Positions 1 to 64,000 of a stretch of 64,000 nucleotides of DNA are shown piece by piece. The number at the start of each line of letters is the position of its first letter. Positions within the stretch are counted from its first letter, which is position 1. Source of the stretch: an uncultured Pseudomonadales bacterium (GTDB taxonomy: Bacteria; Pseudomonadota; Gammaproteobacteria; Pseudomonadales; UBA7434); contig CALSRU010000005.1 in NCBI GenBank assembly GCA_943788835.1, positions 213,343 to 277,342 of the forward strand, in the 5' to 3' direction. A model generated the notes under the pieces. It was not told the DNA's origin. It saw only the letters and a program-made list of their open reading frames with translations, and made no database searches. The position numbers were made by a program, and so were the translations under genes.

Positions 1-1488
<1,488 letters not shown>

Positions 1489-1771
1489 CTACTTGTGGCG
1501 CGTGAGTCTGGTGAATGTTAGATGCTGCTGATCCTAGAGTAATCAGTATATGCAGCGACGAGGTGTTTTTCAGGTTGCTGTAGGGGTAATTTGCCAGTGA
1601 TTGGGGTCGTGGCGCGCATGTTCAGCTCAAACTCTATCGCTCAGTGGTCTCGTTTAATGCGCAGCGGCGAGGAGTCATTGATCACTGTAAGCACACTAGG
1701 CCGAAAAATCGAATTAAGCCGGCGACGGTTACTTGCTAGCGCAAGTTCAATGATTGAGAATGCTGCTCCAC

Positions 1772-1804
1772 AAAAAAACCCCGTCGAATTGCGGGGCTTT
1801 TTTT
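1772..1804. terminator. bidirectional rho-independent terminator-like hairpin in the rpmA-obg spacer
   Basis: A7 - CCCCG - 8-nt loop - CGGGG - c - T7. It reads as a stem plus U-run on either strand. It lies about 120 nt downstream of the rpmA stop on the minus strand, inside a 440-bp spacer. Confidence 0.6.
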
Positions 1805-1921
1805 AGCTCTGAGCTGGCCCTATAAAAGACCCTGCCCAAGGCTAGCGATAATCATTTTTCGCTATTATTCGTTTTTAACACGAGTCACCGTTTTTACCAG
1901 TGATGCGCTTTAAAGACGAGC

Positions 1922-2176
1922 TTAATCTACGATGCTAACGAATTTGCGGTTTTTATTACCTTTGGTCTCAAATAATACGTGACCTTCGGCTGTCGCAAAT
2001 AGGGTGTGATCTTTACCTATGCCTACATTTAATCCGGGATGAACTTTGGTGCCGCGCTGTCGCACGATGATGTTACCGGCTTTAACTACTTCGCCACCAA
2101 ATTTCTTTACGCCGAGTCGTTTAGACTGTGAATCGCGTCCGTTACGGGTACTACCGCCAGCTTTCTTATGTGCCAT
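1922..2176 (-). CDS. rpmA: 50S ribosomal protein L27
   Basis: 84 aa, [29 protein letters not shown]..., the canonical L27 sequence. Confidence 0.97.
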
Positions 2177-2221
2177 GAGAGTGAGTCCTCGTTTCCCAGC
2201 CTGGCCGGGATTGTTTATGGT

Positions 2222-2800
2222 TTATTCGCTTAAAAAAGATTGAGCTTGCTCGACCCAGTTGTCGCGATCGATGCGGCCTTTAAAATTCAGTTTCTCATCA
2301 ATGTCTGCAATTTCGTCAGCAGTAAATGCGGCGATCTGTGCAAATGAAGTGATGCCGGCGTCGGCTAATTTCTTAACCATTACTGGGCCCACGCCAGAGA
2401 TGCGCGTAAGGTCGTCTCCTGATGGGGCTGCGCTTGGCGCGGCTTTGGCGCTAACCTTTGCAGCCGCCTTAGGGCTTGCGCTTGCGCCGGACCCTGCGAT
2501 TGAGGTGATTTTAATCTCAGTGAACCATTGGCGGTGTCCCATCTGCTTGCGATGGTGCTTACGTCGATGGAATTTCACGATAGTAATTTTCGGGTGCCTG
2601 CCGTGGTCGATAACTTCGGCGGTTACGCGGCTGCCGTCGACGTAAGGTGCGCCAATTTTGACACTGTCACCTTCGCCTACCATCAAGACTTGATCGAAAT
2701 TTATCGTTTCGCCTGTCGCGATATCGAGTTTTTCAACCTTGAGGGTTTCGCCCTCTATTACGCGGTGTTGTTTTCCGCCGCTTTCGACTACTGCATACAT
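2222..2800 (-). CDS. rplU: 50S ribosomal protein L21 with a C-terminal Ala/Lys/Pro linker and a helix-hairpin-helix extension
   Basis: The first ~103 aa ([14 protein letters not shown]...[14 protein letters not shown]) are collinear with E. coli L21. The ORF then continues in frame for ~89 aa (see findings). Confidence 0.9.
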
Positions 2801-2972
2801 AACTATTCAATCTCCGTGTTGGGCCTGCCCAGCTTTTATCTTGTCGCTTTGATCTCGCTGTGGTGTTCGATGCAAATGAGAGGTTTGCTCTAAATTTGCG
2901 TAAAAACCGAACACATCAGTGAGGGATTTTATTTGTCGCTGGATGAGGCAACGGTGCTAAAAAAGGGCGCGA

Positions 2973-3001
2973 ACTATAAAGGATTTAGCATAACCAAGCA
3001 A
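2973..3001 (-). promoter_or_regulatory. candidate sigma70 promoter for rplU-rpmA
   Basis: The minus strand reads TTGCTT - 17 nt - TATAGT, about 170 nt upstream of the rplU start. This is a consensus match only. Confidence 0.3.
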
Positions 3002-3102
3002 GCGTAAACATGCCCTTTTTGAGACGGGCTTGACGTTAACACGGTTTTTGTCGGTGGTAAGTGCTGCTTGACTGACTTTGCATAGCTCGGCGGCCGTGTT
3101 GA

Positions 3103-3134
3103 AGCCACCTGCTGTCATGCGACTGCAGGTGGCT
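3103..3134 (-). terminator. GC-rich hairpin downstream of the PEP-CTERM protein gene (no U-tract)
   Basis: Perfect 10-bp inverted repeat AGCCACCTGC / GCAGGTGGCT with a 12-nt loop, 15 nt after the stop at 3149. No T-run follows on the minus strand. Confidence 0.4.
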
Positions 3135-3148
3135 CAGTATAGCGCGGA

Positions 3149-3718
3149 CTAGGCTGCAGTAAGGTGCAGGTTTTGCTCAGGCACATGGTTGGCACCGCTA
3201 TTAGGTTGCCGTCTACGGCTAATAAGGCTTAAACCTAGAAGCGCTGAACCAAATAATAGGAGTGACGGGGGCAGCGGGACCTCGGATGGAGGAGAGGGCT
3301 TGTATTGTTGCCATTTATGAAAGATCGAGGCAAACAGATTCCCCAGTCCTATGCCCAGCGGCTTCCACTTGTGGTTAACGATTTTTTTGTCTTCATTGAA
3401 GTGAGGGGTAAGCCACGCGCTCATAATTTTACCCAAGTCATATTGAGGCCAATGCTCAGGGTTATAAACTGGCTTGCCAGTCTTGCCCCATCCAGAACCC
3501 TTGTTATCAGTTTCCCCACCTTTTGAGTCGGAGGTGCTCCACTCGTCTTTGGAATCATCCTTCAAATCAATATCGAATTTTTCATTATTGTCCTTATCAA
3601 GCGCACTAGCTGAGCTGCTGTTATTGTCACCATAGTCGTCATAAAACGTAGCTGAGCTAGGCGCAGCTAGGGATAGAGCCAGAAAGGCGCTGAATGTTGG
3701 TATGAGTATTTTTTTCAC
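3149..3718 (-). CDS. secreted low-complexity protein with a PEP-CTERM-type C-terminal sorting signal (variant motif)
   Basis: GTG start and a signal peptide (MKKILIPTFSAFLALSLAAPSSA). The mature part is rich in D/S/N/K. The C-terminus is PSEVPLPPSLLLFGSALLGLSLISRRRQ, i.e. a Pro-rich motif, a TM helix and an Arg cluster, followed by 18 further residues. Confidence 0.7.
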   Translation of the reverse strand: MKKILIPTFSAFLALSLAAPSSATFYDDYGDNNSSSASALDKDNNEKFDIDLKDDSKDEWSTSDSKGGETDNKGSGWGKTGKPVYNPEHWPQYDLGKIMSAWLTPHFNEDKKIVNHKWKPLGIGLGNLFASIFHKWQQYKPSPPSEVPLPPSLLLFGSALLGLSLISRRRQPNSGANHVPEQNLHLTAA

Positions 3719-4068
3719 GTTTAGATAGCCCCCAAAAGAATTTGAAATTAAAAAAATTCTCCAGGGATAAACTTTTGCATCAGAGCTAACTCCAATGCCG
3801 TGCTCGCAAACAGAAACCTACGCTCGAACCAGAATCCACACGCCAAGGGGGGCGACGAATAAACTTAGAATCAAATGTAACTTATTGATTACAAACAACA
3901 TGAGCCGGGGGAGACTCTGATGACTAGGGGGTGTCACCTTTGCAATGCTTACTTTATAACTCTGGAACCAAGACTTGTCAACAAATACTGCGTAAAACCT
4001 CTATGAAACCGGCTTAACGCGAGACTGTGGTTTGGGCCTTGGCTCAGGTCACTATTGGTCATTCTCTC

Positions 4069-4099
4069 GTTGGCCGCGTGTGCAATACATGCGGCCAAC
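4069..4099 (-). terminator. GC-rich hairpin downstream of rpsT (no U-tract)
   Basis: Perfect 9-bp inverted repeat GTTGGCCGC / GCGGCCAAC with a 13-nt loop, 13 nt after the rpsT stop. Confidence 0.4.
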
Positions 4100-4111
4100 T
4101 AACGCTGGCGT

Positions 4112-4375
4112 TTAGGCTAGCCCTTTGATTTGCGTATTGAGGCGAGCTTTATGTCTAGCAGCCTTGTTCTTGTGGATGATGCCTTTGTCGGCCATGCGGT
4201 CAATAACAGGCACGGCTTCAGCATAGGCCGCTGAGGCGCTTTCTTTATTGCCACTATCGATAGCGGCAACTACTTTTTTGATGTAGGTGCGAACCATAGA
4301 TCGCAAGCTAGCATTATGATTGCGGCGCTTAGTTGCCTGTCGGGCGCGTTTCTTCGATTGGGCTGAATTGGCCAA
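4112..4375 (-). CDS. rpsT: 30S ribosomal protein S20
   Basis: 87 aa, (M)[33 protein letters not shown]...[22 protein letters not shown], collinear with E. coli S20. The start is TTG at 4375, preceded by GAGGAA (E. coli rpsT also uses UUG). The 172-aa track ORF (to 4630) is an upstream over-extension. Confidence 0.95.
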
Positions 4376-4520
4376 GTTTAATTCCTCTATATAAATAAAT
4401 GAGTATGCACAGTGGTCTGAATTCACTGAAGTTGACATCCTATGGGTGCCGACTTGCGCTTGCGCTGATAGCGTTGGTTGGGTTACCACAGTAGCCTTAC
4501 CGCGATAAACTTTTGCTTCG

Positions 4521-4549
4521 TTGAGTGCCGTGTTAGCCGTCGGTATAAT
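4521..4549 (+). promoter_or_regulatory. candidate sigma70 promoter upstream of moaB-moeA
   Basis: TTGAGT - 17 nt - TATAAT, about 135 nt upstream of the moaB ATG. This is a consensus match only. Confidence 0.35.
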
Positions 4550-4685
4550 AAGTTGGCCAGCACTCACGCATAAAATTTCAGGCGCGCGATTATTCAGATT
4601 CGCTAGCCATTTGTCAATAGCGACCGGCACAAAGCTGGTCTGGCTGCGTATAATCAGTCAATCTAGCCACAGGAAAGAGCCTTCT

Positions 4686-5210
4686 ATGTCTGCCGAACCT
4701 CAGTTTCAGCCATTATCCATCGCCGTGTTGACGGTGTCTGATAGCCGCAGTGCCGCCAACGACACATCGGGAGACTACCTGTGTGACGCGCTAACGCAGG
4801 CGGGGCATATCTTAGGCCAGCGCATGCTTGTGAAAGATGATATTTATCAAATACGTGCACAGATTTCCCAGTGGATCGCGGATTCTGTTATCCAAGCTGT
4901 GTTGATTACAGGTGGCACCGGATTCAGTGGGCGAGATTCGACGCCTGAGGCAATTGCGCCGCTCTTTGATAAAGTTATTGAAGGGTTTGGTGAAATATTT
5001 CGTTCGCTGTCGCTCACCGACATTGGCACATCGACGATTCAGTCACGCGCGCTGGCAGGCTTTGCAAATCATACCGTTATGTTTGCTATGCCGGGCTCGA
5101 CTGGCGCCTGCCGATTGGCCTGGGATAAGATTTTGGTTGAGCAGTTAGACAGTCGGCATCGGCCCTGCAATTTTTACGGCGTTTTGCGCGCTAGCACGAG
5201 CCGCCCTTAA
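4686..5210 (+). CDS. moaB: molybdenum cofactor biosynthesis protein B (MoaB/Mog family)
   Basis: 174 aa from the ATG at 4686, preceded by AGGAAAGAG. Motifs: LSIAVLTVSDSR, TGGTGFSGRDSTPEA, GFGEIFR, PGSTGACRLAW and QLDSRHRPCNF, as in E. coli MoaB. The track ORF start at 4521 is an over-extension. Confidence 0.85.
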   Translation: MSAEPQFQPLSIAVLTVSDSRSAANDTSGDYLCDALTQAGHILGQRMLVKDDIYQIRAQISQWIADSVIQAVLITGGTGFSGRDSTPEAIAPLFDKVIEGFGEIFRSLSLTDIGTSTIQSRALAGFANHTVMFAMPGSTGACRLAWDKILVEQLDSRHRPCNFYGVLRASTSRP

Positions 5211-6452
5211 ATGCTCGATTTTGCCAGTGCATTTTCACGAGTTGTTGCGACTGCTGAAGTTACTAGCCATGTTGAGTATGTGAATCTGGCTGATGCTGGC
5301 GATAGATTGTTGGCTGAGGATCAAGTGTCGTCGATTAACGTACCGGGGTTTGCTAACAGCGCTATGGACGGCTATGCAGTCCGCGCTGTGGATGTCATTG
5401 TTGATACGCCTTATTCCGTGTCGCAGCGAATAGCCGCAGGTGATCAACCAAATGCGTTAGCGCACGGTACGGTAGCGAGAATTTTTACCGGAGCTATGCT
5501 GCCTGAGGGCGCCGACACCATTATTTTGCAAGAGAACGCTCGTGATGATGGCCAGCACGTGTATTTTACCGAGCCGATTGTCGTTGGGCAAAATGTGCGC
5601 CCAGCGGGTCAAGACATTGCTCGCGGTGGTTTGCTTGTTAGTGCCGGCGATCGACTGAGTGCGGCTTCGCTGGCGCTGCTTGCTTCAGCTGGCATTTCAA
5701 AGGTGCGTTGTTTTGAAGCGCTTCGCATTGCTTATTTTTCTACCGGCGATGAACTTTGCGATCCAGGCGAGCCATTGGTTGCGGGCCAAATTTATAATTC
5801 CAACCGCTATGCGTTGCGACAACTGCTGTTAGATCTCAATGTGATTCCGATCGATTTAGGTTTTTGCCCCGATGATCCTGCGGCAACGCGTGCCATGCTT
5901 TTGCAGGCTTCGAGTGTGGCCGATGGTGTCATTACCACCGGCGGCATGTCGGTTGGTGAAGAGGATCATGTGTTGGCCCAGGCTAGGCAGTTGGGTGAGA
6001 TCGATTTTTGGAAAATCGCCATTAAGCCGGGTAAGCCATTTGCCTGCGGTAAAATTGGGTCGACAGCTTTTTTTGGCCTGCCAGGTAATCCGGTTTCTTC
6101 GTTTGTTACATTTCAGTTGTTGGTGAGGCCCTGGTTATTAAAAAAAATGGGTGCTACAGATTATTTACACCGATGCGTGAATGCAGCGGCGAATTTTAAC
6201 AAGACTAACACAGGTATGCGTTTGGACTTTTTAAGAGGGACGCTAGCAAGTACCGCTGCAGGCACTTTGCAGGTATCACTATTTGATAATCAAAGCTCTG
6301 GTGTGATGTCTTCTTTGGCAGTGTCGAATGTTTTAATTCCCTTGGCGCCACATTCAAAAATTAACAATGGGGCTTTGCATAGGGTTATTGCATTGACCGA
6401 CCAAGCCTTATTATTTGCAGGTGAGCGATGGCCTACAACTGGCGAGATGTAA
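5211..6452 (+). CDS. moeA: molybdopterin molybdenumtransferase
   Basis: 413 aa. Motifs: NSAMDGYAV, ITTGGMSVGEEDH and KPGKPF...GLPGNPVSSFVTF. The start abuts the moaB stop (TAA ATG). Confidence 0.9.
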   Translation: MLDFASAFSRVVATAEVTSHVEYVNLADAGDRLLAEDQVSSINVPGFANSAMDGYAVRAVDVIVDTPYSVSQRIAAGDQPNALAHGTVARIFTGAMLPEGADTIILQENARDDGQHVYFTEPIVVGQNVRPAGQDIARGGLLVSAGDRLSAASLALLASAGISKVRCFEALRIAYFSTGDELCDPGEPLVAGQIYNSNRYALRQLLLDLNVIPIDLGFCPDDPAATRAMLLQASSVADGVITTGGMSVGEEDHVLAQARQLGEIDFWKIAIKPGKPFACGKIGSTAFFGLPGNPVSSFVTFQLLVRPWLLKKMGATDYLHRCVNAAANFNKTNTGMRLDFLRGTLASTAAGTLQVSLFDNQSSGVMSSLAVSNVLIPLAPHSKINNGALHRVIALTDQALLFAGERWPTTGEM

Positions 6453-6496
6453 GCTTACTGCAAAGCCGGTAAAGTTTTGGCGCGACTCAATTACGA

Positions 6497-7870
6497 CTAA
6501 TTCTTACCAAGCCGCGACGTGACTAACTGGTAGTTGAATGACACCGACGCATAGTAATTGTCGTAGCTACCATTACTTGGGTTAGTTTCGCTGTCTTCCT
6601 GAGCGTATCCGCCGCCCGCGCGGATGTTGAGTCGGGGGCTCGCATTCCAGCTAAAATAGAGTGAGGTGTCCGAGCGATCATCAGTTTGATCGGTCGTGAG
6701 AAATTCCGTGCTCTCGATGCCGGTTTGAAATTCTGCAGTGAGGCGAGTCGACAAGCGGTAGTTGAAAAACAAGCGTGCGGCATTGACTACATCATCCTCT
6801 GACGCTTCATTTTCATAGTCGCTATCGATATAGCTAAGCTCGGCGCCATAGCTGCATAGTTTGCACAGAGCAGTGCTCGTGTAATCCATGCTTAAAAAAG
6901 TAATTTCAACCGCGCCATCAATTGTGCTGTTGTCGAGTGTTTGTCCCGTGCCAAGCTGGCTGGTATCAGGGGTTCTTAGCTCGCTGTCAAAGCGCAACGA
7001 ATTAAGGCCCAAGCTTGACTCGGTTAGCTGGCGCGAAGCTGATGCGGAAAATGTATTCGCGCCCGACTGCTTGCTAATATCGGCCTGGTAAAATAATCCG
7101 CTATTACTGCTTTGCCCTTCTTGCTCAGACGTGTTGCTACCCACTGACAAGCTGTAGTTTAAATCGCGAAGTGAGCGGGAGAAGCCGAGAAAGTATCGGT
7201 GAAATTCTAGATTTTGGTTTCTATTATCGCGCTCAGACTCTTGATATTGGTAGCCGGCAGTAATATTCGTTATTTCCGATAAGGCATGCTCCCAGTTAAT
7301 GTTTCCTAAAAGGCTTTGCGTATCGTCGTTCTCTGCCGTTTGTAAGCTGGTATTTTTGGGCTCAGAAAAGAAAATTTCGCTGTATTCTGCGCTTAATATT
7401 AATTGATCGACGCCGGTGATGGGTAGTGTGACAAATGGTCCAGTAGTAAATTGTTGGCGCCTTTCTTGATCATCGGCGGTATTGTTGGCCTCGCGTCGGC
7501 TGGGTGATGTTTCCGTGATGTTATGCGCGGCGAGCCAGTCAAAACGTTGCTCAATAACGCTAAATACGAAGTCGCTATTCCCTGTAATTTGAGATCGGTC
7601 GCTGCTGGTGTTGTTGTCAAAATTGAGGTAGTTGTACCTATAATTGCCCGTGAAATCGAGGCGTTGATTGTCTTGGCTTATATTGAAACCCAGTCCGATG
7701 CTCGACTCCAGTTCTTCTTGCTCCCGGCCATTCAAGGCTCCATCGGTGTCGTATTGATTATCAGCAGATAAGGCGATGCTGTAGTCCATGGCAGATATTG
7801 GCGGCGCAATCGCAGTCAAGCACAGGCTAAAAGTGGCAGTAATGATTGAGCGGCTGAATAAATTTTTCAT
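6497..7870 (-). CDS. putative outer-membrane beta-barrel protein (possibly the PEP-CTERM-system-associated barrel family)
   Basis: 457 aa with a signal peptide (…LTAIAPPISA). The body is rich in N/S/T/D/Y with alternating short beta-strand-like segments throughout (e.g. YRYNYLNF, ITAGYQYQ, VSFNYQL). No enzyme motif is visible. The family link is a guess. Confidence 0.5.
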   Translation of the reverse strand: MKNLFSRSIITATFSLCLTAIAPPISAMDYSIALSADNQYDTDGALNGREQEELESSIGLGFNISQDNQRLDFTGNYRYNYLNFDNNTSSDRSQITGNSDFVFSVIEQRFDWLAAHNITETSPSRREANNTADDQERRQQFTTGPFVTLPITGVDQLILSAEYSEIFFSEPKNTSLQTAENDDTQSLLGNINWEHALSEITNITAGYQYQESERDNRNQNLEFHRYFLGFSRSLRDLNYSLSVGSNTSEQEGQSSNSGLFYQADISKQSGANTFSASASRQLTESSLGLNSLRFDSELRTPDTSQLGTGQTLDNSTIDGAVEITFLSMDYTSTALCKLCSYGAELSYIDSDYENEASEDDVVNAARLFFNYRLSTRLTAEFQTGIESTEFLTTDQTDDRSDTSLYFSWNASPRLNIRAGGGYAQEDSETNPSNGSYDNYYASVSFNYQLVTSRLGKN

Positions 7871-8199
7871 GGGTCTCTTCCTATCCGATTTTCAATCGCG
7901 CGCGTCATCCGGTTTAACGAATAATGCTTTCGGCAGTTTGCTGCGTCGAATTTTTTTCTTTGACTTTGCCTAAGCATTGCGTATAGCTGTGCGCAACTAG
8001 TTGGTAACTAACATATTCTTAAGCATAGCTATTTTTGAATTAATTGAAATCGCGGGCGGTACAATTACCATCGGCCTGCCAAGGGCCTGCGGCTGCGCCG
8101 GATAGGGGGTGCTCATCGCCTTTAAACGGCGTTTATGCGCGGTTATCGCAGGCTAGGAATAGATTGCTTTTGCATCAATGGCGACCAACTCTGAGAGGG

Positions 8200-9411
8200 C
8201 TAGCCCCATTTTTGCAAGACGAGGCTGGCATTGGTGCCACCAAAGCCAAAGCTATTGCTCATTACTCGCTGTAAGTCGACGCTCTCGGTTTTTTGCACGA
8301 TGGGCATGCCTTGGGCGGCAGGATCGAGCGTGGCAATGTTGGCTGAGCCGGCAACAAAGCCATGCTGCTGCATCAGCAGGCAATAGATGGCTTCTTGCAC
8401 GCCCGCTGCGCCAAGCGAATGGCCGCTGAGTGACTTGGTTGAGCTGACTCGTGGGCCCTGCTCCCCGAACACTGAGCGCATTGCATCAAGCTCCACGATA
8501 TCGCCCGCAGGGGTGCTTGTGCCATGGGCGTTAATGTAATCAATGTCGCCGTCTACGCTGGCGAGTGCCTGTTGCATGCAGCGCACTGCGCCCTCACCCG
8601 AAGGGGCAACCATTTCGGCGCCGTCAGAGGTGGCGCCATAGCCTACTACCTCGGCATAAATTTTAGCGCCTCGTGCCTGCGCATGCTCAAGCTCTTCGAG
8701 CACCAGCATGCCGCCACCGCCGGCAATAACGAATCCATCACGGTCGGCATCGTAAGCTCGAGATGCTTGGGTGGGGGTGTCATTGTATCGGGTTGATAGT
8801 GCGCCCATTGCGTCAAACAAGCTACTTAAGGTCCAGTGCTCTTCTTCGCCACCGCCGGCAAATACGATGTCCTGCTTGCCCAGCTGAATTTGCTCGGCCG
8901 CATTGCCAATACAGTGAGCGCTGGTTGAGCACGCCGAAGAAATTGAATAGTTAACCCCCTTGATTTTGAAGGCGGTTGCAAGGCACGCAGAGACGGTGCT
9001 GCCCATTGTTTGCGTTACGCGATAGGGGCCAACGCGCCTAAGGCCTCTTTTGCGCAAAATATCCGCCGCTTCAACTTGGTTTGATGATGATGCTCCGCCC
9101 GAGCCTGCAATGATGCCTGTGCGTGGGTTGGAAACATCAGCTTCAGCTAGTCCGGCATCAGCAATGGCAGCGGTCATTGAGATATGAGCGTAGCCTGCTG
9201 CCGGCCCCATAAATCGCAAAGATTTGCGATCGATATGTTGGCTGAGGTCGAGATCGACCACTCCGGCAATATGGCTGCGCATGCCTAATTCTTCATACTC
9301 GGGTCGATGCACAATTCCGGAAGTGCCATTTTTCAATGCATCACTCACGCTTGCGGCAGTTGTGCCTAAACACGATGTGATGCCTAGACCTGTGATAACA
9401 ACTCTTTTCAT
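8200..9411 (-). CDS. fabB: 3-oxoacyl-ACP synthase I
   Basis: 403 aa with the KAS active-site segments [18 protein letters not shown] and GHSLGAAG. It lies directly downstream of fabA. Confidence 0.92.
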
Positions 9412-9592
9412 TCTTTTTCCTAAGCCTTCTGAACCGTTTGCTTTGCCGCGGGGCGCGGCTATGAATTTATCGGATGGAGTAGCAGTGTTGGGTGCCGAAT
9501 TTTACTGGCTTAAGCGTGGCTCTGCCAATAATGTTTTACTATCAAAGCGAGCAACGAAGCGATCGACGATGGTTCGTTGGGTAGAGATTAAA

Positions 9593-10147
9593 TTACTCAC
9601 TACTCTCACCTTGAAATAGCCCCACGCGCAAATCTTTTGCGTGATAGATTTCTTTGCCGTCGGCCAGCATTCGGCCATCGGCAATGCCCATAACGAGCTT
9701 GCGCTCGATAATGCGTTTGAAATCAATTTCGTAACTCACTAGCTGCGTAGTGGGTTGAACCTGCCCGCTAAATTTTATTTCGCCAGCGCCTAGTGCGCGT
9801 CCGCGTCCAGGATTGCCGCGCCAGCCTAGATAAAATCCTACCAGCTGCCACATGGCATCGAGGCCCAGACAGCCTGGCATCACAGGGTCGCCGATAAAGT
9901 GGCATTGGAAAAACCATAAATCTGGGTTGATATCCAGTTCAGCGTGTAAAAAGCCTTTGTTGTAGCTACCCAAATCGTTTTGGATATTGGTGATGCGATC
10001 GAGCATCAGCATGTTGCCAACAGGCAGTTGCGCATTGCCGGAGCCGAACAATTTGCCCTCGCCACAGGCCACTAATTCTTCTTTGCTGAATGAGTTGCCT
10101 TTTGATGCAGCCGTTTGAGGGCCTGCTTGATGAATAGCTTGAGTCAT
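9593..10147 (-). CDS. fabA: 3-hydroxydecanoyl-ACP dehydratase/isomerase
   Basis: 184 aa. The segment [39 protein letters not shown] is nearly identical to E. coli FabA. Confidence 0.95.
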
Positions 10148-10591
10148 GGTGTGGGTATGATTCCTTAAAGGTTGGCGCTAGGCCGGTAATGTAGAGCTCG
10201 CTGTTTGACTGTCCGATGCTTCGATGTACATTTTGCGCCGTTGATAAGGCTGCGCTATTATTCCGCAGCGCATTGTAACTTCAATCCATTCAGTGTCCAA
10301 TGTGCTTTGAAAATTTAGGTTCAATTATATTGCAGATCGATGCGGAGCTTGCCTCTGCGAAAATGGCAGCATCGTTTATACAACAGGCACCGCTCGTGGT
10401 CAGTGAATTGCTTTCCACGGGCTCTCTACGTGCTAAAGTTTCAGAAGTATGGGCGGGCTGTATTTTTCATACTCATTTCGTGATGTCACCTATCTTAAGT
10501 GTTTAAGAGCCCCAAAGAAGCTATTGGGATTCAAGCCGATGCAAATGGTTTTGATTTTGGAGTATCGGTCAGGTTTTTTTAAGGAGTAATA

Positions 10592-12010
10592 ATGATCATT
10601 CCAGTAATCTTGTGCGGAGGCTCGGGCACGCGTCTATGGCCGCTATCGCGAAAAGCATACCCGAAGCAATTTATTGATTTGACTGGCTCTGGGCGATCAA
10701 TGTTGCAAGAAACTTGGCTGCGTTTGCAGGGTGTTCCTGATTTGGGTGCGGCCGTAATTATGTGCAATGCAGAAAATCGATTTTTGGTTGCTCAGCAAAT
10801 GCAAGATATTGGTGCAGATCTCGATGCAGTAATACTCGAGCCCTGTGCTAAAAATACGGCTCCTGCTGTTACCTGCGCTGCGCTGCATATTGCTGCTTCA
10901 AATCCTGATGCAACCATGCTGGTTCTTCCTGCAGATCACCTGATTACAAACGAGGCAGCGCTGCATGAATCTTTGCTGGCGGCATCAGCTGCTGCCGAGC
11001 AAAGTCATTTGGTTACCTTCGGTGTCGTGCCAACGCACGCAGAAACTGGCTACGGTTATATTCGCAAAACCGAGCCTTTGGAGGGTCTGTTGGCTAGTGG
11101 TATCGAGGAGTTTGTTGAGAAGCCCGATTTGGCAACCGCGCAACAATATCTGGCTGGAGGCAATTATCTTTGGAATAGTGGCATGTTTATGTTTAAGGCG
11201 GCGCGCTATCTCGAAGAGATTGGTGAGCAGGCGCCGACAATACTCGATGCCTGTAAGCTTGCGGTCGATCATGCGCGGCGTGACCTCGATTTCACTTGTC
11301 TCGATGATGTCAGTTTTAATGCGTGTCCAGAAGACTCTATTGATTATGCCGTTATGGAAAAGGCTTCTGCCCGCGCAGTGGTCGATTTGGACGCGGGCTG
11401 GAGTGATGTAGGCAGTTGGTCGAGTTTATGGGATGTGAAGCAAAAAGATTCGGCAGGTAACGTCAGTATTGGCGATGTAGTTGCGCTAGACACGGCCGAC
11501 TCCTACGTGCATAGCGAGCACAGATTAGTTGCCACCTTAGGCATTAATAACGCAGTCATTATTGAAACTGCTGATGCAGTGTTAGTTGCCGATCGAGATC
11601 GAGTTCAAGATGTCAAAGCGGTGGTCAGTCAACTTAAGTTGAGTGGTCGCGATGAAGGCACTACGCATAAAATTGTCTATCGGCCTTGGGGTTCGTATGA
11701 AACCATTTGCCTTAGTGAACGTTTTCAGGTGAAGAAAATTATTGTCACCCCTGGGCATAAGTTATCGCTGCAAAAGCACCATCATCGTGCAGAACATTGG
11801 ATTGTGGTGGCGGGCACAGCGCAAGTTACCTGTGAAGATGAAGTGTTTACGTTGAGTGAGGATCAATCTACTTATATCCCGCTGGGGCACAAGCATAGAC
11901 TTGAAAATAAGGGTAAAATCCCGCTCGAACTGATTGAAGTGCAAACCGGAAGCTATCTAGGTGAAGACGATATCGTGCGCTACGATGATGTCTATGGGCG
12001 CGACACCTAG
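10592..12010 (+). CDS. manC: bifunctional mannose-1-phosphate guanylyltransferase / mannose-6-phosphate isomerase (type II PMI-GMP)
   Basis: 472 aa with a strong SD (AAGGAG). The N-terminus is ILCGGSGTRLWPLSR. The C-terminal cupin has RPWGSYE and QKHHHRAEHWIVVAG. Confidence 0.9.
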   Translation: MIIPVILCGGSGTRLWPLSRKAYPKQFIDLTGSGRSMLQETWLRLQGVPDLGAAVIMCNAENRFLVAQQMQDIGADLDAVILEPCAKNTAPAVTCAALHIAASNPDATMLVLPADHLITNEAALHESLLAASAAAEQSHLVTFGVVPTHAETGYGYIRKTEPLEGLLASGIEEFVEKPDLATAQQYLAGGNYLWNSGMFMFKAARYLEEIGEQAPTILDACKLAVDHARRDLDFTCLDDVSFNACPEDSIDYAVMEKASARAVVDLDAGWSDVGSWSSLWDVKQKDSAGNVSIGDVVALDTADSYVHSEHRLVATLGINNAVIIETADAVLVADRDRVQDVKAVVSQLKLSGRDEGTTHKIVYRPWGSYETICLSERFQVKKIIVTPGHKLSLQKHHHRAEHWIVVAGTAQVTCEDEVFTLSEDQSTYIPLGHKHRLENKGKIPLELIEVQTGSYLGEDDIVRYDDVYGRDT

Positions 12011-12109
12011 ATAATTTTTAACTGCTCTGGCCGCCGCTCAATTAAAAAGCAGTCGCTAATCGGGTGGCGAAAAATCACATAGATTTAAAATAGAAGTCAG
12101 GAGAATGTT

Positions 12110-12934
12110 TTGATCAAGAAATGCCTTTTTCCCGTTGCAGGTTATGGTACGCGATTTTTACCGGCCACTAAATCTATGCCTAAAGAGATGCTGCCAATTG
12201 TGAATAAACCATTGGTGCAGTACGGTGTAGAGGAAGCCTTAGATGCTGGTCTGTATGAGATTGGTTTTGTTACTGGTCGAGGCAAGCGGGCAATCAACGA
12301 TCACTTTGATACAAATTATGAGTTAGAAAAAGAAATTGCCGGTTCAGGTAAGGAGGAGTTACTAACCGGTATTCGTGATGTTATTAATCGCGGAACGTTT
12401 TCTACCACGCGCCAGCGTGAAATGGCGGGGCTGGGCAATGCAATACTAACAGGCCAAACGTTAATAGGTGATGAGCCTTTTGGTGTGGTCTTGGCCGATG
12501 ATTTGTGTTTTGGTGAGGGTCCGGGTGTGTTGTCTCAGATGGTGGAGCTTTACAAACAGTTTCGCTGCACGATTGTTGCTATTCAAGAGGTGCCCAGCGA
12601 TCAAATTGAGAAATTTGGTGTGATAGCTGGCGAGCAAATTAGAGAAGATGTGTTTCGCGTTACCGACATGGTGGAAAAGCCAAAAGCTGCAGATGCGCCA
12701 AGTAATTTGGCCATTATTGGCCGCTATATTTTAACGCCCGATATATTCGATATTATTCGAGATACCCCTGCAGGTAAAAACGGAGAGGTGCAAATAACAG
12801 ATGCGCTTTTAACGCAAGCTAAGCGCGGCGCGGTTATGGCTTACAAATTTAAAGGGCGGCGTTATGACTGCGGCAGTATTCAAGGCTTCATTGATGCAAC
12901 CAATTATTGTTATGAAAATATCTATCAAGGGTGA
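12110..12934 (+). CDS. galU: UTP-glucose-1-phosphate uridylyltransferase
   Basis: 274 aa with a TTG start after AGGAGA. Motifs: [25 protein letters not shown] and VEKPK. Confidence 0.9.
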
Positions 12935-14298
12935 TGAGAATGCCCGATAAAGCTAATAACTACAGCTGTTTCAAGGCTTATGATATTCGTGGCAGGGTTC
13001 CTGACGAGTTGAATGAAGAGGTTGCTTATCGTATTGGCCGTGCTTTTGCGCAGCATCTAGCAGCAAAAAAAGTTTGCCTGGGTCATGATATTCGTCTTAC
13101 GAGTCCGGCTATTTCGGCAGCTGTAGCAAGAGGTTTAACGGATGCTGGCGCAGACGTGTTAGATATCGGCATGGTTGGCACTGAAGAAATATACTTCGCC
13201 TCTTTTGACAATGATGTTGATGGCGGTATCGTAGTTACGGCCAGTCATAATCCAATGGATTACAACGGTATGAAGCTTGTGAAGCGCGGCAGCGTGCCTA
13301 TAAGCGGCGATACCGGCTTGCTAGAAATTAAAGCGTTGGCTGAGTCAGGCTTGTTTTCCGAAGTATCAAAGCCAGGGATCATCAGCTCATTTGAAAGTCG
13401 CCAGGCCTATATCAAACACTTGCTAGGTTATTTTGAGCCGTCGGCATTAAGTGGTCTTAAGGTGGTGGTTAATGCCGGTAATGGTGGCGCAGGGCTAGTT
13501 GTCGATGCGCTTGAAAGTTCGCTGCCGGTTGAGTTTGTAAAAATTAATCATGAGCCAGATGGTAATTTCCCGCACGGTATTCCTAATCCTTTGCTGGTGG
13601 ATAATCGGCAAGCAACCATCGATGCAGTGCGTGCTTCGGGTGCGGATTTTGGCGTGGCTTGGGATGGTGATTTTGATCGCTGCTTTTTGTTCGATGAAAC
13701 AGGCGCTTTTATTGAAGGCTATTACATAGTCGGGCTGCTAGCTGAGGCATTTTTGCAAAAAACGCCCGATGAAAAAGTGGTTCATGATCCGCGATTGACA
13801 TGGAATACGCGGGCCGTTGTACAGGGTTTAGGCGGTGAGCCTATCATGAGTAAAACGGGTCATGCTTTTATCAAGGAGCGCATGCGAGCAGAAAATGCAA
13901 TTTATGGTGGCGAGATGAGTGCGCATCATTACTTTCGAGATTTTGCCTACTGTGATAGCGGCATGATTCCTTGGCTGCTAGTTGCGGAGTTGATCGCTAA
14001 AAAAGGCGTGCCGTTGTCGACCATGGTCAGCGACATGATTGCTCGCTACCCAGTCAGTGGCGAAATTAATCGACGTGTTGATAATCCTAAAGAGCTTATT
14101 GCGCGCATCGAGGCAGAGTATGCTCCATTGGGGCTTAATGTCGATTACACCGATGGGCTGAGTGTTGAGTTCTCCAGCTGGCGATTTAATTTGCGTATGT
14201 CTAACACTGAGCCGGTGGTGCGGTTGAATGTTGAGTCTGTGGGTGATATTGGTCTTATGAAAGAAAAAACTCAGGAGTTACTCGAAAAGATGGCCTAG
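12931..14298 (+). CDS. manB: phosphomannomutase/phosphoglucomutase
   Basis: 455 aa. Motifs: the active-site loop [13 protein letters not shown], the metal loop DGDFDRC and GEMSAHHYF. The start (GTG 12931, ATG 12934 or ATG 12940) overlaps the galU stop. Confidence 0.9.
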
Positions 14299-14321
14299 GT
14301 TACATGCTGTGCTGTTCTCTG

Positions 14322-15998
14322 TTATCTAGAGTTGGCGCTAAAGTAATTATTAATCCATTGTTGGGTTGCCGCGTCGGTCTCGCTTGAGCTGTTCTTGCCT
14401 AGGCTCATGGCAGTATCTATGGGGCCTCCCAACTGTTTGCCTAGCTCAACGCCCCATTGATCAAAGGCGTTGATATCCCAAAACACGCTTTGGACAAATA
14501 TTTTGTGTTCGTAAAGAGCAATCAGTGCTCCGAGCGTGGCCGGTGTGAGTTCGTCCATGGCAATAATAGTGTTACAGCGATTACCGGGGCTTGCCTTGTG
14601 TGGAGCCAGCCGTTCGGCTTCTTCTTGACCAGCACCGGCAGCTAATAACTCCTGCAGAGCTTGCGCTGCGCTTTTGCCTTCGGTCAGTGCTTTACTTTGC
14701 GCTAAGCAGTTAGCCACTAACTGCCGGTGTCTGGCATCATCATCAAACGTGCTGGCCTTGTTGGGTCGCAGAGGCAGAATAAAATCGATAGGGATGTTGC
14801 CAGTGCCCTGGTGCAGCAGTTGGTGAAACGAATGCTGCCCCACTGTGCCTGCGCTACCCCACACGACTGGGCTGGTTGCATAGCTCACATGCTCACCATT
14901 TAAACGAACGCTCTTGCCGTTACTTTCCATGCATAGCTGCTGCAAATAGGCGGGCAGCAATGCTAGTTGATGGCTGTAGGGAAGTACCGCAGCACTTTGT
15001 GCGCCGCAAACGTTAACGTTGATTAAGTCGAGCGCCGCTAATAAAAAGGGCAAGTTTTGATTGAGCTCACTATCACAGAAGTGTTTATCCATAGCGTTGG
15101 CGCCACGCAATAACTGTTCAAAGTATTGCCTGCCATGAGCAATGGCTATGGGCAGCCCAATCGCTGACCACAGTGAATAGCGTCCGCCCACCCAGTCCCA
15201 TAGTGGTAATAAATTTTCAGCATCAATGCCAAATTCCACGGCTTTTTCGATATTGGCGGTAATGCCTATTAAGTGCTTACCCAGATCAGCATCAAGTATT
15301 TCGCGTAATAGCCACTGTCTAGCCGCTCGAGCGTTTTCGAGAGTCTCTACGGTGCTAAAAGTTTTCGAAGCAACAACAATCAATGTGGATGAGGGCTGGC
15401 ATGTTGCCAAGACTTGATCGAGCTCTACAGGATCCACATTGGCCACAAAGTGCACAGCAGGTCGTTCGCTGTTGGCAAGTTGTCCATGGTCAAGTGCTGC
15501 GCAGACCAAACGCGGGCCGAGGTCGGAGCCGCCAATACCAATATTAATGACGTCGGTGATAGGGTCCCCATTCGCACCCAGCCATTGGCCGCTGCCTAAT
15601 TGATCGGCTAGCTCGCAAACGCGCTCGAAGGTGTGCCGAGCCATTTGCTGATGACCGGAGGCAGGTGAGTCGAAAATATCGCGCAGAGCGGTGTGGTGTG
15701 CAGCACGTCGCTCGGTGGTGTTGAGCTCACCACCACTTAATAGCTGTCGAATCTTGCTTCCCAGCTCTTGCGATTGAGCATATTTCACTATGCTTTTCAA
15801 AGAGTTATCGTGTATTGGGGTCCGGCAAAGGTCTAGGGTAATACCGGCTGCTTTGAATGTCCATTGGGTAGCGCGGTTGGGCTCTTGGGCGAATAAATCG
15901 GCCAAAGAGCTTGTAGAATTGACTTCTAAGCGATTTAAGCAAGCGTCTAGCGCGGAGGGCACTGCGTCTTTTTTTGAGTGTGGATGAGGATTGTTCAT
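14322..15998 (-). CDS. pgi: glucose-6-phosphate isomerase
   Basis: Typical PGI segments: IGIGGSDLGP, ASKTFST, GGRYSLWSAIG and QWGVELGK. The ATG at 15998 is preferred because it is preceded by AAGGAAAAG. The track ORF begins 6 codons earlier. Confidence 0.95.
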   Translation of the reverse strand: MNNPHPHSKKDAVPSALDACLNRLEVNSTSSLADLFAQEPNRATQWTFKAAGITLDLCRTPIHDNSLKSIVKYAQSQELGSKIRQLLSGGELNTTERRAAHHTALRDIFDSPASGHQQMARHTFERVCELADQLGSGQWLGANGDPITDVINIGIGGSDLGPRLVCAALDHGQLANSERPAVHFVANVDPVELDQVLATCQPSSTLIVVASKTFSTVETLENARAARQWLLREILDADLGKHLIGITANIEKAVEFGIDAENLLPLWDWVGGRYSLWSAIGLPIAIAHGRQYFEQLLRGANAMDKHFCDSELNQNLPFLLAALDLINVNVCGAQSAAVLPYSHQLALLPAYLQQLCMESNGKSVRLNGEHVSYATSPVVWGSAGTVGQHSFHQLLHQGTGNIPIDFILPLRPNKASTFDDDARHRQLVANCLAQSKALTEGKSAAQALQELLAAGAGQEEAERLAPHKASPGNRCNTIIAMDELTPATLGALIALYEHKIFVQSVFWDINAFDQWGVELGKQLGGPIDTAMSLGKNSSSETDAATQQWINNYFSANSR

Positions 15999-16100
15999 CT
16001 TTTCCTTACAAAGCATTGTTTAATAATGTGTTTTTCTCTCAGATACTGGCAGGCATGCTAAACTCTAGGTTCTTCTAAAATTACATACCAGAGCAACTTC

Positions 16101-17525
16101 TTGGCCCACGTTCGTTTATTTAAGCACTACTTGCCTTACCCCATTGTGGCATTGACTGTGATAGAGGCGGCTTTGCTCTATGCGTCCTTAGTTATCGGTC
16201 ACACGCTGCGCTTTCGCCTGTTTGGTGATGTCCCATGGGAAGCACCACTATTGCTAAACCCAATGTTGGTGCCGAGTGCGGCAGTTTACATGCTATTGAT
16301 GCTGCTGTGTACAATGGCTCTAGGAGTTTATAGTGCAGGGTTGCGCGGGGGTAATGGCCCCATGGCCATTCGCACGGTAGTAGCTTATTGCCTGCTCGGC
16401 ACGTCTTCTCTAACGGTGATTTATTATCTGTTCCCATCCCTATACATGGGGCGTGGGGTCTTATTTTACGCAATCATTACCGCGCTTTGCTTAGTGGTTC
16501 CCGTGCGCTGGCTCTTTCTGCGCTTGGTTGACGCCGAATCACTGCGTTCTAGGGTGCTTATATTTGGCGCTGGCGAAAATGCCCGCCGGCTAGCAGAAGA
16601 GTTGGGTGCGGGACATGCTGGCGTGGCAAAGGTGGTGGCGTTTGTGCAGAGCTCTGAATCTGAGCCGGTTTTTGTGACACGCGATTTGCGCTCTCGCACA
16701 GGCACTTTGTTAGAGATGGCGCAGAAGTTAGATATTAGTGAGATTGTTGTTGCGCTTGATGATCGTCGCGCGGGGCAGGGCAGTGCTTTTCCGCTCAATG
16801 AATTATTCGAGTGCAAGTTGCATGGCATTCGTGTGTCCGATGCTATTGGCTTGTGTGAGCGAGAGCTGGGTGTTGTTTCGCTGGCAGAAATCAGCCCTAG
16901 CTGGTTAGTGTTTAGCTCAGGGTTTACCAGTGGTGAATTTGGGCTAATGGTTAAGCGAGCTTGCGATATTATGGTGTCGCTCGTATTACTGCTGCTAACT
17001 TGGCCGCTGATGGCGCTGGCTATAGTGCTTATTTTTTGTGAATCGGGCCGACCTATTTTGTATCGGCAGCAGCGTACCGGCTTGGAAGGCAAGCCCTTCG
17101 AGATATTGAAGTTTCGCAGCATGGTCACTAATGCTGAAAAAGATGGGGCCGCTGTATGGGCTCAAAAAAATGACAGCCGTATTACGCGAGTGGGTGCATT
17201 TTTAAGGAATACGCGTATCGATGAGTTGCCGCAATTATGGAACGTATTGCGCGGTGATATGAGTATTGTTGGCCCACGCCCAGAGCGCCCTGAGTTTATT
17301 CAGGGTCTGGCTAATGAGCTACCCTATTACAATGAACGCCATCATGTTAAGCCCGGTCTGATGGGATGGGCACAACTCAACTATCCTTATGGAGCGTCGG
17401 TTGAAGACGCTGCGCAAAAGCTGCGATACGATCTTTACTATGTAAAAAATAAAAGTTTGATGCTCGATTTGATTATTATGGTTCAAACCGTGCAGGTTAT
17501 TTTATTAGGAATGGGAGTCCGATAG
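16101..17525 (+). CDS. EpsB-type polyprenyl-phosphate sugar transferase (priming glycosyltransferase, PEP-CTERM-locus type)
   Basis: 474 aa with a TTG start. The N-terminus VRLFKHYLP plus 4-5 TM helices is typical of the PEP-CTERM-associated EpsB_2 group. The C-terminal bacterial sugar-transferase domain has [37 protein letters not shown] and SLMLDL. Confidence 0.88.
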
Positions 17526-17526
17526 T

Positions 17527-18165
17527 ATGAATACTTATCTCACAGCATTGCGATGCAGTGCAGCGCGTATTTTTTTGGTAACACTATTTTTTGTAACCGG
17601 CTGCTCTTCGCAGCAAGGCATATCTGAATTACCTACGCAGGGTGTTTTGGAATTGCCCGAATACCGCATTGGTTCAGGCGATAGAATTAAGGTCGATGTT
17701 TGGAAAAACCCTGACTTATCCTCCATTGTCTTGGTACGCCCTGACGGGAAAATTTCGATGCCACTGATTGGTGACGTACTCGCTAGCCAAAAAACCACCG
17801 ACGAGTTGGCTACAGACCTTGAGGAAAAGTTAAAGGACTTTGTTCGCACGCCGCAAGTCGCTGTAATAATAGAAACACCAAGTAGTGCGGCATTTCAACT
17901 TCGCGTTAGAGTGACAGGTGCAGTAAATAGTCCTTTGTCTATTGCCTTTGAAGAGGGTATGACGGTGCTTGATTTGGTGTTGCAGGCAGGAGGTTTGTCG
18001 CCATTTGCGTCCGGTAACAAAGCCTTGTTGCACCGTAAAACGGCTGACGGTGAAATGGGTGCTTACCGAGTCCGGCTGCAGGATATCCTAACTAAAGGCA
18101 AATTAGAAACTAACTACCCACTAGCTCCGTCGGATGTGATTAGTGTACCTGAGCGTAGTTTTTAA
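17527..18165 (+). CDS. short lipoprotein polysaccharide export protein (OPX, PEP-CTERM-locus type)
   Basis: 212 aa with lipobox FFVTGC. The Poly_export motif is YRIGSGDRIKVDVW...VRPDGKISMPLIGDV. A SLBB-like segment follows. There is no long C-terminal region as in the 379-aa Wza. Confidence 0.85.
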   Translation: MNTYLTALRCSAARIFLVTLFFVTGCSSQQGISELPTQGVLELPEYRIGSGDRIKVDVWKNPDLSSIVLVRPDGKISMPLIGDVLASQKTTDELATDLEEKLKDFVRTPQVAVIIETPSSAAFQLRVRVTGAVNSPLSIAFEEGMTVLDLVLQAGGLSPFASGNKALLHRKTADGEMGAYRVRLQDILTKGKLETNYPLAPSDVISVPERSF

Positions 18166-18240
18166 AAGTCTTAATTTATGGTGCTCATTAGATTTTTGCG
18201 TTGGTTTTTTAATTCAATTTAATTTCACAGAGTAGTCGCT

Positions 18241-19750
18241 TTGGATTTTCTATTTATATTGCAGCTCGCAAGGGCAGGTTTCCGTGAGCTTTGGTTACAT
18301 CGCTACGCGGCGCTGTTTGGCGGTTTTACAATTGCTGTCGGTATTCTTATCTACGGCATGCTTTGGCAAGAAAAATACACAGTGTCTACATCGCTATATG
18401 CCGATCAGCAAAATATTATTGCACCGCTGTTGCAAGGCCAGGCGCAGGTCACGAAGGTAGAAGATCAATTGCAGGTTGTCAGAGATTTGATGCTCTCTAA
18501 TCGAATATTGGAGCAAATTGTTAAGGGCGAGATTATTTAAATGGTTTAGAGGACCCTGCCCAGCAGTCGTCGATTATTAACGGCTTGCGTGAACGAGTAG
18601 AGGTAGTCACTAGGTAAGAACTATATTGGCGTGTCTTTTGCTGATGTCAGCCCAGATCGAGCTTACAACCTAGTTACGCAACTGGTTGACCTCTTTATAA
18701 AAGAAAGCTCAGCCAATAAGCGCGGCCAAAGTAAGCAAGCTTTCTTGTTTATTGAAAAACAGGTGGCTTCTTATAAAGAACAGTTGCGCCAAGCCGAAGA
18801 TCGCCTAAAAGAATTTAATGCCTCTAACCTCGATGGCAGTGAGGGCAGAGTGCAAGGCAATATAGAAGTTCTACGTCAGAATATTGCTGACCTAGAACTA
18901 GATTTAGGGCAGGCAAGTGAGAGAGTTAAATCATTTGAATCCCAAGTTACACAAGAAGACCGATACTTGTCACGCAAAGCGAGGTCTGAAGAATTCCGCG
19001 AGCGAATTGCAGAGGCGGTTACACAGCTAGATAACTTAAAGCTGTCGTATACCAGCAGACACCCCGATGTCATTGCATTGGAAGAGCATATTAAAGCTTT
19101 GAGAGGCGCAGCTTCGGCGCCAGTGTCAGGGGCAGCGTCAGGTGATTCGACTGTTCGTGGTGTTGAGAATCCTGTTTTTGATGAGTTGCGTGGTGCCCTT
19201 GCCTCGGCAAAGGTTGAGCGCGACACACTAACTAGCCGTTTAAGCTCCATGCGTTCGCGCTTAGGCGAAGAGCGTGAGCGGGCATCGCGTATAGCCGAGC
19301 GAGATGCCGAGCTTGCTGAGCTGACGCGTGATTACTCAGTGACTAAAGGTCTTTATGAAGATTTATTAAACAGTAAAGAAAAGGCGCGCTCTCTCTATGA
19401 CGCTCGATATAGAAGGCCAAGGTGTTACCTACAAAATACAAGAGCCGGCTAAATATCCTTTGTTCGCAAGTGGTTTGCGGTTCATTCATTTTGCGCTGGC
19501 GGGGCTTGCAGCAGCTGTCGTAATACCCATTGGATTAATCCTTGCTTATATCTTTTTGGATCCTCGTATTCGTTTTAGTAACGCCATCGAAGAGCAATTT
19601 GATGTGCCATTGCTAGGCGAAATACCGCATTTGGTCTCTAACCCGATCAAACGGATGCGCAAGGTCGATGTAAGGCTATTCGTTTTTATGGGATTGGTTT
19701 GTGCGGCGCTCTATGCATCGACAGCCGCCTTTTATCTTATTTGGATGTAG
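18241..19750 (+). pseudogene. polysaccharide chain-length determinant (PCP, PEP-CTERM-locus type), broken by three frameshifts
   Basis: The track fragments are 18241-18540 (frame 1), 18631-19452 (frame 1) and 19397-19750 (frame 2). An unlisted frame-3 piece at 18525-18614 reads GRDYLNGLEDPAQQSSIINGLRERVEVVTR. Together they give a ~503-codon PCP-like protein with an N-terminal TM (FGGFTIAVGILIYGML), a long coiled-coil middle and C-terminal TM helices. The frame path is 1>3>1>2. Confidence 0.8.
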
Positions 19751-19754
19751 TGCT

Positions 19755-20504
19755 ATGGACTTTGATCAAAATCCAAAAGAGGGCTCGCGAAATATTGTTC
19801 GCTTAGATGAAGCAGAAGATCGCTTGTCACGCCAGCAGATTCGTGAAATGGCCGATATCTACCATCTTGCCGTTGAAGATTTAGATGAAAAGAAAATTAT
19901 TCATTCTAAAATGCGTGATAAAAAAATCCTCAATGTATTCCGAGAGATTCGTACCAAGCTGATGCAGAAAGTGGGTGGCAAGAATTTCACTTTGCTAGTC
20001 ACGTCTATTAGTCAGGGCGGCGGAGCAACGTTCGTGAGCACGAATTTAGCCGCCTCGTTTGCGCTGGATCATGGCAAAACGGCATTGATGGTTGATTGTA
20101 ATATCTATGCGCCATCTAACGATCAGCTTATTGATGGTGCCGATCTCGGTTTTTCAGATTATCTCCAAGACCCGTCGATTTCTATGGAAGAAATTATCTA
20201 TGCAACAGGTATTCCAAGGTTGCGGTTGGTGCCGGCAGGCAGTGCTACTGATTTAGGGCCGGAATACTATACCTCCTATCGGATGCAGCAGTTTGTTGAA
20301 GAGCTCCAAGGCCGTTATGCCGATCGCTACGTCGTGATTGATGCGCCTCCAATTGGAAGTACGGCCGATGCCCGTATTCTGGCAGAGTTATGCGATTTCG
20401 TGACTATCGTGGTGCCTTATGGCATGGTGACTAGCGAACAAGTAAAAACAGCTATTGAAAGCGTGCCTAGCGATAAGTTAGTGGGCTTGATTTTTAATAA
20501 CTGA
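19755..20504 (+). CDS. BY-kinase-like P-loop ATPase partner of the chain-length determinant, with a degenerate Walker A
   Basis: 249 aa from the ATG at 19755, 4 nt after the PCP stop. It has MinD/BY-kinase architecture: a Walker A position reading VTSISQGGGATF, Walker A' LMVDCN and Walker B YVVIDAPPIG. No C-terminal Tyr cluster is present. Confidence 0.75.
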   Translation: MDFDQNPKEGSRNIVRLDEAEDRLSRQQIREMADIYHLAVEDLDEKKIIHSKMRDKKILNVFREIRTKLMQKVGGKNFTLLVTSISQGGGATFVSTNLAASFALDHGKTALMVDCNIYAPSNDQLIDGADLGFSDYLQDPSISMEEIIYATGIPRLRLVPAGSATDLGPEYYTSYRMQQFVEELQGRYADRYVVIDAPPIGSTADARILAELCDFVTIVVPYGMVTSEQVKTAIESVPSDKLVGLIFNN

Positions 20505-20554
20505 ACTCATTCTAAGCTCGGATTTACTCAAATCAGAAAGTTCGGCCAGATTTT

Positions 20555-22078
20555 TCAAGGAACTTTACTAATAATTGGTGGACCGATCCATTTGGTCAAA
20601 AAAACAGGCAGTTTCTGCCAGGTTTTTATTAGCAGCTTGTACTTAGGGTTATTTGGGTTGAGTTCGGGTAGCGGTGCATTATTGTCGAGCCAGTAATGCC
20701 AGTGATGTTCAACGGGTTTAGCTCCCCATTGCTTTTTAAATCGATAAGTTGGGCTGTCTTTGCTCGACCGGCCAAAATCAAAATAGTTGTAATGGTTGCG
20801 AATGGCAAACCCCAGCACTTCTCTGTAGAGCAGCATGTTGGCATCCATCGAATTATAATATTTTATAGTCGATGCCCAAGGTATCTCTAATATGTTGTCA
20901 TGCCCTAGCAAGAAAGCCGCAGACGCAGGCTTATTTTTTAAATATAAAACGACAATTTTGGATGATGCGGGGAAAGTATTGATCATCTCCCTAAAAAACC
21001 TTTTGCTATAAACTGGCGTGCCTAGGTCTCTCATGTTGGTAGAAAAAACGGTGTAAAAGTCGTCTATTAAATTAGCCTTGCCCGTTTTCACTTGGAAACC
21101 AAAGCGTCTCGCACGATTTATCTGTGCTCTAATCTTGGCCCCCACTTTTTCATCAAAGGCTTGTTCTGTTTTGGCGAGTCCTAAGACCATCGAATTTTTT
21201 TCATTTTTTGAAGGCCAATCATTGAGATAGTTCGTCGCACGGACTTCTAAGTGTGAAACTTTAGCCTGCTTGCAGTCCTTGGCTGCTGCATCCAATAGGG
21301 CTGCTTCAACGTCTCTATTGTCAGCTAGCGGTCCTCCATAGTTCAGGTAAGGTACCGAAACAGCCAAATGGCCAAATAGTTTACTTTTAAGAAAATAAAC
21401 AGGGAGTATGCCGACCAAATTCCCGGACTTCGACTTGGCTGCATAAAGCTTTGATTCACAATGAAATATTTTTTTAAAGAGGTCTCGCCATTGGTAGAGA
21501 TGCGCATGGGCGCTCGCGGCATGTGTTTTGACGTAGCCATCCCAATCGGGTGCATCAGAATCTTCCATATACATGATTTCAAAGTCTTCGATGCTCGATT
21601 CATCCGGTGTGACGTGGCTGAAGCGAGCAGGTAAATCCGGAAGCTCATCGGCGGGGTCAAAGAATGCTAGTAGGCACTTTTGCGTATGTTTTAACTGCTT
21701 TTCGGCAGCTTTTAGCCTTGCAGATGCATGGGCTACTTGCTCTTTGACGGTATTTTGTGCAGTTGATGAACTACCTGGCTTTGAGAATTTTTTTGAAAGT
21801 AATTGCTTTTGTGATTTCAATGTCTTCAAGGATTTTTTTTGTATTTTTATATCTTCGTACAGCTCTTTAATTTGCTGCAGTGAATCACAATTTTCCGCAC
21901 GGCCCCATCGGCTAACGACTGCTTTTTCTATATCAGAGAGGATGTCTTGAAGTTTCATGCTATTAAGGTTTTCGCAATGGTGTTTATCGACTGTAATTCT
22001 AGCATAAGGCGCTGCGCTTACCGCCTGAACAATGCTGAGCAAATTGGCAACTATTGGGTCGATTATGTGTACAGCCAT
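20555..22078 (-). CDS. FemAB-family protein (PEP-CTERM-system-associated type) with an N-terminal coiled-coil extension
   Basis: 507-aa ORF. The C-terminal ~340 aa (from about DWDGYVKTHAASAHAHLYQWRDLF to the end) look like the FemAB-related family found in exosortase loci. The N-terminal ~165 aa are extra. An alternative start is Met41 at 21958. Neither start has a clear SD. Confidence 0.75.
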   Translation of the reverse strand: MAVHIIDPIVANLLSIVQAVSAAPYARITVDKHHCENLNSMKLQDILSDIEKAVVSRWGRAENCDSLQQIKELYEDIKIQKKSLKTLKSQKQLLSKKFSKPGSSSTAQNTVKEQVAHASARLKAAEKQLKHTQKCLLAFFDPADELPDLPARFSHVTPDESSIEDFEIMYMEDSDAPDWDGYVKTHAASAHAHLYQWRDLFKKIFHCESKLYAAKSKSGNLVGILPVYFLKSKLFGHLAVSVPYLNYGGPLADNRDVEAALLDAAAKDCKQAKVSHLEVRATNYLNDWPSKNEKNSMVLGLAKTEQAFDEKVGAKIRAQINRARRFGFQVKTGKANLIDDFYTVFSTNMRDLGTPVYSKRFFREMINTFPASSKIVVLYLKNKPASAAFLLGHDNILEIPWASTIKYYNSMDANMLLYREVLGFAIRNHYNYFDFGRSSKDSPTYRFKKQWGAKPVEHHWHYWLDNNAPLPELNPNNPKYKLLIKTWQKLPVFLTKWIGPPIISKVP

Positions 22079-22238
22079 ATGGTCGGCTATACAGAATCCG
22101 TCGTGTCACTATGGTTTTAAAAAAACGCTTTAAAAATAGTAGTTTATTCAGTGTTGCTCTATATTTATGCCATACTTATTGCTAAGCATAAGTACAGCTA
22201 TACGTATGTCCCTAACCTAATTTTTCGGTATCGCTTCG

Positions 22239-23774
22239 ATGCATGCTAAGCCAATTATTTCTGACCGCCGGTCGAGTTTACTACTATCCGCTTTTCTGGC
22301 TGTAGGCATCTTGGCTTGGCAGTTTTTCCCAACAGTCTTCTCGTTACATTCAAGATGGGCTGTCTTAAACGAAGCCTATGGTCACGGCTACGTAGTTGTG
22401 GCACTTTGTGCCTATTGTTTTTGGCGTTATTTGACTCTCTGTCCACCCTCAGCAGTAGATAGCACGGCCTTGAAACCAAAATCTCAATTTCTTGGTATGT
22501 GCGTTTTCGTCTTGGGTTTACTGGGTTGGATATTCGCAGAGGCTAGTTTTACTCAATTGTTTGCACAGCTAGCATTGCCAGTTATGTTTTCCGGGTGGGT
22601 TATTGGTGTCCATGGTGTAGATTTGTTTCGTCGTGTCTGCTTAATCCCTTTGCTTATGTTCAGCTTTGCTCTTCCGATTTGGGACTTCCTGGTAGGCCCC
22701 CTTCGCGCAGTGACCACTGATGTGACTGCCTTCGTGCTCAGTACTTTGGGTATTACTTTTTACGTTAGCAATTTCCAGTTCTATTTTCCGTCGGGTATTG
22801 TTCGCGTTGCCGGCGGTTGCTCAGGTCTTAATTTTTTTACCGCAGCATTGCTTATCGGTTTTTGTTATTCTGAGTGGGTTCTTGACGGTAAAAAAAGAAT
22901 AGTGAGTGTATTTCTTGCCTGTCTATTTGCAGTAGTAGCGAACTGGCTTCGAGTTATTTCATTAATGTTGCTTGCCCATTACTCAGAGATGACACACCCA
23001 TTGATTTATAATCATGGATTCTATGGATGGGTTGTTTTTGCCGTAATGCTTCTTTTATATTTTTATATCATGCAAAATTTTTTTTGTGCTGACCATAGAT
23101 CTAATAATCCAAACCCTCCTGAGCCGAAAAACCTTCCGCATACGCTGGGTGCAGTGATACCCACTAGAGCAGAAATGTATTCAATGGCTATTTTTTTTCT
23201 GGTTTTAATGATTTTGGTGTGGGGCTTTCATACCCTTTCTGACAGTCAAAAAATTAAGACTATAGAGCTAAAAGTTCCCCAGTATTTTCAGCAATATGAT
23301 CTAAGCAGCACTGATTGGATGCCGCTGTATAGCGGTTATGATAGGGCGCAGCACTGGGTAGTGCGTGTGGAGGGCAATCCTCGCTTGACGGTATTAACCT
23401 ATCTTACGCAGCAGCAAACAAAGGAATTAGTTTATTTTAGTAATCGTCTTGGCGGCGAATATAAAGAAACCGCATTAACTGCTTTTTATAGTGATGGAGG
23501 GATTCCTTTAGGGCGATCAATTATAAATACAAAAGATGGCAAGCAGCTAATTTATTGGGCTTATCATGTTGGTGACCGGTATACCATCAACCCCATTGTG
23601 GCAAAGTTTTATCAGGTGCTTGCTGCCTTAGCAGGTAAGTCTAGCTCAGAGCTTATTGCGGTGAGCTACGACTGTAGCGAGGCATGCCGTTCGACAGTTG
23701 ATAGCCCGCAGGGATCGGCGAGAGCTCAGCAGGTATTTGAAATTATTAACTCACTTAAATGGCAGGTGAATTAA
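22239..23774 (+). CDS. xrtA: exosortase (XrtA-like) fused to an EpsI-family domain
   Basis: 511-aa polytopic membrane ORF. Exosortase signature segments are VRVAGGCSGLNFF (Cys), ANWLRVISLML (Arg) and HPLIYNHGFYGW (His). After a further TM helix, the C-terminal ~200 aa (…YSGYDRAQHWVV…LTYLTQQQTKELVYFSN…LIYWAYHVGDRYT…) resemble EpsI. Confidence 0.88.
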   Translation: MHAKPIISDRRSSLLLSAFLAVGILAWQFFPTVFSLHSRWAVLNEAYGHGYVVVALCAYCFWRYLTLCPPSAVDSTALKPKSQFLGMCVFVLGLLGWIFAEASFTQLFAQLALPVMFSGWVIGVHGVDLFRRVCLIPLLMFSFALPIWDFLVGPLRAVTTDVTAFVLSTLGITFYVSNFQFYFPSGIVRVAGGCSGLNFFTAALLIGFCYSEWVLDGKKRIVSVFLACLFAVVANWLRVISLMLLAHYSEMTHPLIYNHGFYGWVVFAVMLLLYFYIMQNFFCADHRSNNPNPPEPKNLPHTLGAVIPTRAEMYSMAIFFLVLMILVWGFHTLSDSQKIKTIELKVPQYFQQYDLSSTDWMPLYSGYDRAQHWVVRVEGNPRLTVLTYLTQQQTKELVYFSNRLGGEYKETALTAFYSDGGIPLGRSIINTKDGKQLIYWAYHVGDRYTINPIVAKFYQVLAALAGKSSSELIAVSYDCSEACRSTVDSPQGSARAQQVFEIINSLKWQVN

Positions 23775-23802
23775 CAATGGCCAAAGTAATATTGAGTTGA
23801 CT

Positions 23803-25053
23803 ATGCGGCAACCAATAAAATCCAAGCAGGACGCTAGCGAATTCGCTTTCTATGTGTTTATGTTTTATATGTTGGTGGTGTATTCCGGTCTTCCGGATTA
23901 TTTCCCCACGCTGGGTGCCATAAGACCAGGTCTGCTTTGCGTAAGTCTCTTGACTATTAACATGTTGTCATCAGGTTCTTTGAGTAAAGATATTACGGAA
24001 ACGGAAGTGTTAATGCTCTTCCTGATTATAGGCCAGTCTTTGCTGTCGTTTACGTATGCAAAAAATACAGGGGTAATGAGGCATCTATTTGAGGCAGAAA
24101 TACTGAACATTTTTGGTTTAACGCTAGGAGTAATGCTGGCCCTTCGTGCTGAATATCATTTGCGAGCGTTTTTAAAACTTTGGTTGTTTCTCGGTGTTCT
24201 TATATCCGCTCAGGTAATAAAAAACGGTGGAGTGGGGCCGCAGCGTCTGGGTGATGAGAACGACGTTACATTAGTAATCGTGCTCATGCTGCCCTTCTTT
24301 TTCCTGGGCGTTAATTTTTACAAAGGCTTTTATAAGTGGCTTTGTGTTACCGGCATTCTTCTATCTTTCGTTGCAATAGTTGCAGCTACATCAAGAGGTG
24401 GTTTTTTGGCTTTGGTGGGTATGTTGGTAATGCTTTGGTTTTTTTCAAGAAAAAAAATTGCATGGGTTCTTGCTGCGGGTTTGTTAGTGAGTTTGGCGGC
24501 CGCTTTTTTTATTCCACAACAATATAAAAACGATATGAGTACTATCAGCGACACGCAGGAATCTACAGCGGATGCGAGGTTATACTCTTGGATGCTTGGC
24601 TTTGAGATCTTTAAAGATAATTGGTTTTTAGGGGCAGGGACCGGTCAGTATGGTTGGGAGGTGTCGAAGTATCAGCGTGAGCGAGGTGATTTTGAAATTG
24701 ATGAGCAAGGTTTAAAAAAACGTAGAGACCTTAGCGGGCGAACATCTCATTCGTTGTATGTCGACTATATAAGCGAGAGAGGAGTGGTTGGCCTGATTTT
24801 TTTCAGTATCATGGCGGCGTCGATTTATCGACGATTAAAGTCAATGCGAGCACGGTGGTCGGATAGGGCTGGTGACCCTCAGAATGACCTCTTTGTCTAT
24901 TTCTCCGTAGCGGCTTCTTGCGGTATCGTCGGGAATTTGGTGGGATCTATTTTTGTCACCAGCTTTTATTTCCCAAGCTTGTGGCTGATGGTGGGCTGGG
25001 TAATCGCAACGCATCGAATCGTGCAACCCAACCGGATGGACATTGGTATATAA
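23803..25053 (+). CDS. O-antigen-ligase-like (Wzy_C) membrane protein, exosortase-associated type
   Basis: About 416 aa with ~10 TM helices. Wzy_C core segments are ATSRGGFLALVGMLVMLWF and HSLYVDYISERGVVGL. It lies immediately downstream of the exosortase. The ATG at 23803 is preferred over the TTG at 23797. Confidence 0.8.
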   Translation: MRQPIKSKQDASEFAFYVFMFYMLVVYSGLPDYFPTLGAIRPGLLCVSLLTINMLSSGSLSKDITETEVLMLFLIIGQSLLSFTYAKNTGVMRHLFEAEILNIFGLTLGVMLALRAEYHLRAFLKLWLFLGVLISAQVIKNGGVGPQRLGDENDVTLVIVLMLPFFFLGVNFYKGFYKWLCVTGILLSFVAIVAATSRGGFLALVGMLVMLWFFSRKKIAWVLAAGLLVSLAAAFFIPQQYKNDMSTISDTQESTADARLYSWMLGFEIFKDNWFLGAGTGQYGWEVSKYQRERGDFEIDEQGLKKRRDLSGRTSHSLYVDYISERGVVGLIFFSIMAASIYRRLKSMRARWSDRAGDPQNDLFVYFSVAASCGIVGNLVGSIFVTSFYFPSLWLMVGWVIATHRIVQPNRMDIGI

Positions 25054-25088
25054 ATGGAAGTAATTACGCTGTTTTTTAGGAGATTATA

Positions 25089-26306
25089 ATGGCTCAAAAG
25101 CGAGCTCTATTAATCAGTTACGATTTCCCACCGAGTAATCGAGTGGCGGTGCAACGTAGTCTTGCTATGGCGTATCATCTTATGCAAATCGGTTGGGATA
25201 TAAAAATTCTTACCGTGGTGCCAAAGTGTTATGAGTCGATCGATAAAAATCTTTTTACCTCTTTAGAATTAGAGCAGGTGACGACACACGCATGGGCCTT
25301 TAACACGCGTAAAATTGGGTTTCGAGGTAAATACATCGATTTTTTTACCATACCCGATGAGTGGATAAGTTGGTTGATCCCTGCTTTGATTAAAGGGCGG
25401 CAGTTGATTAAGGCTAATAAATTTGACTGTATTTGGTCTACCTGCCCACCTTTTACTACTGAATTCATTGCGGGTCTGCTTTCAAAGAGATATAACATTC
25501 CTTGGGTTGCTGATTATCGCGATCCTGTTTTGAAAGGTGACCATGGTAAAGGTGTGATTGGGCAAGCGTGGGGTATTGATAAAGTTGATGCTTTCACCAT
25601 TAAGCATGCATCCAAAGTAGTATTTACAACCACAGAGGCCCTTGACTTATATAAGCGTTATTACCCAAACACTGATCATAAGAAATTTTCGGTCATTCAA
25701 AATGGTTATTACGATCTTCCTAATATTGATCGGGCGCAGTTAAAAACCCAGTACAGCGCTAAGCCAACAAAACATATCCTGTATAGCGGCAGCATTTATG
25801 GGGCGCGTAACCCCTCATTAATACTAGAAGCTCTTGAGTTGCTGAAGCAAGAAGGTCGTATTGCTGTTGGCGACATCAAACTTCAATTTCAGGGGAATGG
25901 CCTTAAACACACGCTGGCACCGCTAATTGGAAAGTTTGCACTCGAAAGCTTTGTTGATGTCTTGCCTTCAGTTGGTTTTGAAGAATCGATAAAAAATATG
26001 TACCAAGCCGATGCGTTATTGCTAATACAAGGTGAGAAATTCAACTTACACATTCCAGCAAAAGCGTATGAATATATAGCGTCTAAACGGCCGATTATCA
26101 GTTTTTGTCCTGCTGGTGGAGCGACGGCTGTGCTTCTAAAAGACATTCCAAATGCGTTAGCTGTTGATTCTTTGGAAACTGTAACGGCGGCATTAATCAT
26201 GGTCCTAAACGATGCGTTCGATATACCAAATCATGAGGTCGCGCCATATGCTCGTAAATCTCGCGCACTAGAGCTTGACACTTTGTTTACAGGTTTGAGT
26301 CGATAA
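25089..26306 (+). CDS. glycosyltransferase (GT-B fold, GT4-like)
   Basis: 405 aa with a good SD (AGGAG). The GT-B-like C-terminal half includes ADALLLIQGEKFNLHIPAKAYEYIASKRPII. The family call is by eye. Confidence 0.6.
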   Translation: MAQKRALLISYDFPPSNRVAVQRSLAMAYHLMQIGWDIKILTVVPKCYESIDKNLFTSLELEQVTTHAWAFNTRKIGFRGKYIDFFTIPDEWISWLIPALIKGRQLIKANKFDCIWSTCPPFTTEFIAGLLSKRYNIPWVADYRDPVLKGDHGKGVIGQAWGIDKVDAFTIKHASKVVFTTTEALDLYKRYYPNTDHKKFSVIQNGYYDLPNIDRAQLKTQYSAKPTKHILYSGSIYGARNPSLILEALELLKQEGRIAVGDIKLQFQGNGLKHTLAPLIGKFALESFVDVLPSVGFEESIKNMYQADALLLIQGEKFNLHIPAKAYEYIASKRPIISFCPAGGATAVLLKDIPNALAVDSLETVTAALIMVLNDAFDIPNHEVAPYARKSRALELDTLFTGLSR

Positions 26307-26310
26307 TTTT

Positions 26311-27387
26311 ATGGTTGGCGATAAAGCGCGATATCGAACAATAGATAGCTTGCGAGGTTTTGCAGCTATTGCTGTCGTTTTTTTCCATTTGACTGGTAAC
26401 ATCAGGCAAGAGTTATCAATGTGGGTGCCTGAGATAGTGATGACCATATTTTCTTACGGATATTTAGGGGTGCCAGTCTTCTTCGTCATCAGTGGGTTTG
26501 TCATTGCTCAAAGTATTGCGAATGCAAATGTCAATCTAAAATTTGCAGGTAACTTTGCCCTCCGGCGTATGATCCGTTTAGACCCACCCTACTGGGCATC
26601 TATAATTATTGCGATGGTGCTGCTGGCTATGAAAAACGCCATGCAGGTGAACGAGGAGCCGTACCCATCATTTTCTACTCTCGCTGCACACATTTTCTAT
26701 TTGCAGGACTTACTGAAAATTCCACCAGTCATCTCTGAAGTTTACTGGACTCTGTGCCTAGAAGTGCAGTTTTATTTATTTTTCATTTTTTCCGCCGTTT
26801 TAATGTCTGCGATAGCGCCGAGTAAATATTGGGGAAAAAATCTTCACTTTATTTTAATCCTTGCTTTTGGCGTTGCTTCTATTTTGGCAGACTATAAGTT
26901 ATTAAATAGTATGCCATCGGGTTTTTTTTTACCCTACTGGCATTACTTTGTAACTGGTATTATCCTCAGTGAAGTAGCTAAAAAAACCCCCTATGCAACT
27001 TTGATCTTTTTGTTTTGGCTTGGATTTGAAGTGATAATGCAGATCTCTCAGCCGCTACGCCCCTATACTATCGCATTAATTTTTTGTGCGGCTTTTGTTT
27101 ACTTGGGTCTTTTCTTTAACGCTTTAGATAGATGGCTCGTTTATCGACCGTTTCTCTTTTTAGGGTATATTTCCTACAGTCTGTATCTGCTGCATCCAGA
27201 TATCGGTTGGAAGGCTATAAGCATTGGCAAGACCTACTACGGATTAGATATGGCGTGGTATCAGTCTGCGGGTGTGTTCGCTGGTGGTATTACAATAAGC
27301 ATCCTCGCTGCTTGGTTGCTGGTTGTACTCATAGAGCAGCCCTCGGTAAGGTTGGCCAAAAAATTTAAAATCAAACCGGTCAGCTAA
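26311..27387 (+). CDS. acyltransferase family 3 (integral membrane O-acyltransferase)
   Basis: 358 aa with ~10 TM helices and the N-terminal motif IDSLRGFAAIAVVFFHL. It contains an in-frame T9 run at 26922-26930. Confidence 0.85.
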   Translation: MVGDKARYRTIDSLRGFAAIAVVFFHLTGNIRQELSMWVPEIVMTIFSYGYLGVPVFFVISGFVIAQSIANANVNLKFAGNFALRRMIRLDPPYWASIIIAMVLLAMKNAMQVNEEPYPSFSTLAAHIFYLQDLLKIPPVISEVYWTLCLEVQFYLFFIFSAVLMSAIAPSKYWGKNLHFILILAFGVASILADYKLLNSMPSGFFLPYWHYFVTGIILSEVAKKTPYATLIFLFWLGFEVIMQISQPLRPYTIALIFCAAFVYLGLFFNALDRWLVYRPFLFLGYISYSLYLLHPDIGWKAISIGKTYYGLDMAWYQSAGVFAGGITISILAAWLLVVLIEQPSVRLAKKFKIKPVS

Positions 27388-27406
27388 ACGATTTAGGATT
27401 TAGGTT

Positions 27407-28507
27407 ATGAGTAATTGGGTATTTAGAGAAAATAGTTTAGATATGCTACGTCTTTTTGCTGCTTTCCAGGTAGTAGTGATGCATACGCTGGGCTACATGA
27501 TGCCTGACTATGGCTCAAACGCAGCATTACGAATATTGGGTTATTTTCCTGGAGTACCTATCTTTTTCTTTATTAGTGGTTATTTGATTAGCAAGGCTTT
27601 TGAAAATTCCCCTAATAATATCGAATATGCGAAAAATCGTTTCTTGCGTCTATATCCAGCATTAATTGTTTGTGTTGGTCTTAACATTTTGATGGTGGCG
27701 ATAACAGGTTATTTTTCTCAGGTGGGAGCCTCTGTTGCCGATGTTGGATTACTATTTTTAGCCAAGGCGAGTTTCCTGCAGTTTTGGAACCCCGAATTCA
27801 TGCGAGCCTTTGGTGATGGTGTTTTAAATGGTAGTCTCTGGACTATTTGCGTTGAGCTTCAGTTTTATTTGATTACGCCGTTCTTATATCTTGTCATTCC
27901 AAAAGATAAAAGGCACGGCAATTATCTTTTGGTTGCCTTGTTGTTTTTGTTTATCGTTTTTAACAGGATTTTAGTGTTGCCCGAGTTTGATTCCTCTAAT
28001 GAACTGATTTGGAAGTTCTATAGTGTGAGCTTCATGCCGTGGTTGTATATGTTTATTACGGGCATTTTATTTCAGCGCAACTTTGCATTTTTGTCTGCGT
28101 TTGTTAGTCGTATTTCTTGGCTTATTTTGCTGCCAGTGTATTGTATTTATACATTCTTTATGATCGATCTCGGTTTCGAAACTGGTAATAACGTCTCTCC
28201 GATAGTCTTTTTTCCTTTGATTTTTTTAATATTTAGGTTGGCCTATCTCGGCACTGAAAAATCAAACAATTTGCTGCGTGGTAACGATATTTCATACGGT
28301 ATTTATATTTGGCACATGCCAATTGTGAACCAAATGTTGTTTTTAAATTATGGGCAATCTTATCTTGATGTTGTGATTGCATTGATGCTGACCTTTCTGG
28401 CCGCTGTCGCCTCTTGGGTGTTGGTAGAAAGGCCCGCAATCCAGCTAAAACATGTGACGCTCAACTCCACTTTTTCTAAATTCAACTCAAAACGAGTAAA
28501 GCGTTAA
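27407..28507 (+). CDS. acyltransferase family 3 (second, tandem copy)
   Basis: 366 aa with ~10 TM helices and the N-terminal motif LDMLRLFAAFQVVVMH. Confidence 0.85.
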   Translation: MSNWVFRENSLDMLRLFAAFQVVVMHTLGYMMPDYGSNAALRILGYFPGVPIFFFISGYLISKAFENSPNNIEYAKNRFLRLYPALIVCVGLNILMVAITGYFSQVGASVADVGLLFLAKASFLQFWNPEFMRAFGDGVLNGSLWTICVELQFYLITPFLYLVIPKDKRHGNYLLVALLFLFIVFNRILVLPEFDSSNELIWKFYSVSFMPWLYMFITGILFQRNFAFLSAFVSRISWLILLPVYCIYTFFMIDLGFETGNNVSPIVFFPLIFLIFRLAYLGTEKSNNLLRGNDISYGIYIWHMPIVNQMLFLNYGQSYLDVVIALMLTFLAAVASWVLVERPAIQLKHVTLNSTFSKFNSKRVKR

Positions 28508-28848
28508 TTTAGAGACGTTGAGAGTTTTTTTCTTTGCGACTGAAGACGTTATAAGTATTGCTATGTAATGTTTTGCTAATTAGTTTGATCAGAGCAGTCG
28601 GCCAAATTCTTAGCTATGGCTATTGCAGCATTGTCTAAATCACGGCGTTACTTTGAATTAAGCCTTCGGTCTCTGGAATTTTTAATGGAAGACTTTATCG
28701 AGATTGCCGGCGAAATGTTTTTGGTGCTGCGGAGTGTGCCAGTGTGCGAAGCGGCTGGCAAGATTTCAAAGTTTTTTTGGCTGAACTGTGGCATAAACGC
28801 TTTCTACTAAAATTTTAGCCGATATTATTCATCGAATCGATAAGCAAT

Positions 28849-30309
28849 ATGGAACAAAAAGCAAAGAAAGGCAAGATGCTGAACCATTCCGCAATCTATG
28901 CATTGGGTATCTTTATCCAATATTCGACATCAATTGTCATGATGCCGATCTATACACGCTATCTTACGCCTCAAGATTATGGAGTCGCCGATCTACTGGC
29001 TTTGGGTGTGGAGGTGGTCGGTCTCATCATTGGGGTAATTAGTGCCGAAGCTATTTTTAGATTCTATTTCGAAAAAGACGACGCGCAACATAAGCGTAGG
29101 GTAGCGTTTACAGTCTTTTTGGTAAGCTTACTAATCAATTTAGTGGGCTATTTATTTATTTATTTTACCGCGGTCTATTCTTCGAGTTATCTATTTGAAG
29201 GGACTAATATTTCGAATGGTGTGGCGCTTGTAAGAATTTATGGGGCTACGCTAATATTTCAAGTTCTAACCGCAATCCCTATGGCTTATATACGGGCGCA
29301 GCAAAAGCCCGTTTTATTCGTAATGTTTTCGGTGCTACGGTTAGTGCTAGCGGTGGCCTGCAATATCTATTTTATTGTTTACCAAGAGTTGCATGTAGTG
29401 GGTGTTATTTATGCGGTATTCACCTTCAGCGCGATCCATGGAGCTATTTTATTTACCTACATGATTAGTAAGACCGGTATAACTTTTTCTGGGTCTTTAG
29501 CGCGCAAAGCCTTATCTTTTTCTTGGCCGCTCATGCTCTCTTCGTTTGCTTTATTTTTGGTGACCTATGCAGATCGCTTATTTATCAAGCATTATGTTGA
29601 TTTGACCGCAGTTGGGCTCTATTCGTTGGCTTATAAATTCGGGTTCATTTTTATAGCAGTTTCTTGGGCTCCGTTTAGCCAAATGTGGGAGTCTCAGCGT
29701 TATATTGTAGCCAAGCAAGCCAATGCGCAGGAGATTTTTCGGTATACTTTTAGGATGACTCAGGGTTTTGTATTAATTTGTGCCGCAGGGCTTTCTATTT
29801 TTGCGCAAGATATTTTACGTATTTTGGCAGGCAGTGAGTTTCAAGAGGCTTATAGGTTAATAGGGATTATCGTCTTTGCTTATGTTTTTAATATTTGGTC
29901 ACAATATTGTATGTTTGGTATTTTATATTCTAAAAAAACTATTTATAAAAGTTATGCAGATTGGTTGACATTACTTTTCACTTTGATTTTTTATTTTTGT
30001 CTTATTCCTAAATGGGGCGCAATGGGAGCCGCAGTGGCTACTTACTTTAGCCTGTTTTTAAGGTTTTTACTTTTAAATTATTGGTCGAATAAGTTTTTTG
30101 ATATGTCACTAGATTGGCCAAGAACAATATTAATATCGGTTTCGGCTTACTTGGTATACGGTATTTCTATTTATATTGAGGCACCAATAATGATTTCGTT
30201 AGCATTAAACGCATCACTATTATTTGGGTTTATGGTGATGGTTTGGTTTATCGGTTTTTCTATTCAGGATAGAGAGAGAGTAACTAATTATATAAAGGCT
30301 TTTCGATAA
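28849..30309 (+). CDS. Wzx-type polysaccharide flippase (MOP superfamily)
   Basis: 486 aa, hydrophobic throughout with about 12-14 TM helices. Its position in the locus and its overall pattern are typical of Wzx. Confidence 0.7.
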   Translation: MEQKAKKGKMLNHSAIYALGIFIQYSTSIVMMPIYTRYLTPQDYGVADLLALGVEVVGLIIGVISAEAIFRFYFEKDDAQHKRRVAFTVFLVSLLINLVGYLFIYFTAVYSSSYLFEGTNISNGVALVRIYGATLIFQVLTAIPMAYIRAQQKPVLFVMFSVLRLVLAVACNIYFIVYQELHVVGVIYAVFTFSAIHGAILFTYMISKTGITFSGSLARKALSFSWPLMLSSFALFLVTYADRLFIKHYVDLTAVGLYSLAYKFGFIFIAVSWAPFSQMWESQRYIVAKQANAQEIFRYTFRMTQGFVLICAAGLSIFAQDILRILAGSEFQEAYRLIGIIVFAYVFNIWSQYCMFGILYSKKTIYKSYADWLTLLFTLIFYFCLIPKWGAMGAAVATYFSLFLRFLLLNYWSNKFFDMSLDWPRTILISVSAYLVYGISIYIEAPIMISLALNASLLFGFMVMVWFIGFSIQDRERVTNYIKAFR

Positions 30310-31336
30310 TGGCGGCGCGGAGTCCTTTGAGCATTAAAATATTTCCTTAAGTTGCTAGCATCTAAATTTGGCAGGCATAACTGGCCAGCCGTTAGGCCCC
30401 GCTTAAAAATATTAGCTTATCACCGGAGTGCTGCCTAGAGATGACCCGCAGGTTGAGTTGGAGCAGCCTGCAATGTGGGTCACACCAGAAACTTTCGAAA
30501 AAAATATTGTCTGGTTAAAAGAAAAATTCGAGATCATTAGGTTAAAGGATTGGGTTTCAACAAGCACTAGCACATTTAAAAATAAAAATTATTGCTGCAT
30601 AACATTTGATGATGGCTGGCTAGACAATTACCAGTACGCACTCCCAATTCTGGTTAAGCATAATATACCTATCACGTTGTTCTGTGTTTCGGAGATGATT
30701 GAAAGTGGTTTGGATTTCTGGCCGGGGCGGCTGGCGAGTTACGTCAGGCAGTCGGTTGGGACGGGGCGTTGGCCGGAATGTTTAGATGATTGGCCTTGGT
30801 TAAATGCGGTTGTATCGGATGATGAGGCAATTAAGCAGCGACCGTTGGGCCAAGCAAATATGGATAAGTTGATTGATGGATGTAAAATTTATTCTGATTC
30901 AGACATCAACCAATTTTTAGATATTATGTTTGAGAACGAGCGTAAAGACTATGTTCAACCGAGAAGACTACTTAATACAATAGAAGTCCGAGAAATGATT
31001 GAGACGGGCTTGGTTGATATAGGGTCACATACAAAATACCACACACGTCTGACTACATTACGCACGGATACTCAACTTACAGACGAAATATTGGGTTCGA
31101 AGTTGTCTCTCGAGGCTCGTTTTGGGGTGACAGTAGATCTATTTTGCTACCCCAATGGGCATTGGACTCGACCGGCCATTGAAATGGTTGAGCAATATTA
31201 CTTAGGCGGTTGTGTGCTGAGGTCGGGATGGAACTATCAAGGCCAAAGTCTAGGTGATCTGAAAAGATTCAATATGCATGAAGATATTGCTAATGAGAAA
31301 GTTGAGTTTTTTTCAAGAATGTCAGGATTTATCTAA
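30309..31336 (+). pseudogene. polysaccharide deacetylase (CE4), 5' end broken by two frameshifts
   Basis: The track ORF 30428-31336 (frame 2) has CE4 motifs (ITFDDGW, GSHTKYH, FCYPNG). The expected N-terminus is present in other frames: ATG 30309 (frame 3, MAARSPLSIKIFP*), then frame 1 at 30331-30435 (ALKYFLKLLASKFGRHNWPAVRPRLKILAYHRSAA*). The join is YHR/VLPRDDP. Confidence 0.7.
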
Positions 31337-31482
31337 GGAGCATACGTTTTAAATCCTGTTTTTCGCGAGTCTATATGGTTTGACTATGACAACCATGCAG
31401 AGGCACGGGGGCATTTTTTTGCTGAGATATATCTAAGTGTGCCCGGCCCTTTGCACTTATTTCTGGGCAAGTTCTGCTCCTG

Positions 31483-32286
31483 TTACCTAATAGTTGATGC
31501 TGAAAACCCGAGGCATGAACCATTTAACATACAATCAGGATAAACAAGGCTTGCATTGAGCTTGCACCGTGCACCCACTTGCTTAAAGTCATGGGCCTTA
31601 TTATCTGGATAGTCTATGTTTCTGCCAATGAAGCCGTCCGCAGCATGACAAGTTGGCTTGTATGTAGAGGCCAGTTTAGCCGCCCCACTAAGTGATACTA
31701 AATAAGCAGCAGCGGAGGCCCTCCATGATTCAGTATTATATAAGTTGCCTTTGATTTTTCCGTTCGGCGGATAGTGAGAAAGAGCGGAGCTTAGAAAAAT
31801 AATATCCCAATTGGCAGGGAGGCTAGCAACATCGATTGAATTTATTCGGCTTGTGACGAAAATGGCGTCGTCTTCTAAAATCAATGCCATCTTTTGGTTA
31901 TTTGCGACGATTTGATCGTATATTTTTCCGTGCGACAGCGAAAGCGCTATTTCGCCTAATCGAAGAGGCCTGCCATGATATTTTCTGGCGGTCGCGTCAT
32001 CGTATAGCCCATCGCGAGTAAGGCCTTCTACATCCAGCTCCGCTCCGTTTATACCTTCGACAAACTGGAAGTTCGAGAACTCGGTTCTATCAACTTGCTC
32101 TAGCATAAAAGCCCGTCGTTCTCTGGCGCTGGGAAGGTTGATGCAATATACGGGTATGCTGGCCAAGGCTTTGTTTTTGATTTTTTTTGTGGGCATGATG
32201 CCAAGTTTAAAATATACATGGTACAAGCCGACTATCGGGTCGTTCAGGACGGTCTTTATTCTGTTTATTAAAGTTGAGCCTAGCAT
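31483..32286 (-). CDS. glycosyltransferase family 25
   Basis: Motifs IPVYCINLPSARERRAFMLEQ and LILEDDA are typical of GT25 (LgtB/Lic2B-like) enzymes. The start is either 32286 (SD-like GGGGTGAG, 80-nt overlap with the upstream gene) or Met31 at 32196. Confidence 0.8.
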   Translation of the reverse strand: MLGSTLINRIKTVLNDPIVGLYHVYFKLGIMPTKKIKNKALASIPVYCINLPSARERRAFMLEQVDRTEFSNFQFVEGINGAELDVEGLTRDGLYDDATARKYHGRPLRLGEIALSLSHGKIYDQIVANNQKMALILEDDAIFVTSRINSIDVASLPANWDIIFLSSALSHYPPNGKIKGNLYNTESWRASAAAYLVSLSGAAKLASTYKPTCHAADGFIGRNIDYPDNKAHDFKQVGARCKLNASLVYPDCMLNGSCLGFSASTIR

Positions 32287-33007
32287 GTCTCACCCCATTT
32301 TTTACCGTGGCTTTGATAGAAATAGTTTGCGATGTGATCAGCGCTATAAAATACCCGCCCATCGAGGCGGGCCTCAATGGGCGCTTCGAACTCATTGTGT
32401 TTACTGGTAATATCGAGACTGGATTTCCCTTTGCGATGCTAAAGGGCGGGATATTTTGGTCTACAACGCTGCCTGCTCCAACGATGCTTCCTTTACCTAT
32501 AGTTACCCCGGGTAAAACGATAACCGCAGTTCCAAGCCATACATCATCCTCTATGCAAATAGGCTTATAACTTCCTTTGCTGTTTATTCTATTTTCAGGA
32601 TGGGCGAATGAGGCGTTGTGGCCACTACCGTCAATAATCTGACAGTTTGCAGCTATAAGGCAGCGCGCACCGATTTCAATGCTTAAGTGCGCATGAATAC
32701 ACGAACCGTGGATTCTTGTGTTGTCTCCAATTTTTATTCTTGCACCTGGTATGTCGGCAAACAATTTAACAGGAGAATACATATTCACATGGTAACCACG
32801 ATTTCGTGAGTTGAGTAACACATTTTTGCCGATAAATAGCTCTGTGCCTTGTTGAATATCGATGATTGGAACACCATCAAATTTAAGTTTACCCTCGTGC
32901 TTGATACGAGATGATAGAGAGAAAATGAAGACTCCATAAATAAAGGAAATTAGTCTAGATATGGGTTTTAGTGGGTCATTAAGTATGGCTCTTAGGATTT
33001 TTTTCAT
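32207..33007 (-). CDS. hexapeptide-repeat (left-handed beta-helix) acetyltransferase with an atypically long C-terminal tail
   Basis: 266 aa. Hexapeptide repeats include IKIGDNTRIHGSCI, IEIGARCLIAANCQI and VWLGTAVIVLPGVTIGKGSIVGAGSVV, ending with AKGNPVS. A further ~65 aa without recognisable features follow. Confidence 0.8.
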   Translation of the reverse strand: MKKILRAILNDPLKPISRLISFIYGVFIFSLSSRIKHEGKLKFDGVPIIDIQQGTELFIGKNVLLNSRNRGYHVNMYSPVKLFADIPGARIKIGDNTRIHGSCIHAHLSIEIGARCLIAANCQIIDGSGHNASFAHPENRINSKGSYKPICIEDDVWLGTAVIVLPGVTIGKGSIVGAGSVVDQNIPPFSIAKGNPVSILPVNTMSSKRPLRPASMGGYFIALITSQTISIKATVKNGVRHARLNFNKQNKDRPERPDSRLVPCIF

Positions 33008-34005
33008 GCTCTGTCGCCAGTCAAGGCGCGTATTTTTAATTCAGCGTCGTGGAGGAGTTTTTCCCACTTAGTGTTAAATATGGCTTTATAGGTCTTAATA
33101 TCTCGTTGATAAACCTTAGGGGACAAGAAGTAGTCTTCTATCGCTCGCCTACAGTCTTCAGTTGATATTCTAGAATATAAAAAGCCGCTTTCAAAAACGG
33201 ATTTTGAGGAGGGTGAACTTGAAACAACGCAGGGCACTTCAACGGCCATGGCTTCATAACCGCCACAAACGAGTACTGTTGGATCTGTAGAAATATCGAT
33301 TAAGAGGTTTGAGTTCGAAATTAGTCCATCAAAATCTTCAAACGACAAGTACCCAGTAAATGTAATGTTATTTTTCTGTAAATAATAATCATAGGCGTGC
33401 TCTTCAGGCAGTCGACCTGTAACGAAAAGGTGGGCCTTTGAGGCTTGGTTTGATTCAAGAAATGCATCGAGGATGAGCTGAATAGGTTCATCATGCTGAA
33501 AAGACGAAATAACCGTTATGGACGGTAGTTTGTGATGTAAATATTGTTTAGGGGGTGGATTTTTGGGGATGTCAGGAATACAGTCCGGTAATAGTGCTCT
33601 TTTAGTTGCGTATTTATCTAAAATCGGGAACACAGTATCATTGGTGACAACGATTAGATCAGCATTTTTTACTGACCTTTCGACAAACCATCTTGTCAGG
33701 CTAGGCTGCTTGTTTAGTCTGTAGGTTACCCCATTATGCGCATCCATAACTAATTTGAAGCCAAATATTTGCTTTAGTAGGGTGCAGAAGAAGGCTAAGA
33801 CGTAAGAAGGCGTTTGTACTATGATTACCCTAGGTGAGTTATTGAGAATAGTTTCGACAGTTTTAATAATGCAATAGCTGTAGCGAAAAATGGGGTTACC
33901 ACCATAGACGATTTCAAATAAGGGAATGTTGATTTTTTTGGCCAGTGTGCGGGTTCGCCGATGGTGCTCCCATGAGATAAAAATAATGTCATTGTTTTTT
34001 TGCAT
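33004..34005 (-). CDS. glycosyltransferase (GT-B-like)
   Basis: 333 aa. The stop overlaps the start of the downstream acetyltransferase (ATGA-type coupling). The two-domain GT-B-like pattern includes PCVVSSSPSSKSVFESGFLY. The assignment is weak. Confidence 0.5.
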   Translation of the reverse strand: MQKNNDIIFISWEHHRRTRTLAKKINIPLFEIVYGGNPIFRYSYCIIKTVETILNNSPRVIIVQTPSYVLAFFCTLLKQIFGFKLVMDAHNGVTYRLNKQPSLTRWFVERSVKNADLIVVTNDTVFPILDKYATKRALLPDCIPDIPKNPPPKQYLHHKLPSITVISSFQHDEPIQLILDAFLESNQASKAHLFVTGRLPEEHAYDYYLQKNNITFTGYLSFEDFDGLISNSNLLIDISTDPTVLVCGGYEAMAVEVPCVVSSSPSSKSVFESGFLYSRISTEDCRRAIEDYFLSPKVYQRDIKTYKAIFNTKWEKLLHDAELKIRALTGDRA

Positions 34006-34172
34006 GTTATGGCCTTGGAGGGACGCTGGACTTGGTTATATGACCGCTTTTGTATTAATCATCTCAAGTATAGACACTTTAACAGTTACGTGCTGACCTA
34101 CAATCAGGCATTTGCGGCTGACTGCGAGTGCCAGCAAGAGTTTATGAACTCAATCTTGAATAGGCCCTATTT

Positions 34173-35580
34173 ATGGATTTAAAGCGACTTTATTCTTTGG
34201 CTCCACACGGTTTGAAAAGTGTTTTACTCAATGCTTATTCTGCCGCGCTTTATTTAGAGCGTTACGGAAAATCTTTCCGGAATATTTCCGAACAATTAGA
34301 GAGCACGCAATGGTACTCAGCCGATGAAATAAAAAAGTATCAGGATTCTAAGCTCAGAGAATTGGTTCAACACGCCTATAAAAACGTACCGTACTACCAC
34401 CAAATGTTCAACGATTTGGGTCTTAGAGCGGCGGATATTAGAACAGTCAATGATTTAAAAAAATTGCCTGTTCTTACTAAGGCTGATATCAAGACGAACT
34501 CAAGCTTGTTGTTATCACGCGTTCATACTGCAAATTCACGCGGTATGAAGTTTGGAGGAACTTCAGGGACAACTGGGTCGCCTCTTCGTGTCGGGTGGAG
34601 TAGGCATATGCGAATCTTTAACAATGCTATTGATTGGCGCCAAAAGCGATGGGCCGGGATTGAACCAGGCGAGCCTATTGTGATGCTACTTGGGCAGCCT
34701 ATTGTTCAATTAGATAAGACTAAACCTCCGTTTTGGCAGCAAGATCTATGTCCAAAATTTTTTGTGGATGTCAGCTTTTCATCTGCACGCTGATTACATG
34801 CCAATGTATGTTGAAAAGATATTATCATTTCGGCCATCAGCCGTAGAGGGTTACCCATCAACGCTGTTTGAATTTGCAAAATTTCTTTTACGTACAGGGA
34901 AAAAAATCCAAGTTAAAGCTGTTTTCTGTTCGTCGGAGCCGCTACATAAGCATTATCGAGAAACTATTGAGCAAGCTTTTGGGTGTAAAGTGTTCGATTT
35001 TTATGGTTTGGCGGAACGAACAATTTTTGCAACTCAGTGCCAAGAGCATGCCGGGCAGCATTTAAATTTCGAGTATGGCATATCAGAATTATTAGATGAG
35101 GAAGGCAATGATGCATTAGGGCAGGAGGGTGTGTTAGTGACTACAAGCTTAGAAAATTTCGGCATGCCGTTAATTCGTTACCAAGTTAGCGATCGAACAA
35201 TGTTGATAGACGAGCCTTGCGCCTGTGGCCGAGCGATGCCGCGGATGAGAGAGGTAGTTAGCAAATATGAAGACATGATTTACCGTGTTGATGGCACAGC
35301 GATCTCTCCGTCTATTCTTACGCATCCTTTTAAATTGATTGAGTCTATTAATCAGTCACAGATTGTGCAGCTTGATGCTCACATAGTATATTGCTTAAAA
35401 TCGTCAAGGCTGACGGTTACAACGATAGTGATGAGCGCCAGTTACTGGCGGCTTTTCGAGGCTCGTGTTGGTGAGGATATGAAAGTTTCTATTGAATATT
35501 CTAATCATTTAGCTCGCGATCCCTCAGGCAAGTTTAGGTGGGTTGTCAATCAGTCCATAAGCGGCGAGCAACTATTGTGA
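34173..35580 (+). pseudogene. CapK / coenzyme F390 synthetase-like adenylate-forming enzyme (PaaK family), frameshifted
   Basis: Two overlapping ORFs: 34173-34793 (frame 3) and 34762-35580 (frame 1). The AMP-binding motif GGTSGTTGSP is in the first part, and GYPSTLFEFA plus the rest of the adenylation fold are in the second. The junction is at the A4T6 run 34754-34763. Removing one T gives ...CPKFLWMSAFHL... Confidence 0.75.
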
Positions 35581-35593
35581 TGAGTGCTGCAGA

Positions 35594-37081
35594 TTACGGG
35601 GTGATTTCAATCGACAGCGAAGAAGGTGGATTAGGATTGGATGTTAACGTTGAGGTGGACATAAAGCTGGTGAGTAATCCAATAACCTCACTGCCTCTTT
35701 GGTAAGGTCCAACATTATCGCCGTTTGGCATAAAATTTAACCCTAACGAGCCGCCTGGCAGCTTATAATTTTGCGATGATAGACTGACGGCCATACTTGC
35801 AATAGGGCTCAATACTGAATTTAAATCGGGGGGGGTAGGCAAAATAGATTCGCTCACTAATCCTTGCCATTGATTAAGCGTGGTGGTTTTAAATGAATAT
35901 GGGTTGTAGCCATAGAGCCAGCTTTTTGGTTGAGAAGTAAATATATTATGATCAACTCGAATTAATTTATCAGACAACAGTCTAAAGTCGTAAACAACGT
36001 CTTCATTGCTATGGTAAATGTTGCCAAATATCGAAGCCTGAAGATTATTGACCTCCCGTATCACTATCGCATTTGACCCCGGGGTTTGAGATCCTTCACC
36101 GTTGAAGAAATTATGAGCAACAATTGCAGTGCCGCCAAACGGGTCTGCAATGTCAACTGCCATATAATAATTTTCGAAAATATTATTTGAAATCAGAATT
36201 TTATGGGGGCTGTTGGTCCTAGGTGCTTTACCACTATCTACTATGCTTACGTAGTTATTGGTAAATTTGTTGTATCTTATAATGGATTGGTACCCTTCGC
36301 TCGGCAGATCTAGAGCCTGAGTTTTCCAGTATACGGCTCTTGATCCACATCGAGAAAACAGGTTGTGCTCTATTTTTATATTCCAGAGCGCATAGGAAAG
36401 TATGCAACTATTGTGACTCTTCTCGTCTACGAGTTCAGTAGTGCCGACTCGATCCACCATGTTATTACGAATAATTGCATCTCGAACTTGATAGATTCTA
36501 ATAGCAGAGTTGTTTTTGCCTGCCCCGTCGCCGTATGTATCGGTTATTTTATTGCCCTCAATTACCAGACCTATAGACCACTTGGAGGTTTCATTAAATG
36601 AGATATTACCTGCATCCGGGACGTTGATAGCCACACCACGAGCATTGCGTATGTTTAGATTTTTTATGTGTATATGGTCTTGATGGCCTCCCAGCTGAAA
36701 GCCAACATAAATGGCTTGTAAGTCAATAGTTACATTACCTTCATCGCCGGGCGCCGCCTGAATAATAATGGGACTGGCCGAAGTGCCGCTCCGCGGCAGA
36801 TTTATTGCGACAGGAAGGGCAAAAAAGCCAGCACCATCGGTATCGGTTTCGTAGTAAGTCCCTGATTTGATATTTAACGTGTCGCCTGCATATAGCTTGT
36901 TGACTCCATACTGGACGCTGGCGCAAGGCTGTGATTGCGAGCAAGGGTGGCTATCCGAGCCATTAGCAGCGACCCAGTATGTAGTGGCCATTGCACTAAT
37001 GGGCGTAAAAGATAAGCAAACAAAAGTAAGCTTTAGTAGCCCAGCTTGAGCTTTACTTTTGATTTCAGTTTTAACACTCAT
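35594..37081 (-). CDS. secreted right-handed parallel beta-helix protein (pectate-lyase fold; candidate EPS lyase, hydrolase or epimerase)
   Basis: 495 aa with a signal peptide. The typical beta-helix N-terminal cap is TYWVAANGSDSHPCSQSQPCASVQYGVNKLYAGDTLNIKSGTY. Asn-ladder-like repeats include IRNN, IEHN, ISNN, VAHN and VDHN. Confidence 0.7.
   Translation of the reverse strand: MSVKTEIKSKAQAGLLKLTFVCLSFTPISAMATTYWVAANGSDSHPCSQSQPCASVQYGVNKLYAGDTLNIKSGTYYETDTDGAGFFALPVAINLPRSGTSASPIIIQAAPGDEGNVTIDLQAIYVGFQLGGHQDHIHIKNLNIRNARGVAINVPDAGNISFNETSKWSIGLVIEGNKITDTYGDGAGKNNSAIRIYQVRDAIIRNNMVDRVGTTELVDEKSHNSCILSYALWNIKIEHNLFSRCGSRAVYWKTQALDLPSEGYQSIIRYNKFTNNYVSIVDSGKAPRTNSPHKILISNNIFENYYMAVDIADPFGGTAIVAHNFFNGEGSQTPGSNAIVIREVNNLQASIFGNIYHSNEDVVYDFRLLSDKLIRVDHNIFTSQPKSWLYGYNPYSFKTTTLNQWQGLVSESILPTPPDLNSVLSPIASMAVSLSSQNYKLPGGSLGLNFMPNGDNVGPYQRGSEVIGLLTSFMSTSTLTSNPNPPSSLSIEITP
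35828..35835. repeat. G8 (C8 on the coding strand) homopolymer inside the beta-helix gene
   Basis: Read directly from the sequence. It encodes T-P-P of ...ILPTPPDLNS... and is in frame as given. Confidence 0.95.
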
Positions 37082-37526
37082 AAAACAACCACCCTACAGC
37101 TTTTCACTCGATGAAGCCAAAGTATAACCTAGTTAAATGCATCGCTGCTGGTACCAGTTCACACAGATGGGTTGTCGTATTTTAAATTTAATCATTACTC
37201 TCAGCTGAACCTCTAAGCCTTGCTAAATTCGGCATTGAGCGCAATTAGGTTCTGGCTAGTGAGGTGTTGAAGTTATGTACAACATATTGATTGTGAGCCA
37301 ATTTCGGTCTACCAGGAGCTGTTTATGTAGATAAGAGGTTCTTCAGGCATAGAATACCAACCTACTCAACCTAGTGATAGTATCTAAGGCCAAAATCCAT
37401 CGTCAACGGACAATAAAGAGATAACTGAGTGAGGCAATGCCCCATTTTAGGGGGTGGCTTGGCTATAAAGATATCTTTATAAATTTAGGGATGTTTAATG
37501 TTTATTTTTAACAGAAGTCAGCAATC

Positions 37527-37535
37527 GGGGGGGGG
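37527..37535. repeat. G9 homopolymer in the 680-bp spacer between the beta-helix gene and the GT4 gene
   Basis: Read directly from the sequence. It lies 446 nt upstream of the beta-helix start (minus strand) and 227 nt upstream of the GT4 start (plus strand). Confidence 0.95.
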
Positions 37536-37761
37536 CTGTTCGCTGCTGGGTTGTCACCTGGTGAGTCCGTAAATTAGGCCATGCCTCCCTAGCCTTTGTG
37601 AGATGGTGGCGTCATATAATTAAAAGTGTTCTTCGATCCAATCGCCGGTCAAGTTTAATTACTAGTCGATGTTTCAACCGGGGTATCGGCAATAATAGAA
37701 CGTTACACATCCGCCCTCGTCGCTGACAGGCTTAAGGCTACGTTTTAAGGAATTTTTTTGT

Positions 37762-38878
37762 ATGTTGAGTTCGTCTAAAAAGATTGGTTACTTCATCGAA
37801 ACTGGTGTGGCTGGCGGCGCCGAGGAGATTCTGTTTAATTTGGCCTGCCTTGCCAAAGCGGCGGGCTACGACCCTGTGGTATTTCATTTTCCGCATCCGT
37901 GGTTGAAAAATCAATGCATTGAACGGGGCGTGACATCTGTAGAGTTATCTATTCAGCGAACGTTTAAATCAACAGCGACTCTGCCCATTTTCGCCGTTCA
38001 ATTTGCGAGAGTCCTTCGTAGTGAGAATGATAGCTCTTTTGCATAGCCATCTTTTTGGCCCCATTGTTGGCGGAGGCCTGGCCGCTTTTTTGGCTCGGAT
38101 CCCTCATTTGGGCACGCTGCACGATATTTATATGGTGGAAGAAAAGCCCCTACGAATTCGACTGCTCCAATTGGTTGAGCGATTGGGTACTCGCTTTGTT
38201 GCTGTTTCAAAAAATATGCGCGACTTTTATACCCAGCACCACGGCATCTCTAAGCTAAAGTGCGCCACTATATATAACTACTGTGAGCTCAATACCTGCG
38301 CCTCGAATGTTAAGTGCGCGCCAAATATTAAGCTTTTCGTAGTGGGTAGGCTTATCAAATTAAAGCGGGTTGATAGAGTGATCAGTGTATTTTGTGGTCT
38401 TGCCAAAGAATATTCTAATATTGAGCTAGTCATTGTGGGTGAGGGCGAGGAGGCAGTGCCGCTTAAACAGCAGGTCCCCAAAAATCTAGAGCATCGCATT
38501 TCGTTTTTAGGCCGTCGCGAAGATGTAGCCAGGCTCCTGTGCAGCGCTGATATTTTTATACAATTTTCCGAAACCGAAGGTCTCTCGATGAGTATTTTAG
38601 AGGCAATTGCTGCGGGTTTGCCTGCGGTGGTGAGTGATGTGGGCGGTAATTCTGAACTTGTGGTTGACGACGTTAACGGCTTTTTAGTGCCGGCTGACAA
38701 TGATGGCGAGCTTGGCGAAAAGTTGGCTATACTCATAAACGACTGCGATTTGAGAGAAAGAATGGGGCGGTGTTCTCAAGCGGTGGCGGCCGAAAAGTTC
38801 AGTAAGGAGACTTTTGTTGAGCAATATTTTTCGCTTTATAATTTATTGTTATCAAGCAAAAATGCGCAAGTGAATTAA
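37762..38878 (+). pseudogene. glycosyltransferase family 4, frameshifted
   Basis: ORFs 37762-38046 (frame 1) and 38003-38878 (frame 2). The N-terminal part is IGYFIETGVAGGAEE. The C-terminal part has the GT4 motif SETEGLSMSILEAIAAGLPAVVSDVGGNSELV. The junction is near 38023-38030 (…FARVLRSE / IALLHSHLFGP…) and is not at a homopolymer. Confidence 0.75.
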
Positions 38879-38882
38879 GGCA

Positions 38883-39926
38883 ATGAATATTAAAATCCTA
38901 GCTAAGAAAAGTTTAGTGGCTCTGACTGAGAGTCGTATATTAGACAAATTCTTTGCGGCTTCAAGAAATAGGCATGTCCCTATTTTTATGCTGCATCGAT
39001 TCGATGATGCCGGCAGAGAAGTGCAGGGGCATTCTATTGATTTCTTGCGGAATGCACTCACGTGGATTCAAGAAAATAATTACAACGTGATATCGCTTGA
39101 CCATCTCATTGATGCTCTAGACGGCGTAGCTGAGTTGCCTGAGCGTGCTGTAGTATTTACAGTCGACGATGGTTTTATTGAGCAGGTTGATCTTGCGGCC
39201 AAAGTATTCGAGGAGTTTGGTTTTCCAGTATCCATATTTTTGATCAGCGATTTTTCTTCCGAAAAATCGTGGCCGTGGGATTACCAAGTCGAATACATAC
39301 TTAATAGAACTCTTCATGAAAAAATAGTTTTTAATGTGGGTGAGGAAACTATAACCATCGCTTTAACCACGCACGATAATAGCCGGCAAGAATCTATCAC
39401 CGCTGTTCAAGACTTACTTAAAGGCTTGACTACTGATCAAGCAATTGAGTATGCCAAAAATCTTGCTCATCTAGCTGAGGTTAAAGTAGAGGAGAGCATT
39501 CCAGCCAGCTATTTTCCAGTTACGTGGGCTAAGGCGCGCGCATCCGAAAGTGATAATGTGCGGTTTGGTCCGCATTCTACCCAGCATGCCATTTTAAAGC
39601 GGCAGTCAAATGAGATAAGCCTTCAGGAGATTGCAGATTCAAAAGCAGCTGTTGAGAAAGAGCTGACCCTTCCGTTAAATATTTTTTGCTACCCCACGGG
39701 CAGAAAAAATATCGACTTTGGTCAGCGAGAAATGGATACGGTTAAAGCGCTGGGTATGCGTGCCGGTTTATCCGTGACGCCCGGTTACGTAGATATACAT
39801 AAGCATGGGTCAGACGAAGATAGATATTGCTTGCCTCGATTTGGTTTTCCAAGTGATATGAATGACTTTATTCAGCTTTGTTCGTGGGTTGAGCTATTCA
39901 AGGAAAAGCTGCGTGGTAATCTTTAG
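38883..39926 (+). CDS. polysaccharide deacetylase (CE4)
   Basis: 347 aa with motifs FTVDDGF, GPHSTQH and FCYPTG. It has the same architecture as the 30309-31336 gene. Confidence 0.8.
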   Translation: MNIKILAKKSLVALTESRILDKFFAASRNRHVPIFMLHRFDDAGREVQGHSIDFLRNALTWIQENNYNVISLDHLIDALDGVAELPERAVVFTVDDGFIEQVDLAAKVFEEFGFPVSIFLISDFSSEKSWPWDYQVEYILNRTLHEKIVFNVGEETITIALTTHDNSRQESITAVQDLLKGLTTDQAIEYAKNLAHLAEVKVEESIPASYFPVTWAKARASESDNVRFGPHSTQHAILKRQSNEISLQEIADSKAAVEKELTLPLNIFCYPTGRKNIDFGQREMDTVKALGMRAGLSVTPGYVDIHKHGSDEDRYCLPRFGFPSDMNDFIQLCSWVELFKEKLRGNL

Positions 39927-41077
39927 TTTAACTTTGCAAATGCACTGCCGAGATGGCTTTCGTTGACATAAGAGTGGGTAGGCATAGTTAATAGGCTTTT
40001 AGAAAACTTCTCGGCATAAGTGAAAGCCTGCTGTGCTAATGCTGCATCGGGCACGTCTTGAATGCCTAATAAAACTTCAGAGTAAAGTGCGGAGGCTCCA
40101 AGCCCACTATCGTTGGCGGCGGCCATAAATCGCTCTCTTTTGCTAGTGTTTTTAAATAACAATGGCATTCGCAACAAGTGTTGATTTTCGTAGGTTGGGC
40201 ATTCATCGTTGAGCATGATGAAATGCGTTGGCTCGATACTATTTTTCGTCAGATCTTTGTTTGAACAAAGGTGTAATGATCGGTTCTGGTATGCGTCTAT
40301 ATTGTTTTTTAAAAAAATGAGTTGGTTGCTATTCATCGTTTCAATGGATGTTAGCGGATGAAACCGTGTCTCACCAAGCTTTATGAAAGGGGTAAGTTCG
40401 AGTAGCCAGTAGGCGTAAGGTGAGATGGCTATGTTATACAGCAAATATTTTGTGCGATTGAAAAGAGATGTGCTTTTGCTAAGACTGGTATTTTTCTCGC
40501 CTACAATATCCGCCACTTTATATTTTTCGCAAGCGGATTTTCTAATGCTAAGCGCACCACCACCCAACACGCACACTGGCTTCCCCTTACCAAAACTATA
40601 AACCACTAAGTCGCCCTCATGCGATGCAAACGCCTCATCACTCTCTGGAAACCACTGACAAGAGTCTTCAATTAATAATGTTGGCATGTCTTGCAGAAGC
40701 TGTTTTATTTCTCTAAAACGCTCGGGAATGCCCAAAAAGTTTACTGCAATAACTGCAACGGTATTTTCATTGAGTGCTTCTTCTATACCATTCAAATCCA
40801 TATAGGGTTTGTCAGGGATAAAATCAACTAGCACCGGCTTCATGTCGTTGTAAAGAATGGCTGATAGCAAATCGGGGCAGCAATAGGCAGGAATAATAAC
40901 TTCAGGCTTTTTAGCCTTGCAATGTTGCTGGGCAATTTGCAGGCCGGCTGCAAGTGCTGCTGTACCTGAATTTAAAAAGTAAGTTTTTAGCGAACCAGGA
41001 AAAACAGGAACCTCATTACTCGTTTTAATAGTAATTGGGTTTCCTACAGGAGGGATGCGGCCAAAAATTTTTCTCAT
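39923..41077 (-). CDS. DegT/DnrJ/EryC1/StrS-family aminotransferase-like protein
   Basis: 384 aa. The N-terminus LNSGTAALAAGLQ is typical. VVYSFGKGKPVCVLGGGAL sits at the position of the PLP-lysine segment of sugar aminotransferases. Confidence 0.65.
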   Translation of the reverse strand: MRKIFGRIPPVGNPITIKTSNEVPVFPGSLKTYFLNSGTAALAAGLQIAQQHCKAKKPEVIIPAYCCPDLLSAILYNDMKPVLVDFIPDKPYMDLNGIEEALNENTVAVIAVNFLGIPERFREIKQLLQDMPTLLIEDSCQWFPESDEAFASHEGDLVVYSFGKGKPVCVLGGGALSIRKSACEKYKVADIVGEKNTSLSKSTSLFNRTKYLLYNIAISPYAYWLLELTPFIKLGETRFHPLTSIETMNSNQLIFLKNNIDAYQNRSLHLCSNKDLTKNSIEPTHFIMLNDECPTYENQHLLRMPLLFKNTSKRERFMAAANDSGLGASALYSEVLLGIQDVPDAALAQQAFTYAEKFSKSLLTMPTHSYVNESHLGSAFAKLN

Positions 41078-41103
41078 GCCTTACGTAGCCAACAGTGATT
41101 GCG

Positions 41104-42237
41104 TTAACGTTGAGAGGGCGACCATACGGTCATCCGTGTGCCGGTTATGTATTTTACCGTGGCATGGGCAATAGAGATATTCACCTGCACAAAGAAAAAT
41201 ATAATTTTGGCCAGCCCGTTGTTGCGCAGGGTGTCAATTTTCCATGCAAAAAAGGCAATGCCATAAAAAACCAATTGCCCCAAGCATAGTAAGGCATAAA
41301 ACCAATGTTGTGCGCACAATGCTATTGAGAGCAGGGCGGTACTTAATAAAAACCAAGGCACTAGCCAGCGCATAACTTTGTGGCTCCATACCTGAAAAGC
41401 AAACAATCCGTGTTTGAACACGTTGAGTGAGTCGAGGTGACGCATAAGTGCGGTGATACCGCGCAGCACCGTTCTCACTTTGCGGTTATATTCTTTTTGA
41501 GGGTCTTTCAAATCTTTATAAAACCCCAGCACGCGGTCGCTGCTGATAGCGATTTTGCCGTGTGCGTTGCATTGCAAAGCGGTGTTGAAGTCACTCGGTG
41601 AGCGTGTGTCCCACTGGTCGCAAATTTCACGGCGGGCGGCGAAAAAAGACCCGCTAAGCCCAATTAGCCCGGCCCGCTCTGACTCAAGTTGGCGCAGCCA
41701 CATTTCATACTTAACATACAAACCTTCACCGGCAATATCGCCTGAGTCTGCAATGAAGCGGTCTTCGCTAGATACCGCACCAACGTGTGCGTCGCTAAAC
41801 AGCGCAACGAGGTTTTGGAGTGCGTCGGTTTCCATTTGTGTGGCCACATCAGAAAAAACGATGAGTTCGTTATGGCTGGCTTTAATAGCGCAAAGCTGAG
41901 CATGTTCTTTGCCGTCGTGTTCGGTGACGTCTACCAGCTGCACGCTGCGATGGGCATAGCTCTCGACAATGGCATTGGTGGCATCGGTAGAGCCGTCGGA
42001 GGCCACAATAATAGTGAGTTTGTCGCGAGGGTAATCCAGCAGTAAGGCATTCTCAATTTTTTCTTGGATACGGCTCGCTTCATTGTGCGCCGTGATAATC
42101 AAATCGACCGTGGGAACAAAGTCGTGACTTGCGGTGGTGGCTAGCAAATGCCGTTTGGGTACAAAAGCGAGTATGAGCGGGTAAAGAGCGTAGCTGTAAA
42201 TTGCACCGATGATGCAAATAATGAGTAAATATTCCAT
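41104..42237 (-). CDS. glycosyltransferase family 2, membrane-anchored
   Basis: 377 aa with an N-terminal TM helix. The GT-A motifs are VDLIITAHNEASRI and IVASDGSTDAT. Three to four TM helices lie at the C-terminus. Confidence 0.8.
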   Translation of the reverse strand: MEYLLIICIIGAIYSYALYPLILAFVPKRHLLATTASHDFVPTVDLIITAHNEASRIQEKIENALLLDYPRDKLTIIVASDGSTDATNAIVESYAHRSVQLVDVTEHDGKEHAQLCAIKASHNELIVFSDVATQMETDALQNLVALFSDAHVGAVSSEDRFIADSGDIAGEGLYVKYEMWLRQLESERAGLIGLSGSFFAARREICDQWDTRSPSDFNTALQCNAHGKIAISSDRVLGFYKDLKDPQKEYNRKVRTVLRGITALMRHLDSLNVFKHGLFAFQVWSHKVMRWLVPWFLLSTALLSIALCAQHWFYALLCLGQLVFYGIAFFAWKIDTLRNNGLAKIIFFFVQVNISIAHATVKYITGTRMTVWSPSQR

Positions 42238-42431
42238 GGGGTGATGAAGATCCTGTCGGTGCTTTTTGAGTCCGATCTAAAATTAGTCTGCTTAGTAGCA
42301 TAGTAGCTTAGGCGCAAGGCTCGCTCCATAAGCGCAGTGTAGGTTAGTATATTAATCAGTGTAGATGATGCGAGTCCTCTCTATAATGATTACGGGATTT
42401 TCCCCATTTTTAACTGATAGGGTTATCACTT

Positions 42432-43595
42432 TTGCCTGCAGGACAGTCCAACGTATCGAGCCCCCAGCCATCCCGGAGAGCGACGGCACAAGCACCATTG
42501 AGCGTGTTGCAAGTTGCATCGGGTGATTTGTGGGCGGGCGCAGAGGTACAGTTGTTTAATCTGTGTCAGCAGTTAAACCTGAGTGAAGATGTCCAATTAC
42601 ATGTGGTATTGCTCAATGAGGGCCAGCTGGCCAGCCGATTGCGCGATATTCAGGTGGCGGTGACTGTTTTTGACGAGGGCCGTTTATCTTTTGCTCAAAT
42701 TTATAGTCGACTGGTTGCTCATTGCACACAACTGCGGCCCGATATTCTGCATTCTCACCGACAAAAAGAAAATGTATTGGCGGCACTGTGCGGGTTGCGC
42801 ACCCAAACGCCATCGGTTCGAACGGCGCATGGTGCCTCTGAATTCAACTTTGGCCGATTTTCCCCCCGTAATTTTGTAGCGCTGCTAGATCGATGGGTGG
42901 GGCGTTTCATGCAGCGTCGCGTGGTGGCCGTGAGCGATGATTTGGCGCAAAAGCTGGCCCAGTATTATCCGCTTAAGCATATTGAGGTAATACGCAATGG
43001 CATCGCTTTGAGTGAGCCCGTTGCCGATGCTCCCATCAGTTTGCCAGCTGGGCACATTCATATTGGCATTGTGGGCCGTTTGGTGCCTGTTAAGCGTATC
43101 GACCTGTTTCTCGACACGGCGGCTGCATTGCTGTCTGACAAACCAGAGAAAAACTTTCGGTTTTGGATTATTGGCGATGGTCCATTGCGCGCGGCCAGCG
43201 AAGCAAAGGCGCAATCGTTAGGTATTGCTGAGCATGTTGAGTTTGTAGGTCATGTGCCATCGGCAATGCCGTATTTGCAGTCGCTCGATTTACTTGTGAT
43301 GTGTTCTGACCATGAAGGCACGCCCATGACGCTGCTGGAGGCTATGCGCTGCGAATTACCTATTGTTGCTCACAATGTGGGAGGGTTAAAAGAATTACTC
43401 AATGCTGGCGATTGTGGCTATCTGGTGGGCGAGCAATCCCCAGTGTTATATGCGCAAGCAATCTGCACGGTTATTGAATCTAAAGACTTACAGCAGCGGT
43501 ATGTGAGTAAAGCGTTGCAGCGTTTAGCCGGTGGTTATGCTGCTGAGAAAAATAGCGCCGCCTATTTGAACCTTTACAAATCAGTCTGTCGATAG
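42432..43595 (+). CDS. glycosyltransferase family 4
   Basis: 387 aa from a TTG start (start uncertain). The N-terminal part is VLQVASGDLWAGAEV. The GT4 motif is SDHEGTPMTLLEAMRCELPIVAHNVGGLKELL. Confidence 0.8.
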   Translation: MPAGQSNVSSPQPSRRATAQAPLSVLQVASGDLWAGAEVQLFNLCQQLNLSEDVQLHVVLLNEGQLASRLRDIQVAVTVFDEGRLSFAQIYSRLVAHCTQLRPDILHSHRQKENVLAALCGLRTQTPSVRTAHGASEFNFGRFSPRNFVALLDRWVGRFMQRRVVAVSDDLAQKLAQYYPLKHIEVIRNGIALSEPVADAPISLPAGHIHIGIVGRLVPVKRIDLFLDTAAALLSDKPEKNFRFWIIGDGPLRAASEAKAQSLGIAEHVEFVGHVPSAMPYLQSLDLLVMCSDHEGTPMTLLEAMRCELPIVAHNVGGLKELLNAGDCGYLVGEQSPVLYAQAICTVIESKDLQQRYVSKALQRLAGGYAAEKNSAAYLNLYKSVCR

Positions 43596-43797
43596 TTGCG
43601 AACATACAAAATAGATGTGCGTTAGCCTATTCGCATGAGGGCAATGGAGCAATGAGGCGCAGAAAAGCCCACAATAAATAACGAGTTAAAAAGGGCTATT
43701 TGTCGTTTGTTGGCTAAGTTTTTTTGGCTAGGGCTTTTTGCACAGAGCTGCTTGAACAGCACTGCCTGACTAGAGTTGCTTGCCTACAACTAGCTAG

Positions 43798-44640
43798 TTA
43801 GAGCAAAGATTTTGCACGCAACACATTGGCAACGGTCGTAAATTCAAAATCAGCTAGCAGTTGTTCTAAGCGCTGCTCACATACCTCTAAATTATTGTAG
43901 TGCCGGAACTTCGATAGCCCAGTGGCCGCTAATTTGGGTTGCTCGGGGTCTATTTCCCATGGATGCAAATAAAACACAAAGGGCTGCTTTTGTGCTGTGT
44001 TCACGCGCTGCAAACCCCAGCGACTAAACCAGTAAGGAAACAACCTAAAATACCCGCCACCGGCAATAGGCAGTTTGTAGCCGGCAAGTTTTAATGCGGT
44101 GATAGGGAACTCAGTGATCTTGTGCCCGGCTGGGGTGGTAAGCGTATGTGGCACTTCCACCGCATCAGGAATGCCGTAGCGGTCGTGCTTCACCGGAAAA
44201 ATACTTGAGTCATACGTAAAGCCGGCTTCAGCAATCGTATCGAGCGCCCATAGCGATTTTTTGGTAATGGAATAACTGGCCGCTCGATAGCCGTTAACGG
44301 CTACGCCACTAATATCTTCTAACAGTTTTTTGCTACGAATCGTTTCTTCTCTAAATACTTCGGGCGTTTGGTTGTAAATTAATTGATGGCTATAGCCGTG
44401 GCTGGCAAGCTCATGCCCAGCTGCCACAATTTTGTTAACTACCTGCGGGCATTTTTCGGCAATCCAACCCAATACAAAAAAGGTGCCTTTAATTGAATGT
44501 TCATCAAAGCGCTGCAATATTTTATCGGTATTGCGTTCAACGCGCAGCTCAAAATCATCCCAGCTTTTAGTGGGCGCCCAATTGGCTAGTGCCGCAACTT
44601 GAAAGTAGTCTTCGACATCAATGGTGATGGCATTTTGCAT
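43798..44640 (-). CDS. polysaccharide deacetylase, PEP-CTERM-locus subfamily
   Basis: 280 aa. The N-terminus MQNAITIDVEDYFQV and the segments GHELASHGYSH and YLHPWE match the deacetylase subfamily that accompanies exosortase-A loci. It lies directly downstream of prsT. Confidence 0.85.
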   Translation of the reverse strand: MQNAITIDVEDYFQVAALANWAPTKSWDDFELRVERNTDKILQRFDEHSIKGTFFVLGWIAEKCPQVVNKIVAAGHELASHGYSHQLIYNQTPEVFREETIRSKKLLEDISGVAVNGYRAASYSITKKSLWALDTIAEAGFTYDSSIFPVKHDRYGIPDAVEVPHTLTTPAGHKITEFPITALKLAGYKLPIAGGGYFRLFPYWFSRWGLQRVNTAQKQPFVFYLHPWEIDPEQPKLAATGLSKFRHYNNLEVCEQRLEQLLADFEFTTVANVLRAKSLL

Positions 44641-44745
44641 AGCAGTCCGTTATCAGTGGTTCAGTATTTATTAGCTCATTGTAGCGATGCGTCTTTCCAT
44701 TGCGCGCAACGCTAAAAAGGTCGATGCCTTGGAAGGCAGCCTATT

Positions 44746-47463
44746 TTAAGCGCCCTTTTTTGCCTCGCTCAAATGTGCCGCTATCTCGGCGTTGCTGCTA
44801 TCGAGCTGAACGGCTCGTTCTAGCATTTTAATAGCCTGCTCGCGCTCTCCATTTTGATAAAGAATCCAACCATAGGTATCAGCCACGGCTGCCGTGTCAG
44901 GCGCCAACTGGTAAGCCTTAGCCGCTATCGATGCCGCACGCGCATCGCCTACCTGCTGGTAAGCCCAAGCCAGATTGTTCAGGTTGGTCACGTTATCGGG
45001 GGTATTTTCACGAATTCTTTCTAGCAAGGGAATGGCTTGGTTAAAATCGCCGGCAACTAACAGGTCACGTGAGCGCAAAGCCGCTGCAGCACGGCTAGAA
45101 GGGTTGGCCGTTAGCCACTGCTGTAAAAATGTTGCGGCTTTGGGTGCATTGGTTTTGTTTAGCAATGCATAAAGCCTCTTACTGAGTAATTCGTTGGGTC
45201 GAATTTCCCAGACTTGTGAGTAGGCATCAATGGCGTTGTCGATTTCTGCTTTGGCGGTGAAAAGGTCGCCGGCCAGCTGCAGGCTAAGGGGCTCATTCAG
45301 CTTGCTGATTTGTGCAACGAGCTTTTCAGCTTCCGAATACTGCTCATTAATTATTTCAATTTCAGTCAGCATTGATAAAAGTCGCAGCGCCTTAGGCCTG
45401 AGACGCAGAGCGGCGAATATCTTATCTTTGGCCTGCGCATATTGCGCATTATCAAAGCTACGATTGGCGCTGGCGTAATACACATTTAACTGGGTACGCT
45501 CCAGTAGGGCTGGATCGATAATTTGGTCATTTAATTGGTCAAGATAGTTTTCTGCTTTATCGATATCACCTACGGATGAAAAATAGGCGGCTAGCACCGC
45601 AATGCCGGCCCCCGTGTTTTCGTCATTGGCCAGTGTTTCAATACGGTTGACAGCAGCGGCGACTTGTTCAGTGTTCTGCGCACCTCGCAACATACCTTCA
45701 TACGCTCTAGTTTGCTGAGGCTCTATTGACGCAGCCTGACTATAGGCGTTGAGTACGCCGGCATAATCCACTTGTTTGAGCTGCGCAATAGCGGCGAGTT
45801 GCAAGGCTATCCGATAATTTTGCGGGTCGCTCTTAAGCGCAGCTTCATAGAAGTCTGTGGCTTTCACGTAATCTTGCTGTGTGGCATAAAACCCCCCAGC
45901 CAGTTGCAATGATACTGCATCTCGCTGGCGTTTCCTGAGTTGTTCGGTGATCAGTTGTTCGGCTTCGGCAATTTCACCCACGCGTATCAGTTGCTCCGCG
46001 AGGCGAGTTAAAAGTGCGGGGTCGCTGTTATCGTGCACATACGCTGCACGCAAATACGCTAAGGCCTTGATCGGCTCTGGGGGGCTTTTCTCATCGTAAT
46101 AGCTGGCCAGCGTTGAGTAGGCTGGAATGATGGAAGGTTCAAGCTCAATAGCGCGCTCTAAGGCATTAATGCCTTTGCTTGTATCACCCTTCATTAGCGC
46201 AGATTGACCATAAATAGCTAACAACTTAGCGTCATTGTTAGTGTCAGGAAAGTCCTCAAGCATATCCATAACTTGCTGTGGCCGGTTTGAGCGCAAGTTC
46301 GACAATGCCGCTAGGCGAGTGATTTCGGGGTGGACTAGTTCAGGGTCAATAGTTTCATTGAGATAATCTGATGCAGTATCAAAATCACCCTGCTGGTATT
46401 GGATAATCGCCAGCAGCATCCCAGCATTTTCAAAATTGGGAAACTCTTCTAAGAGCTGACTTAACACTTCACTTGCCTCTTCCAATTCACCCAACTGATA
46501 AGCTTTTAGGGCTTCACGATATTGTTCTTGGGCCACTTCGAAGCCTGGGAAGGCCTCAGCCAGTATCTGTGTGTAAATTAAGGCCTCAGCCGATCGGCCC
46601 TGCTTAACTAAAACTTCTGCAAGTGCGCTGAGGATGGTGGCCTTTTCAGGGGTGATGGTGTCACTGTTGGTCACTTTGATGAGCGCATCGGACAAGTGAT
46701 CTTCTGCTGTAGAAAATTCCAGCCGGGCAATTGCGATTTTTGCTTGTAGCAGGCCAATATCAATATTATTAGAATCGAGTTCATCGGCTTTTAGCAACAA
46801 ACTTTCAGCTGTTTCAAGCTCATTGGCAAGAATTGCGGTATCGGCCAGTCCAAGCAGCGCTTGTTGATTGGTTGCGTCTTGATTCGATAAGATTTGATAA
46901 ATTTCTCGAGCTTGATCAACTTCCTTCAAACCAATGTGCGCGCGTGCTTTTAATAGTTTTGCTTGAACGGGCTGTGCGTCACTAAAGCTAGAATTAGTGT
47001 CCAGTTCGGTCATAGCCGTCGCAAATTTGCCGCGACCTAACAGTGCCTCCAGAAGTATGACGGTATACTTATCGTTATTGGTTTGCTCAGGCGCCTGATC
47101 TAACACCGCCAAAGCGCTTTTGTACTGGCCTAAATCGACGAGAATTTTGGCCATCAAAATAAAACCTTTTGCTTGCTCAGGCGCTTTTTGGATGACATTT
47201 CTTGCTTCAATGTTTGCGGCGCGATATTGCCCCGATTTTAAATAGGAGTTGGCTTGCTTTACATGAATATCGACTAGCTCAGCGCGGCGTTCATTGGAGG
47301 GCTCGCATGCCACTAAAAAAATTGCACTTAAACAAAGCAGGCTCCAACGCTGAATTGGTCTATTTACCTTGAAGCGCCAAGCGATAAGAAAAAAGTCCGA
47401 AACTCGTATGATAAGGCGACCGCAGATTGCATTAGGTTTTTCAAGAGCGTTAGGGCGGAACAT
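44746..47463 (-). CDS. prsT: PEP-CTERM-system TPR-repeat lipoprotein
   Basis: About 900 aa of TPR repeats throughout. The lipobox is LSAIFLVAC. It sits next to prsR/prsK. The start is uncertain: the track ORF starts at 47508, I give Met16 at 47463, and the signal peptide begins even later. Confidence 0.8.
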   Translation of the reverse strand: MFRPNALEKPNAICGRLIIRVSDFFLIAWRFKVNRPIQRWSLLCLSAIFLVACEPSNERRAELVDIHVKQANSYLKSGQYRAANIEARNVIQKAPEQAKGFILMAKILVDLGQYKSALAVLDQAPEQTNNDKYTVILLEALLGRGKFATAMTELDTNSSFSDAQPVQAKLLKARAHIGLKEVDQAREIYQILSNQDATNQQALLGLADTAILANELETAESLLLKADELDSNNIDIGLLQAKIAIARLEFSTAEDHLSDALIKVTNSDTITPEKATILSALAEVLVKQGRSAEALIYTQILAEAFPGFEVAQEQYREALKAYQLGELEEASEVLSQLLEEFPNFENAGMLLAIIQYQQGDFDTASDYLNETIDPELVHPEITRLAALSNLRSNRPQQVMDMLEDFPDTNNDAKLLAIYGQSALMKGDTSKGINALERAIELEPSIIPAYSTLASYYDEKSPPEPIKALAYLRAAYVHDNSDPALLTRLAEQLIRVGEIAEAEQLITEQLRKRQRDAVSLQLAGGFYATQQDYVKATDFYEAALKSDPQNYRIALQLAAIAQLKQVDYAGVLNAYSQAASIEPQQTRAYEGMLRGAQNTEQVAAAVNRIETLANDENTGAGIAVLAAYFSSVGDIDKAENYLDQLNDQIIDPALLERTQLNVYYASANRSFDNAQYAQAKDKIFAALRLRPKALRLLSMLTEIEIINEQYSEAEKLVAQISKLNEPLSLQLAGDLFTAKAEIDNAIDAYSQVWEIRPNELLSKRLYALLNKTNAPKAATFLQQWLTANPSSRAAAALRSRDLLVAGDFNQAIPLLERIRENTPDNVTNLNNLAWAYQQVGDARAASIAAKAYQLAPDTAAVADTYGWILYQNGEREQAIKMLERAVQLDSSNAEIAAHLSEAKKGA

Positions 47464-47530
47464 ATGTTCATCTCTTATTTGTCTGATTAAATAGGGTTTA
47501 CTTAACACGGTTTATTTGGTGGTTCCGTTT

Positions 47531-48904
47531 TTAATCGTTAGATAGATCATACTTATTCATTAAATCGTATAGCGTTGGGCGAGTGACTCCTAGCAGCTTG
47601 GCGCAAGCCGACATGTTTCCGTCAGCAATAGCCAGTGCAGTTTTAATGGCGCCCTTTTCGGCGTTTTGTCTGACGGTACGCAAATTAATAGATAATTCAT
47701 CATCTTCAACTAAACCTAAGTCCAGCGCATCTATCTTTTTCCCTTCAGCCATAATGACCGCGCGTTTTATTTTGTTTTCAAGCTCGCGAATATTCCCTGG
47801 CCATTCATAGGACTCTATGGCGGTAGCAGCTGCTGGCGTAAAGTCAGTAATTTTTTTATTATGTTCTCGAGAAAATCTTTCGAGCATAAAGCGAGCCAGT
47901 AATATTTTATCGCCTTGGCGCTCACGCAGTGGCGGGATATCGACAATGATTTCGCTAATGCGATAAAATAAATCTTCTCTAAAAGTGTTGTCTTTCACCA
48001 TGGCTTGCAAATCTTTATTAGTGGCGCACACCACTCGTACATCTACCGGTATTTCTTTGCGACCGCCCACGCGCTCGATAACGCGCTCTTGCAAAAAGCG
48101 CAGCAGTTTCGATTGAGCGGGCAAGGGCATGTCGCCAATTTCATCAAGAAATAGTGTGCCGCCTTCGGCTGTTTCAATCTTACCTAACGTTTGTTTGTTG
48201 GCGCCCGTAAAGGCACCTTTTTCGTAGCCAAAAAGCTCGCTTTCAATTAACGTTTCGGGTACTGCTGCGCAGTTGATGGCTACAAATAAATTATCTTTGT
48301 ATTCGCTCAAGTTATGAATGGCTCGGGCAAATACTTCCTTGCCAGTGCCACTTTCACCCAGTAGCAGTGTGGTGACGTTGGTGGGTGCAATTTTTTCGAT
48401 CGAGCGGCACAGCTTGACCATCATGGGGTTACTGGCAACGATACCTTCAAGTGGAGATTTGCCTTCTTCTTGTTGTTTGCGCAGTTCGTGCTCAAGCCGA
48501 GCCATTTGAAATGCGCGTTGTACAATGAGGTCTAGCACCTGAGTGTTAACAGGTTTTTGATAAAAATCGTAGGCACCCATGCTAACCGCACGTAAGGCAT
48601 TGTCGAAATCCGCATGTCCGGTTACTACAACTACTTTAACGCTTGGGTCTATAGCTAGGCTTTCTTGCAATGTTGCAAAACCTTCTTCCACGCCTTCTTC
48701 ATCTGGGGGTAGGCCTAAATCTTGTAAAACTACCGCGGGTTGTTCGCGGCGCAATGCGGCCAGCGCATCGGCTCGATTTGAAGCAACCACTACATTGTAT
48801 TCTTCATAGTGCCAGCGCAACTGGCTTTGCAGGCCAACATCATCCTCGACAATCAGTAGTGTTTGTTTCTCATCGCCCACTTGGTCTAAAAATTTATCGT
48901 TCAT
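47531..48904 (-). CDS. prsR: sigma54-dependent response regulator (PEP-CTERM-box regulator type)
   Basis: 457 aa. The REC domain has LLIVEDD and VLQDLGLP. The AAA+ sigma54-interaction domain has GESGTGKE, GAFTGA and LDEIGDM. The C-terminal Fis-type HTH is LLGVTRPTLYDLMNKY. Confidence 0.88.
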   Translation of the reverse strand: MNDKFLDQVGDEKQTLLIVEDDVGLQSQLRWHYEEYNVVVASNRADALAALRREQPAVVLQDLGLPPDEEGVEEGFATLQESLAIDPSVKVVVVTGHADFDNALRAVSMGAYDFYQKPVNTQVLDLIVQRAFQMARLEHELRKQQEEGKSPLEGIVASNPMMVKLCRSIEKIAPTNVTTLLLGESGTGKEVFARAIHNLSEYKDNLFVAINCAAVPETLIESELFGYEKGAFTGANKQTLGKIETAEGGTLFLDEIGDMPLPAQSKLLRFLQERVIERVGGRKEIPVDVRVVCATNKDLQAMVKDNTFREDLFYRISEIIVDIPPLRERQGDKILLARFMLERFSREHNKKITDFTPAAATAIESYEWPGNIRELENKIKRAVIMAEGKKIDALDLGLVEDDELSINLRTVRQNAEKGAIKTALAIADGNMSACAKLLGVTRPTLYDLMNKYDLSND

Positions 48905-48993
48905 AGTTGTCTGTCTGTTGGCCTGTTGTTGCGTGTCAATGGGGTTAATGGCGTGTCAGGTTATGGTCATATCATCACAGCATTATTTTGATC

Positions 48994-49020
48994 AGTGCTT
49001 TTAGTGCTTTTAATGCTTTC
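48994..49020. repeat. three tandem 9-mers in the prsK-prsR spacer
   Basis: AGTGCTTTT AGTGCTTTT AATGCTTTC, read directly from the sequence. It lies between the prsK stop (49069) and the prsR start (48904). Confidence 0.9.
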
Positions 49021-49068
49021 AGTAGTTGATGGTGCGCTGCAAATAATCCAGATACTGCTTTAGCCAGT

Positions 49069-51144
49069 TTACGATTCAGCATAGGCTATTGGAAGCTTAA
49101 TAGAGACACTGGTGCCAATATTAACCTCGCTGGTAACCAAAATGGCACCGCCCATGGCCTGTATGAATTCTCGAACTTGGTAGGCACCAATACCCATGCC
49201 CATACTGGACTTGGTTGATTCGAAGGGCTTAAACAGTCGGTTGGTTAAAAATTCTTCATCCATCCCGCTACCGTTGTCTTCCACCTCTATTTTTATGAAT
49301 TTGTCTTCATGCCGCACGTTGATATCAATGAAGCCATTATTAGCTGTGGCATCCTGAGAATTGCGAATGATATGCATTAAAATCATGACTAGCTGGTCTT
49401 GATCGGCCACTACAAATCCATCATCAGACTCGCTGCGCAAAGTGGGCAGGGGCTGGCGGTCCGAGCTTTTACGAATAGCTTCAAGCAATAGCGATTTGAT
49501 GGATACTGAGCGATGCGCTGGCTGATGTGTATTGCGTTGCAAGCGTTTTAATAATTGACTCATGCGGTTGACCGAGTTTTCAATAGTACGTATTGCATCT
49601 TCAACAAACGCGGGGTTTTCTTTGTGTTTTTTTGCGTTCTCAACTACCAAAGCTTGTTGTGCAATAAGGTTTTTTAAATCGTGCATGATAAATGCGGTGA
49701 GTTTATTGTAGGTATCAAATTGTTTTGATTCCGCCAATTGCTCAGCCGATTGCTGTCGCACAATGTAACCGGCCAGTTGTTTTCCGGCGCTTTTTATAAC
49801 GTCGATATCTTCCCAAATTAGAGGCTCGTTTTGTTCTTTTTTGGTCAGAAGAAAAAAACCAACCAGCTTTTGACCGATCATCAATGGAGCAATAATCCAG
49901 ATGTGGGGTATAGCATTAATGTCATCCGGAATTTTTTTAAGATGACGATCGTGATCTTTTTTTCCTGAACTCGTTAGTGCATATATCCAATCTTCTTTTT
50001 CTAACGGCTCAATAAAAGCATCGCTAGCTGTGAATTTTTTGTTCGTCACGCTATCGATATTCCAATTGCTTACCAAATCATATTCACCACGAGAGTTTTT
50101 GAGCCACATGGCGCCGCCGTGTGCATTGAATACATTACCGACCGATTCTAAGCCAAGTCGGAAAAATTCACTGTCGTTAGATATGCTGGATAATGTTTGG
50201 ATTAAGTTAAGCCAGACACTGCGATAATCATACTTATGTCGAAAAAAATGTTTATTGACAGACACGCGGATGTTGTCGCGGACTTGGTTGGACATGATGA
50301 GCGAGTAAATTGTGGCAAGTCCTAGTCCTATCAGTCCAATTTGAGCGGCTGTGCCCCAGCGTACCTCAGCCTGGTTAATGAAGAGTCCAACAATAATGAA
50401 AAAGGTGACTAAAACAATAATCGGCAGTGCAACTGAACCAAATATAACGACCTTGCGTGATAAAAATATGGCTTGAGCCGGAGGGTGTCTGATACTGCCT
50501 GCTAAAAAAAGTAGGGCAATGGTTACATCGATAAAGCTATGAAAGTAAGTCAAGAGATGCAGCTCAGTGACCATGGTTAATATGCTGGGGAGATACAAGG
50601 TGTGCACAGCAAGAAACATCAAAGAGCCAATCAGCAGTAATCGACATTCATGCTGAAATTGTTTGTGGCGCAACCGCAAAGCATAAACATTGAGCGCGGC
50701 AACAAGTATGAGTGGTGTGTAGGCACTGTAGCGCACTACTTGCGGGTCGATATTGAATTGGTTGGTGATGCTGGCTTGGCTGCCGGCCAGTAGTCCAAAA
50801 GCTGCACCAGCCAAAATACCTATAGCCCCAAGACGCAGCCAGCCTGATGCTGGGCGCTGTCTACCTTGCGCAACGATCTTCAACAAAGCCGCTACCCAAA
50901 GTGAGTTGCTGAGAAAGAACATCACGCCATAAAAAGATTGAGATATCACTTTCAATACTGCAGCAGCGGTAGCTATTTGCATGAGCAAGGCTGAAAAACA
51001 CAGCAGCTGCAGCCCTGCATTGGTGGGTACGGGTGATTTTTTGTTGCGCAAAATCGCGATGCTAGCAATAAGTAAAATGCTCGCAGCTAGATGACTGGCA
51101 AAATCAATGGCGAAAAACGGGTTGGTTGGCATGGGCGCGTTCAT
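49069..51144 (-). CDS. prsK: PEP-CTERM-system sensor histidine kinase
   Basis: 691 aa with about 10 N-terminal TM helices and a GAF-like middle. The HisKA H-box is FIMHDLKNL. The HATPase motifs are DNGSGM and GMGIGAYQV. It lies adjacent to prsR. Confidence 0.85.
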   Translation of the reverse strand: MNAPMPTNPFFAIDFASHLAASILLIASIAILRNKKSPVPTNAGLQLLCFSALLMQIATAAAVLKVISQSFYGVMFFLSNSLWVAALLKIVAQGRQRPASGWLRLGAIGILAGAAFGLLAGSQASITNQFNIDPQVVRYSAYTPLILVAALNVYALRLRHKQFQHECRLLLIGSLMFLAVHTLYLPSILTMVTELHLLTYFHSFIDVTIALLFLAGSIRHPPAQAIFLSRKVVIFGSVALPIIVLVTFFIIVGLFINQAEVRWGTAAQIGLIGLGLATIYSLIMSNQVRDNIRVSVNKHFFRHKYDYRSVWLNLIQTLSSISNDSEFFRLGLESVGNVFNAHGGAMWLKNSRGEYDLVSNWNIDSVTNKKFTASDAFIEPLEKEDWIYALTSSGKKDHDRHLKKIPDDINAIPHIWIIAPLMIGQKLVGFFLLTKKEQNEPLIWEDIDVIKSAGKQLAGYIVRQQSAEQLAESKQFDTYNKLTAFIMHDLKNLIAQQALVVENAKKHKENPAFVEDAIRTIENSVNRMSQLLKRLQRNTHQPAHRSVSIKSLLLEAIRKSSDRQPLPTLRSESDDGFVVADQDQLVMILMHIIRNSQDATANNGFIDINVRHEDKFIKIEVEDNGSGMDEEFLTNRLFKPFESTKSSMGMGIGAYQVREFIQAMGGAILVTSEVNIGTSVSIKLPIAYAES

Positions 51145-51257
51145 AACGTGGTTATCTAAGGCGCAGAGAAGGGCGGCGCAGACGTAAGATTAAAGTATAG
51201 ATCAATACTTAACTTTCGGTTAAGACATAAAGGTTGAGACTAGCTCCGAATTAGGCC

Positions 51258-53435
51258 TCACTTAGTGCTTTTGAGTGCGCTGACCATTTTGTGTAGCGAG
51301 CGATCAAATAGCGGCCCTGATTTCAGTAGTCGGGCTCGTTTGCGCTGCAGGTCAAAGGCAAATTCTTTACGCGGTTTTTCGATGGCCTTGAACCCCAGGC
51401 GGTTCACAAACACATAGGTGTCTGATCCTTCGAGCTTGGCGGCAAGTTTGCATCGAATAATGGTGCCGCTTGAGGGTACTTTAAATTCGAGCCAGCTCCC
51501 CACGGGTACTGCGTCGGCGCGCTCAATAAACTCATAGGTCAGTGCTTGGTGTTGCTTTTGTTGCCGCTCGAGAGCACTCATTTCTTTCCAATTTTTTTGC
51601 TCTGATAGGGTTTCGAGCGATACTTCTTTTTCGGCCTGAAATGGCTGTAGCTCGCTCACTTGCGTGAGATCTTGAGCTGCGCTGCTGACTGCGTCGATGG
51701 TTTGATCGATTTTTTCTGCCAGCGAATTGATCTGAGTGCTGTTGAGCGTGGTCTCTTTGAGCCCTTCGCGTAATTTAGTTATGAGGTTTTCACGGATGCG
51801 GTCCAGCCGTTGGCGCGATTTCTCGTCATCGTGAGGTTGCGAGCACCAAATAAGATCGTGCATCGTCTGCAAGTGAGAAAGCCAAGCAGGGCTTTCGTCA
51901 CCCTCTTTGATTTGAGCTCGATACAGCACTTGTTGCCAGAGGTTGACGATAAAGTCGGCCACTGATTTCGCCACGACTTTTCCGTCCATAGAATCCTGAA
52001 TGGCTTTTTGTGCTTTCATTTTGGCGATTTGCTTGCGCGCCTGCCCTTGGGCGCCTTCACTAGTGCGCTTTTCAACGAGCTCTGCTCGCTTATCAAGGTT
52101 TGCGCTATAGGTTTTCAGCTCTGCGGCGGCGTTGCCAAAAGCGATTTCTATGTTTTCAGATTCATTTTGAATGTTGTGTACCCACTGCTCCATTCTTTCA
52201 AGCAGCTCATGAGCGTTGGCGTCATTTTGGCCCAAACCAATACTGATGCGCGAAAGCTCATTGATAAAGTGCCGACAAGGATGCTCAGTATTAGTGAAGA
52301 AGCTTTTATCTTTTAAAGCGACTTTTAAAATGGGCATCTGTAAGCGGCCAATTAGCGCTTTGACATTGTCGGGTATATTGTGGTCATCGAGCACAAAGTC
52401 GAAAAACATAGCGACAAGATTGATGATGTCCTCATCAATTTTTGCAATGCCCAGCTTTTTATCGTCTGCCTGTTCACGGCTCAATAGCTGCCGCATGTAA
52501 TCGCGCAAATCAAAATTATTTTTTTCGGTGGTTTGGTTGTTTGTGCTCGATTGCAAAATCTTTAACAAGTCTGCACTCGATAAGGGCGTGCCGCTGCTAG
52601 CGGCTAACAGTGGCGTTCGCCCCAGTTGCAGCCCCTGATTTAGCTGCGCTGAGTCACGTAAGCGCTCAAGTAGCGAACTAAGGTCGGCGAGCGCAGGGCT
52701 GCTATACATATAGTGTTGTTCGCTATCGTCATTCAGCAGGCTTTGTTCGGCAGTCTCGGCAAAGTTGCTGTGGCTGCTGTTTGCTGCAGTTCCACGGCTC
52801 ACTTTTTGACGCTTTTGATCAATAAATTTTACGCCGAGTTCCTCGAGTAGTGTATTGGCGCTCACATATATTTCAGGAAGGCGATTAACCACAAAGCGTT
52901 CGAATTGCTTGAGCAAAATAATCTTGGGCTTGATTTCGATATGCACATTGTGTGACGTGGTTACAAATAGTTTGATAAGGGCGCCGGCATCCAGAGGGTT
53001 TTCTTCTTCCTTAAGATGAGTACTTGGCACCAAAGATTCTATGCGCGCATGAAATTCATACAGCGGGTTTTTAGACGCCGCGCGAGCTCGAGTGGTCATG
53101 CTTTTGACGGCCACATCCAGTTCTGCCTGATCTTCATCAACCAGCGCAAGATCTTCTACAGGAATGTCGTTTAACTTTTTTTGCTCGCCGTCAGGCTGCC
53201 CTAGCTTTGCAAAACTTTCATGCAAGCCTTTTTCAAAATCGGCGCGACATTCTTCGGTGCGTATACGGACTTCGCGCATCGATTCGAAATACAGGTTTTG
53301 TTCTAAATTACTCTGGGCGCGCGATGCGAGGTCGAAAAATAGATCATCGCAGCTTGCAAACATGTCATCCAGTAGACTTAGCAGTGTTGTGCTGGCTTGG
53401 GCTTCGAGGCGCGTAATCGCTGGTTTCATTGGCAC
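51258..53435 (-). CDS. DUF1631-family protein (large, function unknown)
   Basis: 725 aa, soluble. The N-terminus …LLDDMFASCDDLFFDLASRAQSNLEQNLYFESMREVR… and the overall length match my recollection of the gammaproteobacterial DUF1631 family. Not verified by search. Confidence 0.6.
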   Translation of the reverse strand: MPMKPAITRLEAQASTTLLSLLDDMFASCDDLFFDLASRAQSNLEQNLYFESMREVRIRTEECRADFEKGLHESFAKLGQPDGEQKKLNDIPVEDLALVDEDQAELDVAVKSMTTRARAASKNPLYEFHARIESLVPSTHLKEEENPLDAGALIKLFVTTSHNVHIEIKPKIILLKQFERFVVNRLPEIYVSANTLLEELGVKFIDQKRQKVSRGTAANSSHSNFAETAEQSLLNDDSEQHYMYSSPALADLSSLLERLRDSAQLNQGLQLGRTPLLAASSGTPLSSADLLKILQSSTNNQTTEKNNFDLRDYMRQLLSREQADDKKLGIAKIDEDIINLVAMFFDFVLDDHNIPDNVKALIGRLQMPILKVALKDKSFFTNTEHPCRHFINELSRISIGLGQNDANAHELLERMEQWVHNIQNESENIEIAFGNAAAELKTYSANLDKRAELVEKRTSEGAQGQARKQIAKMKAQKAIQDSMDGKVVAKSVADFIVNLWQQVLYRAQIKEGDESPAWLSHLQTMHDLIWCSQPHDDEKSRQRLDRIRENLITKLREGLKETTLNSTQINSLAEKIDQTIDAVSSAAQDLTQVSELQPFQAEKEVSLETLSEQKNWKEMSALERQQKQHQALTYEFIERADAVPVGSWLEFKVPSSGTIIRCKLAAKLEGSDTYVFVNRLGFKAIEKPRKEFAFDLQRKRARLLKSGPLFDRSLHKMVSALKSTK

Positions 53436-53671
53436 TTAAACTGTCATGAGATTAGGGGTGTTAGATGTACTTTGCCGCTGCGACGCTAGCTATCGTCAAC
53501 ACAATACAGATTTTTCTTAAACAAACGGCTGCTTAACGAGTCGGCGGAGGCTGTTTAGCAATAGTCGCCGAGGTTTGGACGCCATTATTATAATGGATAT
53601 TCGCACTTCTGTGCGTCCAAGCGCCGAGTTTGTAAAAGCTGATTTTTGAGCGTGGAGGCTGGTGAAGAGAG

Positions 53672-54190
53672 CTATGAGGTCGGAAATTGATCGGCTTGCA
53701 GGGTGATGGTCGCTGATGCAGGTGAAATTAAGCCGTTGGTGTCGACCGTGAAAATGTTGATTTGGTAGTTATCGGCAGGCAGGTCTTCAAGTATGTATGA
53801 ACTCTGCGCAGGCTCCAATAGCAGTGAGTCTTTAGGGGCTATGCGCAAGCGCCCTTTGGAGTCTTCGTAGGAGATTTGGTAGCCACTAATATCCGAAAAC
53901 GGTAGTTCACTTCCGTCGGTTCGCTCTAGTGGTGGCGCCCACGCTAAGCGAACATCAGCTGCCACGCGCGTTGGCGCCGTTGGTGTGACTTGATTGGCTT
54001 GGGTTTGGACCTGAGATTGCTGGTTGTTGAGTGCGGCGGCCGCATCGTCGGCTGGGCTGTTGTTGTTATTTATGTTGTCATTTGGGCGGCCATTGCCTCC
54101 GCCACTGCCACCACCACAGGCAGTGAGCCCTGTGGCAATTAAAATCAGCACAATGCTTTTTAGAGCTTGCAGTATGTTTACTTTCATCAA
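53672..54190 (-). CDS. small lipoprotein with a fibronectin-III-like C-terminal domain
   Basis: 172 aa with lipobox LTAC followed by a Gly/Asn/Gln-rich linker. The C-terminal ~90 aa (LAWAPPLERTDGSEL…GYQISY…YQINIFTVD) have an FN3-like pattern. Confidence 0.55.
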   Translation of the reverse strand: MMKVNILQALKSIVLILIATGLTACGGGSGGGNGRPNDNINNNNSPADDAAAALNNQQSQVQTQANQVTPTAPTRVAADVRLAWAPPLERTDGSELPFSDISGYQISYEDSKGRLRIAPKDSLLLEPAQSSYILEDLPADNYQINIFTVDTNGLISPASATITLQADQFPTS

Positions 54191-54412
54191 TTCGGTCTGT
54201 GTTGATCGTCGTGCGCAGAAAATGCGTTATTACATTGTGACTTGGCGTAATACGAGGTGGAAGGAAAAAGGTCAAAATAAGCTATTTTGACGGCACCTAA
54301 CGACCATAGACGGGGGGCGATTATAGGGTGCTGAGTGTGTTGCATGCAAGCGTTCTTGGCTGTGCGATGTTGTAAACTAGTTAGCTGTTTTATTTCGCTA
54401 ACTACCTACATT

Positions 54413-55387
54413 TTAGGATGCACGGGCGAGTACGTGTTCGCCCAGTTCTGCGAGCGCTGCTTTGTACGGTGAAGCGGGTAGCTCGTTAAGTGATTGGTTG
54501 GCGCGCTCAATGTTTTCGAGAGCTCGGTCGCGCGTGTACTGCATTGCTCCGGTGGCTTGAACAATTGAAATAACCGAAGAGATTCTATTTAAGTCTTTGT
54601 TTTTAATTATATTTTTTAGTTCTGAGTGGTGGGTGCTGTCTTGTTCATAGCTGACTTTTAGTGCTTGGATAAGGGGTAGAGTAAGTTTGCCTTCCGCCAA
54701 ATCATCACCGACATTTTTACCCAGTTGGGCCGGATCACCAGCATAATCCAGGTAATCGTCAATGAGTTGGAAGGCTAGTCCCAACGATTTACCAAAGGCG
54801 CGCATGTGGCGGGATATTTCAGGCGTTGCACCGGCTACAATGGCTGCCGCTTCGCAGGCCCCAGCAAATAGCTGCGCTGTTTTACGCTCAATAACCTCAA
54901 AATAGGCGGCCTCATTGAGGTCAATATTGCCTATTTCACTGAGTTGCTGTACCTCGCCTTCGGCAATTTTCACGGTCGTATCGCTCAGAACCTCCATAAC
55001 TGAGAGGTCGCCCACGGCCACCATTAACTGAAATGCGCGACTGTATACAAAATCACCAACCAGCACGCTTGATGCATTGCCCCAGTTGGCATTAGCCGTC
55101 GGTTTGCCGCGTCGTAGTGATGACATATCAACCACATCATCATGAAGCAGAGTGGCGGTATGCAAAAATTCAATAGCGGTTGCTAGTTTGGCTTGCTTGG
55201 CGTTGTCGGTATCGCCAAGAGCAGCGGCGACTAAAAGCGTGACGAGCGGACGAATGCGCTTGCCACCGCTGGTTATGAGGTATTGGCTAATATCTTCAAC
55301 TAAGTGGATATGAGAGTGCAGTTCGTTAAGTATGAGTTGGTTGACGGTTGAAAATTGCTTGTCAACAAGCGCATAAATCGATTGCAT
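54413..55387 (-). CDS. ispB: octaprenyl-diphosphate synthase
   Basis: 324 aa with the two Asp-rich motifs LLHDDVVDMSSLRRG and FQLIDDYLDY. Confidence 0.92.
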   Translation of the reverse strand: MQSIYALVDKQFSTVNQLILNELHSHIHLVEDISQYLITSGGKRIRPLVTLLVAAALGDTDNAKQAKLATAIEFLHTATLLHDDVVDMSSLRRGKPTANANWGNASSVLVGDFVYSRAFQLMVAVGDLSVMEVLSDTTVKIAEGEVQQLSEIGNIDLNEAAYFEVIERKTAQLFAGACEAAAIVAGATPEISRHMRAFGKSLGLAFQLIDDYLDYAGDPAQLGKNVGDDLAEGKLTLPLIQALKVSYEQDSTHHSELKNIIKNKDLNRISSVISIVQATGAMQYTRDRALENIERANQSLNELPASPYKAALAELGEHVLARAS

Positions 55388-55663
55388 GATATTGGATCCA
55401 ATAAAAATTGTTGCCGCTTACGATGCGACATGGCGGTGATTGTGGCGAATCGAGAGAGCTTTCACCCAGGGCCGGATTGCCTATGAGTTTAGATACGGTA
55501 TTGAATGCTGTGCGGCGCATCCTAGGCGGACAGGCAAAGAGAGTCAAACTTACGCACACTTTATGCTTGCATCAACCCTTGGATCACAGCTGATAGTTTC
55601 GGGTGCGAATTTCCCATAATTGACTCAATCAGCCCAACAAAAACCGCCGCTGTGTGTAAGTTA

Positions 55664-56152
55664 TTAGCGCAAATGGTCGAGCGGTAGTGCTGTTTTGGCC
55701 ACCACTTTGCGCAGCACAAAGCTAGAATGCACGCCGGTTACCCCTTTAATTTTGGTCAGCTTGCCCAGTAAAAAGGCTTCATAGTGTGCCATGTCTGGCA
55801 GCACGGCTTTCAGCAGGTAGTCAGCCGTTTGACCAGTCACAATGCTGCACTCAATCACTTCCGGCAGTTTGCTCACGGCGCTTTCAAAGCCCTCAAAGCG
55901 ATCGGGTGTGTGGCGGTCCATACTGATACTGATCATGGCGGTGAGGGCAAGCCCAAGAGCCTGCTCATCGAGTAGAGTGACATGGCCCTGAATGACACCG
56001 CTCTCCTCCAAGCGTTTGACTCGCCGCGCACAGGGCGTCGCCGACAGACCTACCGCATCGGCGAGTTCTAAATTGCTGGCTCGGGCGTTGCGCTGAAGGT
56101 GTTCAAGAATGCGTTTATCGGTTCGATCAAGGGTTATCTTGGTTGGTGGCAT
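55664..56152 (-). CDS. Lrp/AsnC-family transcriptional regulator
   Basis: About 162 aa from Met10 (the track ORF starts at 56179). The HTH is LDRTDKRILEHLQRNARASNLELADAVGLSATPCARRVKRLE, followed by a RAM/AsnC_trans_reg domain. It is divergent from leuA. Confidence 0.85.
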   Translation of the reverse strand: MPPTKITLDRTDKRILEHLQRNARASNLELADAVGLSATPCARRVKRLEESGVIQGHVTLLDEQALGLALTAMISISMDRHTPDRFEGFESAVSKLPEVIECSIVTGQTADYLLKAVLPDMAHYEAFLLGKLTKIKGVTGVHSSFVLRKVVAKTALPLDHLR

Positions 56153-56438
56153 TGCTCTACTCTGGTGGCTTGCTAGCATTTTTGGCCATCTATCATTAAT
56201 AGCAGCCGCTAGAGTGCAGTATATCTCTATAAATTAAATTATATGTAGTCAAATCGACTAAAATTACGCATTTTTTTAATTAATTCGCATCAATTCACTC
56301 GTTAGGAAAGACTATACTACGAGTAGAGTTAGTCTTAACTTTAAGAAGGCTAGAAAGGTGTAGCCTTAGCTGACCGTTGCGAGCCGGCTAGTAGGGCTTA
56401 TGATCATTGACCACATTGTTCCGCAGGCGCAAACATTT

Positions 56439-58142
56439 ATGACCAATTTTACGCACAAAAAATATCAACCACACTTGCCGATTAGCTTGAAAGATCGCAC
56501 TTGGCCCGATCAGGTTATCGAAAAGGCGCCGCTATGGTGCAGCGTGGATTTGCGTGATGGAAATCAGGCGTTGATTGAGCCCATGACCGTTCCGCAAAAA
56601 TTACGCTTGTTCGATTTGTTAGTTCGCGTTGGTTTTAAGCAAATTGAAGTGGGCTTTCCTGCAGCGTCACAAACTGATTACGATTTTGTGCGTGCTTTGA
56701 TTGAAGACGAATTGATTCCTGAGGATGTCACCATTCAGGTGCTAGTGCAGGCTCGCGAAGATCTAATTGTGCGTACATACGAATCGCTAGTTGGTGCGCA
56801 GCGCGCCATCGTGCACGTTTATAATTCAACATCGGTTGTGCAGCGCGAAAAAGTATTTCAGTTAGACAAGGAAGGCATTAAGGACATCGCGGTCAATGGT
56901 GCAAAATGGGTGCAGCAGTATGCCGATCAACAGCCAGGCACTGATTGGATATTTCAGTATTCACCAGAAAGCTTTACAGGAACTGAAATTGATTATGCTA
57001 TTGAAGTGTGTGATGCAGTGACCGAGGTGTGGCAGCCAACCCGCGATAATCCAGTCATCATTAATTTACCAGCCACAGTTGAGATGACTACGCCGAATGT
57101 TTATGCCGATCAAATTGAATATTTTGGTCGCCGTGTTATGCGCCGTGAAGCTATTGTTTTGAGTTTGCATACACACAATGATCGCGGTTGTGCTGTAGCT
57201 GCTGCAGAGCTTGCTGTGCAAGGTGGTGCTGATCGTGTTGAGGGTACATTGCTAGGTAATGGTGAGCGCACCGGTAACATGGACATAGTCACTATGGCTA
57301 TGAATCTTTACAGTCGCGGTGTGGATCCTGAGCTCGATTTTTCAAATATAGATGAAATTATCCAGGTGGTAAAAGCAGTTACGCACTTGCCAGTGCATCC
57401 GCGGCATCCCTATGCTGGTGAGCTGGTATTCACTGCTTTTTCAGGAAGCCATCAAGATGCTATTAAAAAATCTCTGGCCTTGCAAAAAAATGATGAGCCT
57501 TGGGATGTTGCCTATTTGCCCATTGATCCGGCTGACCTGGGTCGATCTTATCAAGAGGTGATTCGTATCAATAGTCAGTCGGGTAAGGGTGGCATAGCTT
57601 ATGTGTTAGAGCAGGCGCACGGTTTACATTTGCCGCGCTGGCTGCAAATTGACTTTAGTACGATGGTGCAGCGTCATGCCGAGGATTCTGAAAGTGAAGT
57701 GTCGCCTGCGCGTATTTGGGAAATATTTAAGCAAGAGTATATTGAGCAGAAAACGCCTCTGGCATTAAATTCCTTCAATATGAGGCATGCGAACAGTCGA
57801 GATCACTTAGATGCCGTGTTGTTGCATGATGGAAAAGAAGTGGCCGTTACCGCCGAAGGTGCAGGTGTGGTGGAATCATTTGTATCAGCTTTATCACAGC
57901 TTATTAATAATGAAATCGTATTGGTTGATTATTCTGAGCACGCTGTGACTAACAGCGCGACTTCCGATGCGGCTTGTTATGTGCAAATGAATATTCAGGG
58001 TCATCGTCTTTGTGGTGTAGGCTTGAGTACCGATATCGTTGCAGCGACATTGCAAGCCATACTCTCGGCGGTGAACACGTACTTGCGGGATCATCCCGTG
58101 GCCAGCTGGAGTGAGGTCTCGGCGGCTGGAGGTGCATCATAA
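56439..58142 (+). CDS. leuA: 2-isopropylmalate synthase (long, LeuA type 2)
   Basis: About 567 aa from the ATG at 56439. Motifs: WCSVDLRDGNQAL, LHTHNDRGCAVAAAELA and GTLLGNGERTGN, with a C-terminal LeuA regulatory domain. Confidence 0.93.
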   Translation: MTNFTHKKYQPHLPISLKDRTWPDQVIEKAPLWCSVDLRDGNQALIEPMTVPQKLRLFDLLVRVGFKQIEVGFPAASQTDYDFVRALIEDELIPEDVTIQVLVQAREDLIVRTYESLVGAQRAIVHVYNSTSVVQREKVFQLDKEGIKDIAVNGAKWVQQYADQQPGTDWIFQYSPESFTGTEIDYAIEVCDAVTEVWQPTRDNPVIINLPATVEMTTPNVYADQIEYFGRRVMRREAIVLSLHTHNDRGCAVAAAELAVQGGADRVEGTLLGNGERTGNMDIVTMAMNLYSRGVDPELDFSNIDEIIQVVKAVTHLPVHPRHPYAGELVFTAFSGSHQDAIKKSLALQKNDEPWDVAYLPIDPADLGRSYQEVIRINSQSGKGGIAYVLEQAHGLHLPRWLQIDFSTMVQRHAEDSESEVSPARIWEIFKQEYIEQKTPLALNSFNMRHANSRDHLDAVLLHDGKEVAVTAEGAGVVESFVSALSQLINNEIVLVDYSEHAVTNSATSDAACYVQMNIQGHRLCGVGLSTDIVAATLQAILSAVNTYLRDHPVASWSEVSAAGGAS

Positions 58143-58271
58143 ATAGCGCTTGGCTTGCGATTGGTTTTTGGCATTTTCCTCAAGGCTGATTTATTCGTGA
58201 TAGTTCACTAAGTTGCCCTTCAAGAGGTATCTTGGTTGGCCTGTGGCGCTTCGCTGTGCTTTAATCGCCCG

Positions 58272-59141
58272 ATGAATTTTGTACAACGACAAGCTTACTG
58301 CCATGAGCTCGGAATCGACGCCTGGGTTGCGCGCAGGCCCCTTGCCGGCGCGGCGAAAGGCCACATGGCAGTTGCTTTAGAAGCCGCTTCGGCAACCTAT
58401 CGGCCGGCGGTGCATGCAGGTATGACTGCAGACTCCCCATCAATTCATGCCACTGTGGGGCAGGTTGTAAAACCCAACAATAGCCGTGCGTTAATAGCTG
58501 AGCTAGACGGAGGCGATGCTGTTTTAGGTTCTGCCGATTCGGTAGTGGTCAAGCGTGCAGCGGTGGATTTGGCGACTGATAGACGTGTGGTGAGTGGCGC
58601 TGCACCGAATGCGACTATTGGTGCGCGTGCGGCAGGCTTTCATTTTGAAATTATGTGTCGTGTGCACGACCAATTGTTGGTGATTGATGACACTACTGGT
58701 TTAAAGTTCACGCCTAGCGCTTACAACGATTGGTTGCACAGTATGTTTTATGCGCTTGGCATAAACGACGGCCAGTTGCATGCTGCGGGCGTGAGCAAGG
58801 ACGATCGACTTATCTGGCCGCCTAGCACAGCGCTAGGCCAACCAGTGAGCGGGCCTGCTGCTCAGCAGGCCGCATCCGAAATGCTTCATGCCTGGTTGCA
58901 GCGCAAACTTCAGCAGGGTGGCAAGGTCTTGCAGCCTAAAAAAATCTTAGTCATGGGTACTGCGCCTAGTCGTTTACTGTTGCCTGAGGGGAGTTCCATT
59001 GTGGCAGGGCAATGGGCTACGTTGCGACAGTTTGGTGGACAGTCTGCATTGTTACTGCACGGCAGTAATCGTTTATGGAGTAAGCCACTTCTCAAGCGCG
59101 AGTTTTGGCAGCACCTGCAAAGCATTGAGAGCCCGCGCTAA
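58272..59141 (+). CDS. holD: candidate DNA polymerase III psi subunit, long pseudomonad-type form
   Basis: About 289 aa from the ATG at 58272. The N-terminus MNFVQRQAYCHELGIDAWVARRPL parallels E. coli psi (…RRDWQLQQLGITQWSLRRP…). It lies directly upstream of rimI, as holD does in E. coli. The middle is Ala-rich and not recognisable. Confidence 0.5.
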   Translation: MNFVQRQAYCHELGIDAWVARRPLAGAAKGHMAVALEAASATYRPAVHAGMTADSPSIHATVGQVVKPNNSRALIAELDGGDAVLGSADSVVVKRAAVDLATDRRVVSGAAPNATIGARAAGFHFEIMCRVHDQLLVIDDTTGLKFTPSAYNDWLHSMFYALGINDGQLHAAGVSKDDRLIWPPSTALGQPVSGPAAQQAASEMLHAWLQRKLQQGGKVLQPKKILVMGTAPSRLLLPEGSSIVAGQWATLRQFGGQSALLLHGSNRLWSKPLLKREFWQHLQSIESPR

Positions 59142-59202
59142 TGCTATGCTCGGCTGCGCGAATACGCCGATGCCTGATTAGCTTGGGCTGCAGAGCGGGC
59201 CT

Positions 59203-59700
59203 GTGATCGGCTCAGCCACAGTTCGGCCAGCAGTACAGGCAGACGTTTCGTGTTTTGAGCACTGGTTGAGTGCTGATGCTGAGAATTCTTGGCAAACCAA
59301 AGATTTTGTTCGCGCCATTGAAACTGATAATGACTCCTTGCTGGTTGTGTGTGCCAATTCTACGCGGCTGTCTGGTGTGGTGAGTCAGCGCAATCCGGCG
59401 AGCGTTGCTGGCTTTATCTTGACGCAGCGTGTTCTCGATGAAGTGACGATACTTTATTTGTCTATCGATCCTCGTTATCGACGACAGGGTTTAGCCAGGC
59501 AGCTAGTGCAAGCACTGCAGGTTGCGGTAGGTCGGCAAACTATTATGCTGGAGGTTCGTCAAAGTAATGAGCCGGCGCGCGCGTTATACCAGCAATGTGG
59601 CTTTATGCAGGTGGGAGAGCGAGTTAATTATTATCGTTCAGCCAAAAGCTCATCGGGGCGTGAAGCCGCGCTATTACTCAACTGGCAAGTGGGTGAGTAA
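59203..59700 (+). CDS. rimI: ribosomal-protein-alanine N-acetyltransferase (GNAT)
   Basis: 165 aa with a GTG start. The GNAT motif A is IDPRYRRQGLARQLV, and the sequence continues MLEVRQSNEPARALYQQCGF. Confidence 0.8.
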   Translation: MIGSATVRPAVQADVSCFEHWLSADAENSWQTKDFVRAIETDNDSLLVVCANSTRLSGVVSQRNPASVAGFILTQRVLDEVTILYLSIDPRYRRQGLARQLVQALQVAVGRQTIMLEVRQSNEPARALYQQCGFMQVGERVNYYRSAKSSSGREAALLLNWQVGE

Positions 59701-59848
59701 GGCAGCAACCATTTTGTACTAGGTTTTTTTGGTATGTTTGTTCGCCAGATTTGCTCGCCATAGTTTGTTGTTAGATTCTGTCGGCAAAGCTTGCTGATAC
59801 AGCGCAGCTGTTTTTTGGCTGTATATTAATTGATTGGGAGTATGCGTA

Positions 59849-60277
59849 ATGTCGATCGTCCACGCGCCGTGGTGGTGTATAGAAATGCCCGATGAGTGGC
59901 AGGCAGAAGAAGATGATGAAGATGAAGTCATCCTCATTATTGACCCCGATGATTTGGGCGAGCTGTGCATTACCGCCATTAAAAAGCAGGATGGCTTGAT
60001 TGATAAAGATGAGTTGCTTGAATTTGCAGCTGACTTGATTGAGCGGCGCCTGACCAGCACAGACGTTAGCATTGCCGGTTTGGCGGGTATTTATTTTGAG
60101 TATGAACAGGAAGGTGAGGCTTGGCGAGAGTGGTACCTGACCGACGGCTCAACGATGCTCTATGCAACGTACAATTGCGATAGTGAAAACGCACAAATTG
60201 ATGCCGCCGTTATCGATCAAATGCTTGAGAGTTTGGTCTTGGTCGACAATAGCGAAGCAGCTATAGAGGCTGAATAG
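59849..60277 (+). CDS. hypothetical acidic protein
   Basis: About 142 aa from the ATG at 59849 (GGGAG SD 8 nt upstream). It is very acidic and has no motif I recognise. The overlapping minus-strand ORF 59719-60072 is judged spurious. Confidence 0.5.
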   Translation: MSIVHAPWWCIEMPDEWQAEEDDEDEVILIIDPDDLGELCITAIKKQDGLIDKDELLEFAADLIERRLTSTDVSIAGLAGIYFEYEQEGEAWREWYLTDGSTMLYATYNCDSENAQIDAAVIDQMLESLVLVDNSEAAIEAE

Positions 60278-60298
60278 CGGATCGCATCAACAACGCGT

Positions 60299-61147
60299 TT
60301 ACTGTGCAGTCAGCGTGGTGTTGATCCAGGTACCGATGTCGCGCAGCTGCTCAAGATTAACCTGGTGTTCCATAGGGTATGTTTGCCACGTGACGCTGTA
60401 GCCTAGTTCGCGAAGTGCTTCAGCGCTGGCTTGACCCAGCGCCAATGGTACTACTTGATCGTGCTCACCGTGCGAGGCAAGTACTGCGATACGGGTGTTG
60501 ACACCACTATGCTCTTGTTTGGACGCTTGCGCAAAAGGCATATAGGTCGATAGTGCTAGCAACCCAGCCAGCTTTTGTGAGCTGCGAATGGCTGTGTAAT
60601 AAGCCACTGCGCCGCCTTGAGAAAAGCCGGCAATAATAATATTTTCACTGGGCACACCGAGTGAAATTTGCTGAGCGATGATGGCTTCGAGCATATGTCG
60701 TGATTCGGTCATGCCGGCTAGATCTTCTTTTTGATCGATACTCATCCCTTTAATGTCATACCAGCCGGGCATGGACATGCCGCCGTTTATGGTTATAGGG
60801 CGGTTGGGCGCTTGTGGAAATACAAATCGTATAGCCAGCTGCTCATTGAGTTTGAGCTCAGGAATTACCGGCGGAAAGTCGTTGGCGGTAGCACCAAGGC
60901 CATGCAGCCAAATAATGGCATGGTCGATGTTGGCATGTTGGGCTGGGTTGTAAATGACTTCTATTGATTCGTTAGACATAGCATCACTTGTTTGGTTGAG
61001 TAAATGGGTGTTTGTTTTTGCATGGCTTGACAAGGTACTTAGCGCATCTTCGTGTCGCCAAAGCGCCAAAAGAACTAGCAATACTATAACAATAAAGATG
61101 ATGCGCAATGCTAGTTGGGTTGAAAAATTGCTTGAGTTTGATGGCAT
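60299..61147 (-). CDS. carboxylesterase/phospholipase-family alpha/beta hydrolase with an N-terminal membrane anchor
   Basis: 282 aa with an N-terminal TM helix (LRIIFIVIVLLVLLAL). Motifs: WLHGLGA, the nucleophile elbow GFSQGG, and HGEHDQVVP … MEH. Confidence 0.8.
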   Translation of the reverse strand: MPSNSSNFSTQLALRIIFIVIVLLVLLALWRHEDALSTLSSHAKTNTHLLNQTSDAMSNESIEVIYNPAQHANIDHAIIWLHGLGATANDFPPVIPELKLNEQLAIRFVFPQAPNRPITINGGMSMPGWYDIKGMSIDQKEDLAGMTESRHMLEAIIAQQISLGVPSENIIIAGFSQGGAVAYYTAIRSSQKLAGLLALSTYMPFAQASKQEHSGVNTRIAVLASHGEHDQVVPLALGQASAEALRELGYSVTWQTYPMEHQVNLEQLRDIGTWINTTLTAQ

Positions 61148-61244
61148 TATGCGCGGTAGAGACTGTTTAAACGGTTAGTGGTAATACGCTTGAGCCTTTA
61201 CATTCAGTGTGCTTATTCAATGGCTTAATTAAAGGCGCTAAATC

Positions 61245-61703
61245 CTAGTATTCTTCGTCGACTTCGCGCGCCAAGTTTAGCGTACGAGTGGCGAGCCGAA
61301 TTTCTAACAAAAATAATATTAACGCAATGATCAAAAATAGCATGGTTACAATGAATAAGAGCGCCACAAGCATTGCTAACCCTAGATCGAAAATGTCATC
61401 AATAAATAGGGCGGTTATCAAGGTGCACACGGTCAATGCCGAGTAAGTACATAGCCCAATAGCTCGGTTCGTAATAAACGCGCGCTTCATTAATACATGG
61501 TGTTCTTGATGGGATTCAAGAGCAGTGGTTGGATCGGCAAGCTTGGCTAAACGGCGGCTGATGACTCGCTCCCGATCGATGATGCGACCCAGTCGGCCCG
61601 ACATTACTGCCAAAAAACCCGCGATGCCGGCCAATAGGAACACCGGTGCTACCGCAAGTTGAATGATAATGGCGATGTTGTTGGGCTCGCTAAACAAGGT
61701 CAT
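61245..61703 (-). CDS. DUF2721-like small membrane protein
   Basis: 152 aa with 3 TM helices. The pattern (N-terminal TM, RIIDRERV…, two C-terminal TM helices) resembles DUF2721. From memory only. Confidence 0.5.
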   Translation of the reverse strand: MTLFSEPNNIAIIIQLAVAPVFLLAGIAGFLAVMSGRLGRIIDRERVISRRLAKLADPTTALESHQEHHVLMKRAFITNRAIGLCTYSALTVCTLITALFIDDIFDLGLAMLVALLFIVTMLFLIIALILFLLEIRLATRTLNLAREVDEEY

Positions 61704-61778
61704 ACTCTGTAGCCTGCACTGATAGTTGGAATAGCAGTAAAATAGAAATGGGTATAACGGTTATCGATCTGGTGATGT

Positions 61779-62672
61779 TTGTTGTTTACGATTGTACAGC
61801 ACCTCGTATTGATGCTAGCAAAAAAACAATGGGCTTGTATATTGGATTCCTTATTTGAAATTAAAACCCTGCTTTTAGTTGCTTGCTTACTGTGTGGGTG
61901 GAGCTTTGAGTCATGGCGGCCGCTTCAGCATGGTGATGAGCGCGCTTTAAATTTGCGATTGCGCCACGCAGTCAATAATTTCATGATGGCTGTAGTGAGC
62001 ACCCTGGTTAGTAGGGGCTTGGCTTTAGTGACGCTGTTATACGCTTTGCAATGGTCGCAGCAGCAGGGTGTTGGGTTGTTGGCGGCGTTAGATTTGCCGG
62101 TGGCGTTTAATTGGTTGGCTGCCTTATTGTTAATTGATATCTGGCAGTATGGTTGGCATGTGATGAATCATCGCTGGCCTTTTTTGTGGCGCTTTCACGT
62201 GGTGCATCATGCTGATACAACGATGGATGTGACGACAGGTCTGCGTTTTCATTTTGTTGAAACCGCATTGTCTACGCTCATTCGCGTGCCTGTGTTTATT
62301 TTATTGGGTGTGCAAGTCGAGCATTTGCTCATGTACGAATTAGTGGTGTTGCCGGTGGTGTTGTTTCACCATAGTAATATTCGACTACCTAGATCGCTCG
62401 ATCGAGTGCTGCGCTGGGTCATTGTGACACCGAGCATGCATTGGGTGCATCACTCGAATATTCGCGCCGAAACCAATTCTAATTATTCGAGTTTGTTATC
62501 AGTATGGGATAGATTGTTTGGTAGCTATCGCATTAGAGATGATATTGCCGCGGTGCAACTGGGGGTGCTAGGCACTGAGTATACGTCGCTTTGGCGTATG
62601 TTGTGGTTGCCTTTGCGAAGCCAGCCTAGGCGAGCGGATGCCGCCCGTAGCCCTGCTGAAAAAAGCGGTTAA
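61779..62672 (+). CDS. fatty-acid hydroxylase / sterol desaturase-family membrane protein
   Basis: The histidine boxes HVMNHR, HVVHH and HWVHH are present. The start is uncertain (TTG at 61779 in the track, ATG at 61812 also possible). Confidence 0.75.
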   Translation: MLFTIVQHLVLMLAKKQWACILDSLFEIKTLLLVACLLCGWSFESWRPLQHGDERALNLRLRHAVNNFMMAVVSTLVSRGLALVTLLYALQWSQQQGVGLLAALDLPVAFNWLAALLLIDIWQYGWHVMNHRWPFLWRFHVVHHADTTMDVTTGLRFHFVETALSTLIRVPVFILLGVQVEHLLMYELVVLPVVLFHHSNIRLPRSLDRVLRWVIVTPSMHWVHHSNIRAETNSNYSSLLSVWDRLFGSYRIRDDIAAVQLGVLGTEYTSLWRMLWLPLRSQPRRADAARSPAEKSG

Positions 62673-62698
62673 GCTGCTGCCTCTCGCCGATGCTCGCC

Positions 62699-63379
62699 TC
62701 AGGTAATTGTGCCGGTAACACGCACACGTTTGGAGATTTTTTCGGCGGGAGCACTGCGCGCTAGCTGTATTTTCGCAATATGATTATCAATGATATTTTT
62801 CAGCGCGATTAGCAAGCCCGTTAAGATGAAAGCGCCCGGTGGCAGCACTGCGAGTAAAAATTGAGGGTAGTCTTTATTTAATACCCACTTCCATTCGGCA
62901 GCGCCGGTACCAAAAATTAAATCCATATTGGCAAATATTGCACCAGTGCCAATGAGTTCGCGAGCGGCTCCTAATAAAAACAATACCAGTGCAAATCCCA
63001 GTCCCATAATCAAGCCATCATAGGCCGCTGCAGGTAGGCTATTTTTGCATGCAAAGCCGTCGGCACGACCTAGGATGACGCAGTTGGTTGTGATGAGAGG
63101 TAAGAAAATTCCCAGTATTTCGTACATTTCAAAGGCATAGGCCTGCATCAGTAATTCAGTGCAGGTCACCGCTGCGGCAATAATCATGACAAAGGCGGGG
63201 AGGCGTATTTCGGCGGGTGTTACGTTGCGAATCATCGACACGCAGCTATTTGAGGCAAACAAAACAAAAATTGTGGCTAGCCCCAGACCTAACGAATTGA
63301 CGACTGAATTGGTTACGCCCAGCAGTGGACACAGCCCCAGCAGCTGCACCAGAGGCAGGATTATTCTTCCATAAGCCAT
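62699..63379 (-). CDS. rnfE: Rnf/Rsx electron-transport complex subunit E
   Basis: 226 aa, polytopic. The N-terminus [27 protein letters not shown] is typical of RnfE/RsxE. Confidence 0.92.
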
Positions 63380-63465
63380 TCAGTGTAAGTTCGGAATAAT
63401 TAGCCATAATACATACCGGGTGTTGTTGGCAAGGCGAGCTGCCATTTTTGCTATTAAGTGGTTTG

Positions 63466-64000
63466 CTAATTTGATACTGTTTTTACTGCCGTATTGGATT
63501 GCAGATTATGTGCTTGTTCGATCAGACGTTTTAAATAGCCTGCACCGTTTTGCTGGTGGTGTTGTAAAGTTTGCGCCACTGATTTAGCTAGTGCGCGGGG
63601 CGTAATGGTTGCTCCAGTAAATCCATCGAATACACCACCATCTTTTTTAACCGACCATTGGTCGATCGAAGGCTGGCCTAGACTCTTGCCATTGAAGCTT
63701 TTAACCCAATTGGACTTGCGCACTTCTATGCCATCGCCAAGTCCCGGTGTTTCGCGGTGTTTAAGTACGCGCACCCCGGCAACCGTATTATCGGCTAGGT
63801 TGATGCCTACTATGTAGCGAATATCTCCACTGTAACCATCACGGGCAGTGGCCGGATAAATGAGAGCGATAGGCTTGCCGTCGTCACGTGCTAAAAATAA
63901 TGGTTGTGGTTCGCGGTGCCCCAGTGCGTTTTCAAAGATTTCGATGTTGTCTTGCAGCATGTCGTTGTTATGGCGATCAGTAGGGATGATTTCAATTAGT
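63466..64000 (-). CDS. rnfG: Rnf/Rsx complex subunit G, 5' end beyond the right edge of the window
   Basis: The FMN-binding domain has GYSGDIRYIVGI, ETPGLGD and FDGFTGATITPRA. The reading frame stays open from 63960 to position 64000, so the Met at 63960 is internal. Confidence 0.88.
   Translation of the reverse strand, partial: LIEIIPTDRHNNDMLQDNIEIFENALGHREPQPLFLARDDGKPIALIYPATARDGYSGDIRYIVGINLADNTVAGVRVLKHRETPGLGDGIEVRKSNWVKSFNGKSLGQPSIDQWSVKKDGGVFDGFTGATITPRALAKSVAQTLQHHQQNGAGYLKRLIEQAHNLQSNTAVKTVSN

Follow-up and report, generated by a model that had tools for sequence, protein, structure and literature searches.

Gene Content and Setting of the Locus

The window, that is, the whole 64,000-nt stretch analysed here, holds at positions 16101-51144 the genes listed in Table 1, in the chromosome of a marine gammaproteobacterium. 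The site is fixed, with pgi on one side and the DUF1631 gene/ispB on the other; the precursor genes manC, galU, manB and pgi, described by the first-pass annotation as attached at the left end, were recovered there by profile matches, and congeners and the sister population show the block in conserved synteny. Over about 20-41 kb, G+C drops from approximately 0.48 to 0.39-0.44.

Table 1. Features in and around the locus (window positions; scores in bits, where given against the model cut-off).
Feature	Position	Strand	Evidence
Candidate outer-membrane beta-barrel partner of the short OPX protein, 457 aa	6497..7870	-	outside 16101-51144
Precursor genes manC (+), galU (+), manB (+), pgi (-)	10592..16016		TIGR01479 686, TIGR01099 378, phosphomannomutase 675, pgi 652
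EpsB_2 priming polyprenyl-phosphate glycosylphosphotransferase	16101..17525	+	TIGR03013 509.5 vs 393
Short OPX lipoprotein, 212 aa, D1D2/Class-3 type	17527..18165	+	TIGR03027 197.6 vs 180; EpsY-like 82.8
Chain-length determinant (PCP), three indels	18241..19750	+	TIGR03007, matched piecewise
BY-kinase-like ATPase	19755..20504	+	TIGR03018 186.7, under 230.65
FemAB-family XrtA-associated protein	20555..22078	-	TIGR03019 317 vs 260, residues 178-507
Exosortase-EpsI fusion, 511 aa, XrtA-like divergent clade	22239..23774	+	PF09721 158, PF11984 35
Wzy_C/O-antigen-ligase-like membrane protein (polymerase or ligase)	23797..25053	+	PF04932 76.7; TIGR03097 98.6, below 188
Cassette part 1: GT4-like, two Acyl_transf_3, Wzx, deacetylase, GT25, hexapeptide acetyltransferase, GT4	25089..34005		Pfam and NCBIfam
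Wzx	28849-30309		
PaaK/F390-synthetase-like adenylating enzyme (CoA-ligase-like), one frameshift near 34780	34173..35580	+	
Secreted right-handed beta-helix protein, possible glycan lyase/epimerase	35594..37081	-	signal peptide; weak Pel9A-like and PelN matches
GT4 (stp2-like), one frameshift near 38025	37762..38878	+	C piece = TIGR03088 positions 127-373
Cassette part 2: deacetylase (+), DegT aminotransferase (-), GT2 (-), GT4 stp2-like (+)	38883..43595		
XrtA-system polysaccharide deacetylase, begins MQNAITIDVEDYFQV	43798..44640	-	TIGR03006 412.9 vs 276
PrsT TPR lipoprotein, lipobox LVAC	44746..47508	-	TIGR02917 336.4 vs 312
PrsR sigma-54-dependent response regulator, GAFTGA at residue 230	47531..48904	-	TIGR02915 690.5 vs 503
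PrsK membrane histidine kinase	49069..51144	-	TIGR02916 443 vs 300, full length

Every element of the exosortase-A EPS hallmark set that the first-pass annotation had listed was found in its place, and in the NCBIfam/TIGRFAM profile scan that it had proposed, the exosortase, PrsK, PrsR and PrsT models matched the expected ORFs. Seven models of the XrtA system passed their NCBIfam cut-offs (EpsB_2, short export lipoprotein, FemAB, deacetylase, PrsT, PrsR and PrsK), and below the XrtA-specific cut-offs were the exosortase (166 vs 208 bits), the kinase-like protein (187 vs 231) and the ligase-like protein (99 vs 188). With the reference XrtA/PEP-CTERM system (Haft et al. 2006, PMC1569441; TIGR03013, 03027, 03007, 03018, 03019, 03006, 03109, 02914-02917) the locus shares EpsB_2, export lipoprotein, chain-length determinant, kinase-like ATPase, FemAB and deacetylase, and further an exosortase with EpsI domain, stp2-like GT4s, PrsK/PrsR/PrsT, and multiple PEP-CTERM proteins whose genes lie at other sites of the genome. 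As a whole, it is with high probability best explained as an XrtA-type exosortase/PEP-CTERM exopolysaccharide locus that is Wzx/Wzy-dependent.

Export Genes and a Candidate Outer-Membrane Partner

The four genes that had been read as EpsB-type priming transferase, short OPX protein, chain-length determinant and BY-kinase-like ATPase are all matched by profiles, the chain-length determinant in pieces and the kinase-like ATPase below its cut-off. The short OPX protein carries the lipobox FFVTGC (VTGC), and the domains of its 95%-identical orthologue are Poly_export and SLBB only. The kinase-like ATPase departs from the reference XrtA system in that its P-loop (SQGGGAT) is devoid of the Walker-A lysine and in that the protein stops where the TIGR03018 model stops, without the C-terminal Tyr cluster; lysine and Tyr cluster are likewise missing in the kinase-like ATPases of G013, G015, G003 and G035, and a dN/dS of 0.004 indicates strong conservation despite the missing lysine.

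A D1D2/Class-3 short OPX protein requires a barrel partner (PMC9601211, PMC9603273). The only candidate, as had been pointed out, is an ORF 8 kb outside the locus (6497-7870), which found no match in a Pfam search and matches TIGR03016 weakly (17-20 bits). Its AF2 model, built from 9 sequences (pLDDT 75.9, pTM 0.71), comprises a signal helix and 20 strands, and its Foldseek matches were all large outer-membrane barrels (TM 0.4-0.54), a generic fold match that is not specific to AlgE/EpsX. A homologue occupies the same site in three congeners, and the ORF is present in 14/14 PrsK-positive versus 2/7 PrsK-negative congeners (Fisher p = 0.001). Because of the beta-barrel model and the co-occurrence with PrsK, we regard this ORF as the best candidate for the outer-membrane barrel that would take over the polymer from the OPX protein. 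The arrangement resembles the composite translocons EpsY/EpsX of Myxococcus and VpsN/VpsM of Vibrio (PMC9601211, PMC9603273, PMC12819527) in its 212-aa lipoprotein OPX with periplasmic domains only and in a putative plug-less outer-membrane beta-barrel, conserved in the vicinity and occurring together with the system. It differs from them in that fabA/fabB and the precursor genes lie between the barrel gene and the locus, and in that the barrel is modelled with about 20 strands instead of 18.

The first-pass annotation had recognised no EpsD-like ATPase in the window, and tblastn of the window indeed gave no match at E <= 10. Deviating from the reference XrtA system, the locus contains neither the TIGR03015 ATPase nor the TIGR03016 outer-membrane protein, and no protein in the genome scored above the cut-off of either model; the nearest EpsD-like ATPase belongs to a second EPS locus. 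The lack of these two usual XrtA-locus neighbours is a point against the XrtA-type reading.

Exosortase, FemAB Protein and PEP-CTERM Substrates

The 511-aa exosortase is fused to an EpsI-like domain, as had been described, and all three motif segments are intact: GGCSGLNFF (Cys), ANWLRV (Arg) and HPLIYNHG (His). Its designation as exosortase A holds in part. The protein misses the curated XrtA cut-off (166.2 vs 208 bits), in which it deviates from the reference system, but XrtA is still the best specific model, the accessory genes are those of the XrtA system, and the same-site exosortase in congener G013 is a true XrtA (290 bits); the generic model TIGR02602 is passed (130.4, above 105.55). 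On these grounds of model rank, accessory genes and synteny, the enzyme would appear to be an exosortase A. It is a divergent one: the 393 full-length homologues at E < 1e-30 are all <=39% identical, as is anything outside its own 86% cluster, and its nearest homologues score 176-222 bits against the XrtA model. These features, together with the movement of the exosortase inside the variable cassette and the sub-threshold scores of the syntenic G015 and G003 enzymes and of most nearest homologues (156-196 bits), would also suit a class distinct from XrtA with a recognition signal or acceptor of its own, for which the XrtA accessory genes and PrsKRT would serve as shared scaffolding. We consider such a class unlikely, as XrtA was the top specific model for 10/10 proteins tested, with some nearest homologues passing at 210-222 bits, no other curated class came close to its cut-off (XrtW 152 vs 425), the corresponding slot in G013 is filled by a bona fide XrtA, and the genome encodes classic VPEP signals.

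The search of the genome for PEP-CTERM proteins that had been suggested as a check did find potential substrates. There are 19 profile matches over cut-off, mostly at the C-termini of ORFs of about 200-280 aa whose N-termini are mostly signal-peptide-like; the C-terminal signals comprise 8-9 of VPEP type and about 20 VPLPA-like ones. No PEP-CTERM gene was found within the window. Because the genome has a second exosortase, which is XrtD-like, any assignment of substrates to one enzyme or the other is presumptive.

The FemAB-family protein is N-terminally extended and displaced relative to the reference system. The extension of about 175 aa contains a weak Seryl_tRNA_N match (E = 4.3e-4, 20.9 bits, below 28.2), and the 507-aa form is kept in L174 with 93% identity.

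A Variable Middle between Conserved Ends

The predicted O-antigen-ligase-like protein, Wzx flippase and tailoring enzymes are present, and the glycosyltransferases, estimated earlier at about seven, amount to six plus the priming enzyme. Tailoring enzymes are two Acyl_transf_3 proteins, three deacetylases, a hexapeptide acetyltransferase, a DegT aminotransferase and a PaaK-like ligase. Cassette part 1 is low in G+C (0.39-0.43) and has no counterpart among the sister contigs; the pair of DegT aminotransferase and GT2 in part 2 also adjoins PrsK/PrsR in a Cellvibrio MAG.

In four genomes of the genus the export genes lie at one end, PrsT, PrsR and PrsK at the other, and the middle is variable. 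G015, G003 and G013 have in common a left end of moeA, OMP, fabB, fabA, (manC), galU, (manB) and pgi, followed by EpsB2 (missing in G003), OPX, chain-length determinant, tyrosine kinase-like gene and exosortase, and a right end of PrsT, PrsR, PrsK, DUF1631 and ispB. The contigs of the sister population retain about 90% DNA identity up to position 20505 and then carry at least two other cassettes, their exosortases being only 31-33% identical to that of the window; the window's cassette type recurs in another metagenome at 86-93% amino-acid identity. The middle is freely swapped between conserved ends, exosortase included, which bears out its earlier description as strain-specific. The separation of the regulators from the export genes by about 25 kb was likewise given correctly, but this split, which sets the locus apart from the reference XrtA system in placing the two groups on either side of a swapped cassette, is the norm for the genus and not, as had been thought, a peculiarity of the strain.

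O-antigen and capsule serotype loci likewise have conserved ends around a centre of low G+C, with different cassettes in strains whose flanking proteins are identical, and the hypervariable middle and the Wzx/Wzy/PCP/OPX set add to that look. It is nevertheless very improbable that we are dealing with an ordinary Wzx/Wzy locus of the capsule or O-antigen-like kind to which the exosortase and Prs genes are adjacent only, functionally unrelated: exosortase, FemAB, deacetylase, EpsB_2 and PrsKRT, linked as they are here, make up the defined XrtA gene set, with family models above cut-off, and their linkage recurs in congeners and in distant taxa (PMC1569441). Unlike in serotype loci, the swapped unit includes a protein-sorting exosortase and FemAB.

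Regulators and Proposed Workflow

PrsK, PrsR, PrsT and the deacetylase, assigned earlier to the minus strand at the far end, all scored above cut-off, and the N-terminus of PrsK has about nine hydrophobic/TM segments. Sigma-54-like -24/-12 sites scoring >=8 precede 4/8 VPEP genes versus a background of 16% (p = 0.027), a weak enrichment; within the window their frequency was no higher than chance. The earlier remark that very little of the system had been tested experimentally is dated. In Aquincola, prsT and epsB2 mutants lose floc formation, as confirmed by complementation, a prsK insertion mutant, for which complementation was not achieved, does so as well, and RpoN controls a PEP-CTERM gene linked to flocculation (PMC9850573). 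The floc genes of Aquincola tertiaricarbonis RN12 and Zoogloea resiniphila share the epsB2, prsK, prsR and prsT families with the locus, and sigma-54 dependence of PEP-CTERM proteins is a further likeness. Both organisms are Betaproteobacteria, unlike the host of the window, and in the RN12 cluster shown in PMC9850573 epsB2 immediately precedes prsK, and the PEP-CTERM gene pepA immediately precedes prsT, whereas here EpsB_2 lies 32 kb from PrsK.

Drawing on knowledge of the protein families, we infer the following sequence of biochemical steps. ManC, GalU, ManB and Pgi would supply nucleotide sugars, EpsB_2 would prime undecaprenyl phosphate, and the glycosyltransferases and tailoring enzymes of the cassette would build a strain-specific repeat unit, to be flipped by Wzx and polymerised or ligated by the Wzy_C-like protein. 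Chain length may be set by the chain-length determinant with its catalytically degenerate BY-kinase-like partner, and the short periplasmic OPX lipoprotein might pass the polymer to a beta-barrel in the outer membrane, a separate protein for which ORF 6497-7870 is the best candidate. About 8-9 secreted proteins would have their VPEP-type C-terminal anchors cleaved by the exosortase-EpsI protein, which would pass the proteins on, presumably into the polysaccharide matrix, the whole being controlled by PrsK/PrsR in a sigma-54-dependent manner and by the PrsT lipoprotein.

Frame-Breaks: Assembly Error or Decay

Three genes are frameshifted as assembled, namely those for the chain-length determinant, the ligase-like protein and a GT4, which the first-pass annotation had not mentioned and which is a point against the XrtA-type reading. 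The chain-length determinant has indels at ~18527 (-1), ~18604 (-2) and 19389 (+1); its counterparts in three congeners and in four sister contigs are intact and 503-519 aa long. The two pieces of the PaaK-like ligase match the same families (N piece, profile positions 5-125; C piece, ~161-343), and the N piece of the stp2-like GT4 (37762..38878) lies in a different frame from its C piece.

Were these frameshifts real, the locus would be a decaying, non-functional relic in this genome, with the EPS unmade or without length control. We give this a substantial chance, albeit short of even. It is favoured by an excess of frame-breaks (5 in ~33 kb of locus coding DNA vs 3 in 115 kb of conserved genes outside the locus; p = 0.017), by the uniqueness of all three chain-length-determinant indels to the source genome among nine aligned sequences, by their position, none of the indels falling within a long homopolymer, and by further split polysaccharide genes, those for the XrtD-like exosortase and a TviB-like dehydrogenase. 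However, read in the ancestral frame, the chain-length determinant has a dN/dS of 0.043, as low as that of its intact neighbours, and hence no sign of relaxed selection; the housekeeping gene proA is split too, as are about 3% of conserved genes elsewhere. On account of this low dN/dS and of the split housekeeping genes, we lean towards assembly error as the somewhat likelier source of the frame-breaks. Four sister contigs, whose 'contig_N' naming we take as a sign of long-read assembly, break the chain-length determinant at other sites while leaving its neighbours intact, a pattern that fits consensus errors beside a strain-variable region.

Identity and gene content of the locus

The locus at 16101-51144 is a further member of the already known XrtA/PEP-CTERM exopolysaccharide (EPS) system; it is otherwise ordinary, and this part of our work is confirmation at the level of annotation. 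The gene list of the first-pass annotation matched our ORF listing and the NCBIfam and Pfam scans almost item by item (see the table), and the motifs quoted there were found, namely GGCSGLNFF, ANWLRV and HPLIYNHG in the exosortase, which carry the conserved Cys, Arg and His of the family, GAFTGA in PrsR, and MQNAITIDVEDYFQV at the start of the deacetylase; PrsT and the short export lipoprotein (OPX) have lipoboxes. The observation is confirmed, and its interpretation as an XrtA/PEP-CTERM EPS locus is supported. Lineage-specific traits are the sub-threshold exosortase, the lack of an ATPase and of a TIGR03016 gene in the locus, a kinase-like protein devoid of its P-loop lysine, and a distal barrel.

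Features of the locus and its surroundings, with related loci on contigs C3 and C8 of the same genome (plain numbers are window positions; scores in bits)
Feature	Position	Strand	Model	Score vs cut-off	Remark
Barrel ORF, 457 aa	6497-7870	minus
manC, galU, manB, pgi	10592-16016				left flank
EpsB_2			TIGR03013	509 vs 393
OPX export lipoprotein, 212 aa			TIGR03027	198 vs 180
Chain-length determinant (PCP)			TIGR03007	170.5 + 48.9 vs 279	matched in pieces
BY-kinase-like ATPase	19755-20504	plus	TIGR03018	186.7 vs 231	under cut-off
FemAB		minus	TIGR03019	317 vs 260
Exosortase-EpsI fusion, 511 aa
Wzy_C/O-antigen-ligase-like protein					export end, after exosortase-EpsI fusion
Wzx, six glycosyltransferases, two Acyl_transf_3 proteins					middle of locus
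Two deacetylases besides the XrtA-system one, hexapeptide acetyltransferase, DegT aminotransferase					middle of locus
PaaK-like adenylating enzyme	34173-35580				middle of locus; one frameshift
Secreted beta-helix protein	35594-37081	minus			middle of locus
GT4	37762-38878				one frameshift
XrtA-system deacetylase		minus		413 vs 276	regulator end
PrsT		minus		336 vs 312	regulator end
PrsR		minus		690 vs 503	regulator end
PrsK		minus		443 vs 300	regulator end
DUF1631 (PacR-like) protein and 172-aa fn3-like protein	51258-54190	minus	DUF1631	537	between PrsK and ispB
XrtD-like exosortase (locus L036)	C8:2037-3622				split as assembled
proA	C8:9084-10359				frameshift
Second EPS locus (L159)	C3:77227-96907
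TviB-like dehydrogenase	C3:83227-84504				looks split

The set for a Wzx/Wzy-dependent pathway is complete (priming phosphoglycosyltransferase, Wzx, Wzy-type polymerase, PCP and OPX), the PCP being frame-broken as assembled. The G+C content of the middle is 0.39-0.44 versus about 0.48 around it. To the right of PrsK follow genes for the DUF1631 protein, the small fn3-like protein, ispB, an AsnC regulator and leuA, and none of these five is a polysaccharide or exosortase-system gene. The DUF1631 gene occupies the same position in all three congeners with a fetched locus (G003, G013 and G015), and G003 and G013 also have a counterpart of the fn3-like protein at this place.

Class of the exosortase

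On the XrtA model TIGR03109, the exosortase scored 166.2 bits, under the cut-off of 208, which places it formally outside XrtA by cut-off. It passed the generic models TIGR02602 (130.4 versus 105.55 bits) and TIGR04178 (45.8 versus 23 bits), and its EpsI domain matched PF11984 over residues 320-475 (35.1 versus 26.1 bits). XrtA was its best specific model, followed by XrtW with 152 bits against a cut-off of 425. A search for related loci with the exosortase as query gave no match, and a word-based protein search returned just 5 relatives; the wider set came from a full HMMER scan of 1.84 billion representatives, which gave 393 full-length homologues at E < 1e-30, each at most 39% identical. 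Scoring of seven of these 393 and of the syntenic enzymes of the three congeners yielded XrtA as the top specific model in every case, the seven homologues straddling the cut-off with 176-222 bits and the congener enzymes reaching 290 (G013, a true XrtA), 156 (G015) and 168 bits (G003). Since XrtA always ranks first among the specific models, the homologues lie on both sides of the cut-off and the enzyme of G013 is a true XrtA, we place the exosortase within the XrtA-like clade, as a divergent member whose gene context is of the XrtA type.

Architecture of the locus and its exchanged middle

The three congeners have the site and both ends of the locus in common with the window. Their left end runs moeA, barrel, fabB, fabA, (manC), galU, (manB), pgi, EpsB2, OPX, PCP, kinase-like gene and exosortase, with the proviso that G003 has no EpsB2 counterpart adjacent to OPX; their right end runs (FemAB, deacetylase), PrsT, PrsR, PrsK, DUF1631 and ispB. 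Flanking proteins are 44-89% identical to those of the congeners, with the exception of the fast-evolving barrel (23-31%) and PrsT (28-40%), and the exosortases are 25-39% identical. The separation of the regulators from the export genes, previously singled out as unusual, is real but represents the norm of the genus, as evident from congener synteny. A recently inserted island was considered and rejected, since the genus as a whole has kept the site and the two ends.

The middle had also been described as strain-specific, and this was borne out by metagenomic contigs of a sister population that carry other cassettes at the same site. These contigs are about 90% identical in DNA to the window over 6072-20507, where homology ends, and among those with one common EpsB_2 sequence at least two other cassettes are found. 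The first encodes Cupin_8, an Acetyltransf_6 protein, FemAB, deacetylases and an exosortase of 432-448 aa that is 31-33% identical to that of the window. In the second (positions 14400-21425 of contigs L167/L168), the kinase-like gene is directly followed by a pair of hydrolase-like genes, an Rce1/CPBP-like protease gene and one for a PKS/NRPS exceeding 3300 aa, and no exosortase was found within the first ~7 kb fetched. The window's own cassette type recurs in another metagenome (contig L174), where the identities are 93% for FemAB, 86% for the exosortase and 85% for the ligase-like protein. About 175 aa (residues 1-176) extend the window's FemAB at its N-terminus and have a sub-threshold match to PF02403 (Seryl_tRNA_N, the N-terminal arm of seryl-tRNA synthetase; E = 4.3e-4); this extension is kept in L174, but the FemAB of other cassettes, 372 aa long, lacks it. 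Because the ends are conserved among congeners and the cassettes of the sister contigs differ, the middle acts like a serotype cassette that includes the exosortase.

A more far-reaching reading, which we regard as rather improbable, is that the exosortase belongs to a horizontally swapped glycan cassette instead of serving as a fixed housekeeping sorter, and that each exosortase, with its EpsI domain and FemAB partner, fits one particular polysaccharide, its own. Among strains whose EpsB_2 is identical and whose kinase-like proteins are 99% identical, the exosortase shares only 31-33% identity with that of the window or is absent from the ~7 kb fetched. If this reading were true, the simplest reason for a glycan-matched exosortase would be covalent attachment of PEP-CTERM proteins to the strain-specific glycan. 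To our knowledge, neither the acceptor of exosortases nor what they do biochemically has yet been established. With its conserved ends, hypervariable exosortase-bearing centre and abundant metagenomic sister strains, the genus offers a natural experiment in which the way exosortase, EpsI domain, FemAB and glycan genes vary together could give a clue to the acceptor.

Two observations concern individual genes of the middle. The secreted right-handed beta-helix protein is weakly Pel9A/PelN-like and may act as a lyase or depolymerase on the glycan of the locus itself. A Cellvibrio MAG contig (L047) presents PrsK, PrsR and exosortase in a compact array, and after them a DegT aminotransferase with a GT2 (56% identity to window 41104-42237), so this pair accompanies Prs genes in another family too.

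Frame-broken genes and the kinase-like protein

Five frameshifts affect three locus genes. Relative to eight sister sequences, 1 nt is missing from the PCP gene at ~18527 and 2 nt at ~18604, and a C is added at 19389, each of these indels being unique to the window; PCP orthologues are intact in the three congeners and in four sister contigs. Of 90 conserved genes outside the locus, 3 were split, and breaks are over-represented in the locus (p = 0.017). Also split are the XrtD-like exosortase, the TviB-like dehydrogenase and proA, the latter by a frameshift about 65 codons from its end and at no long homopolymer; such a lesion in a housekeeping gene suggests assembly errors genome-wide. In its ancestral frame, PCP has a dN/dS of 0.043, on par with its intact neighbours (0.004-0.10) and thus giving no sign of relaxed constraint. 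In four 'contig_N' sister contigs, possibly long-read assemblies, the same PCP gene is broken at other positions with intact neighbours, and their exosortases are broken too. Real decay of the frame-broken genes has to be weighed against consensus error beside a strain-variable region. The low dN/dS of PCP and the different break positions in sister contigs make consensus error at least as likely, and we lean slightly towards it. As a caution, frame-breaks beside strain-variable regions may be consensus artefacts.

The kinase-like protein is a different case. It reads SQGGGAT at the position of the expected P-loop lysine and ends without a tyrosine cluster, although members of the TIGR03018 family usually have a Tyr-rich tail. 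In five genomes (the one holding the window, the three congeners and G035) the protein has neither a Walker-A lysine nor a tyrosine tail; a Cognaticolwellia homologue retains GK[ST] and a Y-rich tail. The protein is 99% identical to that of the sister population, and its dN/dS of 0.004 is, together with that of galU, the lowest in the region. In view of the features shared by five genomes and this low dN/dS, we take it to be a conserved, probably non-catalytic partner, apparently a pseudo-enzyme, rather than a broken gene. Its interest lies in being degenerate yet very strongly constrained.

ATPase and candidate outer-membrane partner

Within the window we found no EpsD-like ATPase, and no gene in the whole genome passed TIGR03015 (cut-off 324.5 bits). 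The best sub-threshold paralogues reached 287, 287 and 233 bits. The first lies in a type II secretion context with a pseudopilin gene and the third in a pilus/secretion-ATPase context; they were read as ExeA-like and MSHA-/MshM-like, respectively, from gene order and N-terminal sequences alone. The second belongs to the second EPS locus on C3.

For the outer-membrane protein TIGR03016 (cut-off 90.85 bits), the only matches were of 17-20 bits, all in the barrel ORF, in which no Pfam domain was detected. An earlier AF2 model of this ORF from 6 sequences had a pLDDT of 33; addition of three congeners gave a usable model from nine sequences (pLDDT 75.9, pTM 0.71) with a signal helix and about 20 strands. 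All Foldseek matches were large outer-membrane barrels, a generic result that is not specific for AlgE/EpsX. The ORF occurs at the same site in the three congeners, and in 14/14 PrsK-positive versus 2/7 PrsK-negative members of the genus (Fisher p = 0.001, uncorrected for phylogeny). The OPX matches TIGR03027 end to end, its orthologue comprises Poly_export and SLBB domains only, and the protein is confined to periplasmic D1/D2, without an outer-membrane-spanning helix. Short periplasmic OPX proteins require a barrel partner (PMC9601211, PMC9603273, PMC12819527). Given this requirement, together with the predicted fold, the site and the co-occurrence with PrsK, the barrel ORF is a reasonable candidate for the partner of the short OPX, one that the locus would thereby supply for the XrtA system. 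The known partner in short-OPX/beta-barrel translocons is an 18-stranded AlgE/EpsX-like barrel, whereas our model has about 20 strands.

PEP-CTERM substrates, second exosortase system and regulation

The genome assembly (2.76 Mb, 17 contigs) holds 19 matches to the PEP-CTERM model TIGR02595 over cut-off. The signals fall into two populations, 8-9 of the classic VPEP-G...RRK type and about 20 of the form VPVPAAAWLFGSAL...RRK, which are VPLPA-CTERM-like (VPxPA-type). They are located at C-termini, and the host ORFs mostly have signal-peptide-like N-termini. A second exosortase on C8 is XrtD-like (VPLPA-CTERM type); as assembled, it is split in two, with a piece of 372 aa (377 bits) and a separate EpsI piece of 130 aa, while congeners have open frames of ~525 aa. 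It adjoins a WecA-like transferase, a PrsT-like TPR protein (258 bits) and wecB. The natural assignment would be that VPEP signals are handled by the XrtA-like enzyme and VPLPA-like signals by XrtD. Across the genus, an exosortase is present in 17/21 genomes and PrsK in 14/21; two exosortase matches occur in 10/21, including the genome studied here, the second match in the incomplete G014 being a sub-cut-off fragment.

According to the NCBIfam scan, the second EPS locus on C3 encodes an OPX, an intact PCP of 590 aa, a kinase-like protein with the P-loop GSGRT, an EpsD-like ATPase, Wzy and glycosyltransferases; every match to an XrtA-type model was sub-threshold there. An end overlap that would join this locus to the XrtD locus on C8 across a contig gap was sought, and none was found.

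As to regulation, the sigma-54 consensus occurs in the window at chance level (44 matches versus 47 expected), and k-mer counting revealed no shared upstream activator motif of PEP-CTERM genes. Sites resembling -24/-12 elements and scoring at least 8 of 11 are present upstream of four of the eight VPEP genes versus a background of 16% (p = 0.027), an example being TGGCACTAGTCTTGCT at -121. Haft described a sigma-54 site for PEP-CTERM genes (PMC1569441), and pepA in Aquincola is RpoN-dependent (PMC9850573); the putative sites at the VPEP genes would be in weak agreement with both.

Follow-up and report, generated by a model that had tools for sequence, protein, structure and literature searches.

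A FemX-like transferase core in an XrtA/PEP-CTERM exopolysaccharide locus carries an N-terminal homologue of the tRNA-binding arm of seryl-tRNA synthetase

The gene considered here lies on the minus strand of a 64-kb stretch of DNA, which was analysed as a whole and is called the window below, and it encodes a FemAB-like protein within an XrtA/PEP-CTERM exopolysaccharide locus. A FemAB-like protein has been a marker of such loci since the system was first described. The relevant genes are the following:

16101 to 20504, plus strand: upstream exopolysaccharide genes of the XrtA type (TIGR03013, TIGR03027, TIGR03007, TIGR03018)
20555 to 22078, minus strand: arm plus FemAB-like protein, longest open reading frame, 507 aa, stop codon included (TIGR03019, E 1.1e-94)
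22239 to 23774, plus strand: exosortase of 511 aa with a C-terminal extension (TIGR03109, TIGR02602)
30428 to 31336, plus strand: polysaccharide deacetylase (Pfam Polysacc_deac_1, 1.7e-20)

The upstream set comprises a priming glycosyltransferase, an export protein, a fragmented chain-length determinant and a tyrosine autokinase, with the matches to TIGR03013 and TIGR03027 above cutoff and those to TIGR03007 and TIGR03018 below it. The FemAB-like and exosortase genes diverge from each other, as the first-pass annotation had stated. The exosortase itself falls under the cutoff of the XrtA model TIGR03109 (9.3e-49, 166 bits versus 208) and exceeds, with 130 bits, that of the general exosortase model TIGR02602; in a 94%-identical relative, the neighbouring gene is annotated as Exosortase_EpsH and, weakly, EpsI. 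Literature searches on FemAB together with PEP-CTERM, exosortase or aminoacyl-tRNA returned locus tables only and no functional study, in agreement with the earlier statement that this exosortase-associated family is uncharacterised, and no published description of a fusion between a seryl-tRNA synthetase (SerRS) arm and FemAB was found.

Within the 507-aa reading frame, the following features can be distinguished, all numbered from its first methionine (M1):

21956 to 21958, minus strand: probable start codon, M41 of the long reading frame (methionine column and lengths of homologues; SerRS-like start)
21659 to 21958, minus strand: homologue of the SerRS-type tRNA-binding arm, residues 41-140, in which two short helices precede a hairpin of two antiparallel helices (profiles, AlphaFold2)
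21785 to 21880, minus strand: long helix 1 of the hairpin, residues 67-98 (AlphaFold2 secondary structure; position table)
21767 to 21784, minus strand: hairpin tip, residues 99-104, SKPGSS, diverging from the family consensus G-x-A-K-x-x-G
21659 to 21766, minus strand: long helix 2 of the hairpin, residues 105-140 (AlphaFold2 secondary structure)
21548 to 21658, minus strand: linker, residues 141-177, with the exit motif L-P-x-R-F (LPDLPARF; motif conservation, pLDDT 78-86)
20558 to 21547, minus strand: FemX-like double-GNAT core, residues 178-507 (whole TIGR03019 model; Foldseek; core profile against the PDB)
20735 to 20740, minus strand: codons of F447-K448, aligned with F304-K305 of Weissella FemX

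The reading frame had been taken to begin at M1, and comparison with homologues speaks against this choice: residues 1-40 lack conservation among the orthologues, which are 466-480 aa long and begin at the M41 column, where a methionine is present in 82 of 120 homologues. Translation probably starts at M41, because the arms of the family open with M-D-x-K-x-I-L-x-D-P in the manner of SerRS (M-L-D-x-K-x-I-R-x-x-P). An alignment with the DNA of the 94%-identical metagenomic relative yielded no evidence on the start codon, since the two are 100% identical over a stretch that begins 70 nt upstream of M1 and extends past M41, and the comparison is therefore uninformative. A scan of positions 21850-22300 found neither promoter nor terminator, and the DNA upstream of either methionine, M1 or M41, shows neither a clear Shine-Dalgarno sequence nor a clear sigma-70 promoter. 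This absence, together with the fact that TIGR03019 needs residues 178-507 only, could be taken to mean that the whole extension is an annotation artefact and that translation begins at M169 or M171, just ahead of the core. We consider this scarcely probable at all: both methionines are unconserved in homologues, and the conserved motifs, the high-confidence fold and dN/dS values below 1 all indicate translation of the arm, as does its distribution among relatives.

That distribution was followed in species-representative genomes, of which the 80 closest relatives of the query were kept. The arm is found in frame with the core in 50 of these 80, so that the extension is conserved in orthologues. 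Across the 80 species-level loci, the arm HMM matched 51 ORFs (50 at E<1e-3, the best at 6e-36), all of them carrying the FemAB core in the same frame; as a separate gene, the arm was found in none of these loci, armless ones included. Apart from two doubtful labels of metagenome-assembled genomes, the arm-bearing relatives are all gammaproteobacteria, and the armless ones belong to Nitrospirota, Steroidobacteraceae, Woeseiaceae, deltaproteobacteria and several gammaproteobacteria. In a rough neighbour-joining tree of the cores, the armless proteins mostly cluster, with a small armless group nested among the arm-bearing ones. The dN/dS ratio of the arm is 0.07-0.45 for the few pairs in which it could be computed, synonymous sites being saturated in most pairs. 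Judged from these comparisons, the arm is conserved in frame, is under purifying selection and is genuinely translated as part of the protein, whereas the armless orthologues apparently function without it.

The first-pass annotation had likened this N-terminal module by eye to the tRNA-binding arm of SerRS, and profile searches bear out both the resemblance and the proposed collinearity. The top Pfam match of residues 41-168 is Seryl_tRNA_N (PF02403; E 1.4e-4), with residues 60-136 in register with positions 21-97 of the 108 in the profile. The score of the single sequence stays below threshold (22.5-22.9 bits for the isolated arm and 17.7 for the whole protein, versus a gathering score of 28.2), because its tip (FSKPGSSSTAQN) deviates from the family consensus F-G-x-A-K-x-x-G-x-D. 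Among 86 non-redundant orthologous arms, 81 match the same family at E<0.01 (best 1.4e-10), and the runner-up Pfam family is matched by only 12; the assignment to Seryl_tRNA_N thus stands for the orthologous arms and falls short for this protein alone. When the arm profile is compared with PDB sequences, the nine best matches are all SerRS (2.3e-9 to 4e-4), positions 8-106 of the profile being collinear with SerRS 9-106, and the first match to another protein appears at 0.005. An hhalign comparison of the arm with 26 SerRS sequences spans 110 near-gapless columns, with a probability of 98.7% and an E-value of 4.5e-16. Common to both are the motifs [KR]-[QN]-x-x-[SA]-[RK]-Q-[FI]-G-x-A-K-x-x-G-x-D, followed by L...M...S; in helix 1 of the present protein, K85 (codon 21824-21826) is invariant in the family and K91-Q92 align with R-N of SerRS.

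In a search of 1.84 billion proteins, about 55 matches were obtained at E<=1e-10, and those that could be classified are FemAB fusions or fragments, with the single exception of a generic coiled-coil protein (P0166); directly behind the FemAB fusions comes SerRS. The predicted structure is less discriminating. AlphaFold2 places the arm helices at 27-58 and 65-100 (counted from M41) with pLDDT >90 (94 over the entire protein, 91 when the arm is modelled by itself), and the hairpin is about 50-55 Å long, as in bacterial SerRS. A Foldseek search with the arm alone, however, returned no match at E<1e-3, the SerRS entries (TM 0.56-0.65) being dispersed between helical hairpins of a generic kind, so that structure does not decide the homology. 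The case for homology therefore rests on the sequence profiles, according to which the N-terminal module is a true homologue of the N-terminal tRNA-binding domain of SerRS and not a mere look-alike coiled coil.

A homologous hairpin could nonetheless now serve simply as a coiled coil, through which the protein oligomerises or touches export-machinery proteins that also form coiled coils (the chain-length determinant or the tyrosine kinase), and have no role with tRNA. Helical hairpins are versatile, the Foldseek search with the arm alone also brings up unrelated coiled coils, including the adaptors EmrA and MacA, the arms carry a mean net charge of just +2.2, and armless orthologues exist. We hold this reading to be improbable, because conservation in the arm follows SerRS motifs rather than heptad composition. 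On three PDB SerRS fragments, the forward arm HMM scores 38-42 bits, while the reversed (6.5-10 bits) and column-shuffled (0.7-6.5 bits) controls fail, with about 30 bits lost; the closest characterised members of the fold to which the arm is fused use aminoacyl-tRNA, and the same arm recurs on a second family of Fem-like GNAT proteins. That the arm binds tRNA appears quite likely.

It is important to stress that the question of which tRNA would be bound is a separate one. In SerRS, the arm works across the dimer interface. The N-terminal domain of SerRS (PF02403) and the present arm are collinear, with hardly a gap, from the initiator methionine to the end of helix 2, with equal hairpin length and common tip motifs; in the present protein, no class II synthetase core follows (no match to tRNA-synt_2b was found, and the FemAB core occupies that place instead), and the equivalents of two tRNA-contacting residues of human SerRS, D51 and R44, have changed. 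Helix 1 of human SerRS contacts the variable arm of the tRNA through D51, whose replacement in D51A abolishes activity, and through R44 (PMC4666401). When these residues are mapped by motif spacing, the equivalent of D51 is a glutamate in 81% of bacterial SerRS and a near-invariant lysine (91%) in the fused arms, and that of R44 corresponds to an RR pair in bacterial SerRS and is unconserved in the arms; the SerRS positions changed are E to K at 45, RR at 37-38 and R at 7, the last two being lost. By the same mapping, N58 and S61 of human SerRS have conservative counterparts in the arms (Q/N and S/A, respectively), and the hairpin-tip motif and helix 2 are conserved between arms and SerRS. Since the residues that read the variable arm in SerRS are unconserved, Ser-tRNA is a plausible ligand and not an assured one: the arm may no longer be specific for tRNA(Ser), or its specificity may have changed, and the mapping weakens the earlier idea of a specific type-2 tRNA, one whose variable arm is long. 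Provided that the arm does bind tRNA, we regard Ser-tRNA(Ser) as the donor with roughly even confidence. No dedicated tRNA gene was found in the 64-kb window or in 29 arm-bearing loci, and there is no aminoacyl-tRNA synthetase gene nearby. The name "serine/alanine adding enzyme", given to some homologues by JGI, was discounted as evidence for serine, being an annotation transferred from MurM.

The arm might alternatively be a generic docking device for the tRNA elbow that does not select tRNA(Ser), with another aminoacyl-tRNA (e.g., Ala or Gly, the case of Fem enzymes) as donor and the choice being made in the GNAT pocket. The pattern just described, in which the variable-arm-reading positions of helix 1 are unconserved and tip and helix 2 are kept, would fit such a device, as would the fact that the arms of FemA, FemX and MurM serve Gly-, Ala- or Ser-tRNAs (PMC8280954) and that FemX of Weissella viridescens (FemX Wv) reads mainly the acceptor stem (PMC12945691). 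Against it, the near-gapless alignment indicates that arm length and geometry were preserved, the equivalents of N58 and S61 were conservatively kept, and a captured SerRS domain is most simply expected to retain its ligand. We judge an unselective arm to be rather unlikely.

The catalytic part begins after the linker, whose exit motif is conserved among homologues (P150 in 108 of 120, F153 in 85 of 120). TIGR03019 (pepcterm_femAB) is matched with 317.2 bits versus a cutoff of 260.35 (E 1.1e-94), residues 178-507 covering positions 2-330 of the 330 in the profile, so that the first 177 or so residues are extra to the model; the core had been placed in roughly the last 340 aa, which is close. 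Pfam FemAB (PF02388) also lies above its cutoff, marginally and over part of the core (26.0 bits versus a gathering score of 24, E 5.1e-6, residues 303-380). In a Foldseek comparison, the AlphaFold2 model matches FemX Wv (1xf8) at 4.8e-16, with a target TM score of 0.71 and an rmsd of 3.9 Å over 340 columns, and the best structural matches are aminoacyl-tRNA-dependent enzymes, namely FemX Wv, S. aureus FemX and FemA, Sbb17/Sba18 and MprF. A full-length profile returned only SerRS from the PDB sequences and no Fem enzyme; FemX Wv (4.2e-9) and S. aureus FemX (4.3e-6) came up only once the profile was restricted to the core. Lys305 of Weissella FemX is catalytic (PMC12945691), and in 77 sequences of the present family the lysine of the corresponding pair is invariant and the phenylalanine nearly so. 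The AlphaFold2 secondary structure shows no long helical insertion in the 330-aa core, which has the size of the armless FemX Wv. The catalytic part accordingly has a FemX-type aminoacyl-tRNA transferase fold in which the catalytic lysine (K448) is retained.

A different donor would follow if the core were an acyl-CoA-dependent N-acyltransferase of the Acetyltransf_6 type, the arm then having another role, perhaps regulatory or RNA-related. Acetyltransf_6 is indeed the strongest Pfam match of the core (2.8e-12), ahead of the marginal FemAB match, one homologue is named "BioF2-like acetyltransferase" in UniRef, and such a donor has been considered for the Fem-like protein HfsK of Caulobacter, whose own donor is unknown (PMC5362036). 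This reading seems very improbable, as the top structural and profile matches depend on aminoacyl-tRNA, the F-K pair of FemX is conserved, and the fusion of a tRNA-binding domain would be hard to explain for a CoA-dependent enzyme.

Several known systems resemble this protein in part. The armless form of TIGR03019 (about 330-350 aa) shares the core model, the type of locus and the association with a deacetylase; the present protein and a large gammaproteobacterial group differ from it by an N-terminal SerRS-type arm of some 100-140 residues that lies outside the model. FemX Wv, a UDP-MurNAc-pentapeptide:L-alanine ligase (PDB 1NE9, 4II9), has the same double-GNAT fold and F-K pair, with a profile match over domain 2, and like the present protein it is without an internal coiled-coil insertion. 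In contrast, the two are only 17% identical, and FemX Wv lacks an arm that binds the tRNA body and acts on a peptidoglycan precursor, whereas the Gram-negative exopolysaccharide/exosortase context here would argue for another acceptor. S. aureus FemA and FemX and S. pneumoniae MurM likewise join an aminoacyl-tRNA transferase core to an arm of two antiparallel helices (Foldseek matches 6snr and 1lrz), which is thought to hold the tRNA (PMC8280954). The FemA-type arm is, however, an insertion within subdomain 1B (residues 235-297), and in the search of the PDB with the arm profile it was unmatched at E<=1. The arm described here is N-terminal and has sequence homology to SerRS, and must therefore have been acquired independently. 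Finally, the Fem-like N-acyltransferase HfsK and the deacetylase HfsH of Caulobacter act in one pathway modifying the holdfast polysaccharide (PMC5362036), and they resemble the present case in the pairing of a Fem-related GNAT protein with a deacetylase, a likeness drawn from descriptions rather than from sequences; the type of locus differs, and a SerRS arm is not reported for HfsK.

For the acceptor, the first-pass annotation had proposed the polysaccharide, a lipid-linked intermediate or PEP-CTERM proteins, and the one observation that bears on the choice is the linkage of the gene to a polysaccharide deacetylase. The protein encoded at 30428 to 31336 matches the FemAB-adjacent ORFs of the orthologous loci L007, L010, L013, L023, L043 and L047 in phmmer searches (E 1e-47 to 1e-63), and in many orthologous loci, as well as in the published Rubrivivax locus table, a deacetylase adjoins or overlaps the FemAB gene; in this window it is 8 kb away and non-adjacent. 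The explanation that we prefer, and regard as somewhat probable, is that of a two-module enzyme in which a tRNA-docking arm serves an aminoacyl-tRNA-dependent transferase that modifies exopolysaccharide. Residues 41-140 would represent the N-terminal tRNA-binding domain of SerRS, captured as a copy and connected by a linker of about 37 residues to the FemX-type double-GNAT core. The arm would dock on the body of the aminoacyl-tRNA, at the elbow or the variable-arm region, so that the CCA end with its aminoacyl group reaches the active site of the FemX-like core (F447-K448), from which the aminoacyl group would pass to a free amine of an exopolysaccharide intermediate. The likeliest acceptor would be an amino sugar de-N-acetylated by the co-occurring deacetylase, an assignment that we make tentatively and with somewhat less than even confidence, and the product would be an N-aminoacyl sugar in the XrtA/PEP-CTERM-associated polysaccharide.

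In this manner, the fusion with a SerRS domain lends independent, sequence-based support to the view that the family works with aminoacyl-tRNA, like the Gram-positive Fem enzymes, and it raises the hypothesis of a tRNA-dependent aminoacyl decoration of exopolysaccharide, with Ser-tRNA as candidate donor and the linked deacetylase as candidate partner. It also offers a clean example in which a charged-tRNA-consuming enzyme has captured the tRNA-recognition module of a synthetase, in parallel to, and evolutionarily independent of, the internal arm of FemA and MurM. Fem enzymes build the glycine bridge that receives LPXTG proteins through sortase A. A far-reaching and speculative proposal, to which we assign little probability, is that the aminoacyl group (possibly seryl) is placed on a sugar that has been de-N-acetylated, either in the exopolysaccharide or in its lipid-linked precursor, that its new alpha-amino group serves as the nucleophile with which the exosortase attaches cleaved PEP-CTERM proteins, and that the arm is a lineage-specific means of diverting the right charged tRNA from translation. 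If this were true, attachment to the aminoacyl amine would be the Gram-negative counterpart of the pairing of FemXAB with sortase A.

Cultured organisms that bear the arm exist, among them Teredinibacter haidensis, Marinimicrobium locisalis, Reinekea sp. MED297, Oceanicoccus and Porticoccus. As a side observation, the same arm also occurs on a second, more distant Acetyltransf_6 protein, which is encoded in a polysaccharide cluster and adjoins a Wzx-type flippase.

Read from its sequence, the FemAB-like protein, a member of Gram-negative exopolysaccharide loci, joins a FemX-type transferase core to an N-terminal tRNA-binding domain captured from seryl-tRNA synthetase (SerRS). By their family matches, the surrounding genes make up a typical XrtA exopolysaccharide locus:

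20555..22078, minus strand: FemAB-like ORF with the arm, 507 residues
22239..23774, plus strand: exosortase gene, divergent from the FemAB-like ORF
18241-18540, 18631-19452 (profile 127-382) and 19397-19750, plus strand: pieces of the chain-length determinant (TIGR03007)
Neighbours in the XrtA locus: priming glycosyltransferase (TIGR03013)
export protein (TIGR03027)
tyrosine autokinase (TIGR03018)
O-antigen-ligase-like protein
glycosyltransferases, two Acyl_transf_3 proteins and a Wzx-type flippase
two polysaccharide deacetylases

The family model TIGR03019 (FemAB family XrtA/PEP-CTERM system-associated protein) is matched over all of its 330 positions by residues 178-507 (317 bits; the cutoff is 260), and the first ~177 residues are therefore extra to the family as defined. 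The first-pass annotation had likened residues ~41-150 of this part, by eye, to the SerRS arm, and the module proves to be real and SerRS-homologous. For residues 41-168 the best Pfam match is indeed Seryl_tRNA_N, in register (E 1.4e-4), although the score of the window protein alone, 22.5 bits, stays below the gathering score of 28.2. Homology is established at the family level, by profile evidence from the relatives. Most of the 120 best homologues have 466-480 aa; their coverage of the query begins near residue 41, and 45 of them already carry a precomputed PF02403 match. In an alignment of 86 arms sharing <55% mutual identity (A1), 81 match Seryl_tRNA_N at E<0.01 (best 1.4e-10), and only 12 match the second-ranking family. 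When the A1 profile is compared with all PDB sequences, the nine best matches are nine seryl-tRNA synthetases (2.3e-9 to 4e-4), aligned residue for residue (query 8-106 with SerRS 9-106), and the first unrelated coiled coil appears at E 0.005; hhalign of A1 against 26 SerRS sequences gives a probability of 98.7% (E 4.5e-16), with 110 columns aligned almost without gaps. As a composition control, three PDB SerRS fragments were scored with the arm HMM (38-42 bits), with its reversed-sequence version (6.5-10 bits) and with twenty column-shuffled versions (0.7-6.5 bits). A search of 1.84 billion representative proteins with this profile gives only 872 matches at E<=1e-3; all classifiable members of the ~55 best (E<=1e-10) are FemAB fusions or their N-terminal fragments, with the single exception of a generic coiled-coil protein of 968 aa (P0166), and SerRS and SerRS fragments follow below that level. 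Automated Pfam annotation already flags the domain in some members, and we found no paper describing a SerRS arm on, or characterising, the exosortase-associated FemAB family.

The AlphaFold2 model of the whole protein (104-sequence alignment; mean pLDDT 94, pTM 0.79) shows, counted from Met-41 (M41), two short helices, a long helix (27-58), a turn, a second long helix (65-100) and a linker leading to the core from about residue 126, and the arm modelled alone forms the same hairpin (pLDDT 91). A Foldseek search with the isolated arm does not discriminate: nothing matches at E<1e-3, and SerRS structures (1sry, 6r1m, 6r1o, 2dq0, 7ap1, 6h9x, 9qmp) lie among generic hairpins at TM 0.56-0.65. The ORF and its extension stand as first annotated, with the start corrected: M41 (window 21958) is probably the true start rather than the first Met (M1), since residues 1-40 lack conservation, a Met occupies the M41 column in 82/120 homologues, and the arm family opens with M-D-x-K-x-I-L-x-D-P, resembling M-L-D-x-K-x-I-R-x-x-P of SerRS. 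DNA comparison with a 94%-identical metagenomic relative (L081) adds nothing on this point, the region being identical; over window 21800-22240, the stretch that begins ~70 nt upstream of M1 and runs on through the arm is 100% identical, and every difference falls within the ~95 nt closest to the exosortase start. A promoter scan found no promoter-like site upstream of the FemAB-like ORF.

The SerRS arm works across the dimer, and in the human enzyme tRNA is contacted by R9, R44, R47, D51, N54, N58 and S61 of helix 1 and by K104 and R107 of helix 2, with D51A inactive and N58 invariant (PMC4666401). These contacts were placed by motif spacing on a position table of the 86 arms and 26 SerRS. 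The distal SerRS motif, R-N-x-x-S-K-x-I-G-x-x-K-x-x-G-E-D...L...M...S, is kept in the arms as K-Q-x-x-[SA]-[RK]-Q-[FI]-G-x-A-K-x-x-G-x-D...L...M...S, whereas the D51-equivalent position, Glu in 81% of SerRS, is Lys in 91% of arms, and the R-R pair (R44 equivalent) and the N-terminal Arg are unconserved in them. So arm length and tip are preserved, and the surface reading the variable arm would be remodelled. Descent gives good support to a predicted tRNA-docking role; the arm may be specific to tRNA(Ser) or to type-2 tRNAs generally, the type-2 donor proposed at first being weakened by these changes. No tRNA gene was found in the window, nor in any of 29 loci that bear the arm.

With the whole model, the top Foldseek matches are aminoacyl-tRNA-dependent enzymes: Weissella FemX (4.8e-16, TM 0.71), followed by S. 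aureus FemX, Sbb17 and Sba18 (aminoacyl-tRNA-dependent peptide synthases), FemA and MprF. A core-only profile of 77 sequences (A3) likewise finds in the PDB the Weissella FemX (FemX Wv, 4.2e-9), S. aureus FemX (4.3e-6) and Sbb17/Sba18 (about 3e-4). It places FemX F304-K305 opposite F447-K448 of the window ORF, the K448 column being invariant and that of F447 nearly so; FemX Wv uses Lys305 as its catalytic residue (PMC12945691). The earlier suggestion that the protein recruits an aminoacyl-tRNA for aminoacylation is plausible. FemA, S. aureus FemX and MurM carry their arm as an insertion within subdomain 1B (residues 235-297; PMC8280954). The window core has no internal coiled-coil insertion and its arm is N-terminal, thus a separate acquisition; it parallels the internal arm found in Fem ligases of staphylococci and pneumococci and is independent of it.

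The distribution was surveyed in the 80 loci closest to the query, one genome per species, which is not a census. According to local HMMs, the arm is in frame with the core in 51/80 (50 at E<1e-3) and in none a separate ORF, so that the extension is conserved in orthologues. About 20 loci have the full arm and about 29 a shorter form, in which the hairpin is kept and the first helices are missing or diverged; in these the extension is about 105-125 aa (L016-L022, L031, L036, L040, L042, L052 and others) and the HMM match starts only at about position 35. Arm-bearing loci are gammaproteobacterial (Cellvibrionaceae, Spongiibacteraceae, Granulosicoccaceae, Thiotrichaceae, Saccharospirillum, Oleiphilaceae, Marinobacter, Marinimicrobium, Aestuariirhabdus), except for two possibly mis-binned MAGs that carry the labels Verrucomicrobiaceae and Hydrogenophaga; the 120 best homologues include the named isolates Teredinibacter haidensis, Reinekea sp. 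MED297, Oceanicoccus and Porticoccus. Relatives without an arm among the 80 belong to Nitrospirota, Steroidobacteraceae, Woeseiaceae, Syntrophobacteraceae, Manganitrophus, Tenderia and several unclassified gammaproteobacterial MAGs, and the neighbour-joining tree of cores is too rough for counting gains and losses. The arm evolves faster than the core, yet under purifying selection (dN/dS 0.07 versus 0.05 in the least saturated pair). A more distant Acetyltransf_6 protein (P0238; L082 4676-6229, 517 aa) also has a Seryl_tRNA_N arm (55.7 bits, above the gathering score) and no match to the TIGR03019-type core HMM; the combination of arm and Fem-like GNAT therefore extends beyond one family. Its gene adjoins a Wzx-type flippase and a GT4 glycosyltransferase in another polysaccharide cluster.

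A polysaccharide deacetylase gene directly adjoins the FemAB gene in many orthologous loci, both arm-bearing and armless; the two share a strand and often overlap by 4 nt. The deacetylases encoded there are closely homologous (E 1e-47 to 1e-63) to the window deacetylase at 30428-31336, which lies 8 kb from the FemAB gene. Since a Fem-type reaction requires a free amine, we infer that the acceptor might be a de-N-acetylated amino sugar. The same pair is found in the Rubrivivax XrtA locus table (PMC3684757), and the holdfast pathway of Caulobacter combines the Fem-like HfsK with the deacetylase HfsH (PMC5362036). The second deacetylase gene of the window (38883-39926, plus strand) is 8 kb from the first.

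Other features of the locus deserve mention. The exosortase (511 aa) scores 166 bits, below the XrtA cutoff of 208, and has a length like XrtW; in the 94% relative the corresponding protein carries the annotations Exosortase_EpsH and, weakly, EpsI. The window exosortase looks like an atypical exosortase-EpsI fusion. The chain-length determinant (498 model positions) is split into three ORFs over window 18241-19750, therefore by frameshifts, reflecting either a pseudogene or a sequencing/assembly error. A PaaK-like acyl-CoA/AMP ligase (window 34173-35580, plus strand) apparently occupies two overlapping ORFs, 34173-34793 and 34762-35580, with family matches in the first only, to the N-terminal ~125 positions of ~420-position models. 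The two Acyl_transf_3 (O-acyltransferase) genes are tandem paralogues (26311-28507, plus strand). Finally, G+C is 0.40-0.43 over window 20001-36000, the variable polysaccharide part including the FemAB gene, and 0.47-0.50 in the flanks, which fits a horizontally exchanged cassette.
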